Assembly: GCA_965197645.1 (NCBI GenBank)
Contig: OZ240219.1
Location: forward strand, 768,001 to 832,000
Direction of reading: 5' to 3'
Origin: Dehalococcoidia bacterium
GTDB taxonomy: Bacteria > Chloroflexota > Dehalococcoidia > Plut-88900
DNA length: 64,000 bases
Position numbers and translations under genes: made by a program. Positions 1-64,000 of the stretch are shown here, one piece after another. How positions within the stretch are numbered: position 1 is the first letter of the stretch; every line of letters begins with the position of its first letter. The notes beneath the pieces were generated by a model that did no database searches, was not told where the DNA came from, and worked only from the letters and a program-made list of their open reading frames with translations.

Positions 1-66
1 GTGAAGTACGGGCGGCGTAAGCCTCCAGGGTGGCGTCCGTACCTGCGCACGGGAAAGCTCCCTTGA
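1..66 (+). CDS. Possible 3' end of a gene entering the window (VKYGRRKPPGWRPYLRTGKLP*)
   Basis: Open frame from base 1 to TGA at 64-66, followed directly by REP-like repeats; too short to identify. Confidence 0.3.
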   Translation: MKYGRRKPPGWRPYLRTGKLP

Positions 67-83
67 ATGAAAGCCTGGGCTGA

Positions 84-490
84 GATTGCCACGCCCCGAC
101 TTTGTCGGGTCTCGTAATGACGAGGTGGTCGTTGCGAGCGAGGGGAGAGTTAGCCCTGGGGGGTGGAAGAGGGCGAAGCAATCTGGGTCGGAGGGGTATA
201 TGCCCCTGCCAGTCAACAGCCAGGCCTGGCTAGATTGCCACGCCCCGACTTCGTCGGGTCTCGCAATGACGAGGTGGTCGTTGCGAGCAACGGGGGAGGT
301 CGTCTTGAGGGAGTCGAAGGGAGCGAAGCAATCTGGGCCGGGGGGGTATATGCCCCTGCCAGTCAACAGCCAGACCTGACTAGATTGCCACGCCCCGACT
401 TCGTCGGGTCTCGCAATGACGAGGTGGTCGTTGCGAGCGATGGGAGAGTTAGCCCTGGGGGTGGAAGAGGGCGAAGCAATGTGGGCCGGA
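84..490 (+). repeat. Three tandem ~150-bp units of REP-like family 1 (GATTGCCACGCCCCGAC..TCGGGTCTCGCAATGAC paired with GTCGTTGCGAGC..GCGAAGCAATC)
   Basis: Core starts at 84, 233 and 383; each unit has internal hairpins and inverted ends. Confidence 0.9.
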
Positions 491-514
491 GGAAGGGAAG
501 GCACGCCTCATTTT

Positions 515-2152
515 TCAGACGGGCGACAGTCCCGTTTCGGAGATCTCCAGCACGTCGCCTTTGAAGTGATCGATGAACCAGCGGTCGTGGGAGGCGGCTA
601 TCACCGGGCCGGGCCACTCAGCAACCGTAGCTTCGAACGCTTCGAGGACATCCAGGCTCAGGTAGTTGGTAGGCTCGTCCAGGATCAGCAGGTTGGGCTC
701 CGAGGCGATGAGGCGAGCGATCTCCACCTTTCTCAGCTGACCAACGCTCAGCTGGCGCAGGGTCTTGCCGATGTCGTCTTCCCGGAACAGGCCGTATCGC
801 AGCAGGTCAAAAGTGAAGTCCCCCTGGTATCCCACCAGGCCTTCCCGGTACGCTTCCAGCACGGTACGTCCAAGGTCGTCGAACAGGGACTCCTGGGGCA
901 GGTATCCCGCCCGCGCTCTCGGTGCGAAGGCGATCTCTCCCTCGTCCGGCGCTTCGTCGCCGGCCAGGATGCGCAGCAGGGTGGTCTTACCGGACCCGTT
1001 GGGGCCGACTATCGCGACCCTGGAATCGCGATTCAATGTGAGGTCCAGGTCGTTCAAGATACAATTAGAGCCGTACCGCTTGGTCACCCCGGTAGCCTTG
1101 GCGACGATGGCAGACCGGATGGATAGCGGCGTCAGCCCGGCCGTAACTTTCAAAGGCCGGGGCGGCTTGGGTACCGGGTCCTGCATGATTCGCTTGAGGC
1201 GCTCCTCGGCGGCGCGCACGCCTCGGGACACGCTCTCCTGCGCCCGCTCCGCCTTGTAGTTGGGGATGTACTTGTCCCGATCCCTGGGCGTGCGGGTGGC
1301 CCGGACGGCACGACCGCCCGTCTTGACGGTCCTCCTCAGAGCGCTGATCTCCTCCTGTTGCTGCTCGTAATCGGCTTCCCATTTCTTTCTACGGGCGTCC
1401 TTGGCCGACCGGTAGGCATCGTAGTTGCCGGGGTATCTCTCGATCTCGTGGCTATGCTCGTCGATTTCGTAGATCTGGGTTGCCAGGCTGTTCAAGAACC
1501 GCCGGTCGTGGGATGCCGCTAGGATCGACTTTCCGAACTGGCGCAGATAGGTTTCGAGCCACTCGAGGCCGCTCCGGTCGAGGTGATTAGTCGGTTCGTC
1601 CAGCAGGAGCAGGTCGGGGTCGGTCAGCAGGAGCATGGCGAGGTTAACCCGCGCCCGCTCTCCCCCCGACAGGCTGTGCACGCTCCTCGTCCGCTCGATA
1701 TGGGCGATGCCCAGACCTTCGAGCACGATCTCTATCCTGTGATCGAGCTCGTATCCTCCCCGCTCCTGGAACACGGTGGAGATTTCTCCGTACTCTTCCA
1801 GCAGGCGCGCAAGCTCTTCGCCGGCAGCATCCGACATCGCATTCTCGATGCTTCGCATGCGCTGGCCCATCTGCTGGAGATCTCCGACCGACGCTTGAAG
1901 CAGCTCATCGATGGTCCTGCCTTGGAAATCGGGAATCGTTTGGGGAAGGTAGGCGACCATCGCCGAAGTTGGGAGGGTCACCCGCCCCGAGTCCTGCGGC
2001 TCCCGACCGGCCAGGATCTTCAGGAGCGTTGTCTTCCCGACGCCGTTGGCCCCGACGAGTCCCGCCTTCTCTCCAGGGCCCAGGGAGAACGAGACCTTTT
2101 GAAGGACCGTGGTTGGGCCGTACGATTTGGATAGATTGTTGACCGTTAGCAA
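515..2152 (-). CDS. ABC-F family ATPase (ribosome-associated, possibly an antibiotic ribosome-protection protein)
   Basis: Two NBDs (GANGVGKT, LSGGE, LLLDEPTNHLD; GPNGSGKT, LSVGQ, LILDEPTNYL), charged interdomain linker, no TM segments. Confidence 0.9.
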   Translation of the reverse strand: MLTVNNLSKSYGPTTVLQKVSFSLGPGEKAGLVGANGVGKTTLLKILAGREPQDSGRVTLPTSAMVAYLPQTIPDFQGRTIDELLQASVGDLQQMGQRMRSIENAMSDAAGEELARLLEEYGEISTVFQERGGYELDHRIEIVLEGLGIAHIERTRSVHSLSGGERARVNLAMLLLTDPDLLLLDEPTNHLDRSGLEWLETYLRQFGKSILAASHDRRFLNSLATQIYEIDEHSHEIERYPGNYDAYRSAKDARRKKWEADYEQQQEEISALRRTVKTGGRAVRATRTPRDRDKYIPNYKAERAQESVSRGVRAAEERLKRIMQDPVPKPPRPLKVTAGLTPLSIRSAIVAKATGVTKRYGSNCILNDLDLTLNRDSRVAIVGPNGSGKTTLLRILAGDEAPDEGEIAFAPRARAGYLPQESLFDDLGRTVLEAYREGLVGYQGDFTFDLLRYGLFREDDIGKTLRQLSVGQLRKVEIARLIASEPNLLILDEPTNYLSLDVLEAFEATVAEWPGPVIAASHDRWFIDHFKGDVLEISETGLSPV

Positions 2153-2346
2153 AGTGATAGCCTCGTTCCAGCTGGAGACGCGCAGAGAGCGATAGTGGGG
2201 CTACTTGGTACAGTCGGAGACCGGTCGGTGCAGCGATGGTGAAGGGCCGGAGCTGCGACGTCGGCTATAACGAATCCGTGGAAGATTCGTCTGGGCGGGA
2301 CGTGGCCGCGGCGATCACGTCCCGGGTCCGCTCAGCCGCTATGTGT

Positions 2347-2361
2347 CTAGCGAGGTCTCAT
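2347..2361 (-). promoter_or_regulatory. Putative leader uORF MRPR* in the structured 5' leader of the ABC-F gene
   Basis: Minus strand reads GGAGTG-ATG AGA CCT CGC TAG; the SD lies in hairpin CTCCACCCT-CAC-AGGGTGGAG; further hairpins lie downstream. Confidence 0.55.
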
Positions 2362-2388
2362 CACTCCACCCTGTGAGGGTGGAGCTTG

Positions 2389-2397
2389 ATTATAGCA
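2389..2397 (-). promoter_or_regulatory. Extended -10 promoter (TGCTATAAT) for the ABC-F leader
   Basis: Minus strand GTGCTATAAT, just upstream of the leader hairpin. Confidence 0.6.
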
Positions 2398-2566
2398 CGG
2401 GGGGGGGGGTGACATTGCGTTGAGGGGGGCAGATGAGAGGTCGTTGTAGCCTTGCCCATAGCTACAAGCCGGGCAATCGTGTCTCTCTGGGGATTTCTGG
2501 CATTCCGGCGCAGTCACTGGCTAAACACGTCGGTGGGCAAAATGGTGGTCATCCCCGCATTGTCCG

Positions 2567-3112
2567 TTACCGACAGGCGTCGGGTTCGCGGTCATGTTCT
2601 CCCCCGGCAGCTAACTGTGGTGGGTAGTATTCCATTATCCGGGCTATCTCATCAATGACTTCGCTCAGCGTAGGGAACTGGAAGCGTTCCAGTTTCTCGT
2701 AGCCGATTTGTTCTCCCGTCTGTGGGTTGAAGACCCTGTGGTGATAATCTTGATCACGCTCATGGACATTATGATATCGCAGTACTGGAGTTTCGAGCTG
2801 TCCATGCCTCCGAGGAATCCACGCGACGTATCGGTATCTTACCCCGCGAACTTTGCGCCTGCCGGCAACGGTTTGGGCCTCAAGTGTCTTCTCGACTTCT
2901 AAAACGACGTTCTGCTGGCAGAACACCCGTCCTGTCAGGACGATGAGGTCGGGATGACTCTCTTCATACCTGAGAGTATGAGGCTTGCTTGAGTTTATGA
3001 ACTCATGGGCGTCGAGGCGCTTTTCGTGGATGAGCTTATAGTTTTCCCAGTTGTTCCATTGGTGCGGGTCTGGTTTCTCAAGTATTCCAGCACGTGATAG
3101 TCGGACATCCAC
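2567..3112 (-). CDS. Putative toxin, TumE/DUF6516-like (start uncertain)
   Basis: YRY..LRYHNVH..YHH motif resembles the DUF6516 RYDN..H..HH motif; overlaps the small upstream gene. Confidence 0.55.
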   Translation of the reverse strand: MDVRLSRAGILEKPDPHQWNNWENYKLIHEKRLDAHEFINSSKPHTLRYEESHPDLIVLTGRVFCQQNVVLEVEKTLEAQTVAGRRKVRGVRYRYVAWIPRRHGQLETPVLRYHNVHERDQDYHHRVFNPQTGEQIGYEKLERFQFPTLSEVIDEIARIMEYYPPQLAAGGEHDREPDACR

Positions 3113-3264
3113 CTAAGCTTCTCCGCGGTCTCCCGCTCAGTGCCATGTGACAGGGCTTTCGCCATATCACGGGAGTGCATTTCATAGCGATTCTCGTATT
3201 TGGAGATGCGATCCTCCAGTATCTCGCTCATCTTCTCGTCCATGGTAAGAAAGGGGATCTCCAT
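2995..3264 (-). CDS. Putative antitoxin, TumA-like
   Basis: Strong SD (AGGAGGAGG); ISKYENRYEMHS..LRW pattern resembles TumA-type antitoxins. Confidence 0.55.
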   Translation of the reverse strand: MEIPFLTMDEKMSEILEDRISKYENRYEMHSRDMAKALSHGTERETAEKLRWMSDYHVLEYLRNQTRTNGTTGKTISSSTKSASTPMSS

Positions 3265-3507
3265 GTTCCTCCTCCTTTGCTACTGTGCAGATAATAACTC
3301 TACGGCTACACAGCGAGTGGAGTTGGGTGTTCCCGTCGCTCTCTAGTAGGACCGACTCTGGTGTCAGGTCTCATCATTCCACCCGTGGAGGGTGGACCGC
3401 AAGTATAGCATGGGGGGGAGTGGGCTGATATTGCGTTGGGGGGGATGGGTGGGCGTTCCAGTATCGGATTGTGATATGTGGAGCGGTCTGCCGGGATTAA
3501 CCGTAGC

Positions 3508-4101
3508 CTATCTTGAGGAATCCTCTGATGATTCCCACGGCTCAACTCCCGAATTGTTGAACCCCTGGAAGAAGGATACTCTCTTGCCTCTAACCATACC
3601 CTCGGCAGAACGCCAGTCTACGTCGATGTCGGGAGATTGCCCATCTCCCCATGACGTATTCGTATTCGCACCTGAAATGCGGTCTCTCCAGTTGTTAGCG
3701 CTGTGACAGAAGCCTACTTTTCCCGACCACCTGCCGAGTTCAGCATAGGACCACTTTTCTCCATCATAGAGAAATCCCAGAACGCTGGTGTCGTACCCTC
3801 TGGGATTTTGGACACGCCGTGGTGTATCGGGAATCAAAAGAACTTCTTGAGGAGTGCCGTGGATCGCATCCTCATATTTCACAAGCTCGGGGAAACGAGG
3901 AACGGCATCCCACTTCAGGCCTCCCTTGCATTCAACGTACACGGTAGTGTCGCCTCTGAGAACGAAGTCCGGCCGCCATCCGCCAAGCGGATGCTTCGCC
4001 TGTTCCCATCTCCAGCCATATCTATTGAACAAAGCTGCACAGGTAGCTTCATGAAACGTGTCGAATTCATTGTTTTGGAACCGTATCTTTTCCGTGTTCA
4101 T
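3508..4101 (-). CDS. PD-(D/E)XK nuclease-like hypothetical protein
   Basis: WRPDF..VECKG motif; SD GAGAG; located just downstream of tRNA-Leu. Confidence 0.6.
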   Translation of the reverse strand: MNTEKIRFQNNEFDTFHEATCAALFNRYGWRWEQAKHPLGGWRPDFVLRGDTTVYVECKGGLKWDAVPRFPELVKYEDAIHGTPQEVLLIPDTPRRVQNPRGYDTSVLGFLYDGEKWSYAELGRWSGKVGFCHSANNWRDRISGANTNTSWGDGQSPDIDVDWRSAEGMVRGKRVSFFQGFNNSGVEPWESSEDSSR

Positions 4102-4198
4102 GCTACTCTCCCTCTATACTTTGGCGAGGCTTAACCTCTTGCTGACGCCGACCACGTTCTGGTCTCCTTGCTGCTTAACCGAGTCGGTGGGTGGAATG

Positions 4199-4285
4199 TG
4201 GTGCCGAAGCCCGGACTCGAACCGGGACAGGGTTTCCCCCAACGGTTTTTGAGACCGTCGCGTCTGCCAATTCCGCCACTTCGGC
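4199..4285 (-). tRNA. tRNA-Leu (CAA)
   Basis: GCCGAAG acceptor stem, anticodon arm ACGGT-CTCAAAA-ACCGT, long variable arm, TTCGA loop, encoded CCA. Confidence 0.95.
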
Positions 4286-4370
4286 CTATAAAAGGCTGCT
4301 GAAATACCCCCCGGCAAAGGGGCTTTGCCCCTCTGCACACCCCGTACTTCATCAACCCCTTAAAATGAAA

Positions 4371-4446
<76 letters not shown>

Positions 4447-4508
4447 AACCGGTTGCATTCCTAGTTTAGCCCGTCGAGGCGTCGGTTCTCAACCCCCACT
4501 AAAGAGTG

Positions 4509-4641
4509 TGTCTCAAAGAGCCGGGCCTCTTTGTCCCGCCCACCCGCCCTGGAACGGTTTTGTAAATGGGGGCACATCCCCCAGGCCCCCTGCCAGAGGG
4601 AAGTATCCCTCTGGACTCCCTGAAATCAGGGTTCTGAGACA
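4509..4641 (-). repeat. Repeat family 2 (MITE/REPIN-like, ~133 bp, TGTCTCA..TGAGACA ends, core GGGAGTCCAGAGGG..CCCTCTGGCAGGGGG)
   Basis: Homologous to 52554-52686 and 38844-38930; a degenerate core also lies at 4307-4343. Confidence 0.8.
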
Positions 4642-4736
4642 ATCTCTATACCGCCTTCCATCGTGTTATACTAGGCGCCGACTAGTGAAACGAGTCTATC
4701 CATAGCGAAACACCTGGCACTGTTTCAGACAACCCC

Positions 4737-5756
4737 ATGGCCCAAGTCCTCTACGTAACGTCCACCGAATCCCGCACCGGTAAGACCGCTTTGGCCGCAT
4801 CGCTGGTCGCCGGCTGGCAGGAAGCAGGCCGCAAGGTCGAGTACCTGCGACTGGCCCGGGGCTCCTCGTCGGGTGACGAAGAGTTCCTGTTCGCCCGGCA
4901 GGCCCTCGGCCTAGGAGGCGAGCCGGACCAGCCATCGATCATATCGGTGGGCTCCAGCTCAGCCGAGGCCGCTCTGGAGCAGCTGAGCCCGAGGGTGGAG
5001 CAGGCCGCCGCGGACGCCGACATTGTGGTCATAGAGAGCCCGGAGGCCTTTGCCAATATCTCTCCGGCCATCGTCGAGGCCCTCCAGGCGAAGGTCGCTC
5101 TGGTGATCCGCTATGTTCGAGGGATGGAGACCGACCAGGTTCTCACCGCAGCCCAGCCCTACGGCGACTCCCTAGCCGGAGTGGTACTAAACGCCGTGCC
5201 CAAGCTCGGCTGGCGCATCGCCACAACCGAGTTCTCGCCGGCACTGACCGAGGCCGGTGTGACGGTGTTGGGGATGGTGCCCGAGAGCCGGGTCTCGCTG
5301 GGCATAACCGTCGATTCCCTGGTGGAACGGCTGGGCGCCCAGTACGCCTTCGAAGGGGAGAACGGCAGCTCCCTGGTGGAGAACTTCCTCATCGGGGCCA
5401 ACGTGCTGGACGCCGCGGGCTATCCCGCCGGGCCTCTATACTTCGGGAGGATGGAGCAGAAGGCCGTCATCGCCAAGGGCGATAGACCCGATTTCCACTG
5501 GGCGGCCATGGACGCCGACACGCTGTGCGTGATCCTCACCGGCAACCACCAACCGATCCCCTACGTGCTGGAAAAGGCCAAGGAGACGAAGGTCCCCCTG
5601 GCCGTGGTGGAAAAGGACACCCTGGACACCATGGCCGAGGTTGAGCAGATCCTGGCCGAGGCCCGGTTGGACGCGCCCGTCAAGCTGGAGAGACTCAGGG
5701 ACCTCTTCGTCGGCAACGTGGACCTGGACGCTATCAACTCCGCCCTGGGTATCTAG
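4737..5756 (+). CDS. Phosphotransacetylase N-terminal-like (AAA_26 + DRTGG) protein
   Basis: P-loop STESRTGKT; AKGDRPD..ILTGN DRTGG-like region; no catalytic Pta domain. Confidence 0.8.
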   Translation: MAQVLYVTSTESRTGKTALAASLVAGWQEAGRKVEYLRLARGSSSGDEEFLFARQALGLGGEPDQPSIISVGSSSAEAALEQLSPRVEQAAADADIVVIESPEAFANISPAIVEALQAKVALVIRYVRGMETDQVLTAAQPYGDSLAGVVLNAVPKLGWRIATTEFSPALTEAGVTVLGMVPESRVSLGITVDSLVERLGAQYAFEGENGSSLVENFLIGANVLDAAGYPAGPLYFGRMEQKAVIAKGDRPDFHWAAMDADTLCVILTGNHQPIPYVLEKAKETKVPLAVVEKDTLDTMAEVEQILAEARLDAPVKLERLRDLFVGNVDLDAINSALGI

Positions 5757-5852
5757 CCCGTTCGTCGTTCCCATTATTGTTCCCCACAGGCCCTTTTGAT
5801 ATAATTCGCGCCTGTTCGCTGCGCGGGCAAATCCACACAGGGGGGCGGGTGA

Positions 5853-6209
5853 TTGAATGTCCTAGGCACTCACATTCTGCTGGATCTCAAAGACTGCGAT
5901 AGAGAAATCCTAGACGACCAACCCCTCGTCAAGGAAGCCCTCGTATCCACTGCCAACGAAGCCGGAGCAAAGACACTGGGCGAGTCCTTCCACAAGCTTC
6001 ACCCCCGGAGCGTCACCGGCGTCCCTCCCATCTCCGAGTCTCACCTCTCCGTCCACACAGCCGCCGTAGACGTCTTCACCCGTAGCAAGTCCATCGATGC
6101 CGACCGCGTCGTCGACCACCTCGTAGCGAGGTTCAAGTCCAGGAATCCCGCCGTCACCAAGCTGGACAGGGGGGTGCTTGCCCCTAACAAAGTCGAAGCA
6201 GCCGACTAG
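5853..6209 (+). CDS. speD: S-adenosylmethionine decarboxylase proenzyme, degenerate (possible pseudogene)
   Basis: G-H..DL..C and ESHLSVHT retained; WPExGY segment missing and FTC changed to FTR; upstream of speE. Confidence 0.75.
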   Translation: MNVLGTHILLDLKDCDREILDDQPLVKEALVSTANEAGAKTLGESFHKLHPRSVTGVPPISESHLSVHTAAVDVFTRSKSIDADRVVDHLVARFKSRNPAVTKLDRGVLAPNKVEAAD

Positions 6210-6224
6210 GCGCCGGTCGAACAG

Positions 6225-7139
6225 ATGGAGAGGGAAAGCAACACCTGGTTCCGCGAGGCCCTCTCCGAAAACGTCTACCAGGAATGCCTGCTCCTCGATA
6301 CCGTCCACTCCGTCCAAAGCCCGTACCAGTGGATCCAGGTCCTGGACACGTCCCCCTACGGTCGGATGCTGGTCCTCGACGGCAAGACCCAGTCCGCGGA
6401 ATCCGACGAGTTCATCTACCACGAAGCCCTGGTCCATCCTGCACTGATCGCGCACCCCAACCCCCAGCGGGTGTTCATCGCCGGCGGCGGGGAAGGGGCC
6501 ACGCTGCGTGAAGTGCTGGCCCACAACACGGTTACCCAAGCCGTTATGGTCGATATCGACGAGCAGGTGATCGAGGTTTCCCGGAAGTATCTCCCCGGCT
6601 GGCACCGTGGTGCCTTCGACGATCCGCGCGCCGAGATCCGTTACGAGGACGCCCGAAAGCCCCTGCTGGAATCAACGGAGCAGTACGACGTCATCCTCAT
6701 AGACCTATCGGACCCCGTGGAAGGGAACCCCTCGGCCCCCCTCTTCACCAGGGAGTTCTACGAAATGGCGTTGGAGCGGCTGACCTCCACAGGCATGATC
6801 AGCCTCCAGGCCGAGTCTACCGAACACATGATGAACGAGGCTTACACCGGCATCTGTAACACGGTAAAGGCCGTCTTCCCCACGGTGTTCCCCTACACCA
6901 TAGGCGTCCCCTCCTTCGGGGTAGAGTGGGGATTTGTCATGGCCGCCAAGTCGCATGAGGTAGTTCTTCCCTCCGCCGAAGAGGTGGACAAGGCGATAGT
7001 GGCCAGGGTCACCTCCAAGCTGCGGGCTTACGACGGCGAGTCCCACATGCGCATGTTCTCGCTGCCGCTCCAGCTCAGGGACGCCCTCGCCGCCGAGACC
7101 AAGGTCATCACCGAGAGCGATCCCCTGGTGGTGGCCTGA
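6225..7139 (+). CDS. speE: Polyamine aminopropyltransferase (spermidine synthase)
   Basis: LVLDG..QS..DEFIYHEALVHP, GGGEGAT, VDID and DVILIDLSDP motifs. Confidence 0.93.
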   Translation: MERESNTWFREALSENVYQECLLLDTVHSVQSPYQWIQVLDTSPYGRMLVLDGKTQSAESDEFIYHEALVHPALIAHPNPQRVFIAGGGEGATLREVLAHNTVTQAVMVDIDEQVIEVSRKYLPGWHRGAFDDPRAEIRYEDARKPLLESTEQYDVILIDLSDPVEGNPSAPLFTREFYEMALERLTSTGMISLQAESTEHMMNEAYTGICNTVKAVFPTVFPYTIGVPSFGVEWGFVMAAKSHEVVLPSAEEVDKAIVARVTSKLRAYDGESHMRMFSLPLQLRDALAAETKVITESDPLVVA

Positions 7140-7192
7140 GACGGGCTACATGCCCATCCCACCCGGGTTAGTTTGCCCTCCATCCCACCCCA

Positions 7193-7312
7193 GATTGCTT
7201 CGCTCCCTTCCATTCCACTCAGGACTCTCCCTCGCTCGCAACGACGGCAACAGCAACACTGAGCCCTTACCCTCGTCATTGCGAGCCTCGACAAGGTCGG
7301 GGCGTGGCAATC
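7193..7312 (-). repeat. REP-like family 1 unit
   Basis: GATTGCTTCG..CTCGCAACGAC ... GTCATTGCGAG..GGGGCGTGGCAATC. Confidence 0.85.
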
Positions 7313-7460
7313 CAACCAGGTCTGACCGTTGCCCCGGCAAAAGCATATGCCCCACGCATCCCGGATTGCACCCGCGGACTGCCGGCAAAACGGTTTCGCC
7401 TGGAACCACCCCCTGATTGCGCGCCTCAGAGGAGCGTGTCGTTGATATAATCGGTTGGCA

Positions 7461-9650
7461 ATGTCCGATCTGTTGGAAGGTCTCAATCCCGCTCAGCGCC
7501 AGGCCGTCGAGGCGGTCGAGGGCCCGCTGCTGATCCTGGCGGGCCCGGGCAGCGGCAAGACCCGGGTCATCACCCACCGGATAGCCTACCTGATCAGGGT
7601 CCACGGCGTATCTCCCCATCGAATCATGGCCGTCACCTTCACCAACAAGGCGGCCCGGGAGATGAAAGAGCGGCTGTACCAGCTTATCGGAAAGACGGTA
7701 GACAACGTCACGATGGGCACCTTCCACGCCATCTGCGCCCGCATCCTTCGCGTCGACGGAGAGGCCGTGGGCCTGAACAAGAACCTCGTGATTTTCGATG
7801 ACAACGATCAGATATCGATGATCAAGCGGGCGATGCAGGAGCTGGGTGTCGACCCGAAGAACTTCTCGCCTCGAAACGTCCTTTCGGCCATATCGGCGGC
7901 CAAGAGCCAGCTCATCAGCGTCGAGCACCATGGGCTCCACACCGAGACCTACTTCGATGAGGTGGTACACCGGATATACGAGCGCTACCAGGGGATGCTG
8001 TACGGCAGCAACGCCGTCGACTTCGACGACCTGCTGCTCAGGACGGTGCTGATGTTGCAGAACAACCCCTCGGTGCTGGAGAAGTACGCCTCTCGATACG
8101 TCCACGTCCTCATAGACGAGTTCCAGGACACCAACATGGTCCAGTACGCCCTGGCCAAGCTGCTGGCGAGCCAGTACCGGAACATCTGCGTTGTGGGGGA
8201 CCCGGACCAGTCGATCTACTCGTGGCGCTATGCCGACATCCGGAACATCCTCAACTTCGAAAAGGACTACCCGAACGCCAAGACGGTCTTCCTGGAACAG
8301 AACTATCGCTCGACGCAGAACATCCTGGAGGGCGCCCATAGCGTTATCTCCGCCAACGTGCAGCGCAAGGAAAAGAGCCTGTGGACGGAAAACGAGACGG
8401 GGCCCCAGATTGCTATGGCTGAAGCCTACACTGAGCGCGAGGAGGGCCAGCTGGTGGCCCGCGAGGTCGAGCGGCTGATCGCTGAGAAAGAGCACCGGCT
8501 GGCCGATTTCGCAGTGATGTATCGCACCAACGCCCAATCCCGGGTTGTGGAGGAGACCTTTCTCAGGTACGACATTCCCTACCGGCTGGTGGGAGGCACC
8601 CGCTTCTACGAGCGTCGAGAGGTCAAGGACATCATCGCCTACCTTCGCCTGGTGTTTAACCCGTTGGACGATATAAGCTTGCTGCGGGTGATCAACGTGC
8701 CCAACCGGGGTATCGGGCAGCGCACCACCGACGAGCTGACCCGCTGGTCCCGGGAGCTGGGCGTTCCCCACTATACGGCCCTTCAGATGATGGCCGATGA
8801 TGAGAAGCCACCCATCCCACACTCCTTCAACTCCCGGACCGTCAAAGTTCTGACCGTTTTTCTCACCGTGCTCAACGATCTCCTGGACCGTACAGGGGAG
8901 CTGGACGTGGTCAAGCTGATCGACGCCATCGCCGACCGGACCGGCTACCGAGACTCCCTGATGAACAGCGACGATAGGGGCGAGGAGCGGTGGGAGAACA
9001 TTCTCGAGCTCCGGGGCGTCGCCGGAGAGTATCGACACATGCCGTACGAGGACGGGCTGGCGAGCCTGCTGGAGGGTGTGGCGCTGGTCGCCGACGTCGA
9101 CGACCTGGACCAGACCATCGATTCGGTGACGCTGATAACCCTGCACCAGGCCAAGGGGCTGGAGTTTCCCGTGGTGTTCATCGTGGGGATGGAGGAGGGC
9201 ATCCTGCCCCACATAAGGTCCTTCGACGATCCGGGCCAGATGGAAGAGGAGCGCCGCCTGTGCTACGTGGGCATGACGAGGGCCAGGCAGCGGCTCTACC
9301 TGATGCGGGCCTTCCGCCGCACCCTCATGGGCGCCAGCACCGTCAACCCGGCCTCCCGGTTCCTGGAGGTGATTCCCGAGCACCTGGTCACCACGATTTC
9401 ACGCCTGTCCCAGGGCATCGAGTCGCCCCAGTCCGACCAGTGGTGGCCCTCTCAACAGGAGGCCGCTGCCCCCGAAGTGGACCTGAAGGCCGGCGACAAG
9501 GTCCACCATGATGTCTTCGGGGACGGCGTTGTCGTGTCTTGCAAAAGCTCTGACGGTGATCACGAGGTCACCGTGGCCTTCAAGGGCAGCGTCGGGATCA
9601 AGAAGCTGCTCCTCAGCTACGCCCCCCTGGAAAAGGTCTCTTCGTCCTAG
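7461..9650 (+). CDS. pcrA: ATP-dependent DNA helicase PcrA/UvrD
   Basis: AGPGSGKT, DEFQDTN, GDPDQSIY, LEQNYRS, HQAKGLEF, EEERRLCYVGMTRA, C-terminal Tudor-like domain; TATAAT at 7446-7451. Confidence 0.95.
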   Translation: MSDLLEGLNPAQRQAVEAVEGPLLILAGPGSGKTRVITHRIAYLIRVHGVSPHRIMAVTFTNKAAREMKERLYQLIGKTVDNVTMGTFHAICARILRVDGEAVGLNKNLVIFDDNDQISMIKRAMQELGVDPKNFSPRNVLSAISAAKSQLISVEHHGLHTETYFDEVVHRIYERYQGMLYGSNAVDFDDLLLRTVLMLQNNPSVLEKYASRYVHVLIDEFQDTNMVQYALAKLLASQYRNICVVGDPDQSIYSWRYADIRNILNFEKDYPNAKTVFLEQNYRSTQNILEGAHSVISANVQRKEKSLWTENETGPQIAMAEAYTEREEGQLVAREVERLIAEKEHRLADFAVMYRTNAQSRVVEETFLRYDIPYRLVGGTRFYERREVKDIIAYLRLVFNPLDDISLLRVINVPNRGIGQRTTDELTRWSRELGVPHYTALQMMADDEKPPIPHSFNSRTVKVLTVFLTVLNDLLDRTGELDVVKLIDAIADRTGYRDSLMNSDDRGEERWENILELRGVAGEYRHMPYEDGLASLLEGVALVADVDDLDQTIDSVTLITLHQAKGLEFPVVFIVGMEEGILPHIRSFDDPGQMEEERRLCYVGMTRARQRLYLMRAFRRTLMGASTVNPASRFLEVIPEHLVTTISRLSQGIESPQSDQWWPSQQEAAAPEVDLKAGDKVHHDVFGDGVVVSCKSSDGDHEVTVAFKGSVGIKKLLLSYAPLEKVSSS

Positions 9651-9660
9651 CTTCTCCCTA

Positions 9661-9755
9661 GATTGCCACGCCCCGACTTTGTCGGGGCTCGCAATGACGA
9701 GGGCACGGGGCGGTGGGGGTTGGTCTTGAGGGAGGTCGAAGGGAGCGAAGCAATC
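9661..9755 (+). repeat. REP-like family 1 unit
   Basis: GATTGCCACGCCCCGACTTTGTCGGGGCTCGCAATGAC ... GCGAAGCAATC. Confidence 0.85.
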
Positions 9756-9798
9756 CGGGGTGGGTGTTGAAGCGAGGAACCGGAATAGCAAGGACTGG

Positions 9799-10074
9799 CT
9801 AAGGTTCTGAGATGAAGCCTTTTCTGCTCAGAAGCTTTATGTAGGCATTGCGATCCAACGTGCACTTGATAGCCTCTCGCAACTGATCAGTGCTTAGGTG
9901 CATCTGTTGCCTGATACTGTGGTGCATCGGCAGATCGCCGGCTTTGTTAGAGCGGCGGGTTCGTACGACAGTCTTACCCCCGACCGTCAGCCACGCTAGC
10001 CGGTCTCCACTATTTCTTGTTTGGAACCCAAACTTGTTGATGAGTTGATCAAACTCGCGAGCCTTTAGTGGCAT
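9799..10074 (-). CDS. HicA-like small basic protein (putative toxin)
   Basis: 91 aa basic protein; L..KFGF..R..SG..IRQQMHLS pattern resembles HicA. Confidence 0.5.
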   Translation of the reverse strand: MPLKAREFDQLINKFGFQTRNSGDRLAWLTVGGKTVVRTRRSNKAGDLPMHHSIRQQMHLSTDQLREAIKCTLDRNAYIKLLSRKGFISEP

Positions 10075-10529
10075 GGGGCTTCAAGAAGATTTTCAGAGAG
10101 TTCAGTCCAAACCTCTGCTAAATCCGGTCCGAGGTTGCCCTGTTCCTTGGCGAGAGTGAAGTAGAGTTCCACGATAGTCGCTTGCAAGTCCGCAAGGGCT
10201 TCTGCAAAGTTCTTACCGAATCCAAACTCGTTTATTGCTGGGGATTCAAGGATGCATTGACCATCTTCTACCGTGCGCGTTACATCAATCGGCTTTCTTA
10301 CGCGCAGGCGTCCGTCCCCCAGAGTACCCAGGCTGAACCGCTCAGGGAAAACTGCGGAACGCGGTTTGAAAGTTCCAGAGTGCTCCTCCGGCAACCGCAA
10401 AGTATCTGGTGCGACGATTGAACGATCTTCAAGCTTGATAAACTCCGGAGTGTTAGCCTCGGGACTATAGTCTTCTGCTTCTGGGTGTTCAGGCTGCTCA
10501 AACTCTTTTATGGTTACTGAAGAGACCAT
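10065..10529 (-). CDS. HicB-like protein (putative antitoxin)
   Basis: C-terminal EFGFGKNFAEALADLQATIVELY matches the HicB partial RNase H-like fold pattern; overlaps the downstream gene. Confidence 0.5.
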   Translation of the reverse strand: MVSSVTIKEFEQPEHPEAEDYSPEANTPEFIKLEDRSIVAPDTLRLPEEHSGTFKPRSAVFPERFSLGTLGDGRLRVRKPIDVTRTVEDGQCILESPAINEFGFGKNFAEALADLQATIVELYFTLAKEQGNLGPDLAEVWTELSENLLEAPCH

Positions 10530-10531
10530 CG

Positions 10532-10957
10532 TTAGCTCCTCTTAACAGCATTCATAGATGTTGCGCCCAAGAACATTGAGTTTGCCCAAATTTGAAACTC
10601 ATACCTGCCAGGTTCAGGTATCGGGAGCGGTGGAAACGGTATGTATAGATCCTGCGAAGAGAGGCGGTTCTCTATCGTCAAGTCGCTTTCAGCACCAGCG
10701 AGTATCTCATCAGTACCAGTTCGAACGTATCGGACATCAAATTGATAGTACCCCTCTGCATCCGCTATTTTGAAGTAAAGGCAGATAGGGCGTTCTGTTG
10801 GGAATTCCCCAACATTCACACGGTCAAAGATGCCAATGAGATTCTTCTTGCCTGTTGTTGGGTCTGCGACTGCGACGTCGCATAGCAATGCGGCAACTAA
10901 GAGAGGAGCCACCTCGCTACGGGGCTGCTGTTCCGTTGGCTGGTCCATGCAACCCAC
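10532..10957 (-). CDS. DUF6941-like beta-sandwich protein
   Basis: LLCD..D..GKKNLIGIFD..P..PGRYEF pattern. Confidence 0.6.
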   Translation of the reverse strand: MGCMDQPTEQQPRSEVAPLLVAALLCDVAVADPTTGKKNLIGIFDRVNVGEFPTERPICLYFKIADAEGYYQFDVRYVRTGTDEILAGAESDLTIENRLSSQDLYIPFPPLPIPEPGRYEFQIWANSMFLGATSMNAVKRS

Positions 10958-11120
10958 TCCTATTTTAGCGCGCTGTGTTTCATGTTAACAACTGGATCCG
11001 TTCTGTCAACCCCGATTGGGGGGGGCTACGCTGTCCGCTGGGGTGTGTCCATTCAGCTGGGGGTGCAGAGTTGCCGGATGCAACATACGCCCCTCCGGGG
11101 TCAACGGCCAGACCTAGCTG

Positions 11121-11158
11121 GATTGCTACGCCCCGACAGGGTCGAGGATCGCAATGAC
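11121..11158 (+). repeat. REP-like family 1 single hairpin
   Basis: GATTGCTACGCCCCGACAGGGTCGAGGATCGCAATGAC. Confidence 0.8.
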
Positions 11159-11179
11159 GGAAGGTGGGGCAGGCTAGGC

Positions 11180-11635
11180 CTAGTTGGGGACGGGCGCCGT
11201 CGACTTGACGGTGTCTCCCACCGATATGCCGCCCCCTTCGAGCACCTTGGTCAGCATGCCTCGCCGGCCCTCGAGCTGCTCCCTGAGGCCGGGCCTGATG
11301 GCGTCCATCCGCTCGCAGGGGTCGCACGGCTCGGTGATCTCCAGCACGACGTCGGGACCGATGGCCACCCGGGTCCCCGAGGCGAGACCGTATATCGACA
11401 TGCCCTGGACCGTGATGTTCTCTCTCACCGTGCCCACGGGCAAGTCCAACTGGTCCAAAGTCTCCTTGTCCATCATCAAGACTTGCCGTCGGCCACGGTT
11501 GTGGCCCCGCTTTATGGCGTACCTGTCGCCGGAGACACCGAGGTCCTGGACCACCTCGGCGTTGGGGATCGGTTTCATCTCTCCGTAATGCTCTTCGCTG
11601 ACGTGAAGGGCTACTACTGTTCCCTGCTCAGACAT
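11180..11635 (-). CDS. MOSC domain protein
   Basis: G..GD..RQVL, G..RENITV, LEITEPCDPC..M, RRGML..V..GG.I.VGD. Confidence 0.9.
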   Translation of the reverse strand: MSEQGTVVALHVSEEHYGEMKPIPNAEVVQDLGVSGDRYAIKRGHNRGRRQVLMMDKETLDQLDLPVGTVRENITVQGMSIYGLASGTRVAIGPDVVLEITEPCDPCERMDAIRPGLREQLEGRRGMLTKVLEGGGISVGDTVKSTAPVPN

Positions 11636-11780
11636 CTTCTTCCTGGTCCTTTCCAGCGCCGAACGCTTGAGGTCTCCGGGTAGTTTATCACAGCCCGGCT
11701 ACCAGACAGCTCGCTCGGTCTTCTATCTCGTCCCGGACCCGCCTCACCACCTAAGGCAGTGAAATCAGCCGGCGTCCTGA

Positions 11781-12509
11781 TCAAGTGGACGGCTCGTCCT
11801 GTCCTTCTTCTTCGGGACGAATGTAATCCCGGCCCCGGAGCCAGGCGTAGAGCAGCGACGCTATGACGGCCCCGATGATTGGCGCTGCCCAGTAGACCCA
11901 ATGGTCGGTCCACACGGAGCCCACCAGCGCTGGGCCGAAGGACCGGGCCGGGTTCATTGACGCCCCCGATATCCGTCCGGCGAAGACCGAGTCCAGGCCC
12001 ACCGTGCCCCCGATGGCCAGCGCCGCCATGGGCCCCACGGCCCGTACGTCGGTGGCCACCGCCATGATGACGAACATGAGAATGAAGGTGAGGACTATCT
12101 CCAGCCCGAAGGATTGGACTGTAGCGCCGGAAGGTAGGGTTGCTCCCATGTCCGCTACGTTGCCGAAGAGGGCTCGCAAGCTGAGGCTGGCGATGGATGC
12201 TCCTCCCAGCTGGGCGACCCAGTAGACGGGCAGATCCTTCCAGGGAAAATGGCGGGTCAGGCAGAACCCCAGGGTCACCGCCGGATTTATGTGCGCTCCG
12301 GAGATATGGCCCGTTGCGTACACCATCGCCGCTACGATCAACCCGAATGTGAGGCCGATGCCCACGTGGGTCACCTGGCCGCCGGAGAGATCGTCGATGA
12401 TGATGGCGCCGGTCCCCGCAAACACCAGGCTGAAGGTGCCGATGAACTCGGCGGCGGACCTTCTGACGACCGCGCCCTCCGGGGCATCGACTCTGGTTAA
12501 ACGGCGCAT
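11781..12509 (-). CDS. MIP family channel (aquaporin, NIP/AqpN-like)
   Basis: ISGAHINPAVT and GASMNPARS NPA boxes; AEFIGTF. Confidence 0.93.
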   Translation of the reverse strand: MRRLTRVDAPEGAVVRRSAAEFIGTFSLVFAGTGAIIIDDLSGGQVTHVGIGLTFGLIVAAMVYATGHISGAHINPAVTLGFCLTRHFPWKDLPVYWVAQLGGASIASLSLRALFGNVADMGATLPSGATVQSFGLEIVLTFILMFVIMAVATDVRAVGPMAALAIGGTVGLDSVFAGRISGASMNPARSFGPALVGSVWTDHWVYWAAPIIGAVIASLLYAWLRGRDYIRPEEEGQDEPST

Positions 12510-12533
12510 AGACCGATGGGGAGTGCCCTTCAG

Positions 12534-13526
12534 CTAGATCTGGTCAGCGGCAATGCTCAGAACGGCGCCGAGAATGCCGGTTATCGGAAACGTTAGTACC
12601 CAGGCTATAACTATGTGCCACGCCACTCCCCAGCGAACGGCCGACAGCCTTCGCGTGGCCCCAACCCCAAGGATAGCCGACGTTATCGAGTGGGTGGTGC
12701 TCAGCGGAAACCCCAGCCTGGAGGCGCTCTCTATCACTGATGCGGCTGTAGTTTCCGCCGCAAAGCCGTTAATAGTCTTGAGTTTGGATATCCGGCTGCC
12801 AACGGTCGTTATTACCCGTCTCCCACCCGCGGCCGTTCCCACCGCTATCATAACGCCCGAGATCACGATCACCCACAGGGGCACCTCGAACGTATCGATG
12901 CGTCCCCCGGCGAAGAGGGCCAGGGTGATTATACCCATCGTCTTCTGGGCATCGTTGGTGCCGTGGCTGAAGGACATGAACGCCGCCGAAACTATCTGCA
13001 ATCGACCAAAGATTCCGTCGACTGTTCTTGGCGTAGCGCCTTTGACCATCCACAGCAGGGCGGCCATCATCAGGTATCCGCCAAATATCCCGACGATGGG
13101 CGAGAACACCAGTCCGAGCACCACCTTGCGGATACCGCTTCCAACCAGTATATCGAAGCCGCCTATGCCCATCCCCGCCCCTATAATGCCGCCCACGAGA
13201 CTATGGCTGCCGCTTACAGGCAACCCCATCCTCGAGGCAAACAACACCCATATAGCCGCCGCGGCGGCCGCGGCCCCTACGGATTCAACGGTGATGACCT
13301 CAGGGTTCACCAAGCCCGTACCCACCGTCTTCGCAACGGCGGTGCCCGTCAGAGCCCCCACAAAGTTAAGAACTGCTGCCATCGCGATGGCAACAGTAGG
13401 GGTGAGCGCTCGGGTGGCGATAACGGTGGCGATGGCGTTGGCCGCATCGTTAAAGCCATTGAAGAAGTCGAAGGCCAGGGCGAGGGCAATTACCAGGATT
13501 ATCAGGCCCAGCGATGCCTCAGGCAT
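12534..13526 (-). CDS. pit: Inorganic phosphate transporter (PiT family)
   Basis: NGFNDAANAIAT, HGTNDAQKTMG and PLSTTH signatures. Confidence 0.93.
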   Translation of the reverse strand: MPEASLGLIILVIALALAFDFFNGFNDAANAIATVIATRALTPTVAIAMAAVLNFVGALTGTAVAKTVGTGLVNPEVITVESVGAAAAAAAIWVLFASRMGLPVSGSHSLVGGIIGAGMGIGGFDILVGSGIRKVVLGLVFSPIVGIFGGYLMMAALLWMVKGATPRTVDGIFGRLQIVSAAFMSFSHGTNDAQKTMGIITLALFAGGRIDTFEVPLWVIVISGVMIAVGTAAGGRRVITTVGSRISKLKTINGFAAETTAASVIESASRLGFPLSTTHSITSAILGVGATRRLSAVRWGVAWHIVIAWVLTFPITGILGAVLSIAADQI

Positions 13527-14154
13527 ATTCCAAAACGATACCTTCGATCACAATAGCCGCTCCCTGGCAACTGTCGGCGGCCTCCTCCAGTTCGTGATAC
13601 ACCTCTCTCCACTTCATCATCTCACCGGTGGGACGGCTATCGTTGAACAGCTCCATAAGGCCTGCCCGCCCGACCCTATCGGCCTCCTCCTCCAGGGTAC
13701 TTACCTTTACGCACAGGTCGAGTATCTGTGCCTTTTTTCGCCGCATTTGAGATAAGCTGGCCACCGCTTTCTCCAACTCTACTCCTGCCCTGTACAGAAT
13801 CTCGGCCATCTCTTTGGCCTGCTCGGTAGGGCTTTCGACTTTGAACTCAAAAAGGTCCCGGGCCGCCTCTTCTATATGATCGACAACGTCGTCCATCTGC
13901 TCGGCCAGCTTGGCTATGTCACCCCGATCCAGGGGCGTTACGAAGGTCTTGTGCAAACGCTTCATGATGTCGTGGATGATCTCATCACCCTGGTGCTCCA
14001 GGTCGCTGATATTCTGAGCATGCCCTTCCAGAGAATCGTAGTCTTTCACCAACTCCGTAAGAGCGAAGGCTGTATTCTTTAGATTAGTGGCCTCGTTCTC
14101 CAGCAGCTCATAAAACTTCTTGTCGCCCCCGGGAACAAGCGGTAGTCTAGGCAT
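13519..14154 (-). CDS. DUF47 / PhoU-like phosphate transport regulator
   Basis: LEHQGD..TFVTPLDR.DI..L...DD..D, E..AD; overlaps the pit start. Confidence 0.9.
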   Translation of the reverse strand: MPRLPLVPGGDKKFYELLENEATNLKNTAFALTELVKDYDSLEGHAQNISDLEHQGDEIIHDIMKRLHKTFVTPLDRGDIAKLAEQMDDVVDHIEEAARDLFEFKVESPTEQAKEMAEILYRAGVELEKAVASLSQMRRKKAQILDLCVKVSTLEEEADRVGRAGLMELFNDSRPTGEMMKWREVYHELEEAADSCQGAAIVIEGIVLEYA

Positions 14155-14201
14155 GGGCCTCCCTCATCAGTCTTCGTATGGTCATGTTCTCCGGCGCCGA
14201 T

Positions 14202-14942
14202 TCAGCCCCGCTCCTCACCGGATGAATGGACCACCCTGACCCTGCGGCTGTAGTATTTCCACAGAAGATCGTCCAATCCCTCTCTGAGCAGGGACGCCTC
14301 ACTGCGGGAGAGATCATCGGCGAGCTCGGACAGCTGGTCCAGCTGTGTTTGAGCAAAGTAGCTGGTCTTGAGCGACATGCGGGTCTCTTTGGAGCGCTGC
14401 CACAGGTTGGTCCTGCCCCGCCCCATCTCCTTGGCGCGCAGCACCGCTCCCTGCGCCTTGCGAAGGAGATCCCTGTCATCGTGGGCCTGGGCGGGATAGG
14501 AGGCGACCCCACTGCTCAGGGAGACCGCTACCTGAAGCTCCTCGCCTCTGACGAGAAGGTCCAAGGGGTTATCATCGAAGGAGGCCCGGGCCTTTTCGGT
14601 AGCCAGCAGAGCGTCCTCGGGCTCCTTTTGGGGAAAGACCAGGAGAAAGGTGTCCCGACTGTAACGGGCGATAGCCTCGGCGCCGGTGCCGCTGGTGGTA
14701 AGGACGACGGATATACGGTTCAGCAGGGCGTCGCCGGCGGCCAGCCCGTAATCGGCGTCGAAGGACTCGAACAGGTCCACGTCCAGCAACGCCACCGAGA
14801 TCGCTCCTCCGCCCTCCTGCGCCGCTTTGACTTCGCTCTGCACGATGGAGTTGGCGGCTGCTCGGGTGTAGAGCCCAGTCAGCTCATCCCGCTCCAACTC
14901 CTCTACTACTATGGCGGATATCTTAGGCTCTTTTTCTATCAT
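14202..14942 (-). CDS. Degenerate GGDEF domain fused to a C-terminal ribbon-helix-helix domain
   Basis: DELTGL, LDVDLF, YG..AGD, ARYSRDTF in place of RYGGDEF, SGVA; C-terminal KTSYF..QLDQLSELA..SEASLLREGLDDLL. Confidence 0.75.
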   Translation of the reverse strand: MIEKEPKISAIVVEELERDELTGLYTRAAANSIVQSEVKAAQEGGGAISVALLDVDLFESFDADYGLAAGDALLNRISVVLTTSGTGAEAIARYSRDTFLLVFPQKEPEDALLATEKARASFDDNPLDLLVRGEELQVAVSLSSGVASYPAQAHDDRDLLRKAQGAVLRAKEMGRGRTNLWQRSKETRMSLKTSYFAQTQLDQLSELADDLSRSEASLLREGLDDLLWKYYSRRVRVVHSSGEERG

Positions 14943-15125
14943 TACACAGATATAAATATGTGTACATACGTAAAGCTATATCCAGCATTGTGAATATTTT
15001 CATCTAGTCCCGTGCCCCTGTCAAGGGGTTTTGTGAGCAATTTCTCAAGGAGTTTATTGTTATCAGTGGAGATAAGGACACACCCGGCGGAATCTCTGGG
15101 CGAGCAAGAGGCTGGAGGATCAACG

Positions 15126-15158
15126 AAAAAGGGCGTCCCGGCTAGCCGGGACGCCCTC
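15126..15158 (-). terminator. Rho-independent terminator after the malic enzyme gene
   Basis: Minus strand GGGCGTCCCGG-CTAG-CCGGGACGCCC followed by TTTTT. Confidence 0.85.
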
Positions 15159-15203
15159 TGATAGTCTCTAAAGATCTGGGCACTATGGGTGAAGACCTGG
15201 GTA

Positions 15204-16358
15204 CTACGGGTTCTCCTCCTGCCAAGCCCTGCCAACCGCGTCGGCCACTGCCGGGACCACTTCCGTGTTCAGGGGGTAGGGGATTATGTTGTCGGCGGTG
15301 GGCTCGGGGATGACGTCGGCGATGGCCGTTGCCGCGGCTATCTTCATATTCTCGGTGACCATCGTGGCCCGAGCGTCGAGAGCGCCTCGAAAGATGCCGG
15401 GAAAGCCCAGGACGTTGTTTACCTGGTTGGGCAGGTCGCTACGACCGGTGCCGACGACCCGGGCCCCAGCCCGGAGGGCTTCATCGGGCATGATCTCAGG
15501 GTCGGGGTTGGCCATGGCCAGCACCACAGCGTCGCTTCTCATAGTGCGAACGTCGTCCTCGTTCAGCAGGCCCTTGACCGAGAGACCGATGAATACGTCG
15601 GCGCCCTTGATGGCATCGTGGACGCTGCCCTTGATCATCTCCCGGTTGGTGGTCTTGGCGATCTCCTGTTTGGCCTCGTTGAGGCCCTCCCGGCCTTCCC
15701 AGATGATCCCCTTGGTGTCGACGAGGATCATGTCGGTTACGCCGCTGCCTTGAAGTATCTTGGCGCAGGCGATACCGCTGGCGCCGGCGCCGCTGAACAC
15801 CACCTTGATGTCTTTGAAATCCTTGTCGACGACGCGCAGGGCGTTGGTCACCGCAGCCAGGGTGACAACCGCGGTGCCGTGCTGATCATCGTGGAACACC
15901 GGTATGCCGATGTCCATCAGCTGCTCTTCGATATAGAAGCACCTGGGCGCCGAGATGTCCTCCAGGTTTATGCCGCCGAAGGTGGGCACCAGGTTGCGGA
16001 CTATCATGATGATCTCGTCCGAGTCCTGGGTGGTTACGCAGATGGGCCAGGCATCGACACCGGCCAGCTCTCGGAACAGTATTGCTTTGCCCTCCATGAC
16101 CGGCATCGCCGCATCGCCGCCTATGTTGCCCAGGCCCAGCACCGCCGAACCATCGCTGACCACGGCGACCATGTTCCCCTTGTTGGTCATCTTGTAGGCG
16201 TTCTCCTTGTCCCGGGCTATCTCCAGGCTCGGCCCGGCCACCCCCGGCGAGTAGGCCAGCGAAAGGTCGAGCTGGGTCTCCAGCTTTATCTTGGATTTGA
16301 CGGCGACTTTGCCCCTGCTTTCCAGGTGCATGTCCACCGACATCTGTCCGTAGTCCAT
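15204..16358 (-). CDS. NAD(P)-dependent malic enzyme
   Basis: LAYSPGVA, GLGNIG, MEGKA, INLEDI, FHDDQHGTA, GAGASG, NQVNN. Confidence 0.93.
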   Translation of the reverse strand: MDYGQMSVDMHLESRGKVAVKSKIKLETQLDLSLAYSPGVAGPSLEIARDKENAYKMTNKGNMVAVVSDGSAVLGLGNIGGDAAMPVMEGKAILFRELAGVDAWPICVTTQDSDEIIMIVRNLVPTFGGINLEDISAPRCFYIEEQLMDIGIPVFHDDQHGTAVVTLAAVTNALRVVDKDFKDIKVVFSGAGASGIACAKILQGSGVTDMILVDTKGIIWEGREGLNEAKQEIAKTTNREMIKGSVHDAIKGADVFIGLSVKGLLNEDDVRTMRSDAVVLAMANPDPEIMPDEALRAGARVVGTGRSDLPNQVNNVLGFPGIFRGALDARATMVTENMKIAAATAIADVIPEPTADNIIPYPLNTEVVPAVADAVGRAWQEENP

Positions 16359-16439
16359 CTATGGCCTCCGCTATTCCGTCACTCTCGAGGGCCCTTTTCG
16401 GAAGGGCGATGAAGAATCTCTTTCTGTGAAGTCCAACTT

Positions 16440-16841
16440 CTATGCCACGGCCGCCGCGGCGGCTATTGCGGCTATGTCCTCGTCCTGCTGGGCTGATGCT
16501 CCGCTCACCCCCACTCCCCCGATCACCTCGTCTCCTCGAAGGACCGGCACGGCGCCCTGTCCCAGCACCAGGTGCCCGCCGTGCATGGCCACCAGCGACC
16601 GGAAAACCGGTATATCGGCCATGTCTGCCAGTTCCGAGGTGGGCACGCCGAAGTTGGCCGATGCGAATGCCTTGCCCCGGGCCACGTCCGAGGTATACCA
16701 GCCGACGCCGTCCATGCGAATGGCCGCCTTCAGATCGCCCCGAGAGTCCAATACAGAGATGCTTACCTCCACCCCCAGCCGCTCCGCTTCGGCCTTCCCA
16801 GCCTGGATCGCCTTTTCGGCTTCCGCTAGGGTCATCGACAT
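16440..16841 (-). CDS. GlcG/HbpS-family heme-binding protein
   Basis: V.D..G.L...RMDG, KAFAS, GAVP..IGGVGVSG..QQDE; start moved to the ATG after SD AGGAG. Confidence 0.85.
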   Translation of the reverse strand: MSMTLAEAEKAIQAGKAEAERLGVEVSISVLDSRGDLKAAIRMDGVGWYTSDVARGKAFASANFGVPTSELADMADIPVFRSLVAMHGGHLVLGQGAVPVLRGDEVIGGVGVSGASAQQDEDIAAIAAAAAVA

Positions 16842-17074
16842 TATGAGCTCCTTCCCAGGACTGTCTCTCTCCTCCGATTTCCCGGCCAACCCGCCGATGC
16901 GAACTCGGTGCGCTCCCGTTGGCGGATGGCCGCAGATACTGTAGCCGACTTGAGGTGTCATGGCAAGGCTCGTTTTGTTGACATGCGCCTCGCACTATGA
17001 CTAAAATACTTTACGATTTATCCCTGCCGACCCGGCAGGCTCAATCAAGGAGGGGCTGCCGCCCAGGCAGACAG

Positions 17075-17332
17075 ATGCTCAGGATAAGACTGCGTAGAAT
17101 AGGTGCCAAGAAGAAACCCCAGTACCGCGTGGTGGTTGCGGACAAGCGGTCCCCACGTGACGGGGCCTTCGTGGAGACCATAGGCCACTACAATCCGCTT
17201 CCGGATCCTCCTAACCTGGTAATCAACGAAGAGAAGGCTCTCAAATGGCTGCGGCAGGGCGCGCAGCCCAGTGATACCGCCGCAAAGCTACTGAACCGGT
17301 TGGGAATCTTAGAGAAGGTCAAGGAGCGGTGA
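17075..17332 (+). CDS. rpsP: 30S ribosomal protein S16
   Basis: [37 protein letters not shown]. Confidence 0.97.
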
Positions 17333-17556
17333 AGGAGCTCATCGAGTACATCGCCAAGTCCATAGCAGATGCGCCGGACGAGGTGAAGGTGACCGAGGTG
17401 GAGGAGGAGGACCGGATAGTCATCCGGCTGGAGGTCCACCCCGACGACAAGGGCAAGGTGATCGGGCGGCAGGGCCGGGTTGCTCAGGCCATGCGCACCC
17501 TCCTCAGGGTGGCCGCAGTCAAGCAGGGCGTAAGGGCAATCCTGGAGATAGTCTGA
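17329..17556 (+). CDS. khpA: KH-domain RNA-binding protein
   Basis: [11 protein letters not shown] GxxG loop; canonical position after rpsP. Confidence 0.93.
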
Positions 17557-17566
17557 AGCCCGCGAC

Positions 17567-18076
17567 TTGACCAAACATTCCCCTACTTCCGGCCCCATAG
17601 CCATCGCCAGGGTCCTCAAGCCCATAGGCCTCAGAGGACAGGTCCTGGTGGAACCCCTGACCGATTTCCCCGACCGTTTCTCGCCCGGCAAGGCGCTCCT
17701 GCTCGAAGGCGAGCCCCGCACGATCCAGAGCTCCAGCCGGCGAAAAGCTCGATGGGCTCTGAAGCTGGAGGGAATCGACTCTCGCACCGATGCCGAATCC
17801 CTTCGGGACATGGTGCTCCATATCGAAGAGTCCGACATCCATGACCTGGGTCCTCGCCAGTACTACCGTTTCCAACTGCTGGGACTCGAAGTGTATACTG
17901 TCGACGGGCAGCTTCTCGGAGAGATATCAGACGTGCTCGAGACAGGCAGCAACGACGTTTACGTGGTGGCCCGGTCCGAGGGCGAGCTTCTGATCCCTGC
18001 CACCTCGGACGTGGTCCGGGAGATCGACCTGGAGGGTGGCAGGCTGGTTGCGGACGTGCCCACCACGACAGGCTAA
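17567..18076 (+). CDS. rimM: Ribosome maturation factor RimM
   Basis: GLRGQV, YY..QLLGL.V, ETGSNDVYVV, LLIP. Confidence 0.93.
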   Translation: MTKHSPTSGPIAIARVLKPIGLRGQVLVEPLTDFPDRFSPGKALLLEGEPRTIQSSSRRKARWALKLEGIDSRTDAESLRDMVLHIEESDIHDLGPRQYYRFQLLGLEVYTVDGQLLGEISDVLETGSNDVYVVARSEGELLIPATSDVVREIDLEGGRLVADVPTTTG

Positions 18077-18313
18077 TCTACCGCTGTCCGTCCTCCCGTA
18101 ATCCCCGGCAAGTTTGGCACAGCTTGAGCCTCGTCCGTGGGTGTGTCTCCGTGGGTGCTGCAATCGCCTTACCAATGTTTACCAAGACCGCTGTAGTCGA
18201 TATTAGGAACTAAGAGGTATAATTCGGTGTTCTCACCGAATTCTGCGTGACCTCCTCGACCCCGCCCTCACGCTCCGTATAGTCAGTAGTCACTACCTTC
18301 GTCTTGCACGCTG

Positions 18314-19522
18314 TTGCTATGGGAACGCAGCAGAGGGGATAAGCCGGATTTGGGCTACAGCATGAGGAACATCATTCCAAAAGCCTGGATTGGCCGCACC
18401 CAAGGCCAACATGAGGGATCCAGCAAGGCAGTTCGGCTGGTGTTTGCATTGGCCGGTATAAGCCTCCTAGTCTTGACGGCTTGCCTAAGGGATACAGGAA
18501 TAAGAGACGTGGGCGTTACTGAAAATAGTTTCGTCATCGTCAGATCATTTGAGTACAGCACTTCCCCACATGATTACCGTGAGGAGAAGGAAGACTATTA
18601 TACGAGCGAGGACGGTGGACGTACGTGGATGTACAATGGGTCATACACGAGCCACGACGGTGGCTATACTTGGGGGTTCAGTGGGCCAGGTCGGGACTGG
18701 GAGCGGGATTTAATCCTGTGGGGTGACGACACAGCTCAGACCCCCCGCGGGGTATTCTACATCCACGAATCCGGCGTCTCCCTGGAGACTGCAAGCCATA
18801 CCAAGGTCGCCTACTCAACCGAGCACCTAAAGTTTCCAGGCAATGAGACCCAGCAACGGCTATCCACAAGACGTCTAGGCACAAGGGAGCTTGCTTCTGC
18901 ACCGCGAGGCATCTTATACGATGAAGACAGTGGGAATGTCATTGTGGCGCTGGGGATTCAAGGTGTCATAGTTGGATATTCTGATGGAAACTGGGAGAGG
19001 ATCGCCGTGGGCGCCTACAAGCCGACCGATTTCTCCTTCGGGGCCAAGCTTTCAACTGCCTTCGGCGAACCTGCATTTTGGCCAACTGCGGTCAGCATAT
19101 CTATCGCTTTGGTGGCCGCAGCTCTGATGTTTTCTCGAGACCATAGTTATGCAAGGTGGTTTCTCGTGTTTTTAGCGACAGCAGTTCCACTGGGGTTTTC
19201 TTTCATAGCCCTGCTCATTCTTTATGCAGACGGAGCCCCAGAGGATTTCACAGCCAGAGCCATTTTGGCCGCATCCATACCGGCTATACTAGCTGTGGTT
19301 ACTGGGCTAACAGTAGCCGCCTTTGTCCCCCCAATACCCAGACACGTTCCGCTGGCGCTTGGTGCGATACTACTCATGATCGGGTTGTTTGGGTTGGCCT
19401 TCTTAATTGACGCATCTTCGCTTTTCCTGCTGTGGACCGGCAAGTTGTACGCATCACTGCTGATGGTTGCGATAGCAGTGACATTAGGATGCTACCTTCG
19501 GAGCAAGTACACGGCAGACTAA
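18314..19522 (+). CDS. Hypothetical membrane protein (possible lipobox, Asp-box repeats, C-terminal TM helices; start uncertain)
   Basis: LVLTAC; SEDGGRTW and SHDGGYTW BNR/Asp-boxes; several hydrophobic segments. Confidence 0.6.
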   Translation: MLWERSRGDKPDLGYSMRNIIPKAWIGRTQGQHEGSSKAVRLVFALAGISLLVLTACLRDTGIRDVGVTENSFVIVRSFEYSTSPHDYREEKEDYYTSEDGGRTWMYNGSYTSHDGGYTWGFSGPGRDWERDLILWGDDTAQTPRGVFYIHESGVSLETASHTKVAYSTEHLKFPGNETQQRLSTRRLGTRELASAPRGILYDEDSGNVIVALGIQGVIVGYSDGNWERIAVGAYKPTDFSFGAKLSTAFGEPAFWPTAVSISIALVAAALMFSRDHSYARWFLVFLATAVPLGFSFIALLILYADGAPEDFTARAILAASIPAILAVVTGLTVAAFVPPIPRHVPLALGAILLMIGLFGLAFLIDASSLFLLWTGKLYASLLMVAIAVTLGCYLRSKYTAD

Positions 19523-19665
19523 ACCCTAAGATCCCCTCGGTCGCCGACTTCTGGCCGGGATGCCGGTAACAAATGTATAATGGGGCCCCATACTCTTCCA
19601 TCATTCCGGAAGGAGTTGCGCGCCATTTCAGTGCACTCCAAACGCTTCCCCATCGCGAGGCGGCA

Positions 19666-20823
19666 ATGACATCTTCATTCACCAGTTCACTGTTCAGCGA
19701 GGCGGAGTACCGCCGTCGTCTTAGGGCCACCCAGACCGCGATCATCGAGCGGGGCGCTGATCTCGCCCTGGTCCACCAGCCGGAGCACCTCTACTATCTC
19801 ACCGGTTTTCCCGGCCCAGGCGCGGGCTACGGCTTCCACCAGGTCTGCATCGTCCCCGCCGAGGGCGACCCCGTCGTCGTTCTGCGAAAGATGGAGGAGC
19901 AGGCCTTCCTGGTCACGACTTGGGTGAAGGACTACTACGCTTACAACGACTACGAGGACCCGGTGGATACCATCAGGAAGGCGATGGAGGAGCACGGGTT
20001 CGCCGATAAGACGGCGGCGGTGGAGTACGACTCCTGGGCCCTGACCCATACCCGGCTCAACCGTATCAAGGAAGCCCTCCCTCGCCTCAAGCTCGTCGAT
20101 TTCTCACGGGTCCTATGGTACCTGCGCCAGGTCAAGTCCGATGAGGAGCTGGCCTACATCCAACGTGCGGCGGACATCGCCATCGTGACCATGAAGAAGG
20201 TGATCGACACCGTCGAGGAGGGACGGACGGAGCACGACATACAGATGATGGTGCGCCAGGTCTACCATGACGAGGGGGCCGACGGCCAGTCGGGCGGGAC
20301 CTTCAACTCCGGCAACAACATCCGCTTCGTCCACGCCTCGCCCACCAAGCGAGTCCTCGGAAAAGGCGACATCCTGAACACCGAGCTGACGCCCGTGGTG
20401 CAGAACTACCACGCCCGGTTCCAGCGCTCCACCGTCATCGGCGAGCCTACCGACGAGCAGATGCGTATCGCCCGGGTGGTGGAAGAGGCCCAGTCCGACG
20501 CCATCGCCCTCATGAGGCCAGGCGCCCTGGCCCGGGACGTCGATCATGCCGTTCGGTCGAAGATCGAGAGGGAGGGAGTGAAGGGCGAGTGGGAGAGCCC
20601 CTACTACAACATATCGGGGTACACGCTGGGGATCATCATGATGCCCTGGATATCCGATTTCAGCCGGGTGTTCCTGCCCACCTCGGACTGGGTGCTGCAG
20701 GAGGGCAACGTCTATCACCTCTACTGCTGGGCCCAGGGCATCGCCTTCAGCGAGACCGTCCACGTCACCGCCGACGGGCCGGAACTGATGACCAAGATGG
20801 AGCGCAAGCTCTACGTCAAGTGA
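19666..20823 (+). CDS. M24 family (Xaa-Pro peptidase/ectoine hydrolase DoeA-like) protein
   Basis: Creatinase N-domain (YYLTGF), KS.EEL, YHARFQR, SGYTLG, FSETV. Confidence 0.8.
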   Translation: MTSSFTSSLFSEAEYRRRLRATQTAIIERGADLALVHQPEHLYYLTGFPGPGAGYGFHQVCIVPAEGDPVVVLRKMEEQAFLVTTWVKDYYAYNDYEDPVDTIRKAMEEHGFADKTAAVEYDSWALTHTRLNRIKEALPRLKLVDFSRVLWYLRQVKSDEELAYIQRAADIAIVTMKKVIDTVEEGRTEHDIQMMVRQVYHDEGADGQSGGTFNSGNNIRFVHASPTKRVLGKGDILNTELTPVVQNYHARFQRSTVIGEPTDEQMRIARVVEEAQSDAIALMRPGALARDVDHAVRSKIEREGVKGEWESPYYNISGYTLGIIMMPWISDFSRVFLPTSDWVLQEGNVYHLYCWAQGIAFSETVHVTADGPELMTKMERKLYVK

Positions 20824-20844
20824 CCGGGGCCTCGCTGCCCGCTC

Positions 20845-21228
20845 CTACCCAGGCATGCCGGCAGTGACCGTGATCTCGACCAGCAGCTCCGGCGAGTTCA
20901 GCATCACCTCCACCGTCGTCCTTGCCGGCTTGTTGGTCGGGAAGTACTCCCCGTACATGTCGTTGTAGTCGGCCAGGTCCTCCCTCCTGGTGAGGTAGGA
21001 CGTCACCGTTAGCACGTTGTCCAGCGAAGTGCCCGCCGCCTCCAGGACCGTCTTGATCCTCTCGATGGTGTAGCGGGTCTGCTCTCTCACGTCCTTCCCC
21101 AGCTCTCCTGTAACCGGGTGCCGGCCCGTCTGCCCGGCTGCGAACACCAAGTCGCCGTACCTTGTCGCCGGCGACAGGTTCGGGTTCTGGGCCGCCAGAT
21201 CCACGTTTACTATCTCTTTCCTAGGCAT
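20845..21228 (-). CDS. RidA/YjgF family protein
   Basis: AGQTG, EQTR, L.AAG..L.NV, PARTTV, LVEI. Confidence 0.9.
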   Translation of the reverse strand: MPRKEIVNVDLAAQNPNLSPATRYGDLVFAAGQTGRHPVTGELGKDVREQTRYTIERIKTVLEAAGTSLDNVLTVTSYLTRREDLADYNDMYGEYFPTNKPARTTVEVMLNSPELLVEITVTAGMPG

Positions 21229-21334
21229 TTCACGTCCTCCTCAAACGAGATTCCTTCTTTCACTCCGATATCCCCTGGGCGAAGGAGGACCTCCACTCCG
21301 AGACCGTCTTTCGGCTTGAGCTGTCGCAAGGCCG

Positions 21335-22531
21335 CTAAATCACTCCCTCGTCCCTCATCTCCACGATCTCTTTCCACGGGTGCCCGTACTCCAGCAACAC
21401 CTCTTCCGTATGTTGTCCCGGCTCCGGCGCCGGCCGGCGAGCCCGCACCTCGCTCTTGCTGAACCTCACCGGCATCTCTATCGTCTCATAGCTCCCCAAC
21501 ACCGGATGCTCCAGCGAAGCCAGATAGCCGTTGGCCCGCACCTGGGGGTCGTCAATCACCTCGGTCAGCTCCTGCACCGGGTCCCAGATGACCTCGTTTT
21601 CGTCCAGAATCCGCCCCCACTCGTCCCGGTCCTTCGTGGCGAATATTCCATCGAAAATCCCGATCAGCTCTTCGTTCCGAGCAGCCAGCCCTTCGAAGGT
21701 AGCCAGCTCCGGATCCCGGGCCAGGTCCAGTCGACCCAACGCCCGGCACAGCCTGGGCCAGTAGAGGGTGTGCTGGTTATCCATCATCAACCACTTGCCG
21801 TCCCCGGCCTGGTAATAGTTCCACATCGGATTGGGCGCTTGAGTCCTGATCGGCGCCCGGCTGGGGTTCCTTCGAGACACCAGCGATGCCTGAATGTCCG
21901 TTCCCAGCACCCACAACCCCGTGTTCAGCAGTGACCCCGATATCTCCTGCCCTTCGCCCGTTCTATCCCGTTCGTATAGGGCTGCCAGCACCCCCGATAC
22001 CATCGCCAGCGACGCCGTATGGTCCCCCATGCCGCCCCGCTGAATTACCGGAGGCTCTCCCGGGTCACCCATGAGGCCCATGATGCCGGACCGAGCCCAG
22101 TAGGCCACGTAGTCCAGCCCCAGCCGGTCCTTGTGCGGCCCCCTGTCACCATAGGCAGTAAAAGACATGTATATCAGCCGGGGGTTGCTCTTCGATAGGT
22201 CGTCGTATGCCAGCCTGTACCGCTCTCTTCGCTGGGGCACCAGATTTGTGATGAACACGTCGGATTTTTCGGCTATGTCCACCACCACCCGCCTGGCCTT
22301 CTCCCGGCCCAGGTCGAGAGTGATGCTTCTCTTGTTGCGGTTGTCCACTTCGAAGCTGTAGTTCTGGTCGAACCCCATCGACCCGTCGACGTATCCCCGC
22401 CACGGATCCCCCTGTGGTGGCTCGACCTTGATTACCTCGGCGCCCATGTCCCCCAGCAGGGCGCCGGTTGCCGGCGCTGCCAGCCAGTTAGCCACCTCCA
22501 GCACCTTTATCCCGTCCAGCGGCCCCTTCAT
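21335..22531 (-). CDS. CaiB/BaiF class III CoA-transferase
   Basis: GPLDGIKVLE, LGDMGAEVIKVEPP.GD, NRNKRSITLDL, PAPEPGQHTEEVL. Confidence 0.92.
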   Translation of the reverse strand: MKGPLDGIKVLEVANWLAAPATGALLGDMGAEVIKVEPPQGDPWRGYVDGSMGFDQNYSFEVDNRNKRSITLDLGREKARRVVVDIAEKSDVFITNLVPQRRERYRLAYDDLSKSNPRLIYMSFTAYGDRGPHKDRLGLDYVAYWARSGIMGLMGDPGEPPVIQRGGMGDHTASLAMVSGVLAALYERDRTGEGQEISGSLLNTGLWVLGTDIQASLVSRRNPSRAPIRTQAPNPMWNYYQAGDGKWLMMDNQHTLYWPRLCRALGRLDLARDPELATFEGLAARNEELIGIFDGIFATKDRDEWGRILDENEVIWDPVQELTEVIDDPQVRANGYLASLEHPVLGSYETIEMPVRFSKSEVRARRPAPEPGQHTEEVLLEYGHPWKEIVEMRDEGVI

Positions 22532-22658
22532 GCCTTGCCTCCTAGTAGTAGACGGCCCCAGTTTACACCTCCAATCCGCCTCTTCTGGCCGGGATGCCGG
22601 TGAAGAATGTATAATGGGAGTCCACACTCTTCCATCACTGCGGGTGGAGGTATCAGCC

Positions 22659-23417
22659 ATGTCAGGACATTCCAAATGGTCGACGATCAAGAGGCAAAAG
22701 GGCGCCAACGACGCCAAGCGAGGCCAGCTGTTTACCAAGCTGGGCCGCGAGATATCCGTTGCTGTCCGCCAGGGCGGCCCCGACCAGGACGCTAACTTCC
22801 GGCTTCGTCTCGCCGTCCAGAAGGCCCGGGACAACAACATGCCCCTGGACAACATCGAGCGGGCCATCAAGAAGGCCGCAGGTCAGAGCGGAAACGGCGA
22901 CCAGCTTCACGAGGCTACCTACGAGGGCTACGGGCCCGGCGGCGCCGCCCTCCTTCTCCAGGTGCTCACCGACAACCGCAACCGCGCTGTCGCTGAGATC
23001 CGCAGCACCCTGACCCGAAACGGCGGCAATCTGGGTGAGTCTGGGTCTGTTGCGTGGAACTTCGACTCTAAAGGGGTCATCGTCATCGAGACGGAGCCGG
23101 ACCTGGCGGAAGATGCGGCCATGGAGTCCATAGACGCCGGCGCCGACGATTTCAAGCTAGAAGACTCCATACTGGAGGTCTACACCACCCCCCAGGACCT
23201 GGAGCCGGTCCGTCGCGCCCTCGAGGACAAGGAGATCGCCATCCAGTCCGCCGAGATGGCCATGGTGCCCAAGAATGTCATCATGCTCAACCAGCAGGTG
23301 GCCTCTCAAACCCTACGGCTCCTCGACAAGCTGGAGGACCTGGACGATATCCAGAGGATATTCAGCAACGCCGACTTCCCTCCCGAAGTGCTGGAGGCCT
23401 ACCGCAAGGAGAGCTAG
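22659..23417 (+). CDS. yebC: YebC/PmpR family protein
   Basis: MSGHSKWSTIKRQK, YEGYGPGG, TDNRNR. Confidence 0.95.
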   Translation: MSGHSKWSTIKRQKGANDAKRGQLFTKLGREISVAVRQGGPDQDANFRLRLAVQKARDNNMPLDNIERAIKKAAGQSGNGDQLHEATYEGYGPGGAALLLQVLTDNRNRAVAEIRSTLTRNGGNLGESGSVAWNFDSKGVIVIETEPDLAEDAAMESIDAGADDFKLEDSILEVYTTPQDLEPVRRALEDKEIAIQSAEMAMVPKNVIMLNQQVASQTLRLLDKLEDLDDIQRIFSNADFPPEVLEAYRKES

Positions 23418-23434
23418 CGCTCCGCCGCTGTAGT

Positions 23435-23944
23435 ATGAGGGTACTCGGAATCGACCCCGGCACCATCAACATGGGCTATGGAGTCATCGACCAGACTTCC
23501 GATAGGCCCTCCCTCGCTCAGTGCGGTGTCCTCAAGGCACCCTCCGGTATGGCCATAGAGGAGAGATTGCAGCAGCTCTACTCCGCACTGGTGGAGATAA
23601 TCGACGAGGTCCAGCCCGACCATGTGGCCATCGAGGAACCCTTTGTCAGCCGGAACGTCCGTTCTGCCATGATGATAGGTGAAGCGAAGGCCATCGCCAG
23701 TCTGGCCGCCACCGGACACAGCATCCCGGTGTCCCGTTACTCGCCCCGAAAGGTGAAGCAGGCGGTCTCCGGCTACGGCGGAGGCAGCAAGGAGCAGGTC
23801 CAGGAGATGGTCCGCCTGCAGCTGGGACTGGACGCTTCGCCCGAACCACTGGACGCCTCCGACGCCATAGCCGTGGCCCTGTGTCATCTCCACCAGCTAT
23901 CCTTGGGGCTTCTCCTGGCCGAATCCCAGGAGGGACGGCCTTGA
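23435..23944 (+). CDS. ruvC: Holliday junction resolvase RuvC
   Basis: LGIDPG, AIEE, VKQAVSGYG..KEQV, DASDAIAVALCH. Confidence 0.95.
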   Translation: MRVLGIDPGTINMGYGVIDQTSDRPSLAQCGVLKAPSGMAIEERLQQLYSALVEIIDEVQPDHVAIEEPFVSRNVRSAMMIGEAKAIASLAATGHSIPVSRYSPRKVKQAVSGYGGGSKEQVQEMVRLQLGLDASPEPLDASDAIAVALCHLHQLSLGLLLAESQEGRP

Positions 23945-24522
23945 TATCCAGCCTGCAGGGCGATCTGGAGGCCATCGGAGACAGGGAGGTGGTGGTCGAT
24001 ATCGGTCCCATGAGCCTGAGCGTGCAGGCGCCCACGTCGACCATCAGCATCCTGGGCAGCGTGGGAGAGCGGGTAAAGCTCCTCACCCACCTGTATCTCA
24101 AAGAGGACGTCCTGGCCCTCTACGGGTTCGCCACCAAGGACGAGCTGGAGCTCTTCGAGGCTGTCATAGGGGTGGGCGGGGTTGGGCCTCGTATGGCCCT
24201 TTCTCTCCTCTCGGCCATGTCCCCCGAGCGGCTGGCCGGCGCTATAACCTCCGGCGATATCCAGCAGCTGACCCAGGTCAGCGGGCTGGGCAAGAAGATT
24301 GCCGGCCGGCTGGTGCTGGAGCTGAAGGGAAAGCTGGAGAAAGAGTGGGGCGAGACCACGGCGCCCGCCGCGGAGGACCAGGAAGACGTGGTGGCCGCCT
24401 TAACGGCCTTGGGCTACGCTCCATCCGAGGCCCGGTCTGCCGTCGCCCAGATCCAGCTGGCCCCCGACACGGAGCTGGAGGAGCGGGTCCGCTTGGTCCT
24501 TCAGTCCCTCGGCGCCAGATAG
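23941..24522 (+). CDS. ruvA: Holliday junction branch migration protein RuvA
   Basis: TTG start after GGAGG; LYGF, V.GVGPR.AL, GLGKK.A.RLVLEL, ALTALGY. Confidence 0.93.
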   Translation: MISSLQGDLEAIGDREVVVDIGPMSLSVQAPTSTISILGSVGERVKLLTHLYLKEDVLALYGFATKDELELFEAVIGVGGVGPRMALSLLSAMSPERLAGAITSGDIQQLTQVSGLGKKIAGRLVLELKGKLEKEWGETTAPAAEDQEDVVAALTALGYAPSEARSAVAQIQLAPDTELEERVRLVLQSLGAR

Positions 24523-24566
24523 CACCACTCCTCATGGGAGACCTCAGATATCAAGGGAGGCCCGAT

Positions 24567-24854
24567 ATGCGCATAGAACCGTCCAGCCAGAGAAAGCTGC
24601 CCAGGCCTTTCCAGCTCCCCTGGGGCAAGGGGGTAGTTGCAGAGGAGGTCAGCGTGACCCGGCCACACTGGGAGCCAACCATCCAGCTCCTGGAGTACGA
24701 GGACGGCTCCCGAGCCCTGCGCTTCTGCTACTACCACGGGCCTCGCTTCGGACGCGGCCCGATGATCCTCGATGCCGAAGACATCGTCGAGATGAAAGTG
24801 GCCGCAGAGCAGGACGCCCCCAGGATCAGGGAGCTTCTTGAGGGGTTCGGTTAA
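24567..24854 (+). CDS. Hypothetical protein
   Basis: SD GGAGG, 95 aa, genome-typical codon usage. Confidence 0.6.
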   Translation: MRIEPSSQRKLPRPFQLPWGKGVVAEEVSVTRPHWEPTIQLLEYEDGSRALRFCYYHGPRFGRGPMILDAEDIVEMKVAAEQDAPRIRELLEGFG

Positions 24855-24920
24855 ATCCGTAGCCTACCAACTGTGATAGACTAGGCCGCTCCATTCATTC
24901 CCATCCGGGAGACGATAGAC

Positions 24921-25391
24921 ATGGCAATGCGCCGCCTCCAGACGACCCTCATCGTGCTTGGCTTCACTCTCCTACTAGCCCTCATCGGCTGCGGCGGGGC
25001 CTCGGAGTCCAGCGAGCTTAGCAGGAGCTCGGACTCCAACGAGCACAGCCTAGGCTCGGAGTCCAGCGAGCACGAGCAAGGCTCGGATTCCGGGGAAGAC
25101 GGTGAAGAATCCGGCACTCAGCTGGCCCTCGGCGATACCTTTGACCAGGTGCGAGCGGGAGCCCGGCTCGTCCTGTCGTATGACTCCACTGCCAACGCCT
25201 TCAAGGGCACGGTTGAGAACACCACGGAGGCCACACTGCGCCAGGTCAGGGTCGAAGTCCATCTTTCGAACGGAACCGAGTTGGGCCCGACAACTCCGGT
25301 CGACCTCGCTCCCGGTCAGATAGTGGAGATCACTCTCCCGGCGGGAAGCGAACCCTTCACCACGTGGAGCGCTCACCCGGAAGTCGGCTGA
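24921..25391 (+). CDS. Hypothetical lipoprotein (acidic Ser/Glu linker, Ig-like FxLYD-type domain)
   Basis: LALIGC lipobox; G.VENTT..V.VEV..G.ELG..LAPGQ. Confidence 0.65.
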   Translation: MAMRRLQTTLIVLGFTLLLALIGCGGASESSELSRSSDSNEHSLGSESSEHEQGSDSGEDGEESGTQLALGDTFDQVRAGARLVLSYDSTANAFKGTVENTTEATLRQVRVEVHLSNGTELGPTTPVDLAPGQIVEITLPAGSEPFTTWSAHPEVG

Positions 25392-25640
25392 TTCCTAGAC
25401 CACCGGCACAACCTGGACACTACCGCTCGGCATAGGCACCGGGGTGCCGGACGCGATCAAAGCTACGAGCCCGGTCCGGAGGTGGCTGATGGAAAAGCGC
25501 TCCGGCATGGAGATTGCGGCCATCAACCCCCTTCTGTCCAGCCACGAAATGTGTTACAATATTTTTGTGAAAAGTTTTGAAACGGCATGACTAAACAGGT
25601 CGTTTCAACCGTGAGATGACCCTGGAGCTACGGCGCCTGA

Positions 25641-28181
<2,541 letters not shown>

Positions 28182-28188
28182 TCCCTCT

Positions 28189-28425
28189 CTACCTCGCCAG
28201 CAACGCCTCGATCCTCGCTTGGTTGAAGTCGGTTACCACGTACCCATCGATGTCCCATACCGGAGTGCGTATCCGTCCCGTCAGCTTTCTCAGGGCGTAC
28301 TTGGCCCGGTTGTCCTTGGACACGCTCACCTCTTCGTAGTCGATAGCTTTGTCCGCCAGGAACCTCCTGGCTGCACTACACACCTTTCAGGTACGAGTCG
28401 TGTAGACCTTGATGCGCTTCGGCAT
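28189..28425 (-). CDS. Glutaredoxin/NrdH-like selenoprotein (U13-x-x-C)
   Basis: MPKRIKVYTTRT-TGA-KVCSAARRFL..TP..IDG; SD AGGAGAGG; TGA at 28387-28389; hairpin downstream. Confidence 0.85.
28355..28371 (-). promoter_or_regulatory. SECIS-like hairpin of the glutaredoxin gene
   Basis: GCCAGGA-GGT-TCCTGGC, loop G 23 nt after UGA. Confidence 0.65.
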
Positions 28426-28439
28426 ATCATCCTCTCCTG

Positions 28440-29045
28440 TCACGAAGCCCGGTATATCCCTTCATTCCTTATGTACCGCTCCACGGCCTCAGGCACCAGG
28501 TACCTGATGGACAGTCCCTCGCGGACCCTGCGGCGTATGTCCGACGAACTGATATCCACCTGGATGTTCTCAATGGAGCACACCCGGTCCCTCAAACCAG
28601 GGACCGAATCATCTAGCGCCTGGGTTTCCAGTCTCGTGTAGCCCGGCCTTCTCATCGCGGCCAACCTGCACAGCTGCAGTATCCTATCCGGGCTCTTCCA
28701 CCTATCCAGCTCGGTCAGGGCGTCCAGCCCGATTATGAAGTAGAGCTCAACGCCGCTGCTGAGCCTGCTTGTCAACTCCTCCAGGGTATCGACGGTGTAC
28801 GTGGGGCCATCTCGCTCCAGCTCCAGGGTATCAATGCAAAAGAGAGGATCGCCTTCCAATGCTAGACGCAGCATCTTCAACCTGGTACAGGCTGGGGATA
28901 CATAGCTGGCTTCCTTGAACCGCGGGTTTCCCGCCGGCACGAACATTACCCGGTCCAGCGCCAGCTGCTCCGCCGCCTCCTCAGCGATAATCAGGTGACC
29001 GAGGTGAACAGGATCGAAGGTGCCGCCCAGGATTCCAACTTTCAT
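28440..29045 (-). CDS. nadD: Nicotinate-nucleotide adenylyltransferase
   Basis: GILGGTFDPVHLGHL, TYTVDTL, FIIGLD, ISSSDIR. Confidence 0.95.
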   Translation of the reverse strand: MKVGILGGTFDPVHLGHLIIAEEAAEQLALDRVMFVPAGNPRFKEASYVSPACTRLKMLRLALEGDPLFCIDTLELERDGPTYTVDTLEELTSRLSSGVELYFIIGLDALTELDRWKSPDRILQLCRLAAMRRPGYTRLETQALDDSVPGLRDRVCSIENIQVDISSSDIRRRVREGLSIRYLVPEAVERYIRNEGIYRAS

Positions 29046-29046
29046 T

Positions 29047-30273
29047 TCAGTTCCATTCCAGCTCTTTGCCCCCGATGATAACCGTATCGCCCCCTTTTAC
29101 ACCCGCTTTTTCCAGGGCCTTCTGTACCCCGGCCCGTTCCATCAACGCCGCCACCTGCGCCCTGGCCTCCCAATCTTGCATGTTCGTACCCGATACCAAC
29201 CGCTCGATCTGCTCCGATCGCACTACGAAAGCGTCCCGGTTTCTCTCGACTACAAGTCCCGGGTCCCTCGGGTTCGGTTGATGAACGGTCTCTTCCGGTT
29301 GCTCAGATGTAACACATTCATCGGGAACCTCCTGGACGATAGTTATCACCTTGTCCAGCATCTCCGTAACGCCGATTCCCGTCTCTGCGGACACCTGGAC
29401 CACCGAATGTTTATCGTGGCACTCAAATCCGACAATCCCGTCGGTCAGGTCGGACTTGGTCAGGGATACTATCCGGCGCTTGGTGTCCAGGCCCCGGCCA
29501 TACTTCCTCAGGGCCTCGTCGATCAATTCGTAATCGTTCGCGGCGTCCTCTTGCGTCCCATCGAGGCACAGGAGCAGCGCCCTGGCCCGTTCAGCGTGCT
29601 TTAGGACCTTCAACTCTCCTCCGGCCCAGGTAGAAGGGATCTCCACGAATCCATACTGCTTCCAGTTGTACTCAACCGCCCCCACTATCGGGTCCACGGT
29701 TGTAACCGGATACTCGGCTACCTTGGCCCTAGCGTTTGATAGTCGATTCAACAGGGTCGATTTGCCGCTGTTGGGCAACCCAACAATGGCCACGTCGGAT
29801 ACAGACTTGTAGTCCAGAGTTACCGTTCTTCGGTCACCCTTCTCCCCAGCCTCAGCTATCCGAGGGGCCTGCATGGTCGCCGTGGCAAAGCTCTTGTTGC
29901 CACGGCCCCCGGCGCCCCCTCGAGCCACGATAACCCGCGATCCAGCCTCCACCAAGTCGATAACCCATGAAAGCCCCCTGGCTTTGATAACTGCAGACGT
30001 ACCCACGGGTACACGAACCTCCCGGTCAAGACCAACCCCACCCGACGAGTTCCTTCCTTCACCCGGAACACCATTCTCGGCGACAACCTCTCCCGCGGAG
30101 GATAGATGGCCCAGGCCATAGGCCCCATCCACGCTGATCAGGCAAACCGACCCGCCAGCCCCCCCTCTCCCTCCATCAGGTCCACCGAGCCGGACGTACT
30201 TTTCTCTGCGGAAACTTATAGAGCCCCCTCCACCATCTCCACCTCTCACTTGAATTGTTATTTCATCGATCAA
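29047..30273 (-). CDS. obg: Obg/CgtA GTPase, divergent
   Basis: Gly-rich Obg fold (FRREKYV..GGPDGG), GLPNSGKST, C-terminal DUF1967 (L..AGVK.GDTV.IG); G3 motif degenerate. Confidence 0.85.
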   Translation of the reverse strand: MIDEITIQVRGGDGGGGSISFRREKYVRLGGPDGGRGGAGGSVCLISVDGAYGLGHLSSAGEVVAENGVPGEGRNSSGGVGLDREVRVPVGTSAVIKARGLSWVIDLVEAGSRVIVARGGAGGRGNKSFATATMQAPRIAEAGEKGDRRTVTLDYKSVSDVAIVGLPNSGKSTLLNRLSNARAKVAEYPVTTVDPIVGAVEYNWKQYGFVEIPSTWAGGELKVLKHAERARALLLCLDGTQEDAANDYELIDEALRKYGRGLDTKRRIVSLTKSDLTDGIVGFECHDKHSVVQVSAETGIGVTEMLDKVITIVQEVPDECVTSEQPEETVHQPNPRDPGLVVERNRDAFVVRSEQIERLVSGTNMQDWEARAQVAALMERAGVQKALEKAGVKGGDTVIIGGKELEWN

Positions 30274-30690
30274 TATTCTTCTCTAAGTTAAGAGTGAAGA
30301 TATAACAGTATTAATAGCCTGTCGTTTTATCTAGGTTAGCGCGACGTTTTGGGAGATCTAGGCTGGAAGTTCGTTTTGTGTGTCCCTGCTGTCGGCGTTG
30401 AGACTGAAATAAACCCTGTGCAACCACCGATGTTGGCATGGTTGACATGCTACTTCCGGTCCGGTTGACGGATACGTCGAATGGTATTGGCAACTAACTC
30501 TCTGTCTCCGCTCCACTAAGTGCAGTATACCGATAGTCGACTGGCGGTAATGAGGGTGTAACCATTCGATTTGGCTGTTTAACTGGCACCAACCTCATCA
30601 TAACCTGCAGTTGATTGCAAGTAAGCTGGAGAAATGGCAAACGGAAACGGGTTGAAGGTGAGAAGAACGGGGGGGGCGAGTCGAGGAAGG
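30274..30690. other. Candidate replication origin region between dnaA and obg
   Basis: Non-coding, AT-rich stretch near 30250-30330, adjacent to dnaA; no canonical TTATCCACA boxes seen. Confidence 0.4.
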
Positions 30691-32016
30691 CTAGACGGCT
30701 TCCCGGATCAGTGATAGGACCCGCTTCAAGGTATCGTCCCGCGAGAGCTTGGCGCTGACCCTGCGGCAGGAGGCGGCCACAGACGTTGGCGTCCTGTGCC
30801 CCAACAAAGCTCCGATCCCCATGGCCGACATGCCTAGCTCCTCGTGCAGTAGGAAGATGGCGATGTCTCTGGCTGCCACCAGCTTCTTGTGCCGGCGCTT
30901 GCCGTATAGCTCGTCCGGGGAGAGATCGAAGTGGCGGGCAGCCATCTCTACGATCTCCTCTGCGGATACGTTTCTCTTCTCGATGTCGGTGGCGCCTTGC
31001 AACGCCTCGAAGGCCAGCTCCGCAGTGAAATCGGAGTCGCGGGCGGCGGCGTAGGTCACCACCCGGTGAAGGGCGCCCTCCAGCTGCCTGATGCTACCCC
31101 TAGCTCGGCGGGCGATGGCTTCTATGACCTCTTCGCTGAGCTGGAGCCCCATAGCCTCTGTTTTCGCCGTCAGCATCTCCACCCGGGCCTCCAGGTCCGG
31201 TGTTCGGATGTCTGCCAGCAGCCCGCCCTCGAACCTGGATACCAGCCTTTCGTGGACGGCGGGAATCCGACCCGGGTGACAATCGGCTGCCAGGACTATC
31301 TGCTTGTTGTAGTTGTGCAGGTGGTTGAAGGTGTGGTAGAACCCTTCCTGCGTCTGCTCCTTGGCGCTAATAAACTGAATGTCGTCCAGCAGGAGCACAT
31401 CCAGCTCTCGATACTTGGCTCGAAAGCCCTCGGTGCTTTTCGTTTTGATGCCGGCCACGAGGTCGTTGGTGAACTGCTCGGCACTGGCGTAAAGGACCCG
31501 CATATGGGGGTCGACGGCGTGGCCGATGGCGTGGAGCAAGTGGGTCTTGCCCAAGCCCACGGTTCCGTAGACGAACAATGGGTTGTAGGTCAGGCCGGGC
31601 GCGTCGGTCACCGATCTGGCGGCAGCATAGGCCATCTGATTGAACTCGTTGACGACAAAGCTTTCGAAGGTGTAGCGAGGGTTCAGCCCCCGGGATCGCG
31701 ACCCCCGGGGCGGTGGCGCAGAGACCTCGTCGTCCGCCGATGACGACTCTAGCGGTGTATGCTCCTGACGCAACAGGAACTCGACCGGGATAGGCCGCTT
31801 GAGTATACCTCGAAGGACATCCTCGACCCTGGGCTGCATCCTCTGGCGAAGCCACTCAACTCCAAAGGTGGTGGGCACCCCTACTATGAACTTGTCCTCC
31901 CGGCACTCCAGCCCGACCGTGTCCTTAAGGTATGTTTCGTAGTAAGGCCGCGTGACCTGCAGCTGGAGCTCCCCCAGAGCGGTGTCCCAGATTCTTGCGG
32001 TTTCTTGAGGTTCCAT
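30691..32016 (-). CDS. dnaA: Chromosomal replication initiator DnaA
   Basis: LNPRYTFESFV, YNPLFVYGTVGLGKTHL, LLLDDIQF, TQEGFYHTFN, SRFEGGL. Confidence 0.95.
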   Translation of the reverse strand: MEPQETARIWDTALGELQLQVTRPYYETYLKDTVGLECREDKFIVGVPTTFGVEWLRQRMQPRVEDVLRGILKRPIPVEFLLRQEHTPLESSSADDEVSAPPPRGSRSRGLNPRYTFESFVVNEFNQMAYAAARSVTDAPGLTYNPLFVYGTVGLGKTHLLHAIGHAVDPHMRVLYASAEQFTNDLVAGIKTKSTEGFRAKYRELDVLLLDDIQFISAKEQTQEGFYHTFNHLHNYNKQIVLAADCHPGRIPAVHERLVSRFEGGLLADIRTPDLEARVEMLTAKTEAMGLQLSEEVIEAIARRARGSIRQLEGALHRVVTYAAARDSDFTAELAFEALQGATDIEKRNVSAEEIVEMAARHFDLSPDELYGKRRHKKLVAARDIAIFLLHEELGMSAMGIGALLGHRTPTSVAASCRRVSAKLSRDDTLKRVLSLIREAV

Positions 32017-32340
32017 TAGTTGCTAAAGCCTGCGCCGCCCCGAAAAAAACACAAAAGATCCCCCAAGGAGAAAGCGCATGCTTGAAAAAATCCGCCTCCT
32101 ACAGGCCCCTTATCGACCGCACCGGAAGGCTCCTTCCGGACCTTCCGGACCCCTACGCTCCTGCCTCCCTGCCGACCTTTCGGAGGTCGATTTCTTGGGC
32201 CATCCGACGAGCTTCAAAATCCGTCGGTATAGGGAGGATACCACCCCCGCTTTCGTTGGTGTCAATGGCATTAAAGGCCAATTTTTGCGCTCTTTTACAC
32301 CGATTTTCGAGCCCTGTTCCCAGGCCCAATTTTGGCCCTT

Positions 32341-32369
32341 TTGTACTGCCGAAGCGCCGGCCATATAAT
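32341..32369 (+). promoter_or_regulatory. Sigma70-type promoter of fmt
   Basis: TTGTAC-N17-TATAAT. Confidence 0.7.
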
Positions 32370-32379
32370 GACCTCAAGC

Positions 32380-33330
32380 GTGCTGGATACGGACTCCATA
32401 AGAACGGTTTTCATGGGCACCCCGACCTTTGCGGTGCCTGCTCTGGAAGCCCTGATAGACTCGGGATATCGGGTGGTTGGCGCCTACACCCAGCCGGACC
32501 GGGGTTCGGGTCGTGGCCGAAAACCCGTCGAGTCCCTAGTCAAAGAGCTGGCTCGACAACGAGGTGTCCCGGTCTACCAGACCGCCTCCTTCAAAATGGA
32601 AGATGCCGTCGCTGAGCTGTCCTCTCTGGAGCCGGACCTCATCGTCGTAGCAGCTTACGGTCTGATTCTTCCTCAGGCTGTCCTGGAGATCCCCAGCCAC
32701 GATGTGCTAAACGTCCATCCTTCCCTGCTTCCCCGCCACCGTGGCCCTTCCCCGGTAGCCGGCGCCCTCCTGGCCGGTGACGAAACAACCGGAGTGACGA
32801 TAATGCTCGTCGAGATGCGTGTGGATGCGGGGCCAATACTCAGCCAGACCGAGGTCCCCATCCAGCCGGATGACAACGCCGGTTCGCTCACCGAAAAGCT
32901 GGCCCAACGCGGCGCCGATCTGCTGGTCAAGACCCTGCCCGGCTGGCTGGGGGGCGAGATCGAGCCCCGTGTCCAGGACGATTCCCAGGCAACCTACAGC
33001 AGGATCATCAAGAAGGGGGACGGCGAGATCGACTGGAGTCTTCCCGCGGAGGATATCCGGCGTCGTATCCGTGCCTTCGATCCGTGGCCCGGCGCCTTCA
33101 CCCGATGGCAGGGAAAGCGGCTCAAGGTCCTGGACGCCATCCCCCTCCCCGACGCGCCCCAGCTTCCGCTCGGCAGTGTCTACAGGGGGAGTAACGATAA
33201 CGTCTCCGTGGGGACAGGCACGGGACCGTTGGCTCTTCGGCGGGTCCAGCTGGAGGGCCGTAGACCCGTCGACGTGGATGCCTTCGTCAGGGGATATCCG
33301 ACATTCCCCGGCAGCCTTCTGCCTTCCTGA
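32380..33330 (+). CDS. fmt: Methionyl-tRNA formyltransferase
   Basis: FMGTPTFA, TQPDR..GRG, VAAYG, NVHPSLLPRHRGPSP, DAGPI; GTG start chosen downstream of the -10 box. Confidence 0.95.
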   Translation: MLDTDSIRTVFMGTPTFAVPALEALIDSGYRVVGAYTQPDRGSGRGRKPVESLVKELARQRGVPVYQTASFKMEDAVAELSSLEPDLIVVAAYGLILPQAVLEIPSHDVLNVHPSLLPRHRGPSPVAGALLAGDETTGVTIMLVEMRVDAGPILSQTEVPIQPDDNAGSLTEKLAQRGADLLVKTLPGWLGGEIEPRVQDDSQATYSRIIKKGDGEIDWSLPAEDIRRRIRAFDPWPGAFTRWQGKRLKVLDAIPLPDAPQLPLGSVYRGSNDNVSVGTGTGPLALRRVQLEGRRPVDVDAFVRGYPTFPGSLLPS

Positions 33331-33420
33331 CCTGATCCGCGGTTCAGATTCCTGGTCAGCGCCTGTGTCGATGGAATGGTACCCCAGTCCCGACGGGTTC
33401 CGCCTGCCCTCCCGCCCGGC

Positions 33421-33630
33421 TTGCTTCGCTCCCTTCGACTGCCCTCAGGACTAACTCTCCCCGTCGCTCGCAACGACGGCCTCGTCATTGCGAGACCCGA
33501 CGAAGTCGGGGCGTGGCAATCTAGCCAGATCCGGCCGTTGACCCGGCGGAGTCGTATACCCCACCACCCCAGATTGCTTCGCTCCCACGGACTCCCCTCA
33601 GAACCAACTCCCCTTGTCGCTCGCAACGAC
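33421..33630 (-). repeat. REP-like family 1 cluster (about 1.5 units) between convergent genes
   Basis: TTGCTTCGCT..CTCGCAACGAC, GTCATTGCGAGACCCGACGAAGTCGGGGCGTGGCAATC, and a further GATTGCTTCG..GCAACGAC. Confidence 0.85.
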
Positions 33631-33638
33631 GGCAACCG

Positions 33639-34475
33639 TTAGACTGAGTCCGTACTTCCGTCATTGCTCATCACGTGCTCGGCGATCTCCGAGGCCTTCC
33701 AGAACCCCACGTTGGGCTTGCCCAGCATGTGCCGGATGGTTCGCTCCAGGGCCGATATCCGGCCCGGATGGCCGGTGAGCTGGGGGTGCATCACCAGCGC
33801 CATGCACCGCCCGTCTTTGTACAGCCCGTCGAACTCGGCGATCCAGGTCTTGGCCACCGAGACGGGGCTTCGATTCGGTCCCCTGATGTCGAGGGCCGGG
33901 ACGTAGGCATAGTAGGAAAAATCGTCGAGCAGCCAGTGGAAGGGGATTTCCACCAGACTGCCCTTGTCGGTCTCGAGGATGTAGGGAGCATCGTCGTCGG
34001 ACAGGCTGCTGTCGTAGGCCAGGCCTCGTTCCGCTGCCAGGGTTGCGGTGTTCTTCCCCGGCTCACCCGGGCTCCGATAGCCCACAACCTTCACCCCGGC
34101 CGCCTTTTCCAGGGCCTCCAGTCCGCGGTCCATGTCCTCTGCCTCCTCCTCCAGGCTGATCTCCACCGGCCTCTTGTGCATGTAGCCGTGACCCGAGACC
34201 TCATGTCCCCGCGCGACTATCTCCACGACCATCTCCGGGTACTGCTCCGCGGTGTAACCGGGAGTGAAGAAGGTGCCCTTGAGTCCGTACTCGTCCAGCA
34301 GGTTGAGTATCCTGGGCACTCCCACCCTGGGGCCGTAGTCCCCCATGGTCATCATTACAGGCCGGTTGCGATTGTCCGGGTTGCGGCCTATCCAGCTGCT
34401 CTGCCCGTCGATATCGAAGCCCAAGTTCACAGCGCACTGCACGTCCCCCGGCCAAAGTCCCGTCATTTGGACCAC
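33639..34475 (-). CDS. Polysaccharide deacetylase (PuuE/PgdA-like) family protein
   Basis: FDID, YGPRVGVPRIL, GHEVSGHGY.H, GYRSP, YDSS, MHPQLTG. Confidence 0.88.
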   Translation of the reverse strand: MVQMTGLWPGDVQCAVNLGFDIDGQSSWIGRNPDNRNRPVMMTMGDYGPRVGVPRILNLLDEYGLKGTFFTPGYTAEQYPEMVVEIVARGHEVSGHGYMHKRPVEISLEEEAEDMDRGLEALEKAAGVKVVGYRSPGEPGKNTATLAAERGLAYDSSLSDDDAPYILETDKGSLVEIPFHWLLDDFSYYAYVPALDIRGPNRSPVSVAKTWIAEFDGLYKDGRCMALVMHPQLTGHPGRISALERTIRHMLGKPNVGFWKASEIAEHVMSNDGSTDSV

Positions 34476-34500
34476 CTCGCTCCCACTACTTTCAGGGTCC

Positions 34501-35367
34501 TTACTTAACCTTCGACTTGGGCCCGTAAGGCTCGGGCAGGAACGGCCCGTCGCGGGCCTCGAGGAAGGCCCTCATTCCACCCTTGGCCTGGGCTTCCAGC
34601 AACGCCTCCCGATCCTTGCCGTGGGAGCTGTGGGCAATCGAAGACAATGCAGCGTTGACCTTCATTGCGGCCCCCAGGCCCATCGCTTCCAGGCCCATCC
34701 AGGTGACCGCTTTGTTGATCCGAACCGACGCCTCCGGCACTTTGGAGATCCGCTCCGCCAACGTCCAGGTCTCTTCTTCCAGCTTATCGACGGGCACCAC
34801 CTTGTTGACGATCCCGAGCCGGTACGCCTCCTCTACTCCCATGTGATCACCGGTGAGCCCCCATCGGTGGGCCTGCTTCCAGTTGGTCAGCGCCGCCAGC
34901 AGGAACGACGTGTTGGACACGTGGCGCACCTCGGGCTGCCCGAACACCGCATCTTCGGCAGCGATGGTCATGTCGCAGGCCATGCTGTACCAGAAGCCGC
35001 CACCCAGGCAGTAACCCCGCACCGAAGCGATGACGGGCACACCCAGTTTCCAGATGTGTTGCAGGTTCTGGGTGTGGTCGCCGTCCTGGCCCCACCACCG
35101 TTTGAGATACTGGCCTATTTCAAGCCCCTCGGCATCGTTCATCGACTTGCCGTCCTCCGTGGGCTTGATGTCGTACCCGGCGGAGAAGGAGCGCCCTGCG
35201 CCGGTCAGGATCACGGCGCGGACCTCATCGTCCCGGTCCGCTTCGTCCAGGGCCGAGTGCACCTCCTGCACCAGCTCTTCGCTCAGAGCGTTCAAAGCCT
35301 CCGGTCTGTTCAGCGTAATCTTGGCGATCTTGTCCGCTTTCTCATACAAAATAGCTTCATATGCCAT
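34501..35367 (-). CDS. Enoyl-CoA hydratase/isomerase
   Basis: ITLNRPEALNAL, GRSFSAGYDI, GYCLGGG, FGQPEV. Confidence 0.9.
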   Translation of the reverse strand: MAYEAILYEKADKIAKITLNRPEALNALSEELVQEVHSALDEADRDDEVRAVILTGAGRSFSAGYDIKPTEDGKSMNDAEGLEIGQYLKRWWGQDGDHTQNLQHIWKLGVPVIASVRGYCLGGGFWYSMACDMTIAAEDAVFGQPEVRHVSNTSFLLAALTNWKQAHRWGLTGDHMGVEEAYRLGIVNKVVPVDKLEEETWTLAERISKVPEASVRINKAVTWMGLEAMGLGAAMKVNAALSSIAHSSHGKDREALLEAQAKGGMRAFLEARDGPFLPEPYGPKSKVK

Positions 35368-35434
35368 GTGAACCTCCTAAGGTTGCTGAAGTTGACTGTT
35401 GCTCCTGTACCGTCGGCTTTATCAAACGACTCGC

Positions 35435-36220
35435 TCACGCCGCCGTCCAGCCGGCGTCTATCGTCAGCGTCTGGCCCGTGACCAGGTCCGACGCCGGGGC
35501 CGCCAGGTACACCGCCGCCCCGATCACGTCTTCCCACCTGCCCAGGCGCCCCAAGGGCATCTTCGGCACCATCTCTTCCATGAACGCCGGGTCCCGCACC
35601 CGGGGGCTGTTGGACGGCGTCTCGATGTGCGTAGGCGCCAGGGCGTTCACCGTGATGCCGTAGGGCGCCCACTCCAGCGCCAGAGTCCTGGTCAGAGCTA
35701 TCACCCCGCCCTTGGCCGCGCTGTAGGCCGATCGGTTGGGGTACCCGACCACGCCGAACTGGGAGGACATGTTGATCACCTTTCCAAAGCCCTGCTCTAT
35801 CATCACCTTGCCCACCGCCTTGCAGCAGTAGAACACCGAGGTCAGATTGACCTTGAGCAGCGCCTCCCATTCCTCGGGGTCGAGGTCGACGATCGCTCCA
35901 CCGGCCAGCGGCCTGCCGGCGTTGTTGACCAGGATGTCTATCCTCCCCAACTCCTCGACGGTACGGGCGGTCATCTGTTCGCACTGGGCCGGGTCGGTAA
36001 CGTCGGTGACCGAGACTACGGCTCTCCTGCCCATCCGTTCAACCTGGCGCGCCACCCTCTTCATCTCTTCCTCGCTGCGAGCGGCCAACACCACGTCGGC
36101 GCCGGCGTTGGCCAGGCCGATGGCTATAGCCTCGCCCAACCCACGGCTCGCTCCGGTGACGATGGCCGCCTTCCCGCCCAGGAAGAAGCTGGCCTTGCCC
36201 AGGTTTACTCTCTCTTCCAT
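35435..36220 (-). CDS. Short-chain dehydrogenase/reductase
   Basis: TGASRGLG, DILVNNAG, YSAAK, VNALAP. Confidence 0.92.
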   Translation of the reverse strand: MEERVNLGKASFFLGGKAAIVTGASRGLGEAIAIGLANAGADVVLAARSEEEMKRVARQVERMGRRAVVSVTDVTDPAQCEQMTARTVEELGRIDILVNNAGRPLAGGAIVDLDPEEWEALLKVNLTSVFYCCKAVGKVMIEQGFGKVINMSSQFGVVGYPNRSAYSAAKGGVIALTRTLALEWAPYGITVNALAPTHIETPSNSPRVRDPAFMEEMVPKMPLGRLGRWEDVIGAAVYLAAPASDLVTGQTLTIDAGWTAA

Positions 36221-36311
36221 TGGACTTACATCCTCGTCGATGGGACGTTATCATATCACGCAGCAGTCCAATTCATGGGACAGTCCAACAGACCCGGAGG
36301 GGAGGAACACC

Positions 36312-36752
36312 ATCAGCAGGGCTCGAACGTTCGGCGCTATCCTTCTGCTGGGTCTTCTGGCCGCGGCTCTCGCCGGATGCTGTCCGACCGGGTACGAAGC
36401 CGATCTGGCCGAGCAGATCACCGTTCCCAACTTCGACGCCTCCTATCCCGTTCACGGCGAGGTGCTGACCAAGCCTCCCGACCTGATCGACGTCAGCTTC
36501 AAGACGGAGCTCCAGGAAGGGTCCACCTTCAGCGTGTACCTGTACGATGAGGCCGTGTCCATCGGTGAGGTCGTGATTTCTGAAGACCCCTGGCTGTACG
36601 CCCTGTCCATGGGCGCTTCCTTCGAGGGAGATACGGGAGAGGAAGACTCAGCCGATGGCGTCTACCATGTCTATTACACCGCCTGTTGGGCCGACGGCTC
36701 CTGTGACGAGGGCTTGTTCGGGTTCATCGTTGACTCCACTTCGGCGCAATAA
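36312..36752 (+). CDS. CopC-like lipoprotein (start uncertain; possible ATC start)
   Basis: LAGC lipobox; SYP..GEVL..PP..I.V.F, G.Y.V.Y..CWADG, G.F.F.V pattern of the CopC fold. Confidence 0.6.
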   Translation: MSRARTFGAILLLGLLAAALAGCCPTGYEADLAEQITVPNFDASYPVHGEVLTKPPDLIDVSFKTELQEGSTFSVYLYDEAVSIGEVVISEDPWLYALSMGASFEGDTGEEDSADGVYHVYYTACWADGSCDEGLFGFIVDSTSAQ

Positions 36753-36884
36753 CACATCCTAGTCATTCGCGGGAGCGTCCCGCCAGGTGCCGCCCGGCAA
36801 GTGGAAGGTCGGGATGATAACCGAGCGCAGTCTGCTATAGTTAGCGGCCGAGTCGAATCCATAAATCAAGGGGAGGAGCATCAC

Positions 36885-37436
36885 ATGTCCTGGATCAAGG
36901 AGCCCGGCGACAACCCGTGGAACGTCTACAATGTCATGTCCCTCAACCCAAAGGCGATGCAAGCCATGGCCCGGTTCGGTCAGGCCGCCGCCCATGGTGG
37001 GTCTCCGTTGACGCTGGCCCAGGAAGAGGCGATAGCGACGGTGGTCTCCGTCATCAACAGGTGCCGCTACTGAACCACTCACCACGGAAAGGCTTTCCGT
37101 GACGCCACCGAAGACAGCGAGGCCGCCAGCCACCTGATGCACGACTACACAACCGCCGACCTCGATCCGCAGACCCGGGGCATACTGGACTATGCAGCCA
37201 AGCTTACGCGGGAACCCTGGTCAGTCCGGGAGGAGGACGTGGTTGCGCTCAGGGATCTAGGCCTCACCGATGAGCAGGTGCTGGCGGTGGTCCTCATCGT
37301 CTGCTACTACTCGTTCCTCACCCGCATAGCCGATGGCCTCGGCATCGATATTGAGGGGGGAATCGCCGAGGAGGTCCAGTCCTGGCTCGCCGGCCCCGCC
37401 AAGGAACAGGACTGGCTGGTAAAAAGGCACGGCTAG
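36885..37436 (+). CDS. AhpD/carboxymuconolactone-decarboxylase-like peroxidase selenoprotein (C-R-Y-U63)
   Basis: EAIATVVSVINRCRY-TGA-TTHHG continues in frame into the ORF at 37137-37436; matches the AhpD N.C.YC..H motif. Confidence 0.9.
37083..37101 (+). promoter_or_regulatory. SECIS-like hairpin of the AhpD gene
   Basis: CACGGAAA-GGC-TTTCCGTG, loop G 18 nt after UGA. Confidence 0.7.
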
Positions 37437-37448
37437 AGGAGCGGCAGC

Positions 37449-38378
37449 GTGGTCATCGATATACATAACCACCTCTGGACCCGGGACGCCCTGCCCGATG
37501 CCTGGTGGAAGATGTACTCCACCTTCTTCTCCACCTACATCCCCGACTCTTCCTTCTCCGGCACCCCCGAGGAGATCGACGCCGGGCTCTTCGAAAAGGC
37601 CTTCGACCCCGACGGCGCCAGTTGTCTGCGAGAGATGGACGAGGCCGCAATCGATGTCACGGTCAACATGCCCGTAGACGTCGATTGCGCTATCGGCGCC
37701 CCCGTCAAGCCCATCGAGCAGCAGAACCAGGAGCTTTCCGACCTGGCTAGAAAGCACCCCGATAGGTATCGCTTCTTCTGCTCCATCGATCCTCGCAAAG
37801 AGAGAGCGCTGGAGTTCGTGGAGAGGGCCGTCGAAGACTGGGGGGCCACCGGTTTCAAGCTCCACCCCAACATGACGGGCCTCTATCCCTGGCACGAGAC
37901 GGCCTACCCCATATACGGAAGGCTCCAGGATCTGGGCCTGCCGGTCCTGGCGCACACCGGCCCCATGTTCGAGCCGCTGGAGCCCAAGTTCAGCCACCCC
38001 CGGGAGTTCGATAAGGTCCTTGCCGACTTCCCCGACCTCACCGTCATAGGCGCCCACATGGGACTGATGTACTGGCGAGACCTGGTCGAGATCGCCCAGC
38101 GGAGACACAACCTCCTCACCGACTTCTCGGCCTTCCAGCACGAGGCCGGCGGCAATCTGGGACGCTTTTGTGCGGTCCTGCGTCGCTGCATCGATGGCTT
38201 CGGTGTCGACCGGGTCCTCTTCGGCTGCGACGGCCCCGTTTGGACCATGTGGTACACCCGCAAGTGGTGGGTTGACCTGATAAAGGGCCTCCCCGACAAC
38301 GCCCCCGAGGGGTTCACCTTCACCCAGGATGAGGTCGACGCCTTGCTCTACGTTAATGCCGGGAGGATTCTGAAATAA
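37449..38378 (+). CDS. Amidohydrolase_2 family protein
   Basis: IDIHNH, GFKLHP, HTG, AHMG, RVLFGCDGP. Confidence 0.88.
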   Translation: MVIDIHNHLWTRDALPDAWWKMYSTFFSTYIPDSSFSGTPEEIDAGLFEKAFDPDGASCLREMDEAAIDVTVNMPVDVDCAIGAPVKPIEQQNQELSDLARKHPDRYRFFCSIDPRKERALEFVERAVEDWGATGFKLHPNMTGLYPWHETAYPIYGRLQDLGLPVLAHTGPMFEPLEPKFSHPREFDKVLADFPDLTVIGAHMGLMYWRDLVEIAQRRHNLLTDFSAFQHEAGGNLGRFCAVLRRCIDGFGVDRVLFGCDGPVWTMWYTRKWWVDLIKGLPDNAPEGFTFTQDEVDALLYVNAGRILK

Positions 38379-38380
38379 TA

Positions 38381-38809
38381 ATGGACACCGTAAGAGTCGA
38401 GACGTTCCGAAACCTCCAGCAGGTAGCCACCACCGTCAATCACTCGTTAGTGGCCGACGAGCCGCCCGGCGCCGGAGATGACCTGGGACCCAACCCCTAC
38501 GAGCTCCTCCTCAGCTCCCTGGGCACCTGAACCACCATCACCCTCTCGCTGTATGCGCGGAGAAAAGAGTGGCCCCTGGAGGGTGTTGTTGCCGAGCTCA
38601 GCCACGAGCGGGTCCACGCCAGGGACTGCCAGGAGTGCGAAGAGAACGATGACACCAGGCTGGACGTCATCCGCATCTATCTCCAGCTAAAAGGCCCTCT
38701 CTCCGAGGAGCAGGTCGAAAGGCTGCACCTGATCTCCCAGCGTTGCCCGGTCCATCGCACCTTGGAAGGCGGCCCCAGGATGTTCACCGAGACCGATCTG
38801 GTCTCATAA
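38381..38809 (+). CDS. OsmC/YhfA-like selenoprotein (U50), absent from the ORF track
   Basis: ADEPP..[45 protein letters not shown]; TGA at 38528-38530 sits at the first conserved OsmC Cys. Confidence 0.9.
38543..38562 (+). promoter_or_regulatory. SECIS-like hairpin of the OsmC gene
   Basis: CTCTCGC-TGTAT-GCGCGGAG, weaker stem; same TGTAT loop as the second UGSC gene. Confidence 0.45.
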
Positions 38810-38843
38810 CCCCTACAGCGACGCTGCAATCACCCGCAAACCG

Positions 38844-38930
38844 GGGAGTCCAGAGGGCTTCCCTCTGGCAGGGGGTTTGGGGGATGTGCCCCAAAAGCAA
38901 ATCGTCCCAGGGTGGTTGGGCGGGAAAACA
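38844..38930 (+). repeat. Repeat family 2 copy (partial)
   Basis: GGGAGTCCAGAGGGCTTCCCTCTGGCAGGGGGTTTGGGGGATGTGCCCC..GGGTGGTTGGGCGGGA. Confidence 0.8.
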
Positions 38931-39201
38931 AACGCGGGAGACCCGTCGGATGCAGTCTGGGGTGAGAGGGTGGTGTCTTCAAAGCCAACAAAATGAACAC
39001 TCTTTCCGGTATAATCGACCCTGTCAGGAACACCTCATCATAGAGGCCTATCTCGGGCGGGCTGGGAAACAAACAGGTAGGAAATCCTCGAAGCGGACGT
39101 TGCTCTGAGACGGCACGTTTTACTGGACGCCACCACACATCCGGGTTAGCGCCCTTAGGAGATGGTCGTCATAATCTCTAAGGGCATCCAGGGGTATAGA
39201 G

Positions 39202-39945
39202 ATGCCGAATGACACGATAACGTTCGAATTGGGCGGCCGGGTAGCGATACAAAAGTTCTGTGACGGCGTTGGGCATTTAAAGCGCCTCGTTGACGCATTA
39301 ACTCAAGGCCGGGGCGTAACTTGGGTTGTAGAAGACTTACAGGCCAGTAGCGCCATTACAACTTTGCGCGGCGAGGCGGAAGATGGTGGGCTCGTTGAGC
39401 AAATCGTGAGGGATTACGCTGAAGTGGGAAGCGCCCTTGAACGTCATGAAATCCCACAGGATAGCCCACAGATAACTCAAGCTGCTAGCGCTATCCAATC
39501 GTTTGCCGGATCTATTGATTATGTGCGGTTTGAGACCCCCGAGAACGATTACACGATTCTTGGCAATAGTACCGGGGCAGAGCATCAGCATCGCACTCTG
39601 CAGACTAGCATTGGAGCCGTGGTCGGTCGAGTACAAACGCTAAGCAACCGAGGAGGACTCCGGTTCAATTTGTACGACACCATTCACGATAAAGCGGTTT
39701 CGTGTTACCTCCAACAAGGACAGGAAGAGCTTATACGGGAAGTCTGGGGGAAAAGGGTCACTGTTAGCGGGACTGTATCTAGAGAAAGGCACCTAGGCCG
39801 CCCGGTAGCCATTCGTCACATTTTGAGCATTGACGTCTTAGAAGACATCGCCCAAGGGTCTTATCATCGTGCCAGGGGAGCGGTCTTGTGGCGAGAGGGC
39901 GATAAGATGCCTGAGGAAATTATCCGGCATTTGAGAGATGCCTAA
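39202..39945 (+). CDS. Hypothetical protein, partner of the PIN protein
   Basis: 247 aa ORF, lower GC than flanks, overlaps the PIN gene. Confidence 0.65.
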   Translation: MPNDTITFELGGRVAIQKFCDGVGHLKRLVDALTQGRGVTWVVEDLQASSAITTLRGEAEDGGLVEQIVRDYAEVGSALERHEIPQDSPQITQAASAIQSFAGSIDYVRFETPENDYTILGNSTGAEHQHRTLQTSIGAVVGRVQTLSNRGGLRFNLYDTIHDKAVSCYLQQGQEELIREVWGKRVTVSGTVSRERHLGRPVAIRHILSIDVLEDIAQGSYHRARGAVLWREGDKMPEEIIRHLRDA

Positions 39946-40447
39946 CAATCGCACCATCGTTTATTGGGATGCGTGTGTCCTTCTGTCGTATATCAACGGA
40001 ATTGCAGACCGCATGCCCATCTTAGATGCTCTGCTGGCAAGCAGTGCCAGCGATAATGGTGATATCAAACTGCACTCATCAGCCATAGCGAGAGTAGAGG
40101 TAGCTTTCGGTGTTGCTGAGAAAGAAAAGAAGGCTCTGGACCCGAAGGTAGAGCAGCAAATAGATGCCCTTTGGGCAGACCCGGCTGCTGTTGTTACAGT
40201 AGATTATCATGATGGGATAGGAACGATGGCGAGACGGCTAATCAGGGCTGCACTTACTAAGGGGTGGAGTCTGAAGCCAGCCGATGCTATTCACTTAGCC
40301 ACCGCCCAGTGGTTGGCAGAAGTTACTGGCCAAAAGGTTGAGTTTCATACTTACAGTAAAGACCTTCCACGATTCGCGACCCTAACTGATTACCAGATTA
40401 GCCAGCCGATTATCGCCCAACCACAGTTTGATTGGCCACCGGAGTAA
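39938..40447 (+). CDS. PIN domain (VapC-like) protein
   Basis: VYWDACVLL, E at the second motif, LKPADAIHLATA, TY..D. Confidence 0.8.
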   Translation: MPNNRTIVYWDACVLLSYINGIADRMPILDALLASSASDNGDIKLHSSAIARVEVAFGVAEKEKKALDPKVEQQIDALWADPAAVVTVDYHDGIGTMARRLIRAALTKGWSLKPADAIHLATAQWLAEVTGQKVEFHTYSKDLPRFATLTDYQISQPIIAQPQFDWPPE

Positions 40448-40599
40448 AGCTAAAGCTTCTCTCGCACGATTGTACTGTCTACCACGTAGTACCTCGGAAC
40501 AGGCGCAGTACCGATCACTTGGACGACTTACATCTGCTGTGTGGGCCAAGCGGCTTTTTATAGTACACTTCCACCACTGACCGTCGCAGGAGGAGTGGG

Positions 40600-41154
40600 A
40601 TGACCACCAAGCAACGAGCCACCTACAAGAGCTTCGCTGAGAGCACTGCCGAGGACTGGGCGGCACAGGCTGCCTTCTCCCAGCAGAACGCCGACCGCTT
40701 GACCGACTCCCTCCTGGACATGCTCGTACGGCTGAAGGACATAGACGAGGGTGGCCCGATCTCCACTTACGATCACTCCCTGCAGTCGGCTACCCGCGCC
40801 TACGAGGACGGCGCCGACGACGAGACCATCTTCATAGCCCTCCTCCACGACGTCAGCCAGGACATATCGGGAGAGAACCATTCCGAGGTAGCCGCCGCCA
40901 TGCTGCGCCCCTACATCTCCGATAAAGCCCACTGGATAGTGCAGCATCACGGCATATTCCAGGGCTATTACTTCTGGCACTACATGGGCAGGGACCGGAA
41001 CGCCCGGGATGCCTACCGAGACCACCCCTACTTCGACGCCTGCCTGGAGTGGTGCGACAAATACGACCAGAACGCCTTCGACCCGGACTACCCCTCAAAG
41101 CCCCTGGAGTTCTTCGAACCCCTGGTCCGTCGCATCATGTCCCGGAAGCGTTAG
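40600..41154 (+). CDS. HD-domain protein
   Basis: HSLQSATRA..ALLHD..NH..HHGIFQ..DQNAFDP. Confidence 0.85.
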   Translation: MTTKQRATYKSFAESTAEDWAAQAAFSQQNADRLTDSLLDMLVRLKDIDEGGPISTYDHSLQSATRAYEDGADDETIFIALLHDVSQDISGENHSEVAAAMLRPYISDKAHWIVQHHGIFQGYYFWHYMGRDRNARDAYRDHPYFDACLEWCDKYDQNAFDPDYPSKPLEFFEPLVRRIMSRKR

Positions 41155-41257
41155 GCTTTGGATCGGCTCCCCCAAAACAGACTCCATCCCCAGCTTCGGC
41201 GCCGGTCGGTTATTCCGGCAAGCTCCGCCTCGGACGGACGACGAGGAGTCCGCTGAT

Positions 41258-42463
41258 ATGAAGCTGGTCCTTACCAACGCCAACCTGATCGACTGCGTGT
41301 CTCCCCAAGCGGCGCAGGAATCTACCGTCATCATCGAAGAGGGCCGGATCGTGGAGATATCGGGCGGCGGCCCCCCCACGTCCGTCGATGGCGTACGAGT
41401 AATCGACCTGGAAGGCTCCTACCTGTTGCCCGGCCTTTGGGATGTCCAGGTGCAGTGGATCCGAATACACGGTACGACTGCCGCCCAGGAGTCGGTCCGG
41501 TTCGGGCATGCCGCCTCCCAGGCGCTGACCGAGGCCGGCGTGGTCGGTCTGCGTACCGGAGGTGTACCCCATTTCGTCGATGTCGCTTGGAGGGACGCCT
41601 TCAACTCGGGCCAGTTCGTAGGGCCTAGAATCTACGCCTGCGGCAACTACCTTACCACCACCGGGGGCCACGCCCTGGAGTCGGGCTTCGCCGTCGAGTG
41701 CGATGGCCCTTTCGATTGGGTAAACGCCATCCGGCATCAGATCAAGAACGGGGTAGACCAGATAAAGCTGGACCTGACGGGAGGCGTTCTGGGACCACCC
41801 TGGGACCGGCACTGGCACTCCTTCCTACTCGAAGAGGAGATGGAAGCCGCTTTCGCCATCTGCCGCCAGCGAGGCTACAGGGTCATGGCCCACGCCTCCA
41901 ATCCCGATGCCATCAATGCGGCCATCCGGCTGGGAGCCCGGTCGATCGAGCACGGCTACATACTGGACGAGGAGACCGTGAATGCGATGGTCCAGTCGGG
42001 CATCTACTACGTGCCCACCCTCGGTCTGACCCACATGACCGCGGACAAGGTGACGACCCCCTGGGAAACGCAGTGGCTGGACGAACACAGGTGGGCCCCG
42101 GAGATCGCCCAGCGTCTAGAAGCGGCGGCAGACGTGCACCGTCAATGGTTCCAGAGCGCCCTTGGTGCGGGGGTTAAGATGGCCACCGGCTCCAACCTGA
42201 CCCCGTTGAAGGAGGGCGTACTGCTGGAGCTGGGTGTCTGGGTGAAGAACGGCGCAACCGCCTGGCAGGCCCTGTTGGCGGCTACCAGGAACGCAGCGGA
42301 GCTGTGCGGAGCGGGTGAGGACCTGGGCACCGTGGAAGTAGGTAAGCTGGCCGACCTCATCGTCGTAGCCGGTAACCCGCTGGACGACATCAATAATCTG
42401 CGCTCACTTGAGATGGTGATCAAAGAGGGCAGTGTGGTAGCCGACCACCGAGGCCGTTCCTAG
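41258..42463 (+). CDS. Amidohydrolase_1 family protein with altered metal ligands
   Basis: IDLEG.YLLPGLWD(VQVQ), GGH, QIK, MAHA, IEHG, GTVEVGKLADL. Confidence 0.85.
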   Translation: MKLVLTNANLIDCVSPQAAQESTVIIEEGRIVEISGGGPPTSVDGVRVIDLEGSYLLPGLWDVQVQWIRIHGTTAAQESVRFGHAASQALTEAGVVGLRTGGVPHFVDVAWRDAFNSGQFVGPRIYACGNYLTTTGGHALESGFAVECDGPFDWVNAIRHQIKNGVDQIKLDLTGGVLGPPWDRHWHSFLLEEEMEAAFAICRQRGYRVMAHASNPDAINAAIRLGARSIEHGYILDEETVNAMVQSGIYYVPTLGLTHMTADKVTTPWETQWLDEHRWAPEIAQRLEAAADVHRQWFQSALGAGVKMATGSNLTPLKEGVLLELGVWVKNGATAWQALLAATRNAAELCGAGEDLGTVEVGKLADLIVVAGNPLDDINNLRSLEMVIKEGSVVADHRGRS

Positions 42464-42543
42464 GACTCCGCTCCGTTTCCTTGTTCCCTCTTTACCTCTT
42501 ATGATAAGATTCCCCTTACCGCGCAAATCGTCAGGGGGTGTGC

Positions 42544-43578
42544 ATGACCAGTTCGTCATCGTTCGAAGTGCCCGATTCCGTCGAAGCCATTGAGTTCTAC
42601 TATCGCGAGGGCTTGACCGACGGACTTCCCGTGGTGCCTCCAACCCCCGAGAGAGTTGCCGAGTTTCTGAGCTACGTCAGAAAGGAACCTGGTGACGTCA
42701 TCGGCTCGGTGCCGGCCCGCCATAGAGTGATCACCGCCGATAAGATCGCCATCAACGCCATCATGGCCGGGTGCCTTCCCGAGTACATGCCTGTCCTGGT
42801 CACCGCCATCGAGGCCATGTCCGACGAGAGCTTCAATCTACACGGCACCTCCGCCAGTACTGCGGGCACGGGGCACATGGTCATAGTCCATGGGCCTATC
42901 TCCCGGGAACTGGACATCAATCACGCCAACAATCTGTTCGGGCCTACAAAGCGCTCCAACGCTACCATCGGGCGGGCGCTGCGCCTCATAATCATGAACG
43001 TAATCGGTTCCATCCCGGGGGTGCTGGACAAATCGACCTTCGGGCACCCGGGCAAGTACTCCTACTGCATAGCCGAGGACGAAGAACTGAGCCCCTGGGA
43101 GCCGTTGCACGTCGAGCGGGGGCTGCCCCTGGAGGCCAGCGCCGTCACTGTGTGGGCCGCCAATGCACCCCACCAGTTCGATGACCACGGGCACAACCAT
43201 GTGGAAGACATCTTGACCACTGTGGCCACCTCCATGCTGGGCCAGGCGTATCCCGGCGGCCCCGAGCACATGGTGATCCTCAGCCCCGAGCTCGTCGGTA
43301 ACATCCGTGAGTCGGGCTGGACCAAGCGGCAGGTCAAGGAGTTCCTCTACGAGAAGTCCAAGCGGCCCGCCTCCTTCTGGGCCGATCTTCGAGGCGACGG
43401 CAGCATCTTTAGCAGCGAGGGACCGGTGTCGGAGGGCGAAGAGATACCCGCCGTCGCAAGTCCGGACGGCATCATGGTACTGGTGGCCGGCGGCAGCGCC
43501 GGGGCCTTCTTCTGCAGCATCATCCCCTGGGGCGCCGGGTTCGGCACCAGGTCAGTAACCAGACAGATAACCGTCTAA
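42544..43578 (+). CDS. Uncharacterised UGSC-associated protein (paralog 1)
   Basis: TDGLPVVPPT.ERV, AINAIMAGC.PEY, NATIGRALRL, G.PGKY...AE; directly upstream of UGSC gene 1. Confidence 0.8.
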   Translation: MTSSSSFEVPDSVEAIEFYYREGLTDGLPVVPPTPERVAEFLSYVRKEPGDVIGSVPARHRVITADKIAINAIMAGCLPEYMPVLVTAIEAMSDESFNLHGTSASTAGTGHMVIVHGPISRELDINHANNLFGPTKRSNATIGRALRLIIMNVIGSIPGVLDKSTFGHPGKYSYCIAEDEELSPWEPLHVERGLPLEASAVTVWAANAPHQFDDHGHNHVEDILTTVATSMLGQAYPGGPEHMVILSPELVGNIRESGWTKRQVKEFLYEKSKRPASFWADLRGDGSIFSSEGPVSEGEEIPAVASPDGIMVLVAGGSAGAFFCSIIPWGAGFGTRSVTRQITV

Positions 43579-43615
43579 CTTAATCAACCAGGGATCCAAG
43601 GAAAGGAGCAAACAG

Positions 43616-44164
43616 ATGGTAGTAGAGACAAGAGCCCCGTCCATCACCGTGATGGACCCCAGGGCCGAGCCCGTTCCTACCGAGGCCTCGATGGCCGCCA
43701 GGCCTGAGACCCTCCACGGCAAGGTGTTGGGCCTCCTGGACAACAGCAAGAACAACGCCAACGAGCTGGCAAAGGCGATCGGCGACCTGCTCCAAGAGCG
43801 GTTTGAGATCAAGGAGATCAAGGTTGCCACCAAGCCCGACGCCTCCAGGCCGGCCCCCGCCGAAATCATGGAGGACCTGGCCAACGGTGTCGACTTTGCC
43901 GTCGTCGCAGTCGGGGACTGAGGGTCCTGCAGTCAGTGCAGTTTGCACGACGGAATCGAGCTGGAAAAGCGGGGCGTGCCCGCAGCGGTGATCATCACCA
44001 GCGAGTTTATCGTTCCCGCCAAGGCCACGGCCAAGTCCCAAGGCATACCCGACTACCCCTTCGCCATTGTGCCCCATCCCATAGGCAGCCTCACCGATGA
44101 GGGCCTCAAAGAACGGGCCAGCGAGGCGCTTCCCCAGGTCCTGAGCATTCTGGACCAGAAGTAG
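43616..44164 (+). CDS. UGSC-family selenoprotein 1 (U102-G-S-C-x-x-C)
   Basis: VAVGD-TGA-GSCSQCSLHDGIELEKRGVP; ORFs 43616-43921 and 43943-44164 are in one frame. Confidence 0.9.
43932..43951 (+). promoter_or_regulatory. SECIS-like hairpin of UGSC 1
   Basis: GTC-A-GTGCA-GTT-TGCAC-GAC, loop G 20 nt after UGA. Confidence 0.65.
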
Positions 44165-44377
44165 TACATCGCTGCTGCAACCTGGGAGGGGACAAGAGAC
44201 CTCTCTACAGACGTCTCATCCCCGGGACGCTGACGTATCGAAACAGGCTCTTCGCAGGGCGGGACGGCCTTTGAGTCGCCTCGTCCTGCGAAGTTGAGCC
44301 TTAGTGCCCTTGACCTCAGGGGGCTCATTCACCCTGAGTGAGCAGTGTTCGCTCCACCGTGGTTCGTTATGGTTACC

Positions 44378-44414
44378 CTTGACGTTAGTAACCCAATGCA
44401 TTACTATCGTCAAG
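44378..44414 (+). promoter_or_regulatory. higBA promoter overlapped by a palindromic operator
   Basis: TTGACG-N17-TACTAT inside the inverted repeat CTTGACG.TAGTAA..TTACTA.CGTCAAG. Confidence 0.75.
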
Positions 44415-44415
44415 A

Positions 44416-44694
44416 GTGGATCGATTTAGAAATGGCGACACCGAACGCCTCTTTGCTGGACAGTCGGTCCGGCGACTTCCAGTCGACATCCAGCGCCAGG
44501 CACGAGTAAGACTGCAGCGAGTAGTGGCGGCCGTAGCGCTCACAGACCTTCGGCTGCCGCCGTCGCACCGACTCGAAGCTCTGCGGGGAGACCGGGAGGG
44601 CCAGCACAGCATCCGAGTCAATGACCAGTGGCGGGTGTGCTTTGTCTGGACAGGCCGGGGCGTTATGGAGGTCGAAGTCGTCGACTACCACTGA
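44416..44694 (+). CDS. higB: HigB (RelE-like) toxin
   Basis: DLRLPPSHRLEALRGDREGQHSIRVNDQWRVCF..EVVDYH. Confidence 0.92.
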   Translation: MDRFRNGDTERLFAGQSVRRLPVDIQRQARVRLQRVVAAVALTDLRLPPSHRLEALRGDREGQHSIRVNDQWRVCFVWTGRGVMEVEVVDYH

Positions 44695-44705
44695 GGAGGA
44701 AGCTG

Positions 44706-44990
44706 ATGACAGCCCCTGAACCCATACACCCGGGAGAGCACCTGGCGGAGATCATGGAGGAGTTGGGCATCACCCAATACAGATTGGCCAAGACGATAGG
44801 GGTGCCCCAGATACGCATCCACGACATCGTTCACCGCCGCAGATCCATCACTGCGGACACGGCGCTGCGTATCGGGCGAGCCCTGAGTATGACGCCCGAC
44901 TTCTGGTTGAACCTCCAGCGGATGTATGATCTGGATGTGGCTCGGGCCAAGACCGACGTGAGCGCCATCGAGCCGCTTGTCAAAACGTAA
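44706..44990 (+). CDS. higA: HigA antitoxin (HTH)
   Basis: PIHPGE.L, ITADTALR, FWLNLQ..YDL. Confidence 0.92.
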   Translation: MTAPEPIHPGEHLAEIMEELGITQYRLAKTIGVPQIRIHDIVHRRRSITADTALRIGRALSMTPDFWLNLQRMYDLDVARAKTDVSAIEPLVKT

Positions 44991-45013
44991 GGCTGAGTGT
45001 AGCGGCCGGAGGG

Positions 45014-45049
45014 TTGAAGCGTTCCTGCCTCTACAAGGTCTGGGAGGCC
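45014..45049 (+). repeat. 36-bp direct repeat, left copy
   Basis: TTGAAGCGTTCCTGCCTCTACAAGGTCTGGGAGGCC; 33/36 identical to 48657-48692. Confidence 0.8.
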
Positions 45050-45052
45050 TTC

Positions 45053-45931
45053 CTATTGACTATCGGCATTTTTTGCCTGTGAGGAAGGGTCCTTGGCTTC
45101 TGACGTCATCTCGTACTTGCGGGGTTTCGTTCTCAGCTGTTTGACTCCCCTCTCTTTGAGGATGGGCCAGAGCTTGTTGGCGAACTCCATCCCGAATTTT
45201 GGCCCCTGCATGCTCGCGATTCGATGATCAGGCCACCGCGATTTGACGATCCGGTGGCAGTCCACGCTTCTGAAAGGGCCGACTGGAATCTGTTGGACGA
45301 TAAGATCCGCCATTTCATCCCGCAGCTTGGAATCGTCCTCGTGCTCATTACTGGCGACAGAAGGACGAGTGGAAGCAGCTGGCATTTGCACTTCATGGAT
45401 GTGGTCGTTGGGGAAGAAGTTCGCGATGGTTGATGCCTTTGTCGTGGTACGATCGGTCATCACCCACAGGAAAGGGACTCTCGTTCCTCCCAGGTCCTTC
45501 AGCTTGGCGTAGAGTGGCATGAAATCGCTGTCGTCGCTCATCACGGCGACAAACTGGGTGGTCCCCGTCACGAAGTCCGCCACCGCGTCGATGGCGATAG
45601 CTATATCCGCCGAATTCTTGGATAGCGTTCTGGTGAAGTGCTGTATTCCTTTGACCGTTACGGTCAGGTGCGGAAAGTGGCTGCTGGCCCACACGTCCCA
45701 AAGCGAAACCCGGTCAGCGTGAACGTACAGGTTCAGCAGGGACAAGGGTGGAGTGTCCTCCGGCCACTGCCTTACAACGGTCTCAACTAGGAGTTGGGCG
45801 CTGCTTTGGAGATTCTCGGTGTCGACGTACAACGCCGTCCCGTGGGACTGGGATTTCATCTTGACATCGAGGGATGGAACTCCCGGCCGTCTGGCCTTTA
45901 TGCGTTTACGAAACTGCTTAAACATCGTCAT
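45053..45931 (-). CDS. NYN domain (LabA/DUF88) protein with C-terminal extension
   Basis: LYVDTEN, KNSADIAIAIDA, SDDSDF.PL. Confidence 0.85.
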   Translation of the reverse strand: MTMFKQFRKRIKARRPGVPSLDVKMKSQSHGTALYVDTENLQSSAQLLVETVVRQWPEDTPPLSLLNLYVHADRVSLWDVWASSHFPHLTVTVKGIQHFTRTLSKNSADIAIAIDAVADFVTGTTQFVAVMSDDSDFMPLYAKLKDLGGTRVPFLWVMTDRTTTKASTIANFFPNDHIHEVQMPAASTRPSVASNEHEDDSKLRDEMADLIVQQIPVGPFRSVDCHRIVKSRWPDHRIASMQGPKFGMEFANKLWPILKERGVKQLRTKPRKYEMTSEAKDPSSQAKNADSQ

Positions 45932-46529
45932 CCTCCTGTGGAGCTAAAGAGCGGGGCCACGGCTTCCAGTCCAACTCCAGCCGGCGACGACCGCCTGACA
46001 ACTCGCGGGATCGCTGACCGTTAACACGAGACTCGCCTCTTGAGAATCTCCCGTCAGGCCACCGGAACTCGTGTTGTATCCAACCGGACCCCATAAGCGA
46101 TGCAACAGGGCGGCGAATCGCCTCCCGAAACCTCCCGGCGGTTACGTTGTCGACCATCTCGGTGAGCCGTTCGATCTCGCCTTCGGCTGACTCATCGCAT
46201 GCGTCACAGCCACAGTCCGGAAACGGCTCGATGTGCCACCGCCCAAATCGGACATGAACGCCGGGAAAGGTCGAGAACGCCACTGCGATAGGTGCGGTGT
46301 CGGGATTCCTCGGGTTGAGTCCGACACTGGGACTGGCAAGCTCCTGACCCCTCTCGAGCTTCTCGTCAAGACCATACCCATCCTTACGCTCCACTTCGAA
46401 GTCGCTTTCCAGCCGGCTGATAATCTCCAGCATGGCCGTGTGCAACGGCCGGAAACGCTCGGCGTTGGTCACGCGGCTGTATGCCTCTGGAGGCGGTCCC
46501 TCAGGCCCCCATCTACCACGTTCAGACAT
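45918..46529 (-). CDS. DUF6226-like hypothetical protein
   Basis: WG..GPP.EAYSRVTN.ERF.PLH, FPDCGCDACDE. Confidence 0.7.
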   Translation of the reverse strand: MSERGRWGPEGPPPEAYSRVTNAERFRPLHTAMLEIISRLESDFEVERKDGYGLDEKLERGQELASPSVGLNPRNPDTAPIAVAFSTFPGVHVRFGRWHIEPFPDCGCDACDESAEGEIERLTEMVDNVTAGRFREAIRRPVASLMGSGWIQHEFRWPDGRFSRGESRVNGQRSRELSGGRRRLELDWKPWPRSLAPQEDDDV

Positions 46530-46739
46530 CCCTCAACGTTCCTTCCATAGGAGAATCCAGAGCATTATTATGAACAAATCGGGCGAGGTTTGGAAGAAGG
46601 TGGCTGTGGAATCGGTATAAATGCTCAATCAGGCGCCGGCTATGCTCTGGCTATGTGAGCCACTGTGCAGTCGGAGGAGTTTCCCCTACCTGCCCCCCAT
46701 CAGCTCGACGCTGTCGAAGCCTGTCGCACTTACGGCCAC

Positions 46740-48461
46740 CTAGAACAGCCCTTCCAGGTTGTCTAGCAGGTTCCGCCACCACCCCCGGCTCGATCCATGA
46801 TTCGGTATGAAATGGACATCGTGCGTACCGTCCTCCTCCACTTTGAGCCAGCCGGCCAGGGTCACCACGCGGCCAAGGGGGATTGCTTCAAGGACCTCCG
46901 ACGGGTCGCGCACGGTCACCCGCTGCACGTAATCCCCACGGTCAGTCTCCAGCACCAGCGTGGCGACGTCTTTGAACACCAGCGTGCCCCTGACCCTCAC
47001 GCACTCATCGCGGAACAGGTCGCCGGCCGACGCGATCTGCGCGGGCGTCGGGATCACGGGAGAGTCCAAGGAACACGGCTTGACGCGCGGTGAGACCACG
47101 TCGAGGCTGAACAGGACGACCAAGACCAGCGCCCCTATGCCCACCAGGCTTACCACCCATATGAAGCATTTGCGGAGGCGCCCGCCGCCTTTCGGCTCCT
47201 CAACCGTCCCCTCCAACCTGTACGTCTGATACCCCTCCGATGGCGGTCCAGGAGCAGTTTCCAGAGCACTGCTCTGTAAATCCGGCTCACTCTCTATGTC
47301 CTGGATTTCGTCGGCGGTCCCGCGGTGCACAGTCTTCCCGGCATCCGTCGAATCGAAATCGAGTGCCTCGAGATCCACTTCAGAGCCCCACTGCGCAGCC
47401 GCCTTCTCTGGATCTTCCCACCGTCCGGTCAGCCACCACTCCATCGCGTGCAGGAAGGCGTGATAGGCCGCGTCCAGGTCGGCGCCTTGTAGGGAGGATT
47501 CCCTGCCGGCTCCGAACCACGGCGGGGCCGGGGCCGAAACGTCGAGCCACGGCTGGGCCACATTGAACGCGACAGCGTAGGCCAGCATGGGATCCGATTG
47601 GTCCCGGGCGCCCATCGGCCCAGGTCCGGCCAGGGTCTCTTTCAAACCGAGCCACTGACCTATCTCAACTGCCCCCGCCTGCGTCGGCTTCAGCATGCCC
47701 GTCCGTACTTCAAGGGCCGGATCGGTCCACAAGAGAAATGTATATGCGAGGCAGACGAAGGCGCCGATCAGGGCGCTCGCCCACCACTGGTCCAGCCATA
47801 GAGCCGCCCAGAACCCGCCGCCAACGCCCATCAATACGCAGGCCAAAAGGTCCCAAGGGGTCTCGTCGTTGGAATTCTCCCTCCTGACCCGCACGGGATT
47901 GTCATGGAAAAGGCCGCGCTGCTGCAGGTAGGCACCTATCTGGTCGCCGATGGCGTCCTCGCGCTTCTTTATCGCTTCATGGAGTGCATCAACCGTTGTG
48001 GGACTCGACGGCAGGCTGTTGCATATCGTTCGCTCCCAGTCATACTGTGTGGGCTCCTGCCGAGACAGCCGGTACAGGAAGCCGACCCTTGTTCCGACGG
48101 CCTCGATTCGCAACGTGCCGCGCTGGCACATCTCGATGATGGAGGCCAGCAAAGTCGGGCTCCATGTCATGTGGCCTTCCAGGGTAGATACCGCCGCCGC
48201 GGGCATCGACCCGGGCCGCGGGGTCCCTGAGGGCCACGCCTCCGTTGCCTTCGGGGGCCGGTGCTTGGGCCACAGCCACAGCGCTATGATGAGCAGCTGC
48301 GCTACGACTACGCCTATCGTGCGGAAGCCCCAGGCCGTCAGCTGCACCAGGTCCATCTCCCGGAAGTTGGGAAAGCCACTCTCGGCAATTGCTCCGCCTG
48401 GGTCCATCGCGAACAGCAAGCCAATGGCGGCAAGGGCCGCCAGCACCTTCAGCACACTCAC
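46740..48461 (-). CDS. Membrane protein, DUF2207-like
   Basis: PAAAV..L, LASII.M..RG.LRI, LAYAVAF; several TM segments. Confidence 0.6.
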   Translation of the reverse strand: MSVLKVLAALAAIGLLFAMDPGGAIAESGFPNFREMDLVQLTAWGFRTIGVVVAQLLIIALWLWPKHRPPKATEAWPSGTPRPGSMPAAAVSTLEGHMTWSPTLLASIIEMCQRGTLRIEAVGTRVGFLYRLSRQEPTQYDWERTICNSLPSSPTTVDALHEAIKKREDAIGDQIGAYLQQRGLFHDNPVRVRRENSNDETPWDLLACVLMGVGGGFWAALWLDQWWASALIGAFVCLAYTFLLWTDPALEVRTGMLKPTQAGAVEIGQWLGLKETLAGPGPMGARDQSDPMLAYAVAFNVAQPWLDVSAPAPPWFGAGRESSLQGADLDAAYHAFLHAMEWWLTGRWEDPEKAAAQWGSEVDLEALDFDSTDAGKTVHRGTADEIQDIESEPDLQSSALETAPGPPSEGYQTYRLEGTVEEPKGGGRLRKCFIWVVSLVGIGALVLVVLFSLDVVSPRVKPCSLDSPVIPTPAQIASAGDLFRDECVRVRGTLVFKDVATLVLETDRGDYVQRVTVRDPSEVLEAIPLGRVVTLAGWLKVEEDGTHDVHFIPNHGSSRGWWRNLLDNLEGLF

Positions 48462-48656
48462 AATGGCTTACCTTCCTTCTCGGGTCGCACTGCCGACTTG
48501 ACTCCGCCGGACAACCGCCCTTCACACCACTATCGGAGAATGACTGTCGCCGGGTGGTACCCTCGCCCAGCCACCTCGGAGGTGGCCCCTGGGGGCGTAG
48601 GACGGCGCTGAGACAGACCTCTCGGAGCGCCGAAGTGTCGCGCAACGGGTAGGCGT

Positions 48657-48692
48657 TTGAAGTGTTCCTGCCTCTACAAGGTCTACGAGGCC
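48657..48692 (+). repeat. 36-bp direct repeat, right copy
   Basis: TTGAAGTGTTCCTGCCTCTACAAGGTCTACGAGGCC. Confidence 0.8.
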
Positions 48693-48699
48693 ATAGCGT

Positions 48700-49689
48700 C
48701 TACTTGAACGCGGGCAGGACCTCTTCGCCAAACCGCTGCGCCTGCTCCATCATCTCCTCGAACCTGTCCACCATGACGTTGGTCAAGACGCAGTGGGTCA
48801 CTCCCTGCTCCTCCAGCGTTTTGATCTTGTTCACCACCTCGTCAGGGGTCCCCACCAGCATCTTGGGGATGAAAGCGTCGGGGGCCCTCTTTGCGAACCG
48901 CTTGCCCATCCACGTCTCCCGTGCCCTTTCCACCGCCTCCTCGTGGGTGTTAGCCAGGTACAGGTTCGTAGAGTACTGCCTATCGATCTCCGATATATCC
49001 CGGCCCGCCTTCTCCAGGTGAGGCAGCAGCGGCTCCACCGCCTCCCACGCCGAGTCCTTCACGTAGTAAGGCACTATCGACATCCCCGCCCCGTACTTGG
49101 CGATCCTTGGATACGTCTCCGGGGCGTGTCCCGAAACGTAGATGGGGAGGGGGTTCTGGACCGGCTTGGGGTGTATCTCGATGTCGTGGAACTCGTGGAA
49201 CTCCCCCTCGAAGCTCACCTTCCCCTCGCTGGTGAGCAACCGGTACAACGCCTCCATGGTCTCGTCGAGGATCTTGCCCCGGTGGGCCTTTCTCTGCTTG
49301 GTCCGTACCGCGGTAAACTCCTCGCGATAGGTGCCCAGCCCCCAACCGAACAGGAATCGGCCCTTGCTGAACTGGTCCAGAGTCGCCGCCTGCTTTGCCA
49401 GCACCACCGGGTCCCGGAAGGGCAGCAGCAGCACCCCGGTAGCCACCAGTATCCGCTCCGTTGCCCCCGCCAGGTAGGCCAGGGTGATCATCGCCTCCAG
49501 CCAGGTGGGCTTTTCCGAGTCCGGCAAACCCATCTGCGGTACGGGGGCCATGAAGTCGGTGGCCCACACCGAATCGAAACCGACCTTCTCCGCCAGCTGC
49601 GTGAGCCTGACCACGTCATCCGCCTCTGCGAAGGGTACCGGGTAGAAGACCCCTTCACGGCTGTTGGGTATGCCTATTCCAAATCTCAC
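48700..49689 (-). CDS. LLM-class flavin-dependent oxidoreductase
   Basis: AEKVGFDSVW, LPFRDPVVLAKQAATLD..S.GR, PKPVQ.P.PI, VGTPDEV. Confidence 0.9.
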   Translation of the reverse strand: MRFGIGIPNSREGVFYPVPFAEADDVVRLTQLAEKVGFDSVWATDFMAPVPQMGLPDSEKPTWLEAMITLAYLAGATERILVATGVLLLPFRDPVVLAKQAATLDQFSKGRFLFGWGLGTYREEFTAVRTKQRKAHRGKILDETMEALYRLLTSEGKVSFEGEFHEFHDIEIHPKPVQNPLPIYVSGHAPETYPRIAKYGAGMSIVPYYVKDSAWEAVEPLLPHLEKAGRDISEIDRQYSTNLYLANTHEEAVERARETWMGKRFAKRAPDAFIPKMLVGTPDEVVNKIKTLEEQGVTHCVLTNVMVDRFEEMMEQAQRFGEEVLPAFK

Positions 49690-49831
49690 GGCTGACCTCC
49701 CCGCCCCACTTTCATTATTGAGAGCAGGCGCCTACTTGTTACAATGATACTCCGATCGTTGGCAACTCGTTTCCAGGGAAGGACAGCGCGCCCATCAAAC
49801 CTCGATACCCATCCCCCCACCCCGATTAGCA

Positions 49832-51139
49832 ATGCCACAGAACAGTCCAGCCTCCATCGCCCGCCCGCCCCGAGCCCCCTGGTACAGCCGGGTTCGAGCC
49901 TTTCGATCCCTGGAGCATCGAAACTGGCGCAAGCTCTGGATAGGCAGCCTGTTCTGGCACCTGCCCTTTTGGATGGACCACATCATCCTCGGGTGGGTGG
50001 TACTGTTGCGGACCGACTCTCCCGTCCTGGTCGCACTGGTAGGCGCGTTCCGGCTGCTGCCCATGGGCACGATAGGGTTGTTTGCCGGCGTCCAAGCCGA
50101 TAGATGGCCGAGAAAGCCGCTTCTCATCGGTGCGCAATCCGCCAACCTCGTTCTGTCGTCCATCATGGCCGTTACCCTCTACCTCGACGTCCTCGACCTG
50201 TGGCATATCTACCTGGGCGCGTTTCTGATCGGCGGCGCCTGGGCCACCGACTTCCCGGTGCGGCATTCCCTGATCAGAGACGTGGTCCCGGAGCATTCCG
50301 TGGTCAACGCCATGGCGCTGAACGCCGCCTCGATGATGGGTTCGGCGATGGTGGGGAGGTGGCTGGCGGGATCGATAACCGACGTGGCCGGTCCGGGCGC
50401 GGCCTACGGCTTCATCGCCCTGTCCCTCCTGGTGGGCCTATCGATAGTCATCCGTGTTCCCGTCTCGCCTCGTGAAAGCCCGGAGAGTCGCCCACAGCGG
50501 ATGGGGAGAGGAATTCTCGAGGGCCTGGGCTACGCTTGGCGGAACGCCGCCATCCGAGGCGTGATGATAGTGACCGTCGCCGCCAACTTCTTGATCTTCC
50601 CCGCTACCCAGCTTCATCCCGTTTTCGCTCGGGACGTTTTCGGGGTGGGCGCAACCGGGCTGGGTTTCATGAGCGGCATGGACGGTCTGGGCTCTCTTGT
50701 CGGTGCGATGAGCATAGCAATGGTCGCCGGTGATCGCCATCGGGGGCACGTACTTCTAATCGGATCGATGGTCCTGGGAACAGGAGTACTGCTGTTCAGC
50801 TTCGCTCCTTCCTATGGCCTGGCCCTACCACCGCTGCTTCTGTCCGGTCTCGGCTCGGCGGGTTTCGCCACGATGCAGACCGCCATCCCAGCCACGGCGG
50901 CCGCACCCGCAATGCGAGGTCGGGCCATGGGGGCCGTAGCGCTCGCTATCGGCGTTCTTCCCCTGGGAATGGTCTACATGGGCTCCCTTGCCGAGTGGCT
51001 GGGAGCGCCCAGGGCGGTCACCTACAGCTGCATAGCCTTTTTTCTCTTGATATTGCTCACCGCCGCTTCACAACCGGGTCTTCGCAAGGTAGCCCAGCAT
51101 GAAAAGGAGTCCTCACGATGCCAGAACCGTACGAGTTGA
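49832..51139 (+). CDS. MFS transporter
   Basis: GVQADRWPRK motif A, multiple TM segments, P..MRGRAMG. Confidence 0.9.
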   Translation: MPQNSPASIARPPRAPWYSRVRAFRSLEHRNWRKLWIGSLFWHLPFWMDHIILGWVVLLRTDSPVLVALVGAFRLLPMGTIGLFAGVQADRWPRKPLLIGAQSANLVLSSIMAVTLYLDVLDLWHIYLGAFLIGGAWATDFPVRHSLIRDVVPEHSVVNAMALNAASMMGSAMVGRWLAGSITDVAGPGAAYGFIALSLLVGLSIVIRVPVSPRESPESRPQRMGRGILEGLGYAWRNAAIRGVMIVTVAANFLIFPATQLHPVFARDVFGVGATGLGFMSGMDGLGSLVGAMSIAMVAGDRHRGHVLLIGSMVLGTGVLLFSFAPSYGLALPPLLLSGLGSAGFATMQTAIPATAAAPAMRGRAMGAVALAIGVLPLGMVYMGSLAEWLGAPRAVTYSCIAFFLLILLTAASQPGLRKVAQHEKESSRCQNRTS

Positions 51140-52473
51140 CCGTGACCGAAGCCACCCGGCGCATCCGCCGCGGCGAACTCTCTCCAACGGGGCTGGCGGA
51201 ATCTGTCCTAGATAGAATCGATTCCCTGGACCCGGAGCTCAAGGCATGGGTGTTCGTGGACCGGGATGCGGTGCTGGCCGATGCGGAACAAAAGTCGGCG
51301 AAGCCGGGCCGAGGTACAGACCTCGGTGTCCTCCACGGCGTGCCCATGGGAATCAAAGACATCTTCTACACGGAAGGAGTTCCTACAACGGCCTGCTCCA
51401 AGCTCTACGCCGACTTCGTTCCAGACCACGATGCCACCGCCGTGTCTCTGCTTAAGCAGGCCGGGGCCATCGTTCTGGGCAAGACCGTCACCTGTGAATT
51501 TGCCGGCGCCGATCCGTCGCCTACGTTGAACCCCTGGAACCCAGCCCACACGCCTGGAGGTTCCAGCAGCGGCTCGGCCGTAGCCGTGGCTGCCGGCATG
51601 TGCCCTGCCGCCCTGGGTTCACAGACCGTCGGTTCGGTGCTGCGACCTGCGTCCTACAACGGGGTTGTCGGCTTCAAGCCGACCTATGGACGGGTGAGCC
51701 GGTACGGGGTGATCCCTTTGAGCTGGTCTCTGGACCACGTAGGTTGGATGACCCGCAGCGTCGAGGACGCAGCCCTCCTTCTGCAGGTCCTGTCCAGGCC
51801 GGACCCCCGCGAGCCGGTTACCTTGGGGCAACCGTCCTCGGATTACATGGTGGGACTGGATGAACCGACGCCCCCGCGTATCGGTCTCGTCCGGCCCTTC
51901 TTCTACGACCATGCCGATGACGAGACGAGGCGGCACACTGACCAGATGGCGGAGCGATTGAGCCGGGCGGGAGCAGCAGTCGAGGAGGTGTCCCTGCCCG
52001 CCAGCCTCGACGCCGAGGTCGATGACCAGGAGGTGATCATGGAGGTGGAGGCCACGGCCTTTCACCAGCAGATGTTCGCTGACCGGGGGGACGAGTACCA
52101 ACCCGGTATGCGTGAGATGCTCCAGCGGGGGCTGGATGCAGATGCCCTGAGCTACTCTCGGGCGATGGAACGCCACCGGCAGTTCACCGCGGCAATGCAT
52201 AGCTTCGCCGGCACAGTAGACGTGCTGATGACCCCCTCCACTCCGGCGCCGGCTCCGGCCGACCTGACAAGCACCGGCAACCCCCTGTTTCAGGGGCCGT
52301 GGACATCAAGCGGGTTGCCGGCCATCACGATTCCCTCCGGCTTGTCGGCTGCCGGGCTTCCTTTCGGCATTCAGCTGGCCGCCGCCCCCTTCGCCGAGTC
52401 CCGTCTGCTGGAGGCGGCAGCCTGGTGCGAGACGGTAACTGACGTCCAGCTGAACCCGATGGCCCCTAGATAG
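51118..52473 (+). CDS. Amidase signature family protein
   Basis: HGVPMGIKD, PGGSSSGS, GSQTVGSVLRPAS. Confidence 0.92.
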   Translation: MPEPYELTVTEATRRIRRGELSPTGLAESVLDRIDSLDPELKAWVFVDRDAVLADAEQKSAKPGRGTDLGVLHGVPMGIKDIFYTEGVPTTACSKLYADFVPDHDATAVSLLKQAGAIVLGKTVTCEFAGADPSPTLNPWNPAHTPGGSSSGSAVAVAAGMCPAALGSQTVGSVLRPASYNGVVGFKPTYGRVSRYGVIPLSWSLDHVGWMTRSVEDAALLLQVLSRPDPREPVTLGQPSSDYMVGLDEPTPPRIGLVRPFFYDHADDETRRHTDQMAERLSRAGAAVEEVSLPASLDAEVDDQEVIMEVEATAFHQQMFADRGDEYQPGMREMLQRGLDADALSYSRAMERHRQFTAAMHSFAGTVDVLMTPSTPAPAPADLTSTGNPLFQGPWTSSGLPAITIPSGLSAAGLPFGIQLAAAPFAESRLLEAAAWCETVTDVQLNPMAPR

Positions 52474-52553
52474 CCCCTCGATTTGGTATAGTTGGGCACC
52501 TGGCAAGCGTTCGAAGGGAGTGTCAACGAACGGAAGGATGCTTTCATGTAGCT

Positions 52554-52686
52554 TGTCCCAGAACCTCGTATTGAGGGAGTCCAGAGGGAAACTTCCCTCT
52601 GGCAGGGGGTATGGGAGATGTGCCCCCAGCTACAAAAACGTCCGAGGGCGGGTGGTTGGGACAAAGACATCTCTCCATTTGAGACA
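52554..52686 (+). repeat. Repeat family 2 full copy
   Basis: TGTCCCAGAACC..GGGAGTCCAGAGGG..GGGACAAAGA..TGAGACA, with inverted TAGCT/AGCTA flanks. Confidence 0.8.
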
Positions 52687-52797
52687 AGCTAACATATGGC
52701 CTCGGTAGGCGGGAAAAGAGAGCCAGAGCAACGCACGGGGTGTGTGGCAGTCCGAAGGGGAACGATCAGGGCTGTACAGGAAGGGTAAGGAGAAGCG

Positions 52798-54363
52798 ATG
52801 AGTAAAGAACACGATATCCTAATCATCGGAGGCGGGCACAACGGCCTGGTATCGGCGGCATATCTCGCCGAAGAGGGCCTGGACGTCCTGGTCCTGGAAC
52901 GAAGGGACATAGTCGGTGGCGCATGCGTTACCGAGGAGCTTATTCCGGGCTTCAAATTCTCCACGGCTTCCATGATCTGCGGCCTTCTCCAGCCCAAGGT
53001 GATCGAAGAGCTGCAGCTCCGAGACCACGGCCTCGATATCTACGCCCCCGATCCCAGCAACACCGTTGTTCTCCCCGGTGGCCGGCATCTGTGCGCATGG
53101 CTGGACCAGGCTAAGACGGTGGCGGAGATAGAGCAGTACTCTAAGCAGGACGCCAAGGCGTTCGTAGAGGTGACGAGATTTCTTCAAAAGTACCAGAGCT
53201 ACATAACGCCTCTCTGGCTGCGCAACCCTCCAACGATGGCGGAGATGGCAGCCCGTTTTGAGACCCCTGAAGACCAGGAGGCCTTTCGCACCATCTTCAT
53301 GGGCAGCGTCGATCAGTACGCGAACAGCAATTTCGAGTCCGATGCCGTCAAGGTGATGATGACCACCCTAGCCGCCACCGGTCACAACATGAGCCTCGAT
53401 AACAAGGGGAATATGTACAAGATGTTCTGGGCCAACATGGCTGAGGCCACGGGTGACCTGGGAGTGTGGGGCCTGGTGCGAGGAGGCATGGGTGGCATTA
53501 CCCAGGCGCTGGCTCGCTCGGCCAAGTCCCGGGGCGCAGACATCCGCACCGGCGCCGAGATAGACCACATCCGGGTAGAGGACGGCCGGGCCGTGGGCGT
53601 GGCCTTGACCACCGGCGAGGAGCTGCGAGCTAAGGCCTTAGCCTCCAACGCCGATGCCAAGCGGACCTTTCTGAACCTCTTGGCGCCTGAGCACCTGCCG
53701 GAGGACTTTGTCGGGCGGGTGGAGGACATACCCCAGAAGGGTCACTTCGCCAAGCTGTTCCTCGCTCTCGATGACAGGCCCGAGTGGGACTGCTTCCAGG
53801 GCGAAGATCCCGGCACCCGGGACAACGGGTTCATGCTGTTCGTACGGTCGCTGGAGCATATCGAAATGACCCGCCGGGAGGCGACGGAGGGCCGCCTGCC
53901 GGAGGAGCCATGGTTCGGCCTTCACATTCAATCCCTTACCGACCCATCGATGGCGCCGCCCGGACAGCACGGCGCCACGGTCTACGTTCAGTACGCCCCC
54001 TTCGATCTGGCGGAGGGCACCTGGGATGAGGTGGGAGACGACTTCGCCAAGCGCTGCATCGATACCCTGGCCAGCTACAGCCCCAACCTGAAGGACATTC
54101 TGCTGGACTACGTGTTCTTCAGCCCCAGGGACATCGAGAGCCGGTTCTACCTCACCGAGGGAACCATGCATCACGGCCACATGTTCGCCGACCAGATGTT
54201 CTCCCACCGACCCCTGGTTGGTTGGTCCGAGTACCGCACCCCCGTCCGAAACCTCTACCTCTGCGGTTCCGGCGCTCATCCGGGAGGAGGGGTTACGGGT
54301 GCGCCGGGGCACAACGCCGCCCAGGCGATTATTCAAGACTGGCGCGAAGGCGTGATCGAGTGA
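52798..54363 (+). CDS. Phytoene desaturase-like FAD-dependent oxidoreductase
   Basis: IIGGGHNGL, VLERR..VGGA, GGMG, LYLCGSGAHPGGGVTGAPG. Confidence 0.9.
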   Translation: MSKEHDILIIGGGHNGLVSAAYLAEEGLDVLVLERRDIVGGACVTEELIPGFKFSTASMICGLLQPKVIEELQLRDHGLDIYAPDPSNTVVLPGGRHLCAWLDQAKTVAEIEQYSKQDAKAFVEVTRFLQKYQSYITPLWLRNPPTMAEMAARFETPEDQEAFRTIFMGSVDQYANSNFESDAVKVMMTTLAATGHNMSLDNKGNMYKMFWANMAEATGDLGVWGLVRGGMGGITQALARSAKSRGADIRTGAEIDHIRVEDGRAVGVALTTGEELRAKALASNADAKRTFLNLLAPEHLPEDFVGRVEDIPQKGHFAKLFLALDDRPEWDCFQGEDPGTRDNGFMLFVRSLEHIEMTRREATEGRLPEEPWFGLHIQSLTDPSMAPPGQHGATVYVQYAPFDLAEGTWDEVGDDFAKRCIDTLASYSPNLKDILLDYVFFSPRDIESRFYLTEGTMHHGHMFADQMFSHRPLVGWSEYRTPVRNLYLCGSGAHPGGGVTGAPGHNAAQAIIQDWREGVIE

Positions 54364-54392
54364 GAGGGAATCGTTAGATCGAGGAGTATGAG

Positions 54393-55412
54393 ATGAAGGT
54401 CGGTTTACTGTATGACCTGCGCAATCCACCCCAGTGGTACAGACCCTTCCCGGACCTGTACGCCGAAACGCTCGAGCACATCGTTGCCGTGGAGGCCCTG
54501 GGCTTCGATGCCGTCATGTTCACGGAGCATCATTTCGATCCCGACGGCTATCTGCCCTCCCTGTTGCCCATGATGGCGGCCGCAGCAGCCAGGACCAGTT
54601 TGGTCACCATCGGGACCGATGTGTTTCTCGCGCCCTTCGTTCACCCCGTCCGATTCGCAGAGGACTGTGCGGTGGTGGACATCCTCTCCAACGGTCGGCT
54701 CCTCCTCCAGGCGGGGGAGGCCTATCGGCCCCAGGAGTTCGAGGCCCTGGGAGTTGAGAAGACGCATCGTGGAAGCCTGACGGAAGAGACCCTGGACATC
54801 ATCCGGCGTTGCTGGACGGAAGACACCTTCGACTACGAAGGGCGTCATTACCGGCTCAAGGGGGTGCACGTTTCGCCGAAGCCGGTCCAGCAGCCCCATC
54901 CACCCCTCTACTTTACAGCCGACACCGGCAGGCCGTTGGAGCGAGCGGTGCGCATGGGTTTCCATGCCGCTACAGCCCACGGCGTGACCAGCGGGCCGGA
55001 CCCCTCCGAGTGGAAGCGCTGGCATGATGGGTGGACGGACAAGCTGAGGGAGTTCGGACGGGACCCTCGGGAGTTCAAGTGCAGCACTATCCTGAACCTC
55101 TTCGCCGCCGAGGACCCGGAGAAGGCGTGGGAGGAACACAAGGAGGGAATACTGCACGTGTTGAACTCCTACAGCGTGGAAGGCGGAGACTCTACGCCGC
55201 CATTGGAAACACCCGAGGCGATCCCCAACTGGCGTAAGATTTTCCAGACCCCCAGCGACTGCGTAAAGTATATAAACGAGGTGTACGGGTCGGCGCCCCC
55301 CGATTACGTGCTGCTATGGGGTACGAGGCCCGGGATGTCCTACAACAAGAGCCTGGAGTACCATCGACTATTTGCCCAGCAGGTGCTCCCTGGCATTCGG
55401 GGTCCAACCTAG
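54393..55412 (+). CDS. LLM-class flavin-dependent oxidoreductase
   Basis: LGFD..EHHF, HPVRFAED.AVVDILSNGR, PKPVQQPHPP. Confidence 0.9.
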   Translation: MKVGLLYDLRNPPQWYRPFPDLYAETLEHIVAVEALGFDAVMFTEHHFDPDGYLPSLLPMMAAAAARTSLVTIGTDVFLAPFVHPVRFAEDCAVVDILSNGRLLLQAGEAYRPQEFEALGVEKTHRGSLTEETLDIIRRCWTEDTFDYEGRHYRLKGVHVSPKPVQQPHPPLYFTADTGRPLERAVRMGFHAATAHGVTSGPDPSEWKRWHDGWTDKLREFGRDPREFKCSTILNLFAAEDPEKAWEEHKEGILHVLNSYSVEGGDSTPPLETPEAIPNWRKIFQTPSDCVKYINEVYGSAPPDYVLLWGTRPGMSYNKSLEYHRLFAQQVLPGIRGPT

Positions 55413-55502
55413 CAGGAGACGGCCTCAAGGGACCGGGTCGACGGGCCGACGCCGGCAGATGGATTACGGACTTTAAAGTTAAAGCATCAGCAGGAGGAGC
55501 TT

Positions 55503-55862
55503 ATGAAGGTCTTCAACATCGATGATGTCCAAAAAGAGGACGCTAGCGCGCCTATCTTCACCGGGGGGAGCGTAACCATGCAACGCCTGCTGGTGGCGGG
55601 GGACTCGGAGGACTTCGCCGTAGGGCTGGTCAACTTCAGCCCCGGGGCCAGGACCAAGCTCCACATTCACGAATCCGATCAGATAGTCTTCGCCACCGCC
55701 GGTCGGGGCACCTACGCCACCGAGCATGAGGAGAATGAGGCTGTCGCCGGCACCATGGTCCTCTTCCCCAAAGGTGAGCGACACTGGCATGGGGCCACCC
55801 CCGACTCCTCCTTTTCACAGATCTCCTTCCTCCTGCCGGGTGAAACTACCGTCGTGGAGTAG
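55503..55862 (+). CDS. Cupin domain protein
   Basis: F.PGARTKLHIH..Q, GERHWHGA. Confidence 0.88.
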   Translation: MKVFNIDDVQKEDASAPIFTGGSVTMQRLLVAGDSEDFAVGLVNFSPGARTKLHIHESDQIVFATAGRGTYATEHEENEAVAGTMVLFPKGERHWHGATPDSSFSQISFLLPGETTVVE

Positions 55863-55913
55863 GTCGGCGCCCACGACGTCTATGACCGGGTCTAAAATAA
55901 AGTCTTAACGTCT

Positions 55914-56471
55914 GTGCCGGGCCTGATTACAGGGAGGAGACGACCAATCGCAACCAACAATGTTCCCATAACCAACTCTTACTGGGTTGCCCACGGGCAG
56001 CTGCTGGCTGGGGGATATCCGGGTGGACTCGATGGAAAGGACATGGACCGGGAAGTTCGAGCCATAGTGGAAGCGGGAGTAAGGGTCTTTGTCGATCTGA
56101 CCCAGGAGGCCGAACAGCCTCCCTATTCTCCGACCCTCTCCGATATCGGCCGGCAGCTGGAAACGCCCGTTCAGCACCTTAGAGTGCCTGTCAAAGACCT
56201 GGGGATACCGACCGCCTCGGAGATGGACGGTATCTTGAGGGTCATCGATGAGTCGGTGCGAGACGACAAGCCGGTATACGTCCACTGCGTGGGTGGTATA
56301 GGCAGGACGGGCACCGTGGTCGGGTGCTATATGGTCGAGCAGGGAATGACCGGCTCGGAAGCGCTGCAGGAAATAGAGGCTCTCCGCAAGCCCACCCCCT
56401 ACAGCCGGGTAAACTCCCCGGACAACCCCGGCCAACGTGAAATGGTCCTCTCTTGGAGCGGGCGCGGATAG
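55914..56471 (+). CDS. Dual-specificity/tyrosine phosphatase family protein
   Basis: VHCVGGIGRTGT CX5R motif, PVKD acid loop. Confidence 0.85.
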   Translation: MPGLITGRRRPIATNNVPITNSYWVAHGQLLAGGYPGGLDGKDMDREVRAIVEAGVRVFVDLTQEAEQPPYSPTLSDIGRQLETPVQHLRVPVKDLGIPTASEMDGILRVIDESVRDDKPVYVHCVGGIGRTGTVVGCYMVEQGMTGSEALQEIEALRKPTPYSRVNSPDNPGQREMVLSWSGRG

Positions 56472-56660
56472 CCGATAGGCGGCCAAGATGCAAGCGCTAG
56501 CAACAAGACCCGCCGAACGCAAGACTACCCATCCCCTTGCCGTCCTCACCCCTCTCAGCTATTTTTATAATACCCGGATGTCCAAACGGTCGCTGGAACA
56601 ATGCAATCAAAAACAAGCACCTCCAGCCACAAAACAATCAGACCCGATAAGAGGTAAGCC

Positions 56661-57746
56661 TTGACATCGTCACCGGACTCCCGTTTTGAGCTTCCCGATA
56701 CAGTCGAGGCCATCGAGTTCTACTACGAACAGGGCCTCACCGATGGCCTTCCAGTAATACCTCCCACCGAGGAACGGGTGCTTCAGTTCCTGGAAGCCGC
56801 AGGGGTGGAGCCGACCGAGGTGATAGGCACCCGGCCCAGCCGCAACTGGATCGTAACTGCCGATAAGGTTGCCATTAACGCCATCATGGCCGGCTGCCTC
56901 CCGGAGTATGCCCCTGTTGTCGTAGCCTCCATCAGAGCTCTACTGCGCCCCGAGTTCAACGCCTCAGCCATTTCCGAGACTGCCGGCACCTCCGCGCCAA
57001 TGATCATGGTCAACGGGCCCATTCGCCACGAGCTCGATATCAACTCCGGTTGGAACCTGTTCGGGCCTGGCTGGAGAGCCAACGCCACTATCGGCCGCGC
57101 CCTCCGGTTGGTCCTCATCAACGTCTGCAACGAGGTGCCGGGGGTGAGGGACAAGTCCACCTTCGGCCAAGCCGGACGCTACACCTCCTGCATCGCTGAA
57201 AACGAGGAGGCCAGTCCCTGGCAGCCCTATCACGTCGAGAAAGGCTTCCCGATAGAGTCCAACACTACAGGCCTCTTCGCCGTGTTTCCTCCCATGGAGA
57301 TCTACAATCAGTCGGACAACCAGCCGGAGCAGATCCTGGAGAGCCTGTGCCATATCATAGCCGCCGACGACAATTGCCAAGGCGAACTGGTTCTTATCCT
57401 CAGCCCTGAGCATGCCCAGACCATAGCCTCTGCAGGGTGGAGCAAAGACCAGGTAAAGGAATATATGGTTGGGAGGATCACCGACTTGTACCCCAAACTG
57501 TCGATCCAGGCCGAAAAGGTCGGCCCGGCCGCCGCGCGGTTCGGCAGTACCCCAACAGAAGCAAGAGACACAGGAGGCAGACGTAGCTCGGGTGATAGCG
57601 GCCCGGTTGTCCCAATCCGTGCCGAGGGTATCATCCTTCTGGTGGCTGGCGGCGAAGGTGGTGGCCACTCCTCAATTCTTCCTACATGGGGCAGATCAGC
57701 GATAGCCCACTCCGTCATCGAGCCCATTACGATTGCACCAAGGTGA
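56661..57746 (+). CDS. Uncharacterised UGSC-associated protein (paralog 2)
   Basis: Clear paralog of 42544-43578 (TDGLPVIPPT, AINAIMAGCLPEY, NATIGRALRL). Confidence 0.8.
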   Translation: MTSSPDSRFELPDTVEAIEFYYEQGLTDGLPVIPPTEERVLQFLEAAGVEPTEVIGTRPSRNWIVTADKVAINAIMAGCLPEYAPVVVASIRALLRPEFNASAISETAGTSAPMIMVNGPIRHELDINSGWNLFGPGWRANATIGRALRLVLINVCNEVPGVRDKSTFGQAGRYTSCIAENEEASPWQPYHVEKGFPIESNTTGLFAVFPPMEIYNQSDNQPEQILESLCHIIAADDNCQGELVLILSPEHAQTIASAGWSKDQVKEYMVGRITDLYPKLSIQAEKVGPAAARFGSTPTEARDTGGRRSSGDSGPVVPIRAEGIILLVAGGEGGGHSSILPTWGRSAIAHSVIEPITIAPR

Positions 57747-57852
57747 TGTAACCTGCCCGCTGGACCGTTACGGTTCTCACACCCAATTGCTCAACTTGGT
57801 ATAATCCGTCTAGTGACGAGCTATTTCGGGTAGCGGGTCAAGGAGGCGAAAG

Positions 57853-58983
57853 ATGAAGAACGGATTCAAGATCATAGACGGCGACGGCCACATGCAAGAG
57901 CCCATGGATATATGGGAGAACTTCACGGAGCCCGCCTTCAAAGATAGGATCCCCAAGGTTATCGGGCACGTGGGCAAGACGGAGTTTCAATACGGTCCCT
58001 GCGAGATCTTTCCAGAGGGCCAAGCGACCGCCTTCACCCAGGAGGTCTACGAGGACGTGGAAGAGCGCTACGGCGAAGCGTACCGTAGCTGGTGGAGCCT
58101 GCCCAGCCGCCTGGACCACATGGACGACGAAGGTGTGGACGTCCAGGTCTGCTTCCCCACCAACGGAGCCCTGGCCACGGGCAACTCCGTCAAGGACATC
58201 GATCTGCAGTCGGCCCTGGTGCGAGCCTACAACAACTGGGCCATCGATTTCTGCCGGGACTCCTCGGGCAGGGTACTCTTCGTGGCGCTGGCAAGTCCGG
58301 GTGGCGGTGAAGAGGCCCTGCGAGAGGTGAAGCGCGTCGCCTCCAATCCGGCGGTGGCGGCGGTGACCCTGGCGGGGTTCATAGACCTGTCGGAAGGCCA
58401 GAAGTGGTGTGATGAGAAGTTCGAGGGCCTATGGCAGCTGCTGGAGAGCGAGGGCCTGCCCGCCGCCTTCCATGGCGGAGGCTCCCAGCGTTCCCTCTTT
58501 GGCCAGTACCAGGGAGAGATGGCTACGGTAGCCCACGCCATCTCCTTCCCCGTGGACCTGATGTTGTCCCTGGCCGACCTGATCTTCGGCGACGTGCTGG
58601 AGCGCTATCCCAACCTGCGGTGCGGGTTCTACGAGGCCAACGCCGGGTGGGTGCCCTACTGGCTGGCCCGCCTGGACGACCACGGCACCGGCAGACAGGC
58701 CCGCTTTATGCACGGAGCCTCGGTATCGATGAAGCCCAGCGACTACTTCTACCGTCAGTGCTCGGTATCATGCGACGCCGATGAGGGCACGCTGCCCCTG
58801 GTGGTAGACTATCTGGAGGGTAGTAACATAATCTTCAACACGGACTACCCCCACCCGGACGCTCCCTTCCCGGGTGCGGTGGACGAGCTGCTGGAGCGGC
58901 CTATCCCCGAGGATGCAAAGCGAAAGATCCTGTGGGACAACTCGGTGGACCTGTACAGGGACCGGATACAGGTCAGTGTTTGA
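57853..58983 (+). CDS. Amidohydrolase_2 family protein
   Basis: IDGDGH..EP, RAYNNW, FH, EANAGW, TDYPHPD. Confidence 0.88.
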   Translation: MKNGFKIIDGDGHMQEPMDIWENFTEPAFKDRIPKVIGHVGKTEFQYGPCEIFPEGQATAFTQEVYEDVEERYGEAYRSWWSLPSRLDHMDDEGVDVQVCFPTNGALATGNSVKDIDLQSALVRAYNNWAIDFCRDSSGRVLFVALASPGGGEEALREVKRVASNPAVAAVTLAGFIDLSEGQKWCDEKFEGLWQLLESEGLPAAFHGGGSQRSLFGQYQGEMATVAHAISFPVDLMLSLADLIFGDVLERYPNLRCGFYEANAGWVPYWLARLDDHGTGRQARFMHGASVSMKPSDYFYRQCSVSCDADEGTLPLVVDYLEGSNIIFNTDYPHPDAPFPGAVDELLERPIPEDAKRKILWDNSVDLYRDRIQVSV

Positions 58984-59151
58984 ACAGTGTTCTGGCAGCG
59001 TTTAAACGGCGTTCCGGCGAGCTGTAGAAGCCTACAGGCATAAAAGAGGTTAGAACGCAGCGGAAAGCCGTGAACGGCCCGGCGGATGCCGGTAAGCACC
59101 GTCTGTTATAATCTGAAGTCGATAGGAATGGCAATTTGATAGGAGGGTGGT

Positions 59152-59703
59152 ATGACTACAGGCTCTCTCAACAAGCTGATAGCCCTGGACCCCAGGGGTG
59201 ATACCGGCCCAGCCGAGTCGATCTCCATGGCCCCCAGGCCCGACTCGCTGGACGGAAAGCGCATCGGCCTGCTCCACGATCAGCGGCTCAACGGCGACAA
59301 TCTTCTGTGGATGGTCACCGACCTGATCAAAGAGCAGTACGAGACCGGTGAGGTCAACTTCTGGGCCAGGCCCAACATATCGGACATCTCCCCACCGGAC
59401 CTCATGGCGGAGATGGCCGCCAAGGCTGACGTGAGCTTGATAGCGATCGGGGACTGAGGGTCCTGCAGCACGTGCTGTATGCACGACGCACTCACCCTCG
59501 AAGACATGGGCGTCCCCACTGCGGTAATCATAAGCGACCAGTTCTTACCGGGCGTTCAGGAGATATCCAAGTCTCGCGGCGCCCCTGATTACCCCTACGT
59601 GGTGGTCAAGCACCCCATCGGCAGCCTTGACGAGGATACCTTGAAGGAACGGGCCAGGGACGCCCTGCCCCAGGTGTTGAACATCCTTCTCAACGGCAAG
59701 TAG
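59152..59703 (+). CDS. UGSC-family selenoprotein 2 (U102-G-S-C-x-x-C)
   Basis: IAIGD-TGA-GSCSTCCMHDALTLEDMGVP; paralog of 43616-44164 with UGA at the same codon. Confidence 0.9.
59471..59485 (+). promoter_or_regulatory. SECIS-like hairpin of UGSC 2
   Basis: CGTGC-TGTAT-GCACG, loop G 20 nt after UGA. Confidence 0.6.
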
Positions 59704-59776
59704 CCCTAACCTGTCGCACCGCGGTCCCCGGTATTTTGGGGAGGGAAATCGGATTCAGCTAGTCTGCTGTTTCGAG

Positions 59777-59808
59777 AGCTGGTGAATTTCACGTGAAATT
59801 CACCAGCT
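59777..59808. repeat. Perfect 32-bp palindrome upstream of argJ (terminator or operator)
   Basis: AGCTGGTGAATTTCAC|GTGAAATTCACCAGCT followed by a short T run. Confidence 0.8.
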
Positions 59809-59904
59809 TTTCCTTCCCTGTCGCTGAATGGGAACCACCGAGCAAAAAATGCTATACTCCACGATGTTCTACGAGGGGGATCCGTTCCTGAATCGTTCCA
59901 TGCT

Positions 59905-61125
59905 ATGAGTCCCAATCCGTCCTCCATTCCAGGCGGCACCATCACCAGCCCGCAAGGCTTCAAGGCCGGAGGCGTCTACTGCGGCGTCAAGCCCTACGGC
60001 GAAGACAAGATGGACCTGGGCCTACTCTATTCCGAAACGATGGCCAGCGCCGCCGCGGTCTTCACCAAGAACAGGGTCACCGCCCCCGGTGTCCTGGTCT
60101 CTCGTGAACACATCGCCGATGGGAGTGCGCAGGCGGTCGTGGTGAACAGCGGCATAGCCAACGTGGCCGTCGGGTTCCACGGTCGAGAAGACGCCGAATC
60201 CATGACTCGGCTTGCCGCAGAGAAGCTTGGGCTGGACCCAGCGAACGTACTGGTAGCTAGCACCGGCGTCATCGGCGTCGAGCTGCCCATGGCCCGTATC
60301 CGCTCCGGCATCGAGGAGGTCCAGGTGACCGAGGATGGAGGTCACGACCTGGCTCGAGCTATCCTGACCACCGATAGCCACACCAAGGAGATTGCCGTCT
60401 CCATCGATCTGTCCGGCGGGGAGACGATAACCATCGGGGGAATATCCAAGGGCGCCGGTATGATTCACCCGGACATGGCCACCATGCTCAGCTTTCTGAC
60501 CACCGACGCCGCCGTCGACCCGGCGTTCCTTCAGAGCTCCCTCAGCGCTGCCACTGAAGTCTCCTACAACATGATCAGCGTGGACGGCGATACCAGCACC
60601 AGCGATACCGTAGCCATCTTGGCCAATGGGATGGCCGGCAACGACGCGATAATGGCCTCTTCGCCCGATGGGCCGGCCTTCCAAGAGGCCTTGACCCACG
60701 TCTGTACCTACCTGGCCAAACAGGTAGCCGCCGACGGCGAGGGCGCCACCAAGCTCATTGGGATCACCATCGAGAAGGCCAAGAAGCTGGAGGATGCCAG
60801 GCAAGCCGCCCGGGTAATATCCACGTCCAACCTGGTGAAAACGGCGATCCACGGCAACGATCCCAACTGGGGCCGGCTCATGGCAGCCCTGGGACGCACG
60901 GGCGTGGACATCGTGGAGACCAAAGTCGATCTCTTCATCAACGATATCTTCCTCCTCAACGATGGCGTCCCCGTACCCTTCTACCCGGACGCCGTCTCTC
61001 AGTCCCTGGACCAGAAAGAGGTCAACATCCGCATCGTTCTGAACCTGGGCGAAGCGTCGGCCACCGCCTGGACCTGCGATATGTCCGAGGAATACGTACG
61101 TTTCAACAGCGAGTACACCACCTGA
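59905..61125 (+). CDS. argJ: Glutamate N-acetyltransferase ArgJ
   Basis: NSG.AN, STGVIG, ILTTD, KGAGMIHPDMATML, VDGDTSTSD, DGEGATK, DPNWGR. Confidence 0.95.
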   Translation: MSPNPSSIPGGTITSPQGFKAGGVYCGVKPYGEDKMDLGLLYSETMASAAAVFTKNRVTAPGVLVSREHIADGSAQAVVVNSGIANVAVGFHGREDAESMTRLAAEKLGLDPANVLVASTGVIGVELPMARIRSGIEEVQVTEDGGHDLARAILTTDSHTKEIAVSIDLSGGETITIGGISKGAGMIHPDMATMLSFLTTDAAVDPAFLQSSLSAATEVSYNMISVDGDTSTSDTVAILANGMAGNDAIMASSPDGPAFQEALTHVCTYLAKQVAADGEGATKLIGITIEKAKKLEDARQAARVISTSNLVKTAIHGNDPNWGRLMAALGRTGVDIVETKVDLFINDIFLLNDGVPVPFYPDAVSQSLDQKEVNIRIVLNLGEASATAWTCDMSEEYVRFNSEYTT

Positions 61126-61913
61126 TGGCCGAGAGACCCATCGTCGCCAAGATAGGGGCGGGGGTGCTGGGGGCGGGAGACACCCTCTTTGCCGATCTGG
61201 CCTCGCTGCAGAAGCAGGGCGTGCACACCGTCCTGGTGCACGGGGGCGGAGCCCTCATCTCCAAGTGGCAGGAGAACCTGGAGATCGAAACCACGTTCGT
61301 GCGGGGCCTGAGGGTGACCGATGGTCCCAGCCTGGAGGTGGCCACCGCCGTCCTCGCTGGGTTGGTGAACAAGGTGTTGGTCTCCTGCCTGCAGGGCGAG
61401 GGCGCCAAGGCAGTAGGACTCAGTGGCGTCGACGGGGGTATCCTGCAGGCCGACGTCCTGGACCCCGAGCTGGGGTTCGTCGGCAAGATCAAGCGGGTTG
61501 ACGTCAGCTCCTTGAGTGCACTGATGAAAGAGGGATTCCTGCCCGTAATAGCGCCGCTGGCCCTGCAGACCGGCCCCGGCGAAAGGGCCTTGGGGGGCAT
61601 ACTGAACATTAACGCCGATACTGCGGCCGCGGAGGTCGGCGCCGCTCTGAATGCTTGCCGCCTGATCTATCTGACCGACGTGCCGGGCGTCCGGGACGCG
61701 GCCCAAAACACCATAGCCAGACTATCCCGGGAGCAGGCCACGGAGCTGGTGGAGACCGGGGTGATATCCCAAGGCATGATCCCCAAGGTCGAGGCCTGCC
61801 TGGGTGCGGCGGGAGCCTCGGTCGATTCCTGGATTGTGGACGGCCGCCAACCCCACGCTCTGCTGGAGGCCCTGTCCGGAAACGGCGTCGGCACACGGTT
61901 CGGAGCCGCCTGA
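61125..61913 (+). CDS. argB: Acetylglutamate kinase
   Basis: VHGGG, GLRVTD, LSGVDG, LNINAD, LTDVPGV, GMIPKV. Confidence 0.93.
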   Translation: MAERPIVAKIGAGVLGAGDTLFADLASLQKQGVHTVLVHGGGALISKWQENLEIETTFVRGLRVTDGPSLEVATAVLAGLVNKVLVSCLQGEGAKAVGLSGVDGGILQADVLDPELGFVGKIKRVDVSSLSALMKEGFLPVIAPLALQTGPGERALGGILNINADTAAAEVGAALNACRLIYLTDVPGVRDAAQNTIARLSREQATELVETGVISQGMIPKVEACLGAAGASVDSWIVDGRQPHALLEALSGNGVGTRFGAA

Positions 61914-61916
61914 CCC

Positions 61917-63086
61917 ATGTCCCTCGAGAACGCGATCGTCGATGTGGACAGCCACGTCTGGGAGCGGCTCGACCTGATAGAGGAGCATCTCGAGCCTGAG
62001 TACAGGGGCCTCGCTCCCAGAATAGAGACCGACGAGCGGGGCCTGGAGTACATGCTGGTCGAGGGCCGTAAGCCGCTGAACATCCTCCTCAGGGAGGGCC
62101 GGTTCGGTCGCATGTCGGCGGGAGAGTCTATCGAGGCCAAGCGGGACAAGTATCTGAAACCGGGCGCCGTAACCTACGAGGAAGGCCTTGAGCTCGCCCC
62201 CGCCTCCCACGACCCCCACGAGCGGATCAAGCTCATGGACGATGAGAAGGTCGACGTTTCCTTCCTCTACCCGACCCTCTGGCTCCACCTGGAATCCGAG
62301 TGCCGCAAGCCTGAGATGGCCGCCGTCTACGTTCGGGCCTACAACAACTATCTGATGGACTTCTGCGGCCACTACCCGGAGCGGCTAACCCCGGTGGCCC
62401 ACGTCTCGGTGATGGACGTGGAGGAGGGCATCAGCGAGTTGCATCGCGTAGCTGATATGGGAGTCAAGGCCGCCATGCTTTCCGGGTACCCCCTGAGCGG
62501 ACGCTCCTACGGTGATCCCTACTTCGACCCCTTCTGGGAAGCCGCCCAGGAGATTGGCCTCCCTATCACCTTTCACGTAGTGGGCAATCTCCACCCCTTC
62601 AGCAACCCCTATTTCGAAAACACGTCGCTGAACAGGTTGGCCGAATCGGACCTGTGGTTCTACATACTGCTGGAGGCGCCCGGCGTCCACTTGGGGCTGG
62701 CGAGCCTTCTGGCCGGTGGCGTCTTCGATCGCTTCCCCGGACTGAAGATCGTCCTGCTGGAGACCGGCTGTAGCTGGATGCTCTACTGGTTCGACCGGGC
62801 CGATCACATAATGGACGCCTATCCCGGCACCACCATGATGAAATCCTATCCCAGCGAGTATATGAAGACCAACATCTGGACATCCATGGACCCGGACGAG
62901 GACCTGGCGCCGGTGGTCGTGGACCGGTTTGGAGCGGAGAGGTTTATGTGGGGCGCCGACTACCCTCATTCCGAGGGCCAGACCGGAGCGGTGGAAAGCC
63001 TCAAGCAAAGCCTGAGCAATCTTCCCGAAGATGCTCGCAGGAAGATAATCGGTGAAAACGCTATCAGGCTGTACGGCCTGAGCTGA
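61917..63086 (+). CDS. Amidohydrolase_2 family protein inside the arg operon
   Basis: VDVDSH, RAYNN, FH, LETGCSW, WGADYPHSE. Confidence 0.88.
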   Translation: MSLENAIVDVDSHVWERLDLIEEHLEPEYRGLAPRIETDERGLEYMLVEGRKPLNILLREGRFGRMSAGESIEAKRDKYLKPGAVTYEEGLELAPASHDPHERIKLMDDEKVDVSFLYPTLWLHLESECRKPEMAAVYVRAYNNYLMDFCGHYPERLTPVAHVSVMDVEEGISELHRVADMGVKAAMLSGYPLSGRSYGDPYFDPFWEAAQEIGLPITFHVVGNLHPFSNPYFENTSLNRLAESDLWFYILLEAPGVHLGLASLLAGGVFDRFPGLKIVLLETGCSWMLYWFDRADHIMDAYPGTTMMKSYPSEYMKTNIWTSMDPDEDLAPVVVDRFGAERFMWGADYPHSEGQTGAVESLKQSLSNLPEDARRKIIGENAIRLYGLS

Positions 63087-63101
63087 CGGAGGAGCGGGTA
63101 C

Positions 63102-64000
63102 ATGCCGAACTGGCAGGAGCTGGAAAGCGAATACTTCATGAAGACCGGGCGGCGTCAGCCCATCACCCTGGTGCGAGGCGAAGGCCTCAGGGTGTGGGAC
63201 GAAGATGGCAAAGAGTACCTGGACTTCGTCGCAGGCATAGCCGTCACCGGGCTGGGGCACTGTCATCCGGCCATCGTCAGCGCCATCGAGGAGCAGAGCC
63301 GCACCCTGTGGCACGTGTCCAACCTCTACTACACCACCCCGCAGGTGGAGTTGGCCCGGCTCCTCGTCGAGAACAGCTGCATGGACGAGGTCTACTTCCA
63401 GAATAGCGGCACCGAAGCCAACGAGGCGGCAATCAAGCTAGCCCGAAAGTACGGCCGGGTCCACCTCAACGGCGCCTACGAAGTGATCTCGACGATGGAC
63501 TCTTTCCACGGGCGCACCTTCGCCATGGTGGCTGCAACCGGCCAACCCGATCATCAGAACACCTATACGCCGCTTCCCCAGGGCTTCGTGAACGTACCCT
63601 ACAACGACATAGAGGCGATCATGGCGGCCACCAGCCAGGACACCTGCGCCGTGATGCTCGAACCGATCCAGGGCGAGGGTGGGGTCAACGTCCCATCCCC
63701 CGAGTATCTCCAGCAGGTAAGGAAGTGGTGTGATGACAGAGGCCTGCTGCTGATCTTCGATGAGGTACAGACCGGCATCGGGCGTACGGGCAATCTGTTC
63801 GCCTATCAACATTTCGGCGTCGAGCCCGACGTGATGACCCTCGCCAAGGCCCTGGGAGGGGGCATACCCATTGGGGCGATCATGGCGAAGAAGTCCGCTT
63901 CCGCCTTTGAGCCCGGCGACCACGGATCGACCTTCAGCGGCAACCCACTGGCCACTGGCGTGGCATTTGCCAATATGCGGTACATCCTGGAAAACGATGT
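63102..64000 (+). CDS. argD: Acetylornithine aminotransferase (class III, runs off the window end)
   Basis: MPNWQELE..RGEG..VWD..GKEYLDF.AGIAV..LGH, NSGTEANE, FHGRT, EPIQGEGG, DEVQTG.GRTG, LAKALGGG. Confidence 0.93.
   Translation, partial: MPNWQELESEYFMKTGRRQPITLVRGEGLRVWDEDGKEYLDFVAGIAVTGLGHCHPAIVSAIEEQSRTLWHVSNLYYTTPQVELARLLVENSCMDEVYFQNSGTEANEAAIKLARKYGRVHLNGAYEVISTMDSFHGRTFAMVAATGQPDHQNTYTPLPQGFVNVPYNDIEAIMAATSQDTCAVMLEPIQGEGGVNVPSPEYLQQVRKWCDDRGLLLIFDEVQTGIGRTGNLFAYQHFGVEPDVMTLAKALGGGIPIGAIMAKKSASAFEPGDHGSTFSGNPLATGVAFANMRYILEND

What the first reader, a model, noticed from the sequence alone, without database searches (positions are those of the whole stretch)
13519..15030. Catalytically degenerate GGDEF fused to a ribbon-helix-helix domain, heading a phosphate-uptake operon
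Seen: GGDEF-fold landmarks are present, but the signature is SRDTF and FK..ND..GH has become FESFDADYGL. The last ~45 aa fit an RHH pattern. The gene precedes DUF47-pit-MIP, and its upstream region is AT-rich with TTGACA (15019-15024, minus strand) and a TGTACA-centred palindrome near 14957-14969. Known: such substitutions abolish cyclase activity, and RHH dimers bind DNA. Inference: a one-component transcription factor that uses a dead cyclase domain as a nucleotide or (pyro)phosphate sensor to control PiT, an architecture I do not recognise as characterised.
Basis: partly seen in the sequence, partly recalled or inferred. Interest (0 to 1): 0.7.

Follow-up and report, generated by a model that had tools for sequence, protein, structure and literature searches.

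The report
Dead-cyclase RHH regulator of phosphate uptake
A small DNA-binding protein built from an inactivated signalling-enzyme domain sits at the head of this bacterium's phosphate-import genes and most likely switches them, apparently standing in for the usual two-component phosphate sensor.

Summary
Window 14202-14942 (-) encodes a 246-aa protein with a confident GGDEF fold whose signature is SRDTF, plus a C-terminal ribbon-helix-helix (RHH). It heads DUF47(PitR-like)-PiT-MIP behind its own promoter.

New here:
1. It belongs to a widespread GGDEF-RHH family for which my searches found no published description (405 clusters). Most members keep an intact GGDEF.
2. The family shares one operator, ACATA-NN-TATGT, in front of its own genes, from Deinococcus to Chloroflexota. 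The window copy (14950-14961) is the only such site in its 3.2-Mb genome.
3. The SRDTF clade is under strong purifying selection with a fixed alternative pocket (N335->D, G369->R, E371->T).
4. That clade is tied to phosphate transporters in three different layouts: PiT; pstSCAB-phoU downstream; pst divergent.
5. A sister genus lacks the gene and has a PhoPR-like two-component system at the same place.
6. The genome has no other GGDEF, no EAL and no PilZ, so c-di-GMP is an unlikely ligand.

Best reading: an autorepressing one-component regulator of phosphate uptake. The signal it reads is untested; candidates are a nucleotide or (p)ppGpp-like ligand, or a relay from PhoU/DUF47.

The scan had not noted GGDEF-RHH before, only other dead-enzyme-RHH fusions.

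The parts
14202..14942 (-). Gene for the 246-aa GGDEF*(SRDTF)-RHH protein
   Evidence: ORF; Pfam; model pLDDT 89.4; orthologs at 46-82% identity
14403..14891 (-). Degenerate GGDEF domain, residues 18-180. SRDTF replaces GG[DE]EF and there is no RxxD I-site. Retained: D54, D56, F58, D71, D97, K171, R175.
   Evidence: dN/dS 0.03-0.06 among genus-g4 orthologs
14232..14381 (-). Ribbon-helix-helix DNA-binding domain, residues ~188-237 (strand LKTSYFA, helices 198-211 and 215-237)
   Evidence: RHH profile finds 405 protein clusters
14950..14961 (.). Candidate operator ACATATTTATAT (minus strand), one mismatch to the family palindrome ACATA-NN-TATGT. It is the only site of this class in the 3.2-Mb genome.
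14943..14968 (.). Extended operator region: half-sites TATGT(14968-14964) AC ACATA(14961-14957) TT TATAT(14954-14950), and the 9/4/9 inverted repeat 14943-14964 that abuts the ATG
14996..15024 (-). Promoter-like site TTGACA-17 nt-GAAAAT. The -35 hexamer is conserved in genus g4, which has TACAGT as its -10.
15126..15159 (-). Intrinsic terminator of the upstream malic-enzyme gene: 14-bp stem followed by a U-run. It separates the operon from upstream transcription.
   Evidence: -28.9 kcal/mol, z=-5.2
13519..14154 (-). DUF47/PhoU_div (PitR-type accessory protein), 47 nt after the regulator's stop
12534..13526 (-). PiT/PHO4 phosphate transporter, overlapping the DUF47 stop. It is the only PHO4 match in the genome.
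11781..12509 (-). MIP channel, last tightly packed gene of the unit. It is conserved after DUF47 in genus g4 too.

Best explanation
The gene encodes a one-component transcription regulator of phosphate uptake.

How it most likely works:
- Its C-terminal RHH dimerises and binds the palindrome ACATA-NN-TATGT (window 14950-14961, with an extra TATGT half-site at 14964-14968).
- That site lies between the predicted promoter (TTGACA 15024-15019 / GAAAAT 15001-14996) and the start codon. Binding there would repress the regulator-DUF47-PiT-MIP operon, including the regulator itself.
- The N-terminal GGDEF domain is no longer a cyclase. It serves as the input module.
- It keeps the Mg2+ and phosphate-contacting residues (D54, D97, K171, R175, R27). 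It has a fixed new set at the guanine and catalytic positions (D62, S95-R96, T98, L67).
- I therefore think it reads a phosphate-bearing nucleotide (GTP- or (p)ppGpp-like, not c-di-GMP) that reports phosphate or energy status. That ligand would change how the tethered GGDEF domains pack, and hence how well RHH dimers occupy the operator.

Evolutionary reading: the protein descends from active cyclase-RHH autoregulators. In this Dehalococcoidia lineage it occupies the regulatory place that a PhoPR-type two-component system holds in a sister genus.

What is shown by comparison: the fold, loss of catalytic residues, purifying selection, the shared operator, linkage to Pi transporters, and the complementary distribution with the two-component system.

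What is inferred: repression (from operator position), the ligand class, and allostery.
For: FOLD AND DEGENERACY.

POCKET
- In 38 of 38 distinct SRDTF-clade sequences the PleD-equivalent positions read N335->D, G369->R, E371->T and H340->L/I.
- D327, D329, F331, D344, E370->D, K442 and R446 equivalents are kept in 38 of 38.
- In 63 of 63 intact members N, G and E are canonical.
- Residue roles come from passages of bioRxiv 10.1101/2025.08.22.671821. That paper also shows (p)ppGpp occupying a GGDEF active site; the PDB entries 9g85/9g86 appear.

SELECTION: dN/dS of the GGDEF part is 0.03-0.06 among genus-g4 orthologs.

OPERATOR
- 27 of 145 family loci have an exact ACATANNTATGT within a 245-nt upstream window, and 56 of 145 have at most one mismatch. 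In 2641 control windows of the same loci the rates are 0.2% and 0.4%.
- In Deinococcus the site overlaps the -10 of TTGACA-N17-TATGTT.
- ACATATATATGT is unique in the genome and sits at the gene's own promoter in 3 of 3 Deinococcus genomes that have it.
- In G000 the class ACATANNTAT[AG]T occurs once in 3.21 Mb, at this gene.
- In g4 the exact site occurs 1-2 times per genome, one of them ~100 nt upstream of the gene, in 3 of 5 genomes. The other two carry one-mismatch variants.

PHOSPHATE LINKAGE
- 14 of 16 SRDTF-type loci with DNA in hand have Pi-transport genes in the held flanks.
- Window: DUF47-PiT. Nine g4 genomes: pstS-C-A-B-phoU/DUF47-MIP directly downstream. Four clade-2 loci: pst on the opposite strand upstream.
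- Among other family members: 1 of 67 genome loci (PhoU, L109) and 1 weak hit in 78 metagenome loci.

DISPLACEMENT
- Sister genus G002 lacks the gene. It has an OmpR-type regulator plus a HAMP-PAS histidine kinase directly upstream of pstSCAB-phoU-DUF47.
- G000 and four g4 genomes have only 32-41%-identical paralogs of that system, whereas operon orthologs are ~65% identical.

NOT c-di-GMP
- G000 has one GGDEF (this one), no EAL and no PilZ.
- There is no RxxD I-site.
Against: - No experiment exists: DNA binding, repression and any ligand are all inferred.
- K332->E/A and N335->D remove two PleD contacts to the beta-phosphate and guanine. Nucleotide binding may therefore be lost altogether.
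- The window protein's own RHH Pfam score is below threshold.
- The window -10 (GAAAAT) is weak, no Shine-Dalgarno precedes the ATG, and the transcription start is unknown.
- Clade-2 relatives lack the ACATA/TATGT operator (3-4 mismatches). Their operator was not resolved.
- G000 still has four OmpR/kinase pairs, and one might respond to phosphate.
- Two SRDTF loci on short contigs show no Pi genes in the little flank available.
- The nine g4 genomes are close kin, so they count as roughly one lineage.
Confidence: 0.55

Rival explanations
1. Same regulator and operator, but the signal is not a small ligand. The dead GGDEF domain is a docking surface for the co-encoded PhoU-family protein (DUF47/PitR here, a PhoU-DUF47 fusion in genus g4). 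That protein would report transporter flux, as PhoU or PitR do for PhoR in E. coli and S. aureus.
For: - A DUF47 gene accompanies the regulator in all three layouts.
- PitR- and PhoU-clade accessory proteins work with their cognate importers to control the phosphate two-component system (PMC13170248, passages read).
- Two nucleotide contacts are lost in the pocket.
Against: - The orthologous PhoU-DUF47 (65% identical) is also present in G002, where a PAS-kinase system heads the operon. The accessory protein is therefore not specific to this regulator.
- The conserved pocket residues (R96, D62, T98 in 38 of 38) look like a remodelled ligand site rather than a surface patch.
- No interaction evidence of any kind was obtained.
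Confidence: 0.3
2. The protein is only an autoregulator (or a general small nucleoid or promoter-bound factor). Its neighbourhood with phosphate transporters is incidental synteny inherited within one lineage.
For: - Most family members (intact GGDEF) are not next to phosphate genes.
- Exact operators are essentially unique per genome.
- The g4 genomes are close relatives.
Against: - Linkage persists although the transporter type (PiT against Pst), gene order and orientation differ between clades that are 46-49% identical.
- In the window and in g4 the transporter genes lie downstream with short gaps and no predicted terminator, so autoregulation necessarily regulates them.
- Distribution is complementary with the PhoPR-like system.
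- In G037, remnants of the regulator gene and of phoU abut each other.
Confidence: 0.1
3. The domain is still part of c-di-GMP signalling, either as a non-canonical cyclase or as a c-di-GMP receptor that couples the messenger to DNA binding.
For: - The ancestry is from intact GGDEF-RHH proteins.
- Degenerate GGDEF domains of other proteins bind c-di-GMP at I-sites (recalled knowledge).
- The RHH protein CdbA binds c-di-GMP (PMC7156744, abstract in the search listing).
Against: - SRDTF lacks both glycines and the second acidic residue, and N335 is replaced.
- There is no RxxD.
- The closed genome has no other GGDEF, no EAL and no PilZ.
- The other family-f1 genomes with the gene have one or two matches to the GGDEF-containing profile: one in each of G003-G011, two in G001.
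Confidence: 0.03
4. The C-terminal RHH marks an antitoxin-like module of a toxin-antitoxin pair, as the best Pfam name (Antitox_RHH) might suggest.
For: The Pfam family name is the only support.
Against: - There is no toxin-like neighbour; the flanking genes are a malic enzyme and DUF47.
- The RHH is fused to a 160-residue enzyme-derived domain.
- The family is chromosomal, with a single autoregulatory operator.
Confidence: 0.02

Closest known systems
PhoR-PhoB (PhoPR) with the PhoU / PitR accessory proteins
   Same: It sits at the head of, or beside, pstSCAB-phoU or DUF47-pit genes. In a sister genus the same chromosomal role is taken by an OmpR-type regulator plus a HAMP-PAS kinase. PitR-type DUF47 proteins pair with Pit transporters (PMC13170248).
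   Different: There is no kinase and no receiver domain. It is a single polypeptide with an RHH output and a dead GGDEF input. The operator ACATA-NN-TATGT is unrelated to Pho boxes (the Pho-box comparison is recalled, not tested).
Degenerate GGDEF sensor domains (PdeA/CC3396 GTP-binding GGDEF, FimX, PelD, PopA, GdpP)
   Same: A GGDEF fold kept under selection after loss of catalysis and used as a regulatory module. FimX GGDEF (3hva) is among the Foldseek hits.
   Different: By my recollection those act on EAL/DHH enzymes, localisation or secretion, and bind GTP or c-di-GMP. None has a DNA-binding output. Here there is no I-site, and the host has no c-di-GMP machinery.
RHH regulators fused to a ligand-binding or enzyme domain: NikR, MetJ, PutA
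   Same: An RHH dimer reads a short palindromic operator at its own operon. Occupancy is set by a fused or bound sensor: Ni in NikR, SAM in MetJ, proline/redox state in PutA (recalled knowledge).
   Different: In those proteins the RHH is N-terminal; here it is C-terminal to the sensor, and the sensor fold (GGDEF palm) is new for this role. The only PDB sequence hit to the RHH part is a CopG-family regulator, 7by2, at E=0.26.
CdbA of Myxococcus xanthus (RHH c-di-GMP receptor)
   Same: It links an RHH DNA-binding protein with the c-di-GMP world (PMC7156744; abstract seen in the listing).
   Different: CdbA is a stand-alone RHH nucleoid-associated protein with many sites. This family carries its own GGDEF domain and has essentially one operator per genome.
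Other dead-enzyme-RHH fusions noted by this scan (DNPH1-like-RHH, nucleotidyltransferase-RHH)
   Same: The same design logic: a catalytically disabled nucleotide-binding enzyme fold with a C-terminal RHH and a conserved palindrome beside the gene (AI notes; unchecked).
   Different: The sensor fold, the taxa (CPR bacteria, archaea) and the operators are all different. There is no link to phosphate transport.

Membership tests
GGDEF diguanylate cyclases (PF00990) | GGDEF palm-domain fold | tested here: met
   Pfam E=4.5e-25; Foldseek E=2.8e-15, TM 0.87 to 7a7e/6tts/PleD; pLDDT ~97
GGDEF diguanylate cyclases (PF00990) | GG[DE]EF active-site loop plus the guanine-binding Asn (PleD N335) | tested here: not met
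   The loop reads SRDTF and N335 is replaced by D62, in 38 of 38 clade members. It should not be filed as a cyclase.
GGDEF diguanylate cyclases (PF00990) | c-di-GMP synthesis from GTP | not testable with these tools
   Needs an enzyme assay.
c-di-GMP receptors of the degenerate-GGDEF type | RxxD inhibitory site five residues before the signature | tested here: not met
   The R359/D362 equivalents are T86/E89 here. The site is absent from the whole family.
Ribbon-helix-helix (CopG/Arc/MetJ) DNA-binding domains | Strand-helix-helix unit of ~45 residues recognised by RHH profiles | tested here: met
   The window protein is sub-threshold (E=0.011). 35 of 54 relatives hit Antitox_RHH and 32 of 54 hit RHH_3. 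Relatives reach 24-29 bits against the RHH_3 cut-off of 21.6. Helices 198-211 and 215-237 follow an extended segment.
Ribbon-helix-helix (CopG/Arc/MetJ) DNA-binding domains | Dimerisation through an antiparallel beta-ribbon | not tested
   A monomer model cannot show it. No dimer or complex prediction could be run.
Ribbon-helix-helix (CopG/Arc/MetJ) DNA-binding domains | Binding to a short symmetric operator, usually at the regulator's own promoter | tested here: inconclusive
   There is strong comparative support but no binding assay.
Phosphate (Pho) regulon regulators | Genomic association with pst/pit/phoU genes across lineages | tested here: met
   14 of 16 SRDTF-type loci, in three layouts. 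Distribution is complementary to a PhoPR-like system.
Phosphate (Pho) regulon regulators | Pi-dependent control of transporter expression | not testable with these tools
   Needs expression data or genetics.

The most novel reading that the evidence does not exclude
GGDEF-RHH proteins are an unrecognised, phylum-spanning class of one-component regulators. All read the same 12-bp operator, ACATA-NN-TATGT, at their own promoter. Intact members would couple c-di-GMP synthesis directly to transcription. In Dehalococcoidia lineages that lost c-di-GMP signalling altogether, a dead-cyclase version was kept and rewired into the master switch of phosphate uptake. There it replaces PhoR-PhoB and reads phosphate status through a nucleotide or alarmone bound in the former GTP site.
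Probability: 0.3. Interest if true: 0.8.

Novelty: new variant of a known kind. Interest (0 to 1): 0.66.

Why it matters
**Phosphate regulation.** Phosphate homeostasis in bacteria is explained almost entirely through PhoR-PhoB and PhoU. Many lineages lack a recognisable PhoPR: 228 of the genomes surveyed in PMC13170248. What controls their transporters is open. This locus offers a concrete and testable alternative, a single small protein with a defined operator.

**c-di-GMP field.** It exposes a large family of at least 405 clusters at 50% identity in which a GGDEF domain is wired directly to a DNA-binding domain. My searches found no paper describing this output. Cultured hosts (Deinococcus, Herpetosiphon) make experiments easy. 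It also shows what can become of a GGDEF domain when the messenger network disappears.

**Practical use.** The 12-bp operator with its ~200-residue repressor could serve as a compact regulatory part.

Tried and rejected
NOT OBTAINED
It was never accepted because the queue was full, so there is no result either way.
- A second structure job for the RHH alone (A4) was not accepted. There is therefore no fold search of the isolated RHH.

LED NOWHERE
- ESM Atlas on residues 183-246: no usable hit.
- PDB profile search with the RHH alignment: only a CopG-family regulator at E=0.26 and one spurious hit.
- Rfam over 11000-15400: nothing near threshold, so there is no known riboswitch or leader.
- NCBIfam: only the generic GGDEF domain model, no named equivalog.
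- Earlier scan notes by place and by sequence: nothing on this gene.
- Clade-2 operator: an 11-mer, CGAGCATATCA, is shared between the regulator and pstS upstream regions of L044. No motif is common to the four clade-2 loci. Left unresolved.
- Whether G000 has a true PhoPR: four OmpR/kinase pairs exist, none above the proteobacterial PhoB/PhoR cut-offs. This is inconclusive by itself. The orthology test against G002 was more informative.

REJECTED READINGS
- Active cyclase.
- I-site c-di-GMP receptor.
- Toxin-antitoxin antitoxin.
(See the rival explanations for the reasons.)
Full report
**The object**

Window 14202-14942 (minus strand) is a 246-codon ORF.
- Pfam finds a GGDEF domain (E=4.5e-25, residues 18-176) and a sub-threshold Antitox_RHH match (E=0.011, residues 195-231).
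- An AlphaFold2 model built on a 54-sequence alignment has mean pLDDT 89.4. Confidence is about 97 across the GGDEF domain. The linker 181-197 is poorly defined, and two helices follow at 198-211 and 215-237.
- Foldseek matches solved GGDEF domains at E=2.8e-15 with TM 0.87.
- HMMER alignments to DosC and PleD put SRDTF on the GGDEF/GGEEF loop, and FESFDADYGL on FKEINDTWGH / FKKINDTFGH.

**The RHH**

- The window protein alone does not pass a Pfam cut-off.
- 35 of 54 aligned relatives hit Antitox_RHH and 32 of 54 hit RHH_3 at E<=0.01.
- Relatives found with an RHH-only profile score 24-29 bits against the RHH_3 cut-off of 21.6.
- A profile search of PDB sequences gave only a CopG-family regulator at E=0.26.
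- The beta-strand is not formed in the monomer model, as expected for a ribbon that exists only in the dimer. I could not run a dimer prediction.

**The transcription unit**

- Downstream on the same strand lie DUF47/PhoU_div (13519-14154, 47 nt after the stop), PiT/PHO4 (12534-13526, overlapping) and MIP (11781-12509).
- No terminator-like site was found between them on that strand.
- Upstream, the malic-enzyme gene ends at 15204. It is followed by a strong hairpin plus U-run (-28.9 kcal/mol, z=-5.2).
- A promoter-like TTGACA-17-GAAAAT lies at 15024-14996.
- The region is AT-rich: GC 0.487 against 0.61 for the genome.
- Rfam finds no leader RNA.

**A large family, mostly with intact cyclase motifs**

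- A search of 5.8 billion proteins gave about 38 short (192-275 aa) full-length relatives.
- A pattern scan of one genome per species found 208 loci encoding relatives.
- An RHH-only profile found 405 clusters at E<=0.001 among 1.84 billion representatives, 227 of them at E<=1e-10. Most are 190-250 aa with the RHH at the C-terminus.
- Hosts include Deinococcus, Trueperaceae, Meiothermus, Acidimicrobiia, Gaiellaceae, Clostridium, Herpetosiphon, Oscillochloris, Anaerolineae and Dehalococcoidia.
- Of 114 distinct sequences, 63 have an intact G/S-G-D/E-E-F/Y loop. 38 have [SA]RDTF (Dehalococcoidia), 4 have VRDSF (Anaerolineae) and 9 have other variants.
- A maximum-likelihood tree was built from 64 rows: the 54 of alignment A2 plus 10 further locus proteins that I picked. 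The SRDTF sequences form one group (support 93/94) beside the VRDSF group. All degenerate forms lie on one side of a 97/91 branch. One loss of the canonical motif is enough to explain this.

**The dead domain is maintained, not decaying**

Mapping onto PleD uses window residue n = PleD n+273. Residue roles come from passages of bioRxiv 10.1101/2025.08.22.671821.
- The SRDTF clade keeps D327, D329, F331, D344, E370 (as D), K442 and R446 equivalents in 38 of 38 sequences.
- It has fixed N335->D, G369->R, E371->T and H340->L/I in 38 of 38. K332 becomes E, A or Q.
- No member of the family has the RxxD I-site.
- dN/dS of the GGDEF part is 0.03-0.06 among genus-g4 orthologs and 0.14-0.22 between the window and other genera. 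dS is high, so these values are rough.

**c-di-GMP is an unlikely ligand**

- The window's genome is one 3.21-Mb contig (94% complete). It has a single GGDEF match (this gene), no EAL and no PilZ.
- The nine g4 genomes each have a single match to a profile that includes the GGDEF domain.

**The operator**

- Read on the coding strand, the 30 nt before the ATG are ACG TATGT AC ACATA TT TATAT CTGTGTA (14971-14943).
- Next to it, ACATA-TT-TATAT (14961-14950) matches a palindrome, ACATA-NN-TATGT, that I first saw in the orthologous upstream regions of genus g4.
- The same 12-mer, mostly as ACATATATATGT, then turned up in front of intact family members in Deinococcus and Trueperaceae. In Deinococcus it overlaps the -10 of a TTGACA-N17-TATGTT promoter.
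- Over all 145 loci with at least 150 nt of upstream window, 27 have an exact match and 56 have at most one mismatch. In 2641 equal-sized control windows from the same loci the rates are 0.2% and 0.4%.
- In three Deinococcus genomes ACATATATATGT occurs once per genome, at this gene's promoter.
- In G000 the class ACATANNTAT[AG]T occurs once in 3.21 Mb, here.
- In g4 the exact palindrome occurs once or twice per genome, one copy ~100 nt upstream of the gene, in 3 of 5 genomes. The other two have one-mismatch variants.
- This parallels the near-invariance of the RHH sequence across phyla (RxEASLLRE). It is the strongest evidence that the C-terminus binds DNA and that the window site is functional.
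- In the window and in g4 the site lies some 35-45 nt downstream of the predicted -10; in Deinococcus it lies over the -10. Both positions suggest repression.

**Link to phosphate**

- In nine genomes of sister genus g4 the ortholog (73-75% identical) is followed directly by pstS, pstC, pstA, pstB, a 447-aa PhoU-DUF47 ORF and MIP. The flanking synteny is the same as in the window: malic enzyme, HbpS-like, S16/KH/RimM on one side, MOSC and UvrD on the other.
- So between the two genera the transporter module was exchanged (PiT against PstSCAB-PhoU) behind the same regulator.
- In four loci of a second SRDTF/ARDTF clade (46-49% identical) the pst operon lies on the opposite strand 0.3-3 kb upstream.
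- That makes 14 of 16 SRDTF-type loci. The other two sit on 3-4-kb contigs with almost no informative flank.
- Outside the clade, phosphate genes were found near 1 of 67 genome loci (PhoU after an SGDEF member of Oscillochloris). There was one weak hit in 78 mostly short metagenome loci.
- In G037 a decayed remnant of the gene abuts a C-terminal fragment of phoU.
- G000 has no PhoU, no PstS/C/A homolog and only this PHO4 gene. The operon therefore carries its only recognisable Pi importer.

**Displacement of a two-component system**

- G002 is the one family-f1 genome without the gene (single contig, 94% complete).
- It has pstSCAB-phoU-DUF47 immediately preceded by an OmpR-type response regulator and a HAMP-PAS-HisKA-HATPase kinase, the PhoPR architecture.
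- It has no ACATA/TATGT site in that 16-kb stretch.
- G000's best matches to these two proteins are 33-37% identical. Those of four g4 genomes are 32-41% identical, most over the kinase core only. Operon orthologs are about 65% identical.
- So within one family either the two-component system or the GGDEF*-RHH protein heads the phosphate operon.

**Mechanism**

I commit to an autorepressor of the phosphate-uptake operon. Its RHH reads ACATA-NN-TATGT, and its dead GGDEF domain is the input.
- For the signal I favour a phosphate-bearing nucleotide in the remodelled GTP site. The Mg and phosphate ligands are kept. There is precedent for (p)ppGpp in a GGDEF active site.
- A relay from the PhoU-family protein is a serious rival. 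PitR/PhoU accessory proteins are known to act with their importers (PMC13170248, passages).
- I could not test either: the complex-prediction queue never opened.

**Literature**

- Full-text searches found no paper describing a GGDEF-RHH fusion. The queries were: GGDEF + ribbon-helix-helix (25 papers); GGDEF + CopG (12); GGDEF + Deinococcus + diguanylate cyclase + DNA-binding (18); degenerate GGDEF + transcription factor + DNA binding (23); Deinococcus + c-di-GMP + GGDEF (38).
- I saw listings only for these, plus passages of PMC1978522, PMC1183210 and PMC13725321.
- The library lacks most subscription journals, and I could not query InterPro.

**Verdict**

This is a new variant of known kinds (one-component RHH regulators; degenerate GGDEF sensors). 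It has a clear experimental handle and a family-wide operator that, as far as I can tell, has not been described.

Noticed in passing
L064-L113 (Deinococcus/Trueperaceae loci), e.g. L081:7953-9193: In Deinococcota the intact GGDEF-RHH gene is often followed, frequently with overlapping stop and start, by a ~210-aa cytidine/deoxycytidylate-deaminase-like gene (13 of the 83 neighbour proteins scanned, at 12 loci). In Deinococcus it lies divergently next to groES (Cpn10 hits) and a ~548-aa ORF.
   Followed up: partly
L023:12550-13893; also G002 (L197:10235-11575): In genus g4, PhoU and DUF47/PhoU_div form one 447-aa open reading frame, a fusion of the two accessory-regulator types. In G002 (genus g3) the two matches lie in one reading frame and the open frame around DUF47 is 469 aa. 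In the window only the DUF47 half remains, next to PiT.
   Followed up: partly
L044:1131-2240 (-) (= L032:6590-7699): The PhoU of a clade-2 pst operon carries an N-terminal arsenate-reductase-like domain (TIGR02691 E=7e-34, residues 4-132, below cut-off). Together with the MIP channel conserved in the window and g4 operons, this hints at an arsenate/arsenite side to these phosphate operons. The arsenite-channel idea is recalled, not tested.
   Followed up: partly
L033:8093-8760 (genome G037): A decayed, N-terminally truncated and frameshifted remnant of an SRDTF-type gene (8093-8428, -) abuts a C-terminal fragment of phoU (8410-8760, +). It looks as if one deletion removed the pst operon and the regulator's 5' half together.
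   Followed up: partly
Proteins P0200, P0261, P0233, P0286, P0293, P0316, P0264: The same RHH subtype also occurs in other architectures: tandem GGDEF-GGDEF-RHH (~385 aa), a fragment with a GGDEF end, RHH and an HD-GYP-type HD_5 domain, RHH-receiver, GGDEF-RHH followed by a FHIPEP-like piece, and a protein with three RHH repeats.
   Followed up: partly
G000 whole genome; window 12534-13526: The closed genome has no PhoU and no PstS/C/A homologs. The only PBP_like_2 protein (genome 970.8 kb) sits near an ABC ATPase that is 39% identical to PstB, so it probably belongs to another anion transporter. The PiT in this operon seems to be the organism's sole recognisable phosphate importer.
   Followed up: partly
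window 9799-10957: A lower-GC stretch (0.46-0.52 against ~0.61) holds a DUF6941 gene (10532-10957, -) and two overlapping small ORFs (154 and 91 aa, 9799-10529, -) with no Pfam family at E<=0.1. It may be an acquired cassette.
   Followed up: no
L052:4809-7820, L061:4861-7689: In Anaerolineae the VRDSF-type degenerate relatives lie just downstream of a P-type cation-transport ATPase gene. This suggests that a different transporter was recruited under a dead-cyclase RHH regulator.
   Followed up: no

What the first reader, a model, noticed from the sequence alone, without database searches (positions are those of the whole stretch)
28189..59703. Five hidden UGA-recoded selenoprotein genes within about 32 kb
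Seen: five genes have an in-frame TGA exactly at a redox-Cys position, with family-typical sequence continuing beyond it. They are the glutaredoxin (28387), AhpD-like (37071), OsmC-like (38528) and two UGSC genes (43919, 59455). Each TGA is followed by a stem-loop whose apical G lies 18-23 nt downstream, and two of the loops are identical (TGTAT). Known: bacterial Sec insertion uses this UGA plus downstream SECIS layout, and these families have Sec-containing members. Inference: this organism has an unusually dense selenoproteome that standard annotation would split or miss. No selA/B/C/D genes are in this window.
Basis: partly seen in the sequence, partly recalled or inferred. Interest (0 to 1): 0.85.

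Follow-up and report, generated by a model that had tools for sequence, protein, structure and literature searches.

The report
Five real selenoprotein genes, known families
Five genes in this stretch of a Dehalococcoidia genome each use an in-frame TGA to insert selenocysteine at a redox-active site; the call is correct, but all five belong to selenoprotein families described years ago in a bacterial class already listed as selenoprotein-rich.

Summary
Each of the five genes has exactly one in-frame TGA. A Pfam domain above its cut-off runs across it, at the column where relatives carry Sec or Cys.

The same 3.21-Mb contig carries selA, selB, selD (itself with a TGA) and tRNA-Sec with anticodon tca. 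TGA also ends 461 of 1528 long ORFs, so the code is not reassigned.

Each TGA is followed by a hairpin with a loop G 18-23 nt downstream. On single sequences these hairpins are only weak to moderate evidence. Comparison gives the support: the UGSC hairpin shows compensatory changes across 49 sequences, and 56 of 57 UGSC loci from several phyla use TGA.

My own genome scan accepts about 31 Sec genes in total, so the genome is selenoprotein-rich. All five families were already in the 2008 ocean-metagenome survey. BSepDB (2026) lists Dehalococcoidia MAGs with 46 and 49 selenoprotein genes. This is a correct but ordinary finding: new members of known kinds.

One extra: both window UGSC genes lie beside an uncharacterised gene of about 350 codons. 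That gene is adjacent to UGSC across phyla and is fused to a UGSC domain elsewhere in this genome. The fusion may be the one printed in 2008.

The parts
28189..28425 (-). Glutaredoxin-like selenoprotein gene, 78 codons, U13 in a U-x-x-C motif. The TGA is at 28389-28387.
   Evidence: Read-through translation. PF00462 scores 47.3 bits against a cut-off of 22.9 over residues 5-61. Of 9 readable relatives' loci, the column holds U in 5 and Cys in 4.
28355..28371 (-). SECIS-like hairpin of the Grx-like gene: 7 bp, loop GGU, -10.7 kcal/mol.
   Evidence: Hairpins at the same offset, with different stem sequences and loops GUU/GUA/AGUUA, occur in 5 Sec-containing relatives (L034, L036, L038, L039, L043).
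36885..37436 (+). AhpD/CMD-like ('peroxidase-related') selenoprotein gene, 183 codons, C60-x-x-U63. The TGA is at 37071-37073.
   Evidence: PF02627 scores 47.6 against 23, and TIGR01926 scores 107.1 against 81.8. U aligns with the second Cys of CxxC in PDB 2oyo_A and 6k40_A. In relatives the column holds U in 6, Cys in 2 and another residue in 2.
37083..37101 (+). SECIS-like hairpin of the AhpD-like gene: 8 bp, loop GGC, -8.3 kcal/mol.
   Evidence: The same position in L046, L047 and L048 has stems GGAGG/CCUCC, GGGGC/GCUCC and GCAGA/UCUGC.
37449..38378 (+). Amidohydrolase (PF04909) gene packed between the AhpD-like and OsmC-like genes, with gaps of 12 and 2 nt. The three genes probably form one operon.
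   Evidence: Coordinates. Pfam score 132.8 bits. The operon is inferred from spacing only.
38381..38809 (+). OsmC-like selenoprotein gene, 142 codons, with U50 and a second conserved Cys122. The TGA is at 38528-38530.
   Evidence: PF02566 scores 62.8 against 27.5. U aligns with Cys of PDB 9wo1_A. In relatives the column holds U in 2 and Cys in 9.
38543..38562 (+). SECIS-like hairpin of the OsmC-like gene: 7 bp with one bulge, loop UGUAU, -6.5 kcal/mol.
   Evidence: Orthologs L058 and L059 have a 5-bp hairpin CCUCU/AGAGG at about the same place. This is the weakest of the five.
42538..43578 (+). Uncharacterised 346-codon 'partner' gene directly upstream of UGSC1. It matches no Pfam or NCBIfam family and has an invariant Cys79.
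   Evidence: It is 34% identical to residues about 209-484 of the 561-aa UGSC fusion protein of the same genome. It lies upstream of UGSC in 52 of 57 loci.
43616..44164 (+). UGSC-family selenoprotein gene 1, 182 codons, motif G-D-U102-G-S-C. The TGA is at 43919-43921.
   Evidence: PF24696 scores 195 against 25, and NF041046 scores 151.1 against 125. The TGA is kept in orthologs of all 11 same-family genomes. RNA-library contigs bridge the TGA.
43932..43951 (+). SECIS hairpin of UGSC1: 8 bp with one bulge, loop GUU, -7.1 kcal/mol.
   Evidence: Family-wide covariation of the core 7-bp stem is shown.
56661..57746 (+). Paralog of the partner gene (46.6% identical), two genes upstream of UGSC2.
59152..59703 (+). 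UGSC-family selenoprotein gene 2, 183 codons, U102. The TGA is at 59455-59457. A 96%-identical copy lies at genome 2775177-2775731.
   Evidence: PF24696 scores 180.9, and NF041046 scores 141.1 against 125. The copy is shown.
59471..59485 (+). SECIS hairpin of UGSC2: 5 bp, loop UGUAU, -6.5 kcal/mol.
   Evidence: It is one row of the alignment scored.

Best explanation
All five are working selenoprotein genes. During translation SelB, loaded with Sec-tRNA(Sec) (anticodon UCA), binds the hairpin that starts 12-18 nt after the UGA. It delivers selenocysteine in place of termination.

Sec replaces the reactive Cys in each protein:
- the N-terminal Cys of the CxxC motif in a glutaredoxin-like thiol-disulfide oxidoreductase;
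- the second Cys of CxxC in an AhpD/CMD-type peroxidase-related protein;
- the first of the two conserved Cys in an OsmC-type hydroperoxide reductase;
- the first position of UxxC in two UGSC proteins of unknown function.

What is shown: the frames, family membership, Cys/Sec correspondence, the machinery, conservation of the TGA, and covariation of the UGSC hairpin. What is inferred: actual selenium incorporation, SelB binding, and the enzymatic roles.
For: 1. Each frame has one TGA, with family-typical sequence on both sides. Pfam domains above their cut-offs span each TGA.
2. Cys/Sec columns match. Grx relatives: 5 U and 4 C of 9. AhpD relatives: 6 U, 2 C and 2 other of 10. OsmC relatives: 2 U and 9 C of 11. 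UGSC1 orthologs: 11 U of 11. PDB chains 9wo1_A, 2oyo_A and 6k40_A carry Cys there.
3. The machinery is on the same single contig: selA 547.7 bits, selB 346.8 bits, selD 379.7 bits with its own in-frame TGA, and tRNA-Sec 66.4 bits with anticodon tca.
4. In 41 related genomes, 67 of 69 UGSC matches carry exactly one TGA. 56 of 57 genome-contig loci use TGA at the motif, in Dehalococcoidia, Nitrospinota and Bacillaceae. The 57th is a spurious partial match.
5. UGSC hairpin across 49 distinct sequences: 94.2% of cells paired, against 88.8% in shuffles (0 of 500 reach it). 11 cells have changes on both sides, against 1.7 (0 of 500). Pair 19-29 is UA 40, GU 7, AU 2. Pair 21-27 is CG 47, GC 2. Sliding the partner by 1 to 3 columns drops pairing to 6-62%.
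6. TGA is an ordinary stop in 461 of 1528 long ORFs.
7. Contigs from two RNA libraries of another study match the window across the UGSC1 TGA, with 0 and 2 differences, both away from the TGA.
Against: - No direct evidence of selenium in the proteins.
- On single sequences the hairpins are not special in this 61% G+C genome. Folding energy matches the Cys-codon controls (Fisher p = 0.40). The contiguous-stem hairpins of UGSC1 and OsmC are matched by more than 20% of controls.
- The selenoprotein-specific NCBIfam models are below their cut-offs for three genes: Uxx_star 40.5 against 66, AhpD_rel_CFYUT 51.4 against 175, and OsmC_like_Se 44.5 against 95.
- Rfam matched nothing at these sites at gathering threshold.
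- For the AhpD and OsmC TGAs the independent DNA contigs show no listed difference. But 181 difference rows were not displayed, so identity there is not proven.
- The covariation counts come from related sequences, and the stem lies in conserved codons.
Confidence: 0.93

Rival explanations
1. The TGAs are true stops. On this view the genes are pseudogenes or recent nonsense mutants, and only the N-terminal fragments are made.
For: TGA is a normal stop in this genome: 461 of 1528 long ORFs end with it. Three of the five hairpins are within chance on single sequences.
Against: The TGA and the protein sequence after it are conserved at 61-82% identity in other genera of the family. The catalytic residue itself would be lost. 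Five independent nonsense hits, each exactly on the redox Cys, is not credible. The Sec machinery is complete.
Confidence: 0.02
2. The TGAs are sequencing or assembly errors for TGC/TGT.
For: The genome is a metagenome-assembled single contig with 6.35% estimated contamination. I did not see reads at the AhpD, OsmC, Grx and UGSC2 codons.
Against: The same TGA occurs in independently assembled genomes of other genera. For UGSC1 it also occurs in contigs from RNA libraries of another study. Errors would not fall only on Cys codons of known selenoprotein families.
Confidence: 0.01
3. UGA is read through, but another amino acid is inserted. That could be Cys or Trp by a near-cognate tRNA, or Cys via mis-charged tRNA-Sec when selenium is scarce. 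The products would then be full length but hold no selenium.
For: Nothing here measures selenium. That such substitution occurs in other Sec-decoding organisms is recalled, not checked in any call.
Against: The genome keeps selA, selB, selD and tRNA-Sec together with about 31 such genes. The position-specific hairpins covary. That is the signature of SelB-dependent decoding, not of leaky termination.
Confidence: 0.04

Closest known systems
UGSC-containing selenoprotein family (Pfam PF24696, NCBIfam NF041046; Zhang and Gladyshev 2008, PMC2398784)
   Same: Same motif G-D-U-G-S-C. Both window genes score above both curated cut-offs. The family is nearly always Sec rather than Cys: 255 Sec against 21 Cys forms in the 2008 table (passage seen), and 67 of 69 matches here.
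   Different: Nothing essential differs. [quoted passage not shown] My AlphaFold model (pLDDT 89.5) is instead a parallel alpha/beta, flavodoxin-like fold with Sec at a strand-helix junction. It gives only generic matches, TM 0.30-0.46.
AhpD-like / CMD-like selenoproteins (CxxU), GOS 'AhpD-like 1/2'
   Same: CxxU motif with Sec at the second Cys. PF02627 and TIGR01926 are above their cut-offs. The family is listed in PMC2398784 and PMC9312934 (passages seen).
   Different: It is below the cut-off of the one NCBIfam selenoprotein equivalog (NF041238, 51.4 against 175), so it is a different subfamily from that model.
OsmC-like selenoprotein (GOS; NCBIfam NF041052)
   Same: OsmC fold family with Sec at the first conserved Cys. 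The family is listed in PMC2398784 with 5 Sec forms.
   Different: It scores 44.5 against a cut-off of 95 for NF041052. The closest solved relative (9wo1_A) is a 400-aa fusion protein with Cys.
Grx-like (UxxC) selenoproteins
   Same: Glutaredoxin domain with UxxC. The family is listed in PMC2398784.
   Different: It reaches no NCBIfam cut-off. The best is TIGR02196 YruB-family at 62.4 against 88.55.
Bacterial SelB/SECIS decoding as in E. coli fdhF (recalled textbook case)
   Same: A hairpin immediately downstream of the UGA, inside the coding sequence, with a G in the apical loop about 20 nt from the UGA. selA, selB, selD and selC are present.
   Different: The stems are short, 5-8 bp. SelB binding was not tested.
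Selenoprotein-rich Dehalococcoidia MAGs in BSepDB (PMC13326102, Table 2)
   Same: Same class, by the titles of the nearest records. Large selenoproteome.
   Different: My scan gives about 31 genes against 46 and 49 there. My scan is less sensitive, and I do not know whether this genome is in that database.

Membership tests
Bacterial Sec-decoding trait | selA, selB, selD and tRNA-Sec are present in the genome | tested here: met
   TIGR00474 547.7 bits, TIGR00475 346.8 bits and TIGR00476 379.7 bits, all over their cut-offs. RF01852 66.4 bits. ARAGORN calls tRNA-SeC (tca) at 214533-214631.
Bacterial Sec-decoding trait | a SECIS hairpin directly downstream of the in-frame UGA | tested here: met
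   Hairpins are present at all five sites. Covariation supports the UGSC hairpin, and stems vary but the position is conserved in Grx and AhpD relatives. Single-sequence significance is weak for OsmC and UGSC1.
Bacterial Sec-decoding trait | selenium is actually incorporated at the UGA | not testable with these tools
   This needs 75Se labelling or mass spectrometry.
UGSC family (PF24696 / NF041046) | score above the curated cut-offs and a U/C-G-S-C motif | tested here: met
   195 and 180.9 bits against 25. 151.1 and 141.1 bits against 125. The motif is seen.
AhpD/CMD (PF02627; TIGR01926 peroxidase-related) | score above the cut-offs, and a CxxC-type motif with Sec at the second Cys | tested here: met
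   47.6 against 23, and 107.1 against 81.8. Aligned to 2oyo_A and 6k40_A.
NF041238 AhpD_rel_CFYUT (seleno)protein equivalog | score above the cut-off of 175 | tested here: not met
   51.4 bits, and only the C-terminal half of the 357-position model matches.
OsmC (PF02566) | score above the cut-off, and two conserved Cys positions | tested here: met
   62.8 against 27.5. U50 and C122 align with the Cys residues of 9wo1_A.
NF041052 OsmC_like_Se | score above the cut-off of 95 | tested here: not met
   44.5 bits.
Glutaredoxin (PF00462) | score above the cut-off, and a CxxC-type motif at the N-terminus of helix 1 | tested here: met
   47.3 against 22.9, with the motif U-K-V-C. The helix position was not modelled.
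NF041212 Uxx_star Grx-like (seleno)protein | score above the cut-off of 66, with Sec three residues from the C-terminus | tested here: not met
   40.5 bits. Here Sec is residue 13 of 78.

The most novel reading that the evidence does not exclude
The UGSC selenoprotein may be one half of a two-part enzyme. The other half would be the uncharacterised protein of about 350 residues encoded beside it (window 42538-43578 and 56661-57746).

Evidence for:
- The partner lies directly upstream of UGSC in 52 of 57 loci from Dehalococcoidia, Nitrospinota and Bacillaceae.
- In 41 genomes the two occur together in 19. UGSC is alone in 1, the partner is alone in 0, and neither is present in 21.
- The partner is fused to a UGSC domain in a 561-aa protein of this same genome.
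- It has an invariant Cys, no Pfam or NCBIfam model and no clear solved fold.
- At least 7991 database clusters match it, and every source name among the 120 listed is 'hypothetical protein'.

UGSC resembles the Sec-bearing stretch of GrdB weakly (TIGR01917, E = 7.5e-5). The pair could therefore be a new substrate reductase built like the GrdB/PrdB systems.

Caveats: a fusion of UGSC to a domain called 'Unknown_1' was printed in 2008 (PMC2398784, section 9 read; its figure is in a supplement I could not open). Also, 3 of the 7 partner paralogs in this genome have no UGSC within 3 kb.
Probability: 0.5. Interest if true: 0.45.

Novelty: new member of a known kind. Interest (0 to 1): 0.3.

Why it matters
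For annotation: ordinary gene callers cut these five genes, and about 26 more in this genome, into fragments or drop them. That hides much of the organism's thiol/selenol redox equipment.

For biology: it adds one more closed Dehalococcoidia genome to a class that a 2026 database already ranks among the richest in selenoproteins. The 2026 review I searched names only Thermodesulfobacteriota, Synergistota and Clostridia as most enriched, and holds neither 'Chloroflex' nor 'Dehalococc'.

The conserved UGSC-partner pair gives a concrete handle on a selenoprotein family that is abundant in the ocean and whose function has been unknown since about 2007.

Tried and rejected
1. My first coding-potential filter required coding signal in the 15 codons after the TGA. 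It missed the Grx gene and both UGSC genes, because the hairpin distorts codon use there, so I dropped that criterion.

2. Folding energy of the downstream 45 nt, used as a SECIS test, gave no signal (Fisher p = 0.40).

3. Of 40 candidate TGA read-through ORFs outside the window, 11 were rejected.
- Nine were two neighbouring genes in one frame, or had the domain on one side of the TGA only: L153, L157, L158, L159, L160, L162, L163, L164, L165.
- Two matched no family: L155 and L161.
- Four more stay unresolved: L138 (no family), L144 (RNase H), L152 (MFS) and L154 (nucleoside hydrolase).

4. No further Sec gene turned up in the window. The other in-frame TGA candidates at window 46535, 61911, 63084, 34574, 39407 and 60533 look like adjacent genes or non-coding upstream stretches.

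5. The partner protein has no convincing solved relative. Foldseek's best was TM 0.24-0.28 to class I fumarate hydratase. VIA-align's best was Z 6.4 over 85 residues.

6. The UGSC protein has no PDB sequence match at E <= 1.

7. A prediction of the UGSC-partner complex was not obtained, so binding is untested.

8. The RNA-library contigs did not cover the AhpD and OsmC TGAs, and contigs cannot show expression level.

9. Rfam at gathering threshold found only the two tRNAs in the window.

10. Literature. 'alcohol dehydrogenase' has 0 occurrences in the four selenoprotein papers searched. A library search for selenocysteine + zinc-dependent alcohol dehydrogenase + selenoprotein gave two papers that look irrelevant by title.

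Full report
**What is there**

The window is positions 768001-832000 of a single 3,211,320-base contig with 60.8% G+C. By the record titles of the nearest relatives' loci it belongs to an uncultured Dehalococcoidia bacterium, phylum Chloroflexota.

Under table 11 each of the five genes appears as two short ORFs. Reading TGA through gives five uninterrupted frames with exactly one TGA each:
- a 78-residue glutaredoxin-like protein (28425..28189, minus strand, U13 in T-U-K-V-C);
- a 183-residue AhpD/CMD-like protein (36885..37436, U63 in C-R-Y-U);
- a 142-residue OsmC-like protein (38381..38809, U50);
- two UGSC proteins (43616..44164 and 59152..59703, both with U102 in G-D-U-G-S-C).

The start codons are supported by orthologs that begin with the same residues.

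**Family membership**

Pfam domains span each TGA, above their gathering scores:

| Gene | Pfam family | Score (bits) | Cut-off |
|---|---|---|---|
| Grx-like | Glutaredoxin | 47.3 | 22.9 |
| AhpD-like | CMD | 47.6 | 23 |
| OsmC-like | OsmC | 62.8 | 27.5 |
| UGSC1 | UGSC | 195 | 25 |
| UGSC2 | UGSC | 180.9 | 25 |

In NCBIfam the two UGSC genes pass the 'UGSC family (seleno)protein' equivalog (151.1 and 141.1 against 125). The AhpD-like gene passes TIGR01926 (107.1 against 81.8). The selenoprotein-specific models for Grx-like, AhpD-related and OsmC-related proteins are matched only below their cut-offs. These three genes are therefore members of the broad families, but not of those particular curated subfamilies.

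**Cys/Sec correspondence**

I searched 41 related genomes in six frames with each protein and aligned the fetched loci.

- UGSC: 67 of 69 matches carry exactly one TGA. One is a 47-residue fragment with a TAG, and one has no stop. All 11 orthologs from the 11 other genomes of the same family have U at the aligned column.
- Grx: 10 of 22 matches carry a TGA. Two fetched loci were mis-extracted and dropped. Of the 9 relatives' loci I could read, 5 have U and 4 have Cys at the column.
- AhpD: 11 of 22 matches carry a TGA. Of 10 distinct relatives' loci, 6 have U, 2 have Cys and 2 (distant CMD members) have Glu.
- OsmC: 4 of 14 matches carry a TGA. Of 11 relatives' loci, 2 have U and 9 have Cys. 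One of those nine has its TGA at the second conserved Cys instead.

Against solved structures, U50 of the OsmC-like protein aligns with Cys in 9wo1_A. U63 of the AhpD-like protein aligns with the second Cys of C-x-x-C in 2oyo_A and 6k40_A. That these Cys residues are the reactive ones in OsmC/Ohr, AhpD and glutaredoxins is recalled knowledge of those families. No call tested it.

**Machinery and genetic code**

The same contig carries selA (547.7 bits), selB (346.8 bits), selD (379.7 bits, with its own in-frame TGA at residue 18) and a tRNA-Sec with anticodon tca (66.4 bits in Rfam, and called by ARAGORN). None of them is in the window.

Of 1528 long, high-GC3 open frames, 776 end in TAG, 461 in TGA and 291 in TAA. 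TGA is therefore an ordinary stop, and a global reassignment is excluded.

**The hairpins**

Two loops are TGTAT. I tested whether this exceeds chance.

- In 3000 in-frame Cys codons of long ORFs of this genome, a contiguous-stem hairpin with a loop G in the right place and at least as stable occurs in about 2% (Grx), 4% (AhpD) and 10% (UGSC2). It occurs in more than 20% for UGSC1 and OsmC.
- The plain folding energy of the next 45 nt is indistinguishable from 1500 controls (Fisher p = 0.40).

On this genome's own sequence, then, the structures are weak to moderate evidence. The comparative evidence is stronger.

- In 49 distinct UGSC sequences the 7-bp stem (columns 16-22 with 26-32, loop G-U-N) is paired in 94.2% of cells.
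- There are 11 cells with changes on both sides. Pair 19-29 is UA 40, GU 7, AU 2, and pair 21-27 is CG 47, GC 2. None of 500 shuffles reaches these values.
- Slid registers pair in only 6-62% of cells.
- The compensating changes alter the encoded residues (Cys to Ser or Gly, His to Leu) while keeping the stem.
- For the Grx-like and AhpD-like genes, Sec-containing relatives have hairpins at the same offset with different stem sequences.
- The OsmC hairpin is the least supported.

These sequences are related, so the shuffle counts are not probabilities.

**Errors or pseudogenes?**

The TGAs recur in independently assembled genomes of other genera.

Public runs from other studies also hold this DNA. 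Contigs from two libraries on record as RNA match the window across the UGSC1 TGA: one of 295 nt with 0 differences, and one of 354 nt with 2 differences, both elsewhere. Both have more than 31 letters on each side of the TGA.

DNA contigs from two further studies cover the AhpD, OsmC and UGSC1 genes, and no difference at the TGAs appears among the 40 rows shown. But 181 rows were not shown, so that is not proof.

**Genome-wide picture**

I scored every in-frame TGA by dicodon coding potential on both sides. I then put 40 candidates outside the window through Pfam, and 8 of those 40 through NCBIfam as well.

Twenty-five have a family domain across or abutting the TGA:
- GrdB x3 and GrdA;
- an ArsC-like protein and a rhodanese;
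- AhpC/TSA x4 and DsbA x4;
- an Rdx/SelW-like protein;
- an FtrB double selenoprotein (NF041072, 212.2 against 160);
- DUF1989;
- a 561-aa UGSC fusion, and a third UGSC that is 96% identical to UGSC2;
- two PrdB-like proteins;
- a thioredoxin-NHL protein;
- two zinc alcohol dehydrogenases;
- DsrE.

With selD and the five window genes this makes about 31. Four more are unresolved and 11 were rejected. The scan is home-made and certainly incomplete.

Five of the 31 fall within 31.1 kb, where 0.30 is expected. In 20,000 random placements a cluster of five or more arose in 0.5%. Other clusters of three or four exist at about 257-284 kb, 2775-2803 kb and 2857-2861 kb. The clustering is real but modest, and I have no explanation beyond operons and paralog expansion. 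The window also holds dnaA and gyrB.

**Comparison with what is known**

- All five families are in the 2008 ocean-metagenome selenoproteome: AhpD-like (CxxU), UGSC-containing (UxxC; 255 Sec and 21 Cys forms), OsmC-like and Grx-like (PMC2398784, passages and section 9 read). They are also in later reviews (PMC9312934 and PMC13188914, passages).
- 'Selenoprotein-rich' is defined as six or more genes. The largest isolate selenoproteome is given as 39 (PMC5029168, passages).
- Metagenome-derived records are 57-63 (PMC13188914, passages).
- BSepDB's Table 2 puts two Dehalococcoidia MAGs, with 49 and 46 genes, in the top ten (PMC13326102, section 11 read).

I confirmed that the AhpC/TSA domain spans its TGA.

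The finding is therefore correct, and it consists of new members of known kinds.

**The one thing that goes further**

The 346-codon ORF directly upstream of UGSC1, and its 46.6%-identical paralog near UGSC2, match no Pfam or NCBIfam family.

- Both are 34-35% identical to the C-terminal two thirds of the 561-aa UGSC fusion protein elsewhere in this genome.
- A full-length copy lies directly upstream of UGSC in 52 of 57 loci from several phyla. One more is cut off by the locus end, and 4 have none, of which one has a short flank and two are partial UGSC matches.
- In the 41 related genomes both genes are present in 19, UGSC alone in 1 (a 320-contig assembly), the partner alone in 0, and neither in 21. 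Kin are not independent.
- The family is large: 7991 of the 8000 scored clusters match at E <= 1e-10, and every source name among the 120 listed is 'hypothetical protein'.
- It has an invariant Cys79 in the motif M-A-G-C.
- It folds with confidence (pLDDT 83.4, pTM 0.85) but has no clear solved relative.
- The protein-atlas search found one cluster at 0.89 in which 16% of members carry the UGSC domain.

Against a strict coupling, 3 of the 7 partner paralogs in this genome have no UGSC within 3 kb.

The 2008 paper already states that UGSC is fused to a conserved domain 'Unknown_1'. Its figure is in a supplement I could not open, so I cannot say whether it is the same domain. I saw no mention of the conserved gene pair in the UGSC passages of the four papers I read for that term. 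Eight papers in the library hold the term.

The UGSC model itself (pLDDT 89.5) is a parallel alpha/beta, flavodoxin-like fold with Sec at the end of a strand, just before a helix. It is not the Trx-like fold guessed in 2008.

**Verdict**

Five genuine selenoprotein genes (confidence 0.93). Novelty is low and interest is 0.3.

Noticed in passing
genome 2857715-2858800 and 2859933-2861018 (outside the window; L150, L151), and G002 loci L176, L177: Four zinc-type alcohol dehydrogenase genes in two genera have a TGA at residue 38 (G-V-U-H-S). Tandem and distant paralogs have the Cys of G-V-C-H-S-D there. From memory, that Cys is the catalytic-zinc ligand. The other 80 of 84 matches in 41 genomes have no TGA. 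'alcohol dehydrogenase' does not occur in the four selenoprotein papers searched. This may be an undescribed selenoprotein family.
   Followed up: partly
window 42538-43578 and 56661-57746: A conserved, uncharacterised 'partner' gene sits next to UGSC genes and is fused to UGSC at genome 2251577-2253262. See the section on the most novel reading.
   Followed up: yes
genome 2676931-2677350 (L144): An RNase H (RVT_3) gene has an in-frame TGA at residue 15, in the conserved D-G-x-S-R-G-N-P-G stretch, and the domain spans it. It could be a pseudogene, an error or an unusual Sec site. Relatives were not checked.
   Followed up: no
genome 103549-104826 (L152) and 363215-364171 (L154): An MFS transporter and an inosine-uridine nucleoside hydrolase each have one in-frame TGA inside the Pfam domain. 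Neither family is on the selenoprotein lists I saw. Unresolved.
   Followed up: no
genome 1494195-1494806 (L139): A DUF1989 (urea-amidolyase-associated / TMAO-demethylase-like) protein has a TGA at residue 100 inside the domain. I counted it among the 31, but its Cys correspondence was not checked.
   Followed up: no
window 38840-38895, just after the OsmC-like gene: A palindromic repeat of about 50 nt has 67 further BLAST hits across the genome. Its depth is about 300, and many contig ends fall here in the public runs. It looks like a REP-type dispersed element.
   Followed up: partly
window 59152-59703 versus genome 2775177-2775731: UGSC2 has a 96%-identical protein copy (95% DNA identity over 573 bp), while the flanks are only partly similar (82% over 819 bp of the partner gene). 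This is a recent duplication rather than an assembly repeat. The copy sits next to a PrdB-like Sec gene.
   Followed up: partly
window 25788-32016: gyrB, obg, a nucleotidyltransferase and dnaA flank the Grx-like gene, so the window probably lies at or near the replication origin.
   Followed up: no
genome 1202713-1203150 (L136): A ferredoxin-thioredoxin-reductase-like protein has two in-frame TGAs. It matches the NCBIfam 'FtrB family double-selenoprotein' above its cut-off (212.2 against 160). The 2008 paper reported this kind.
   Followed up: partly
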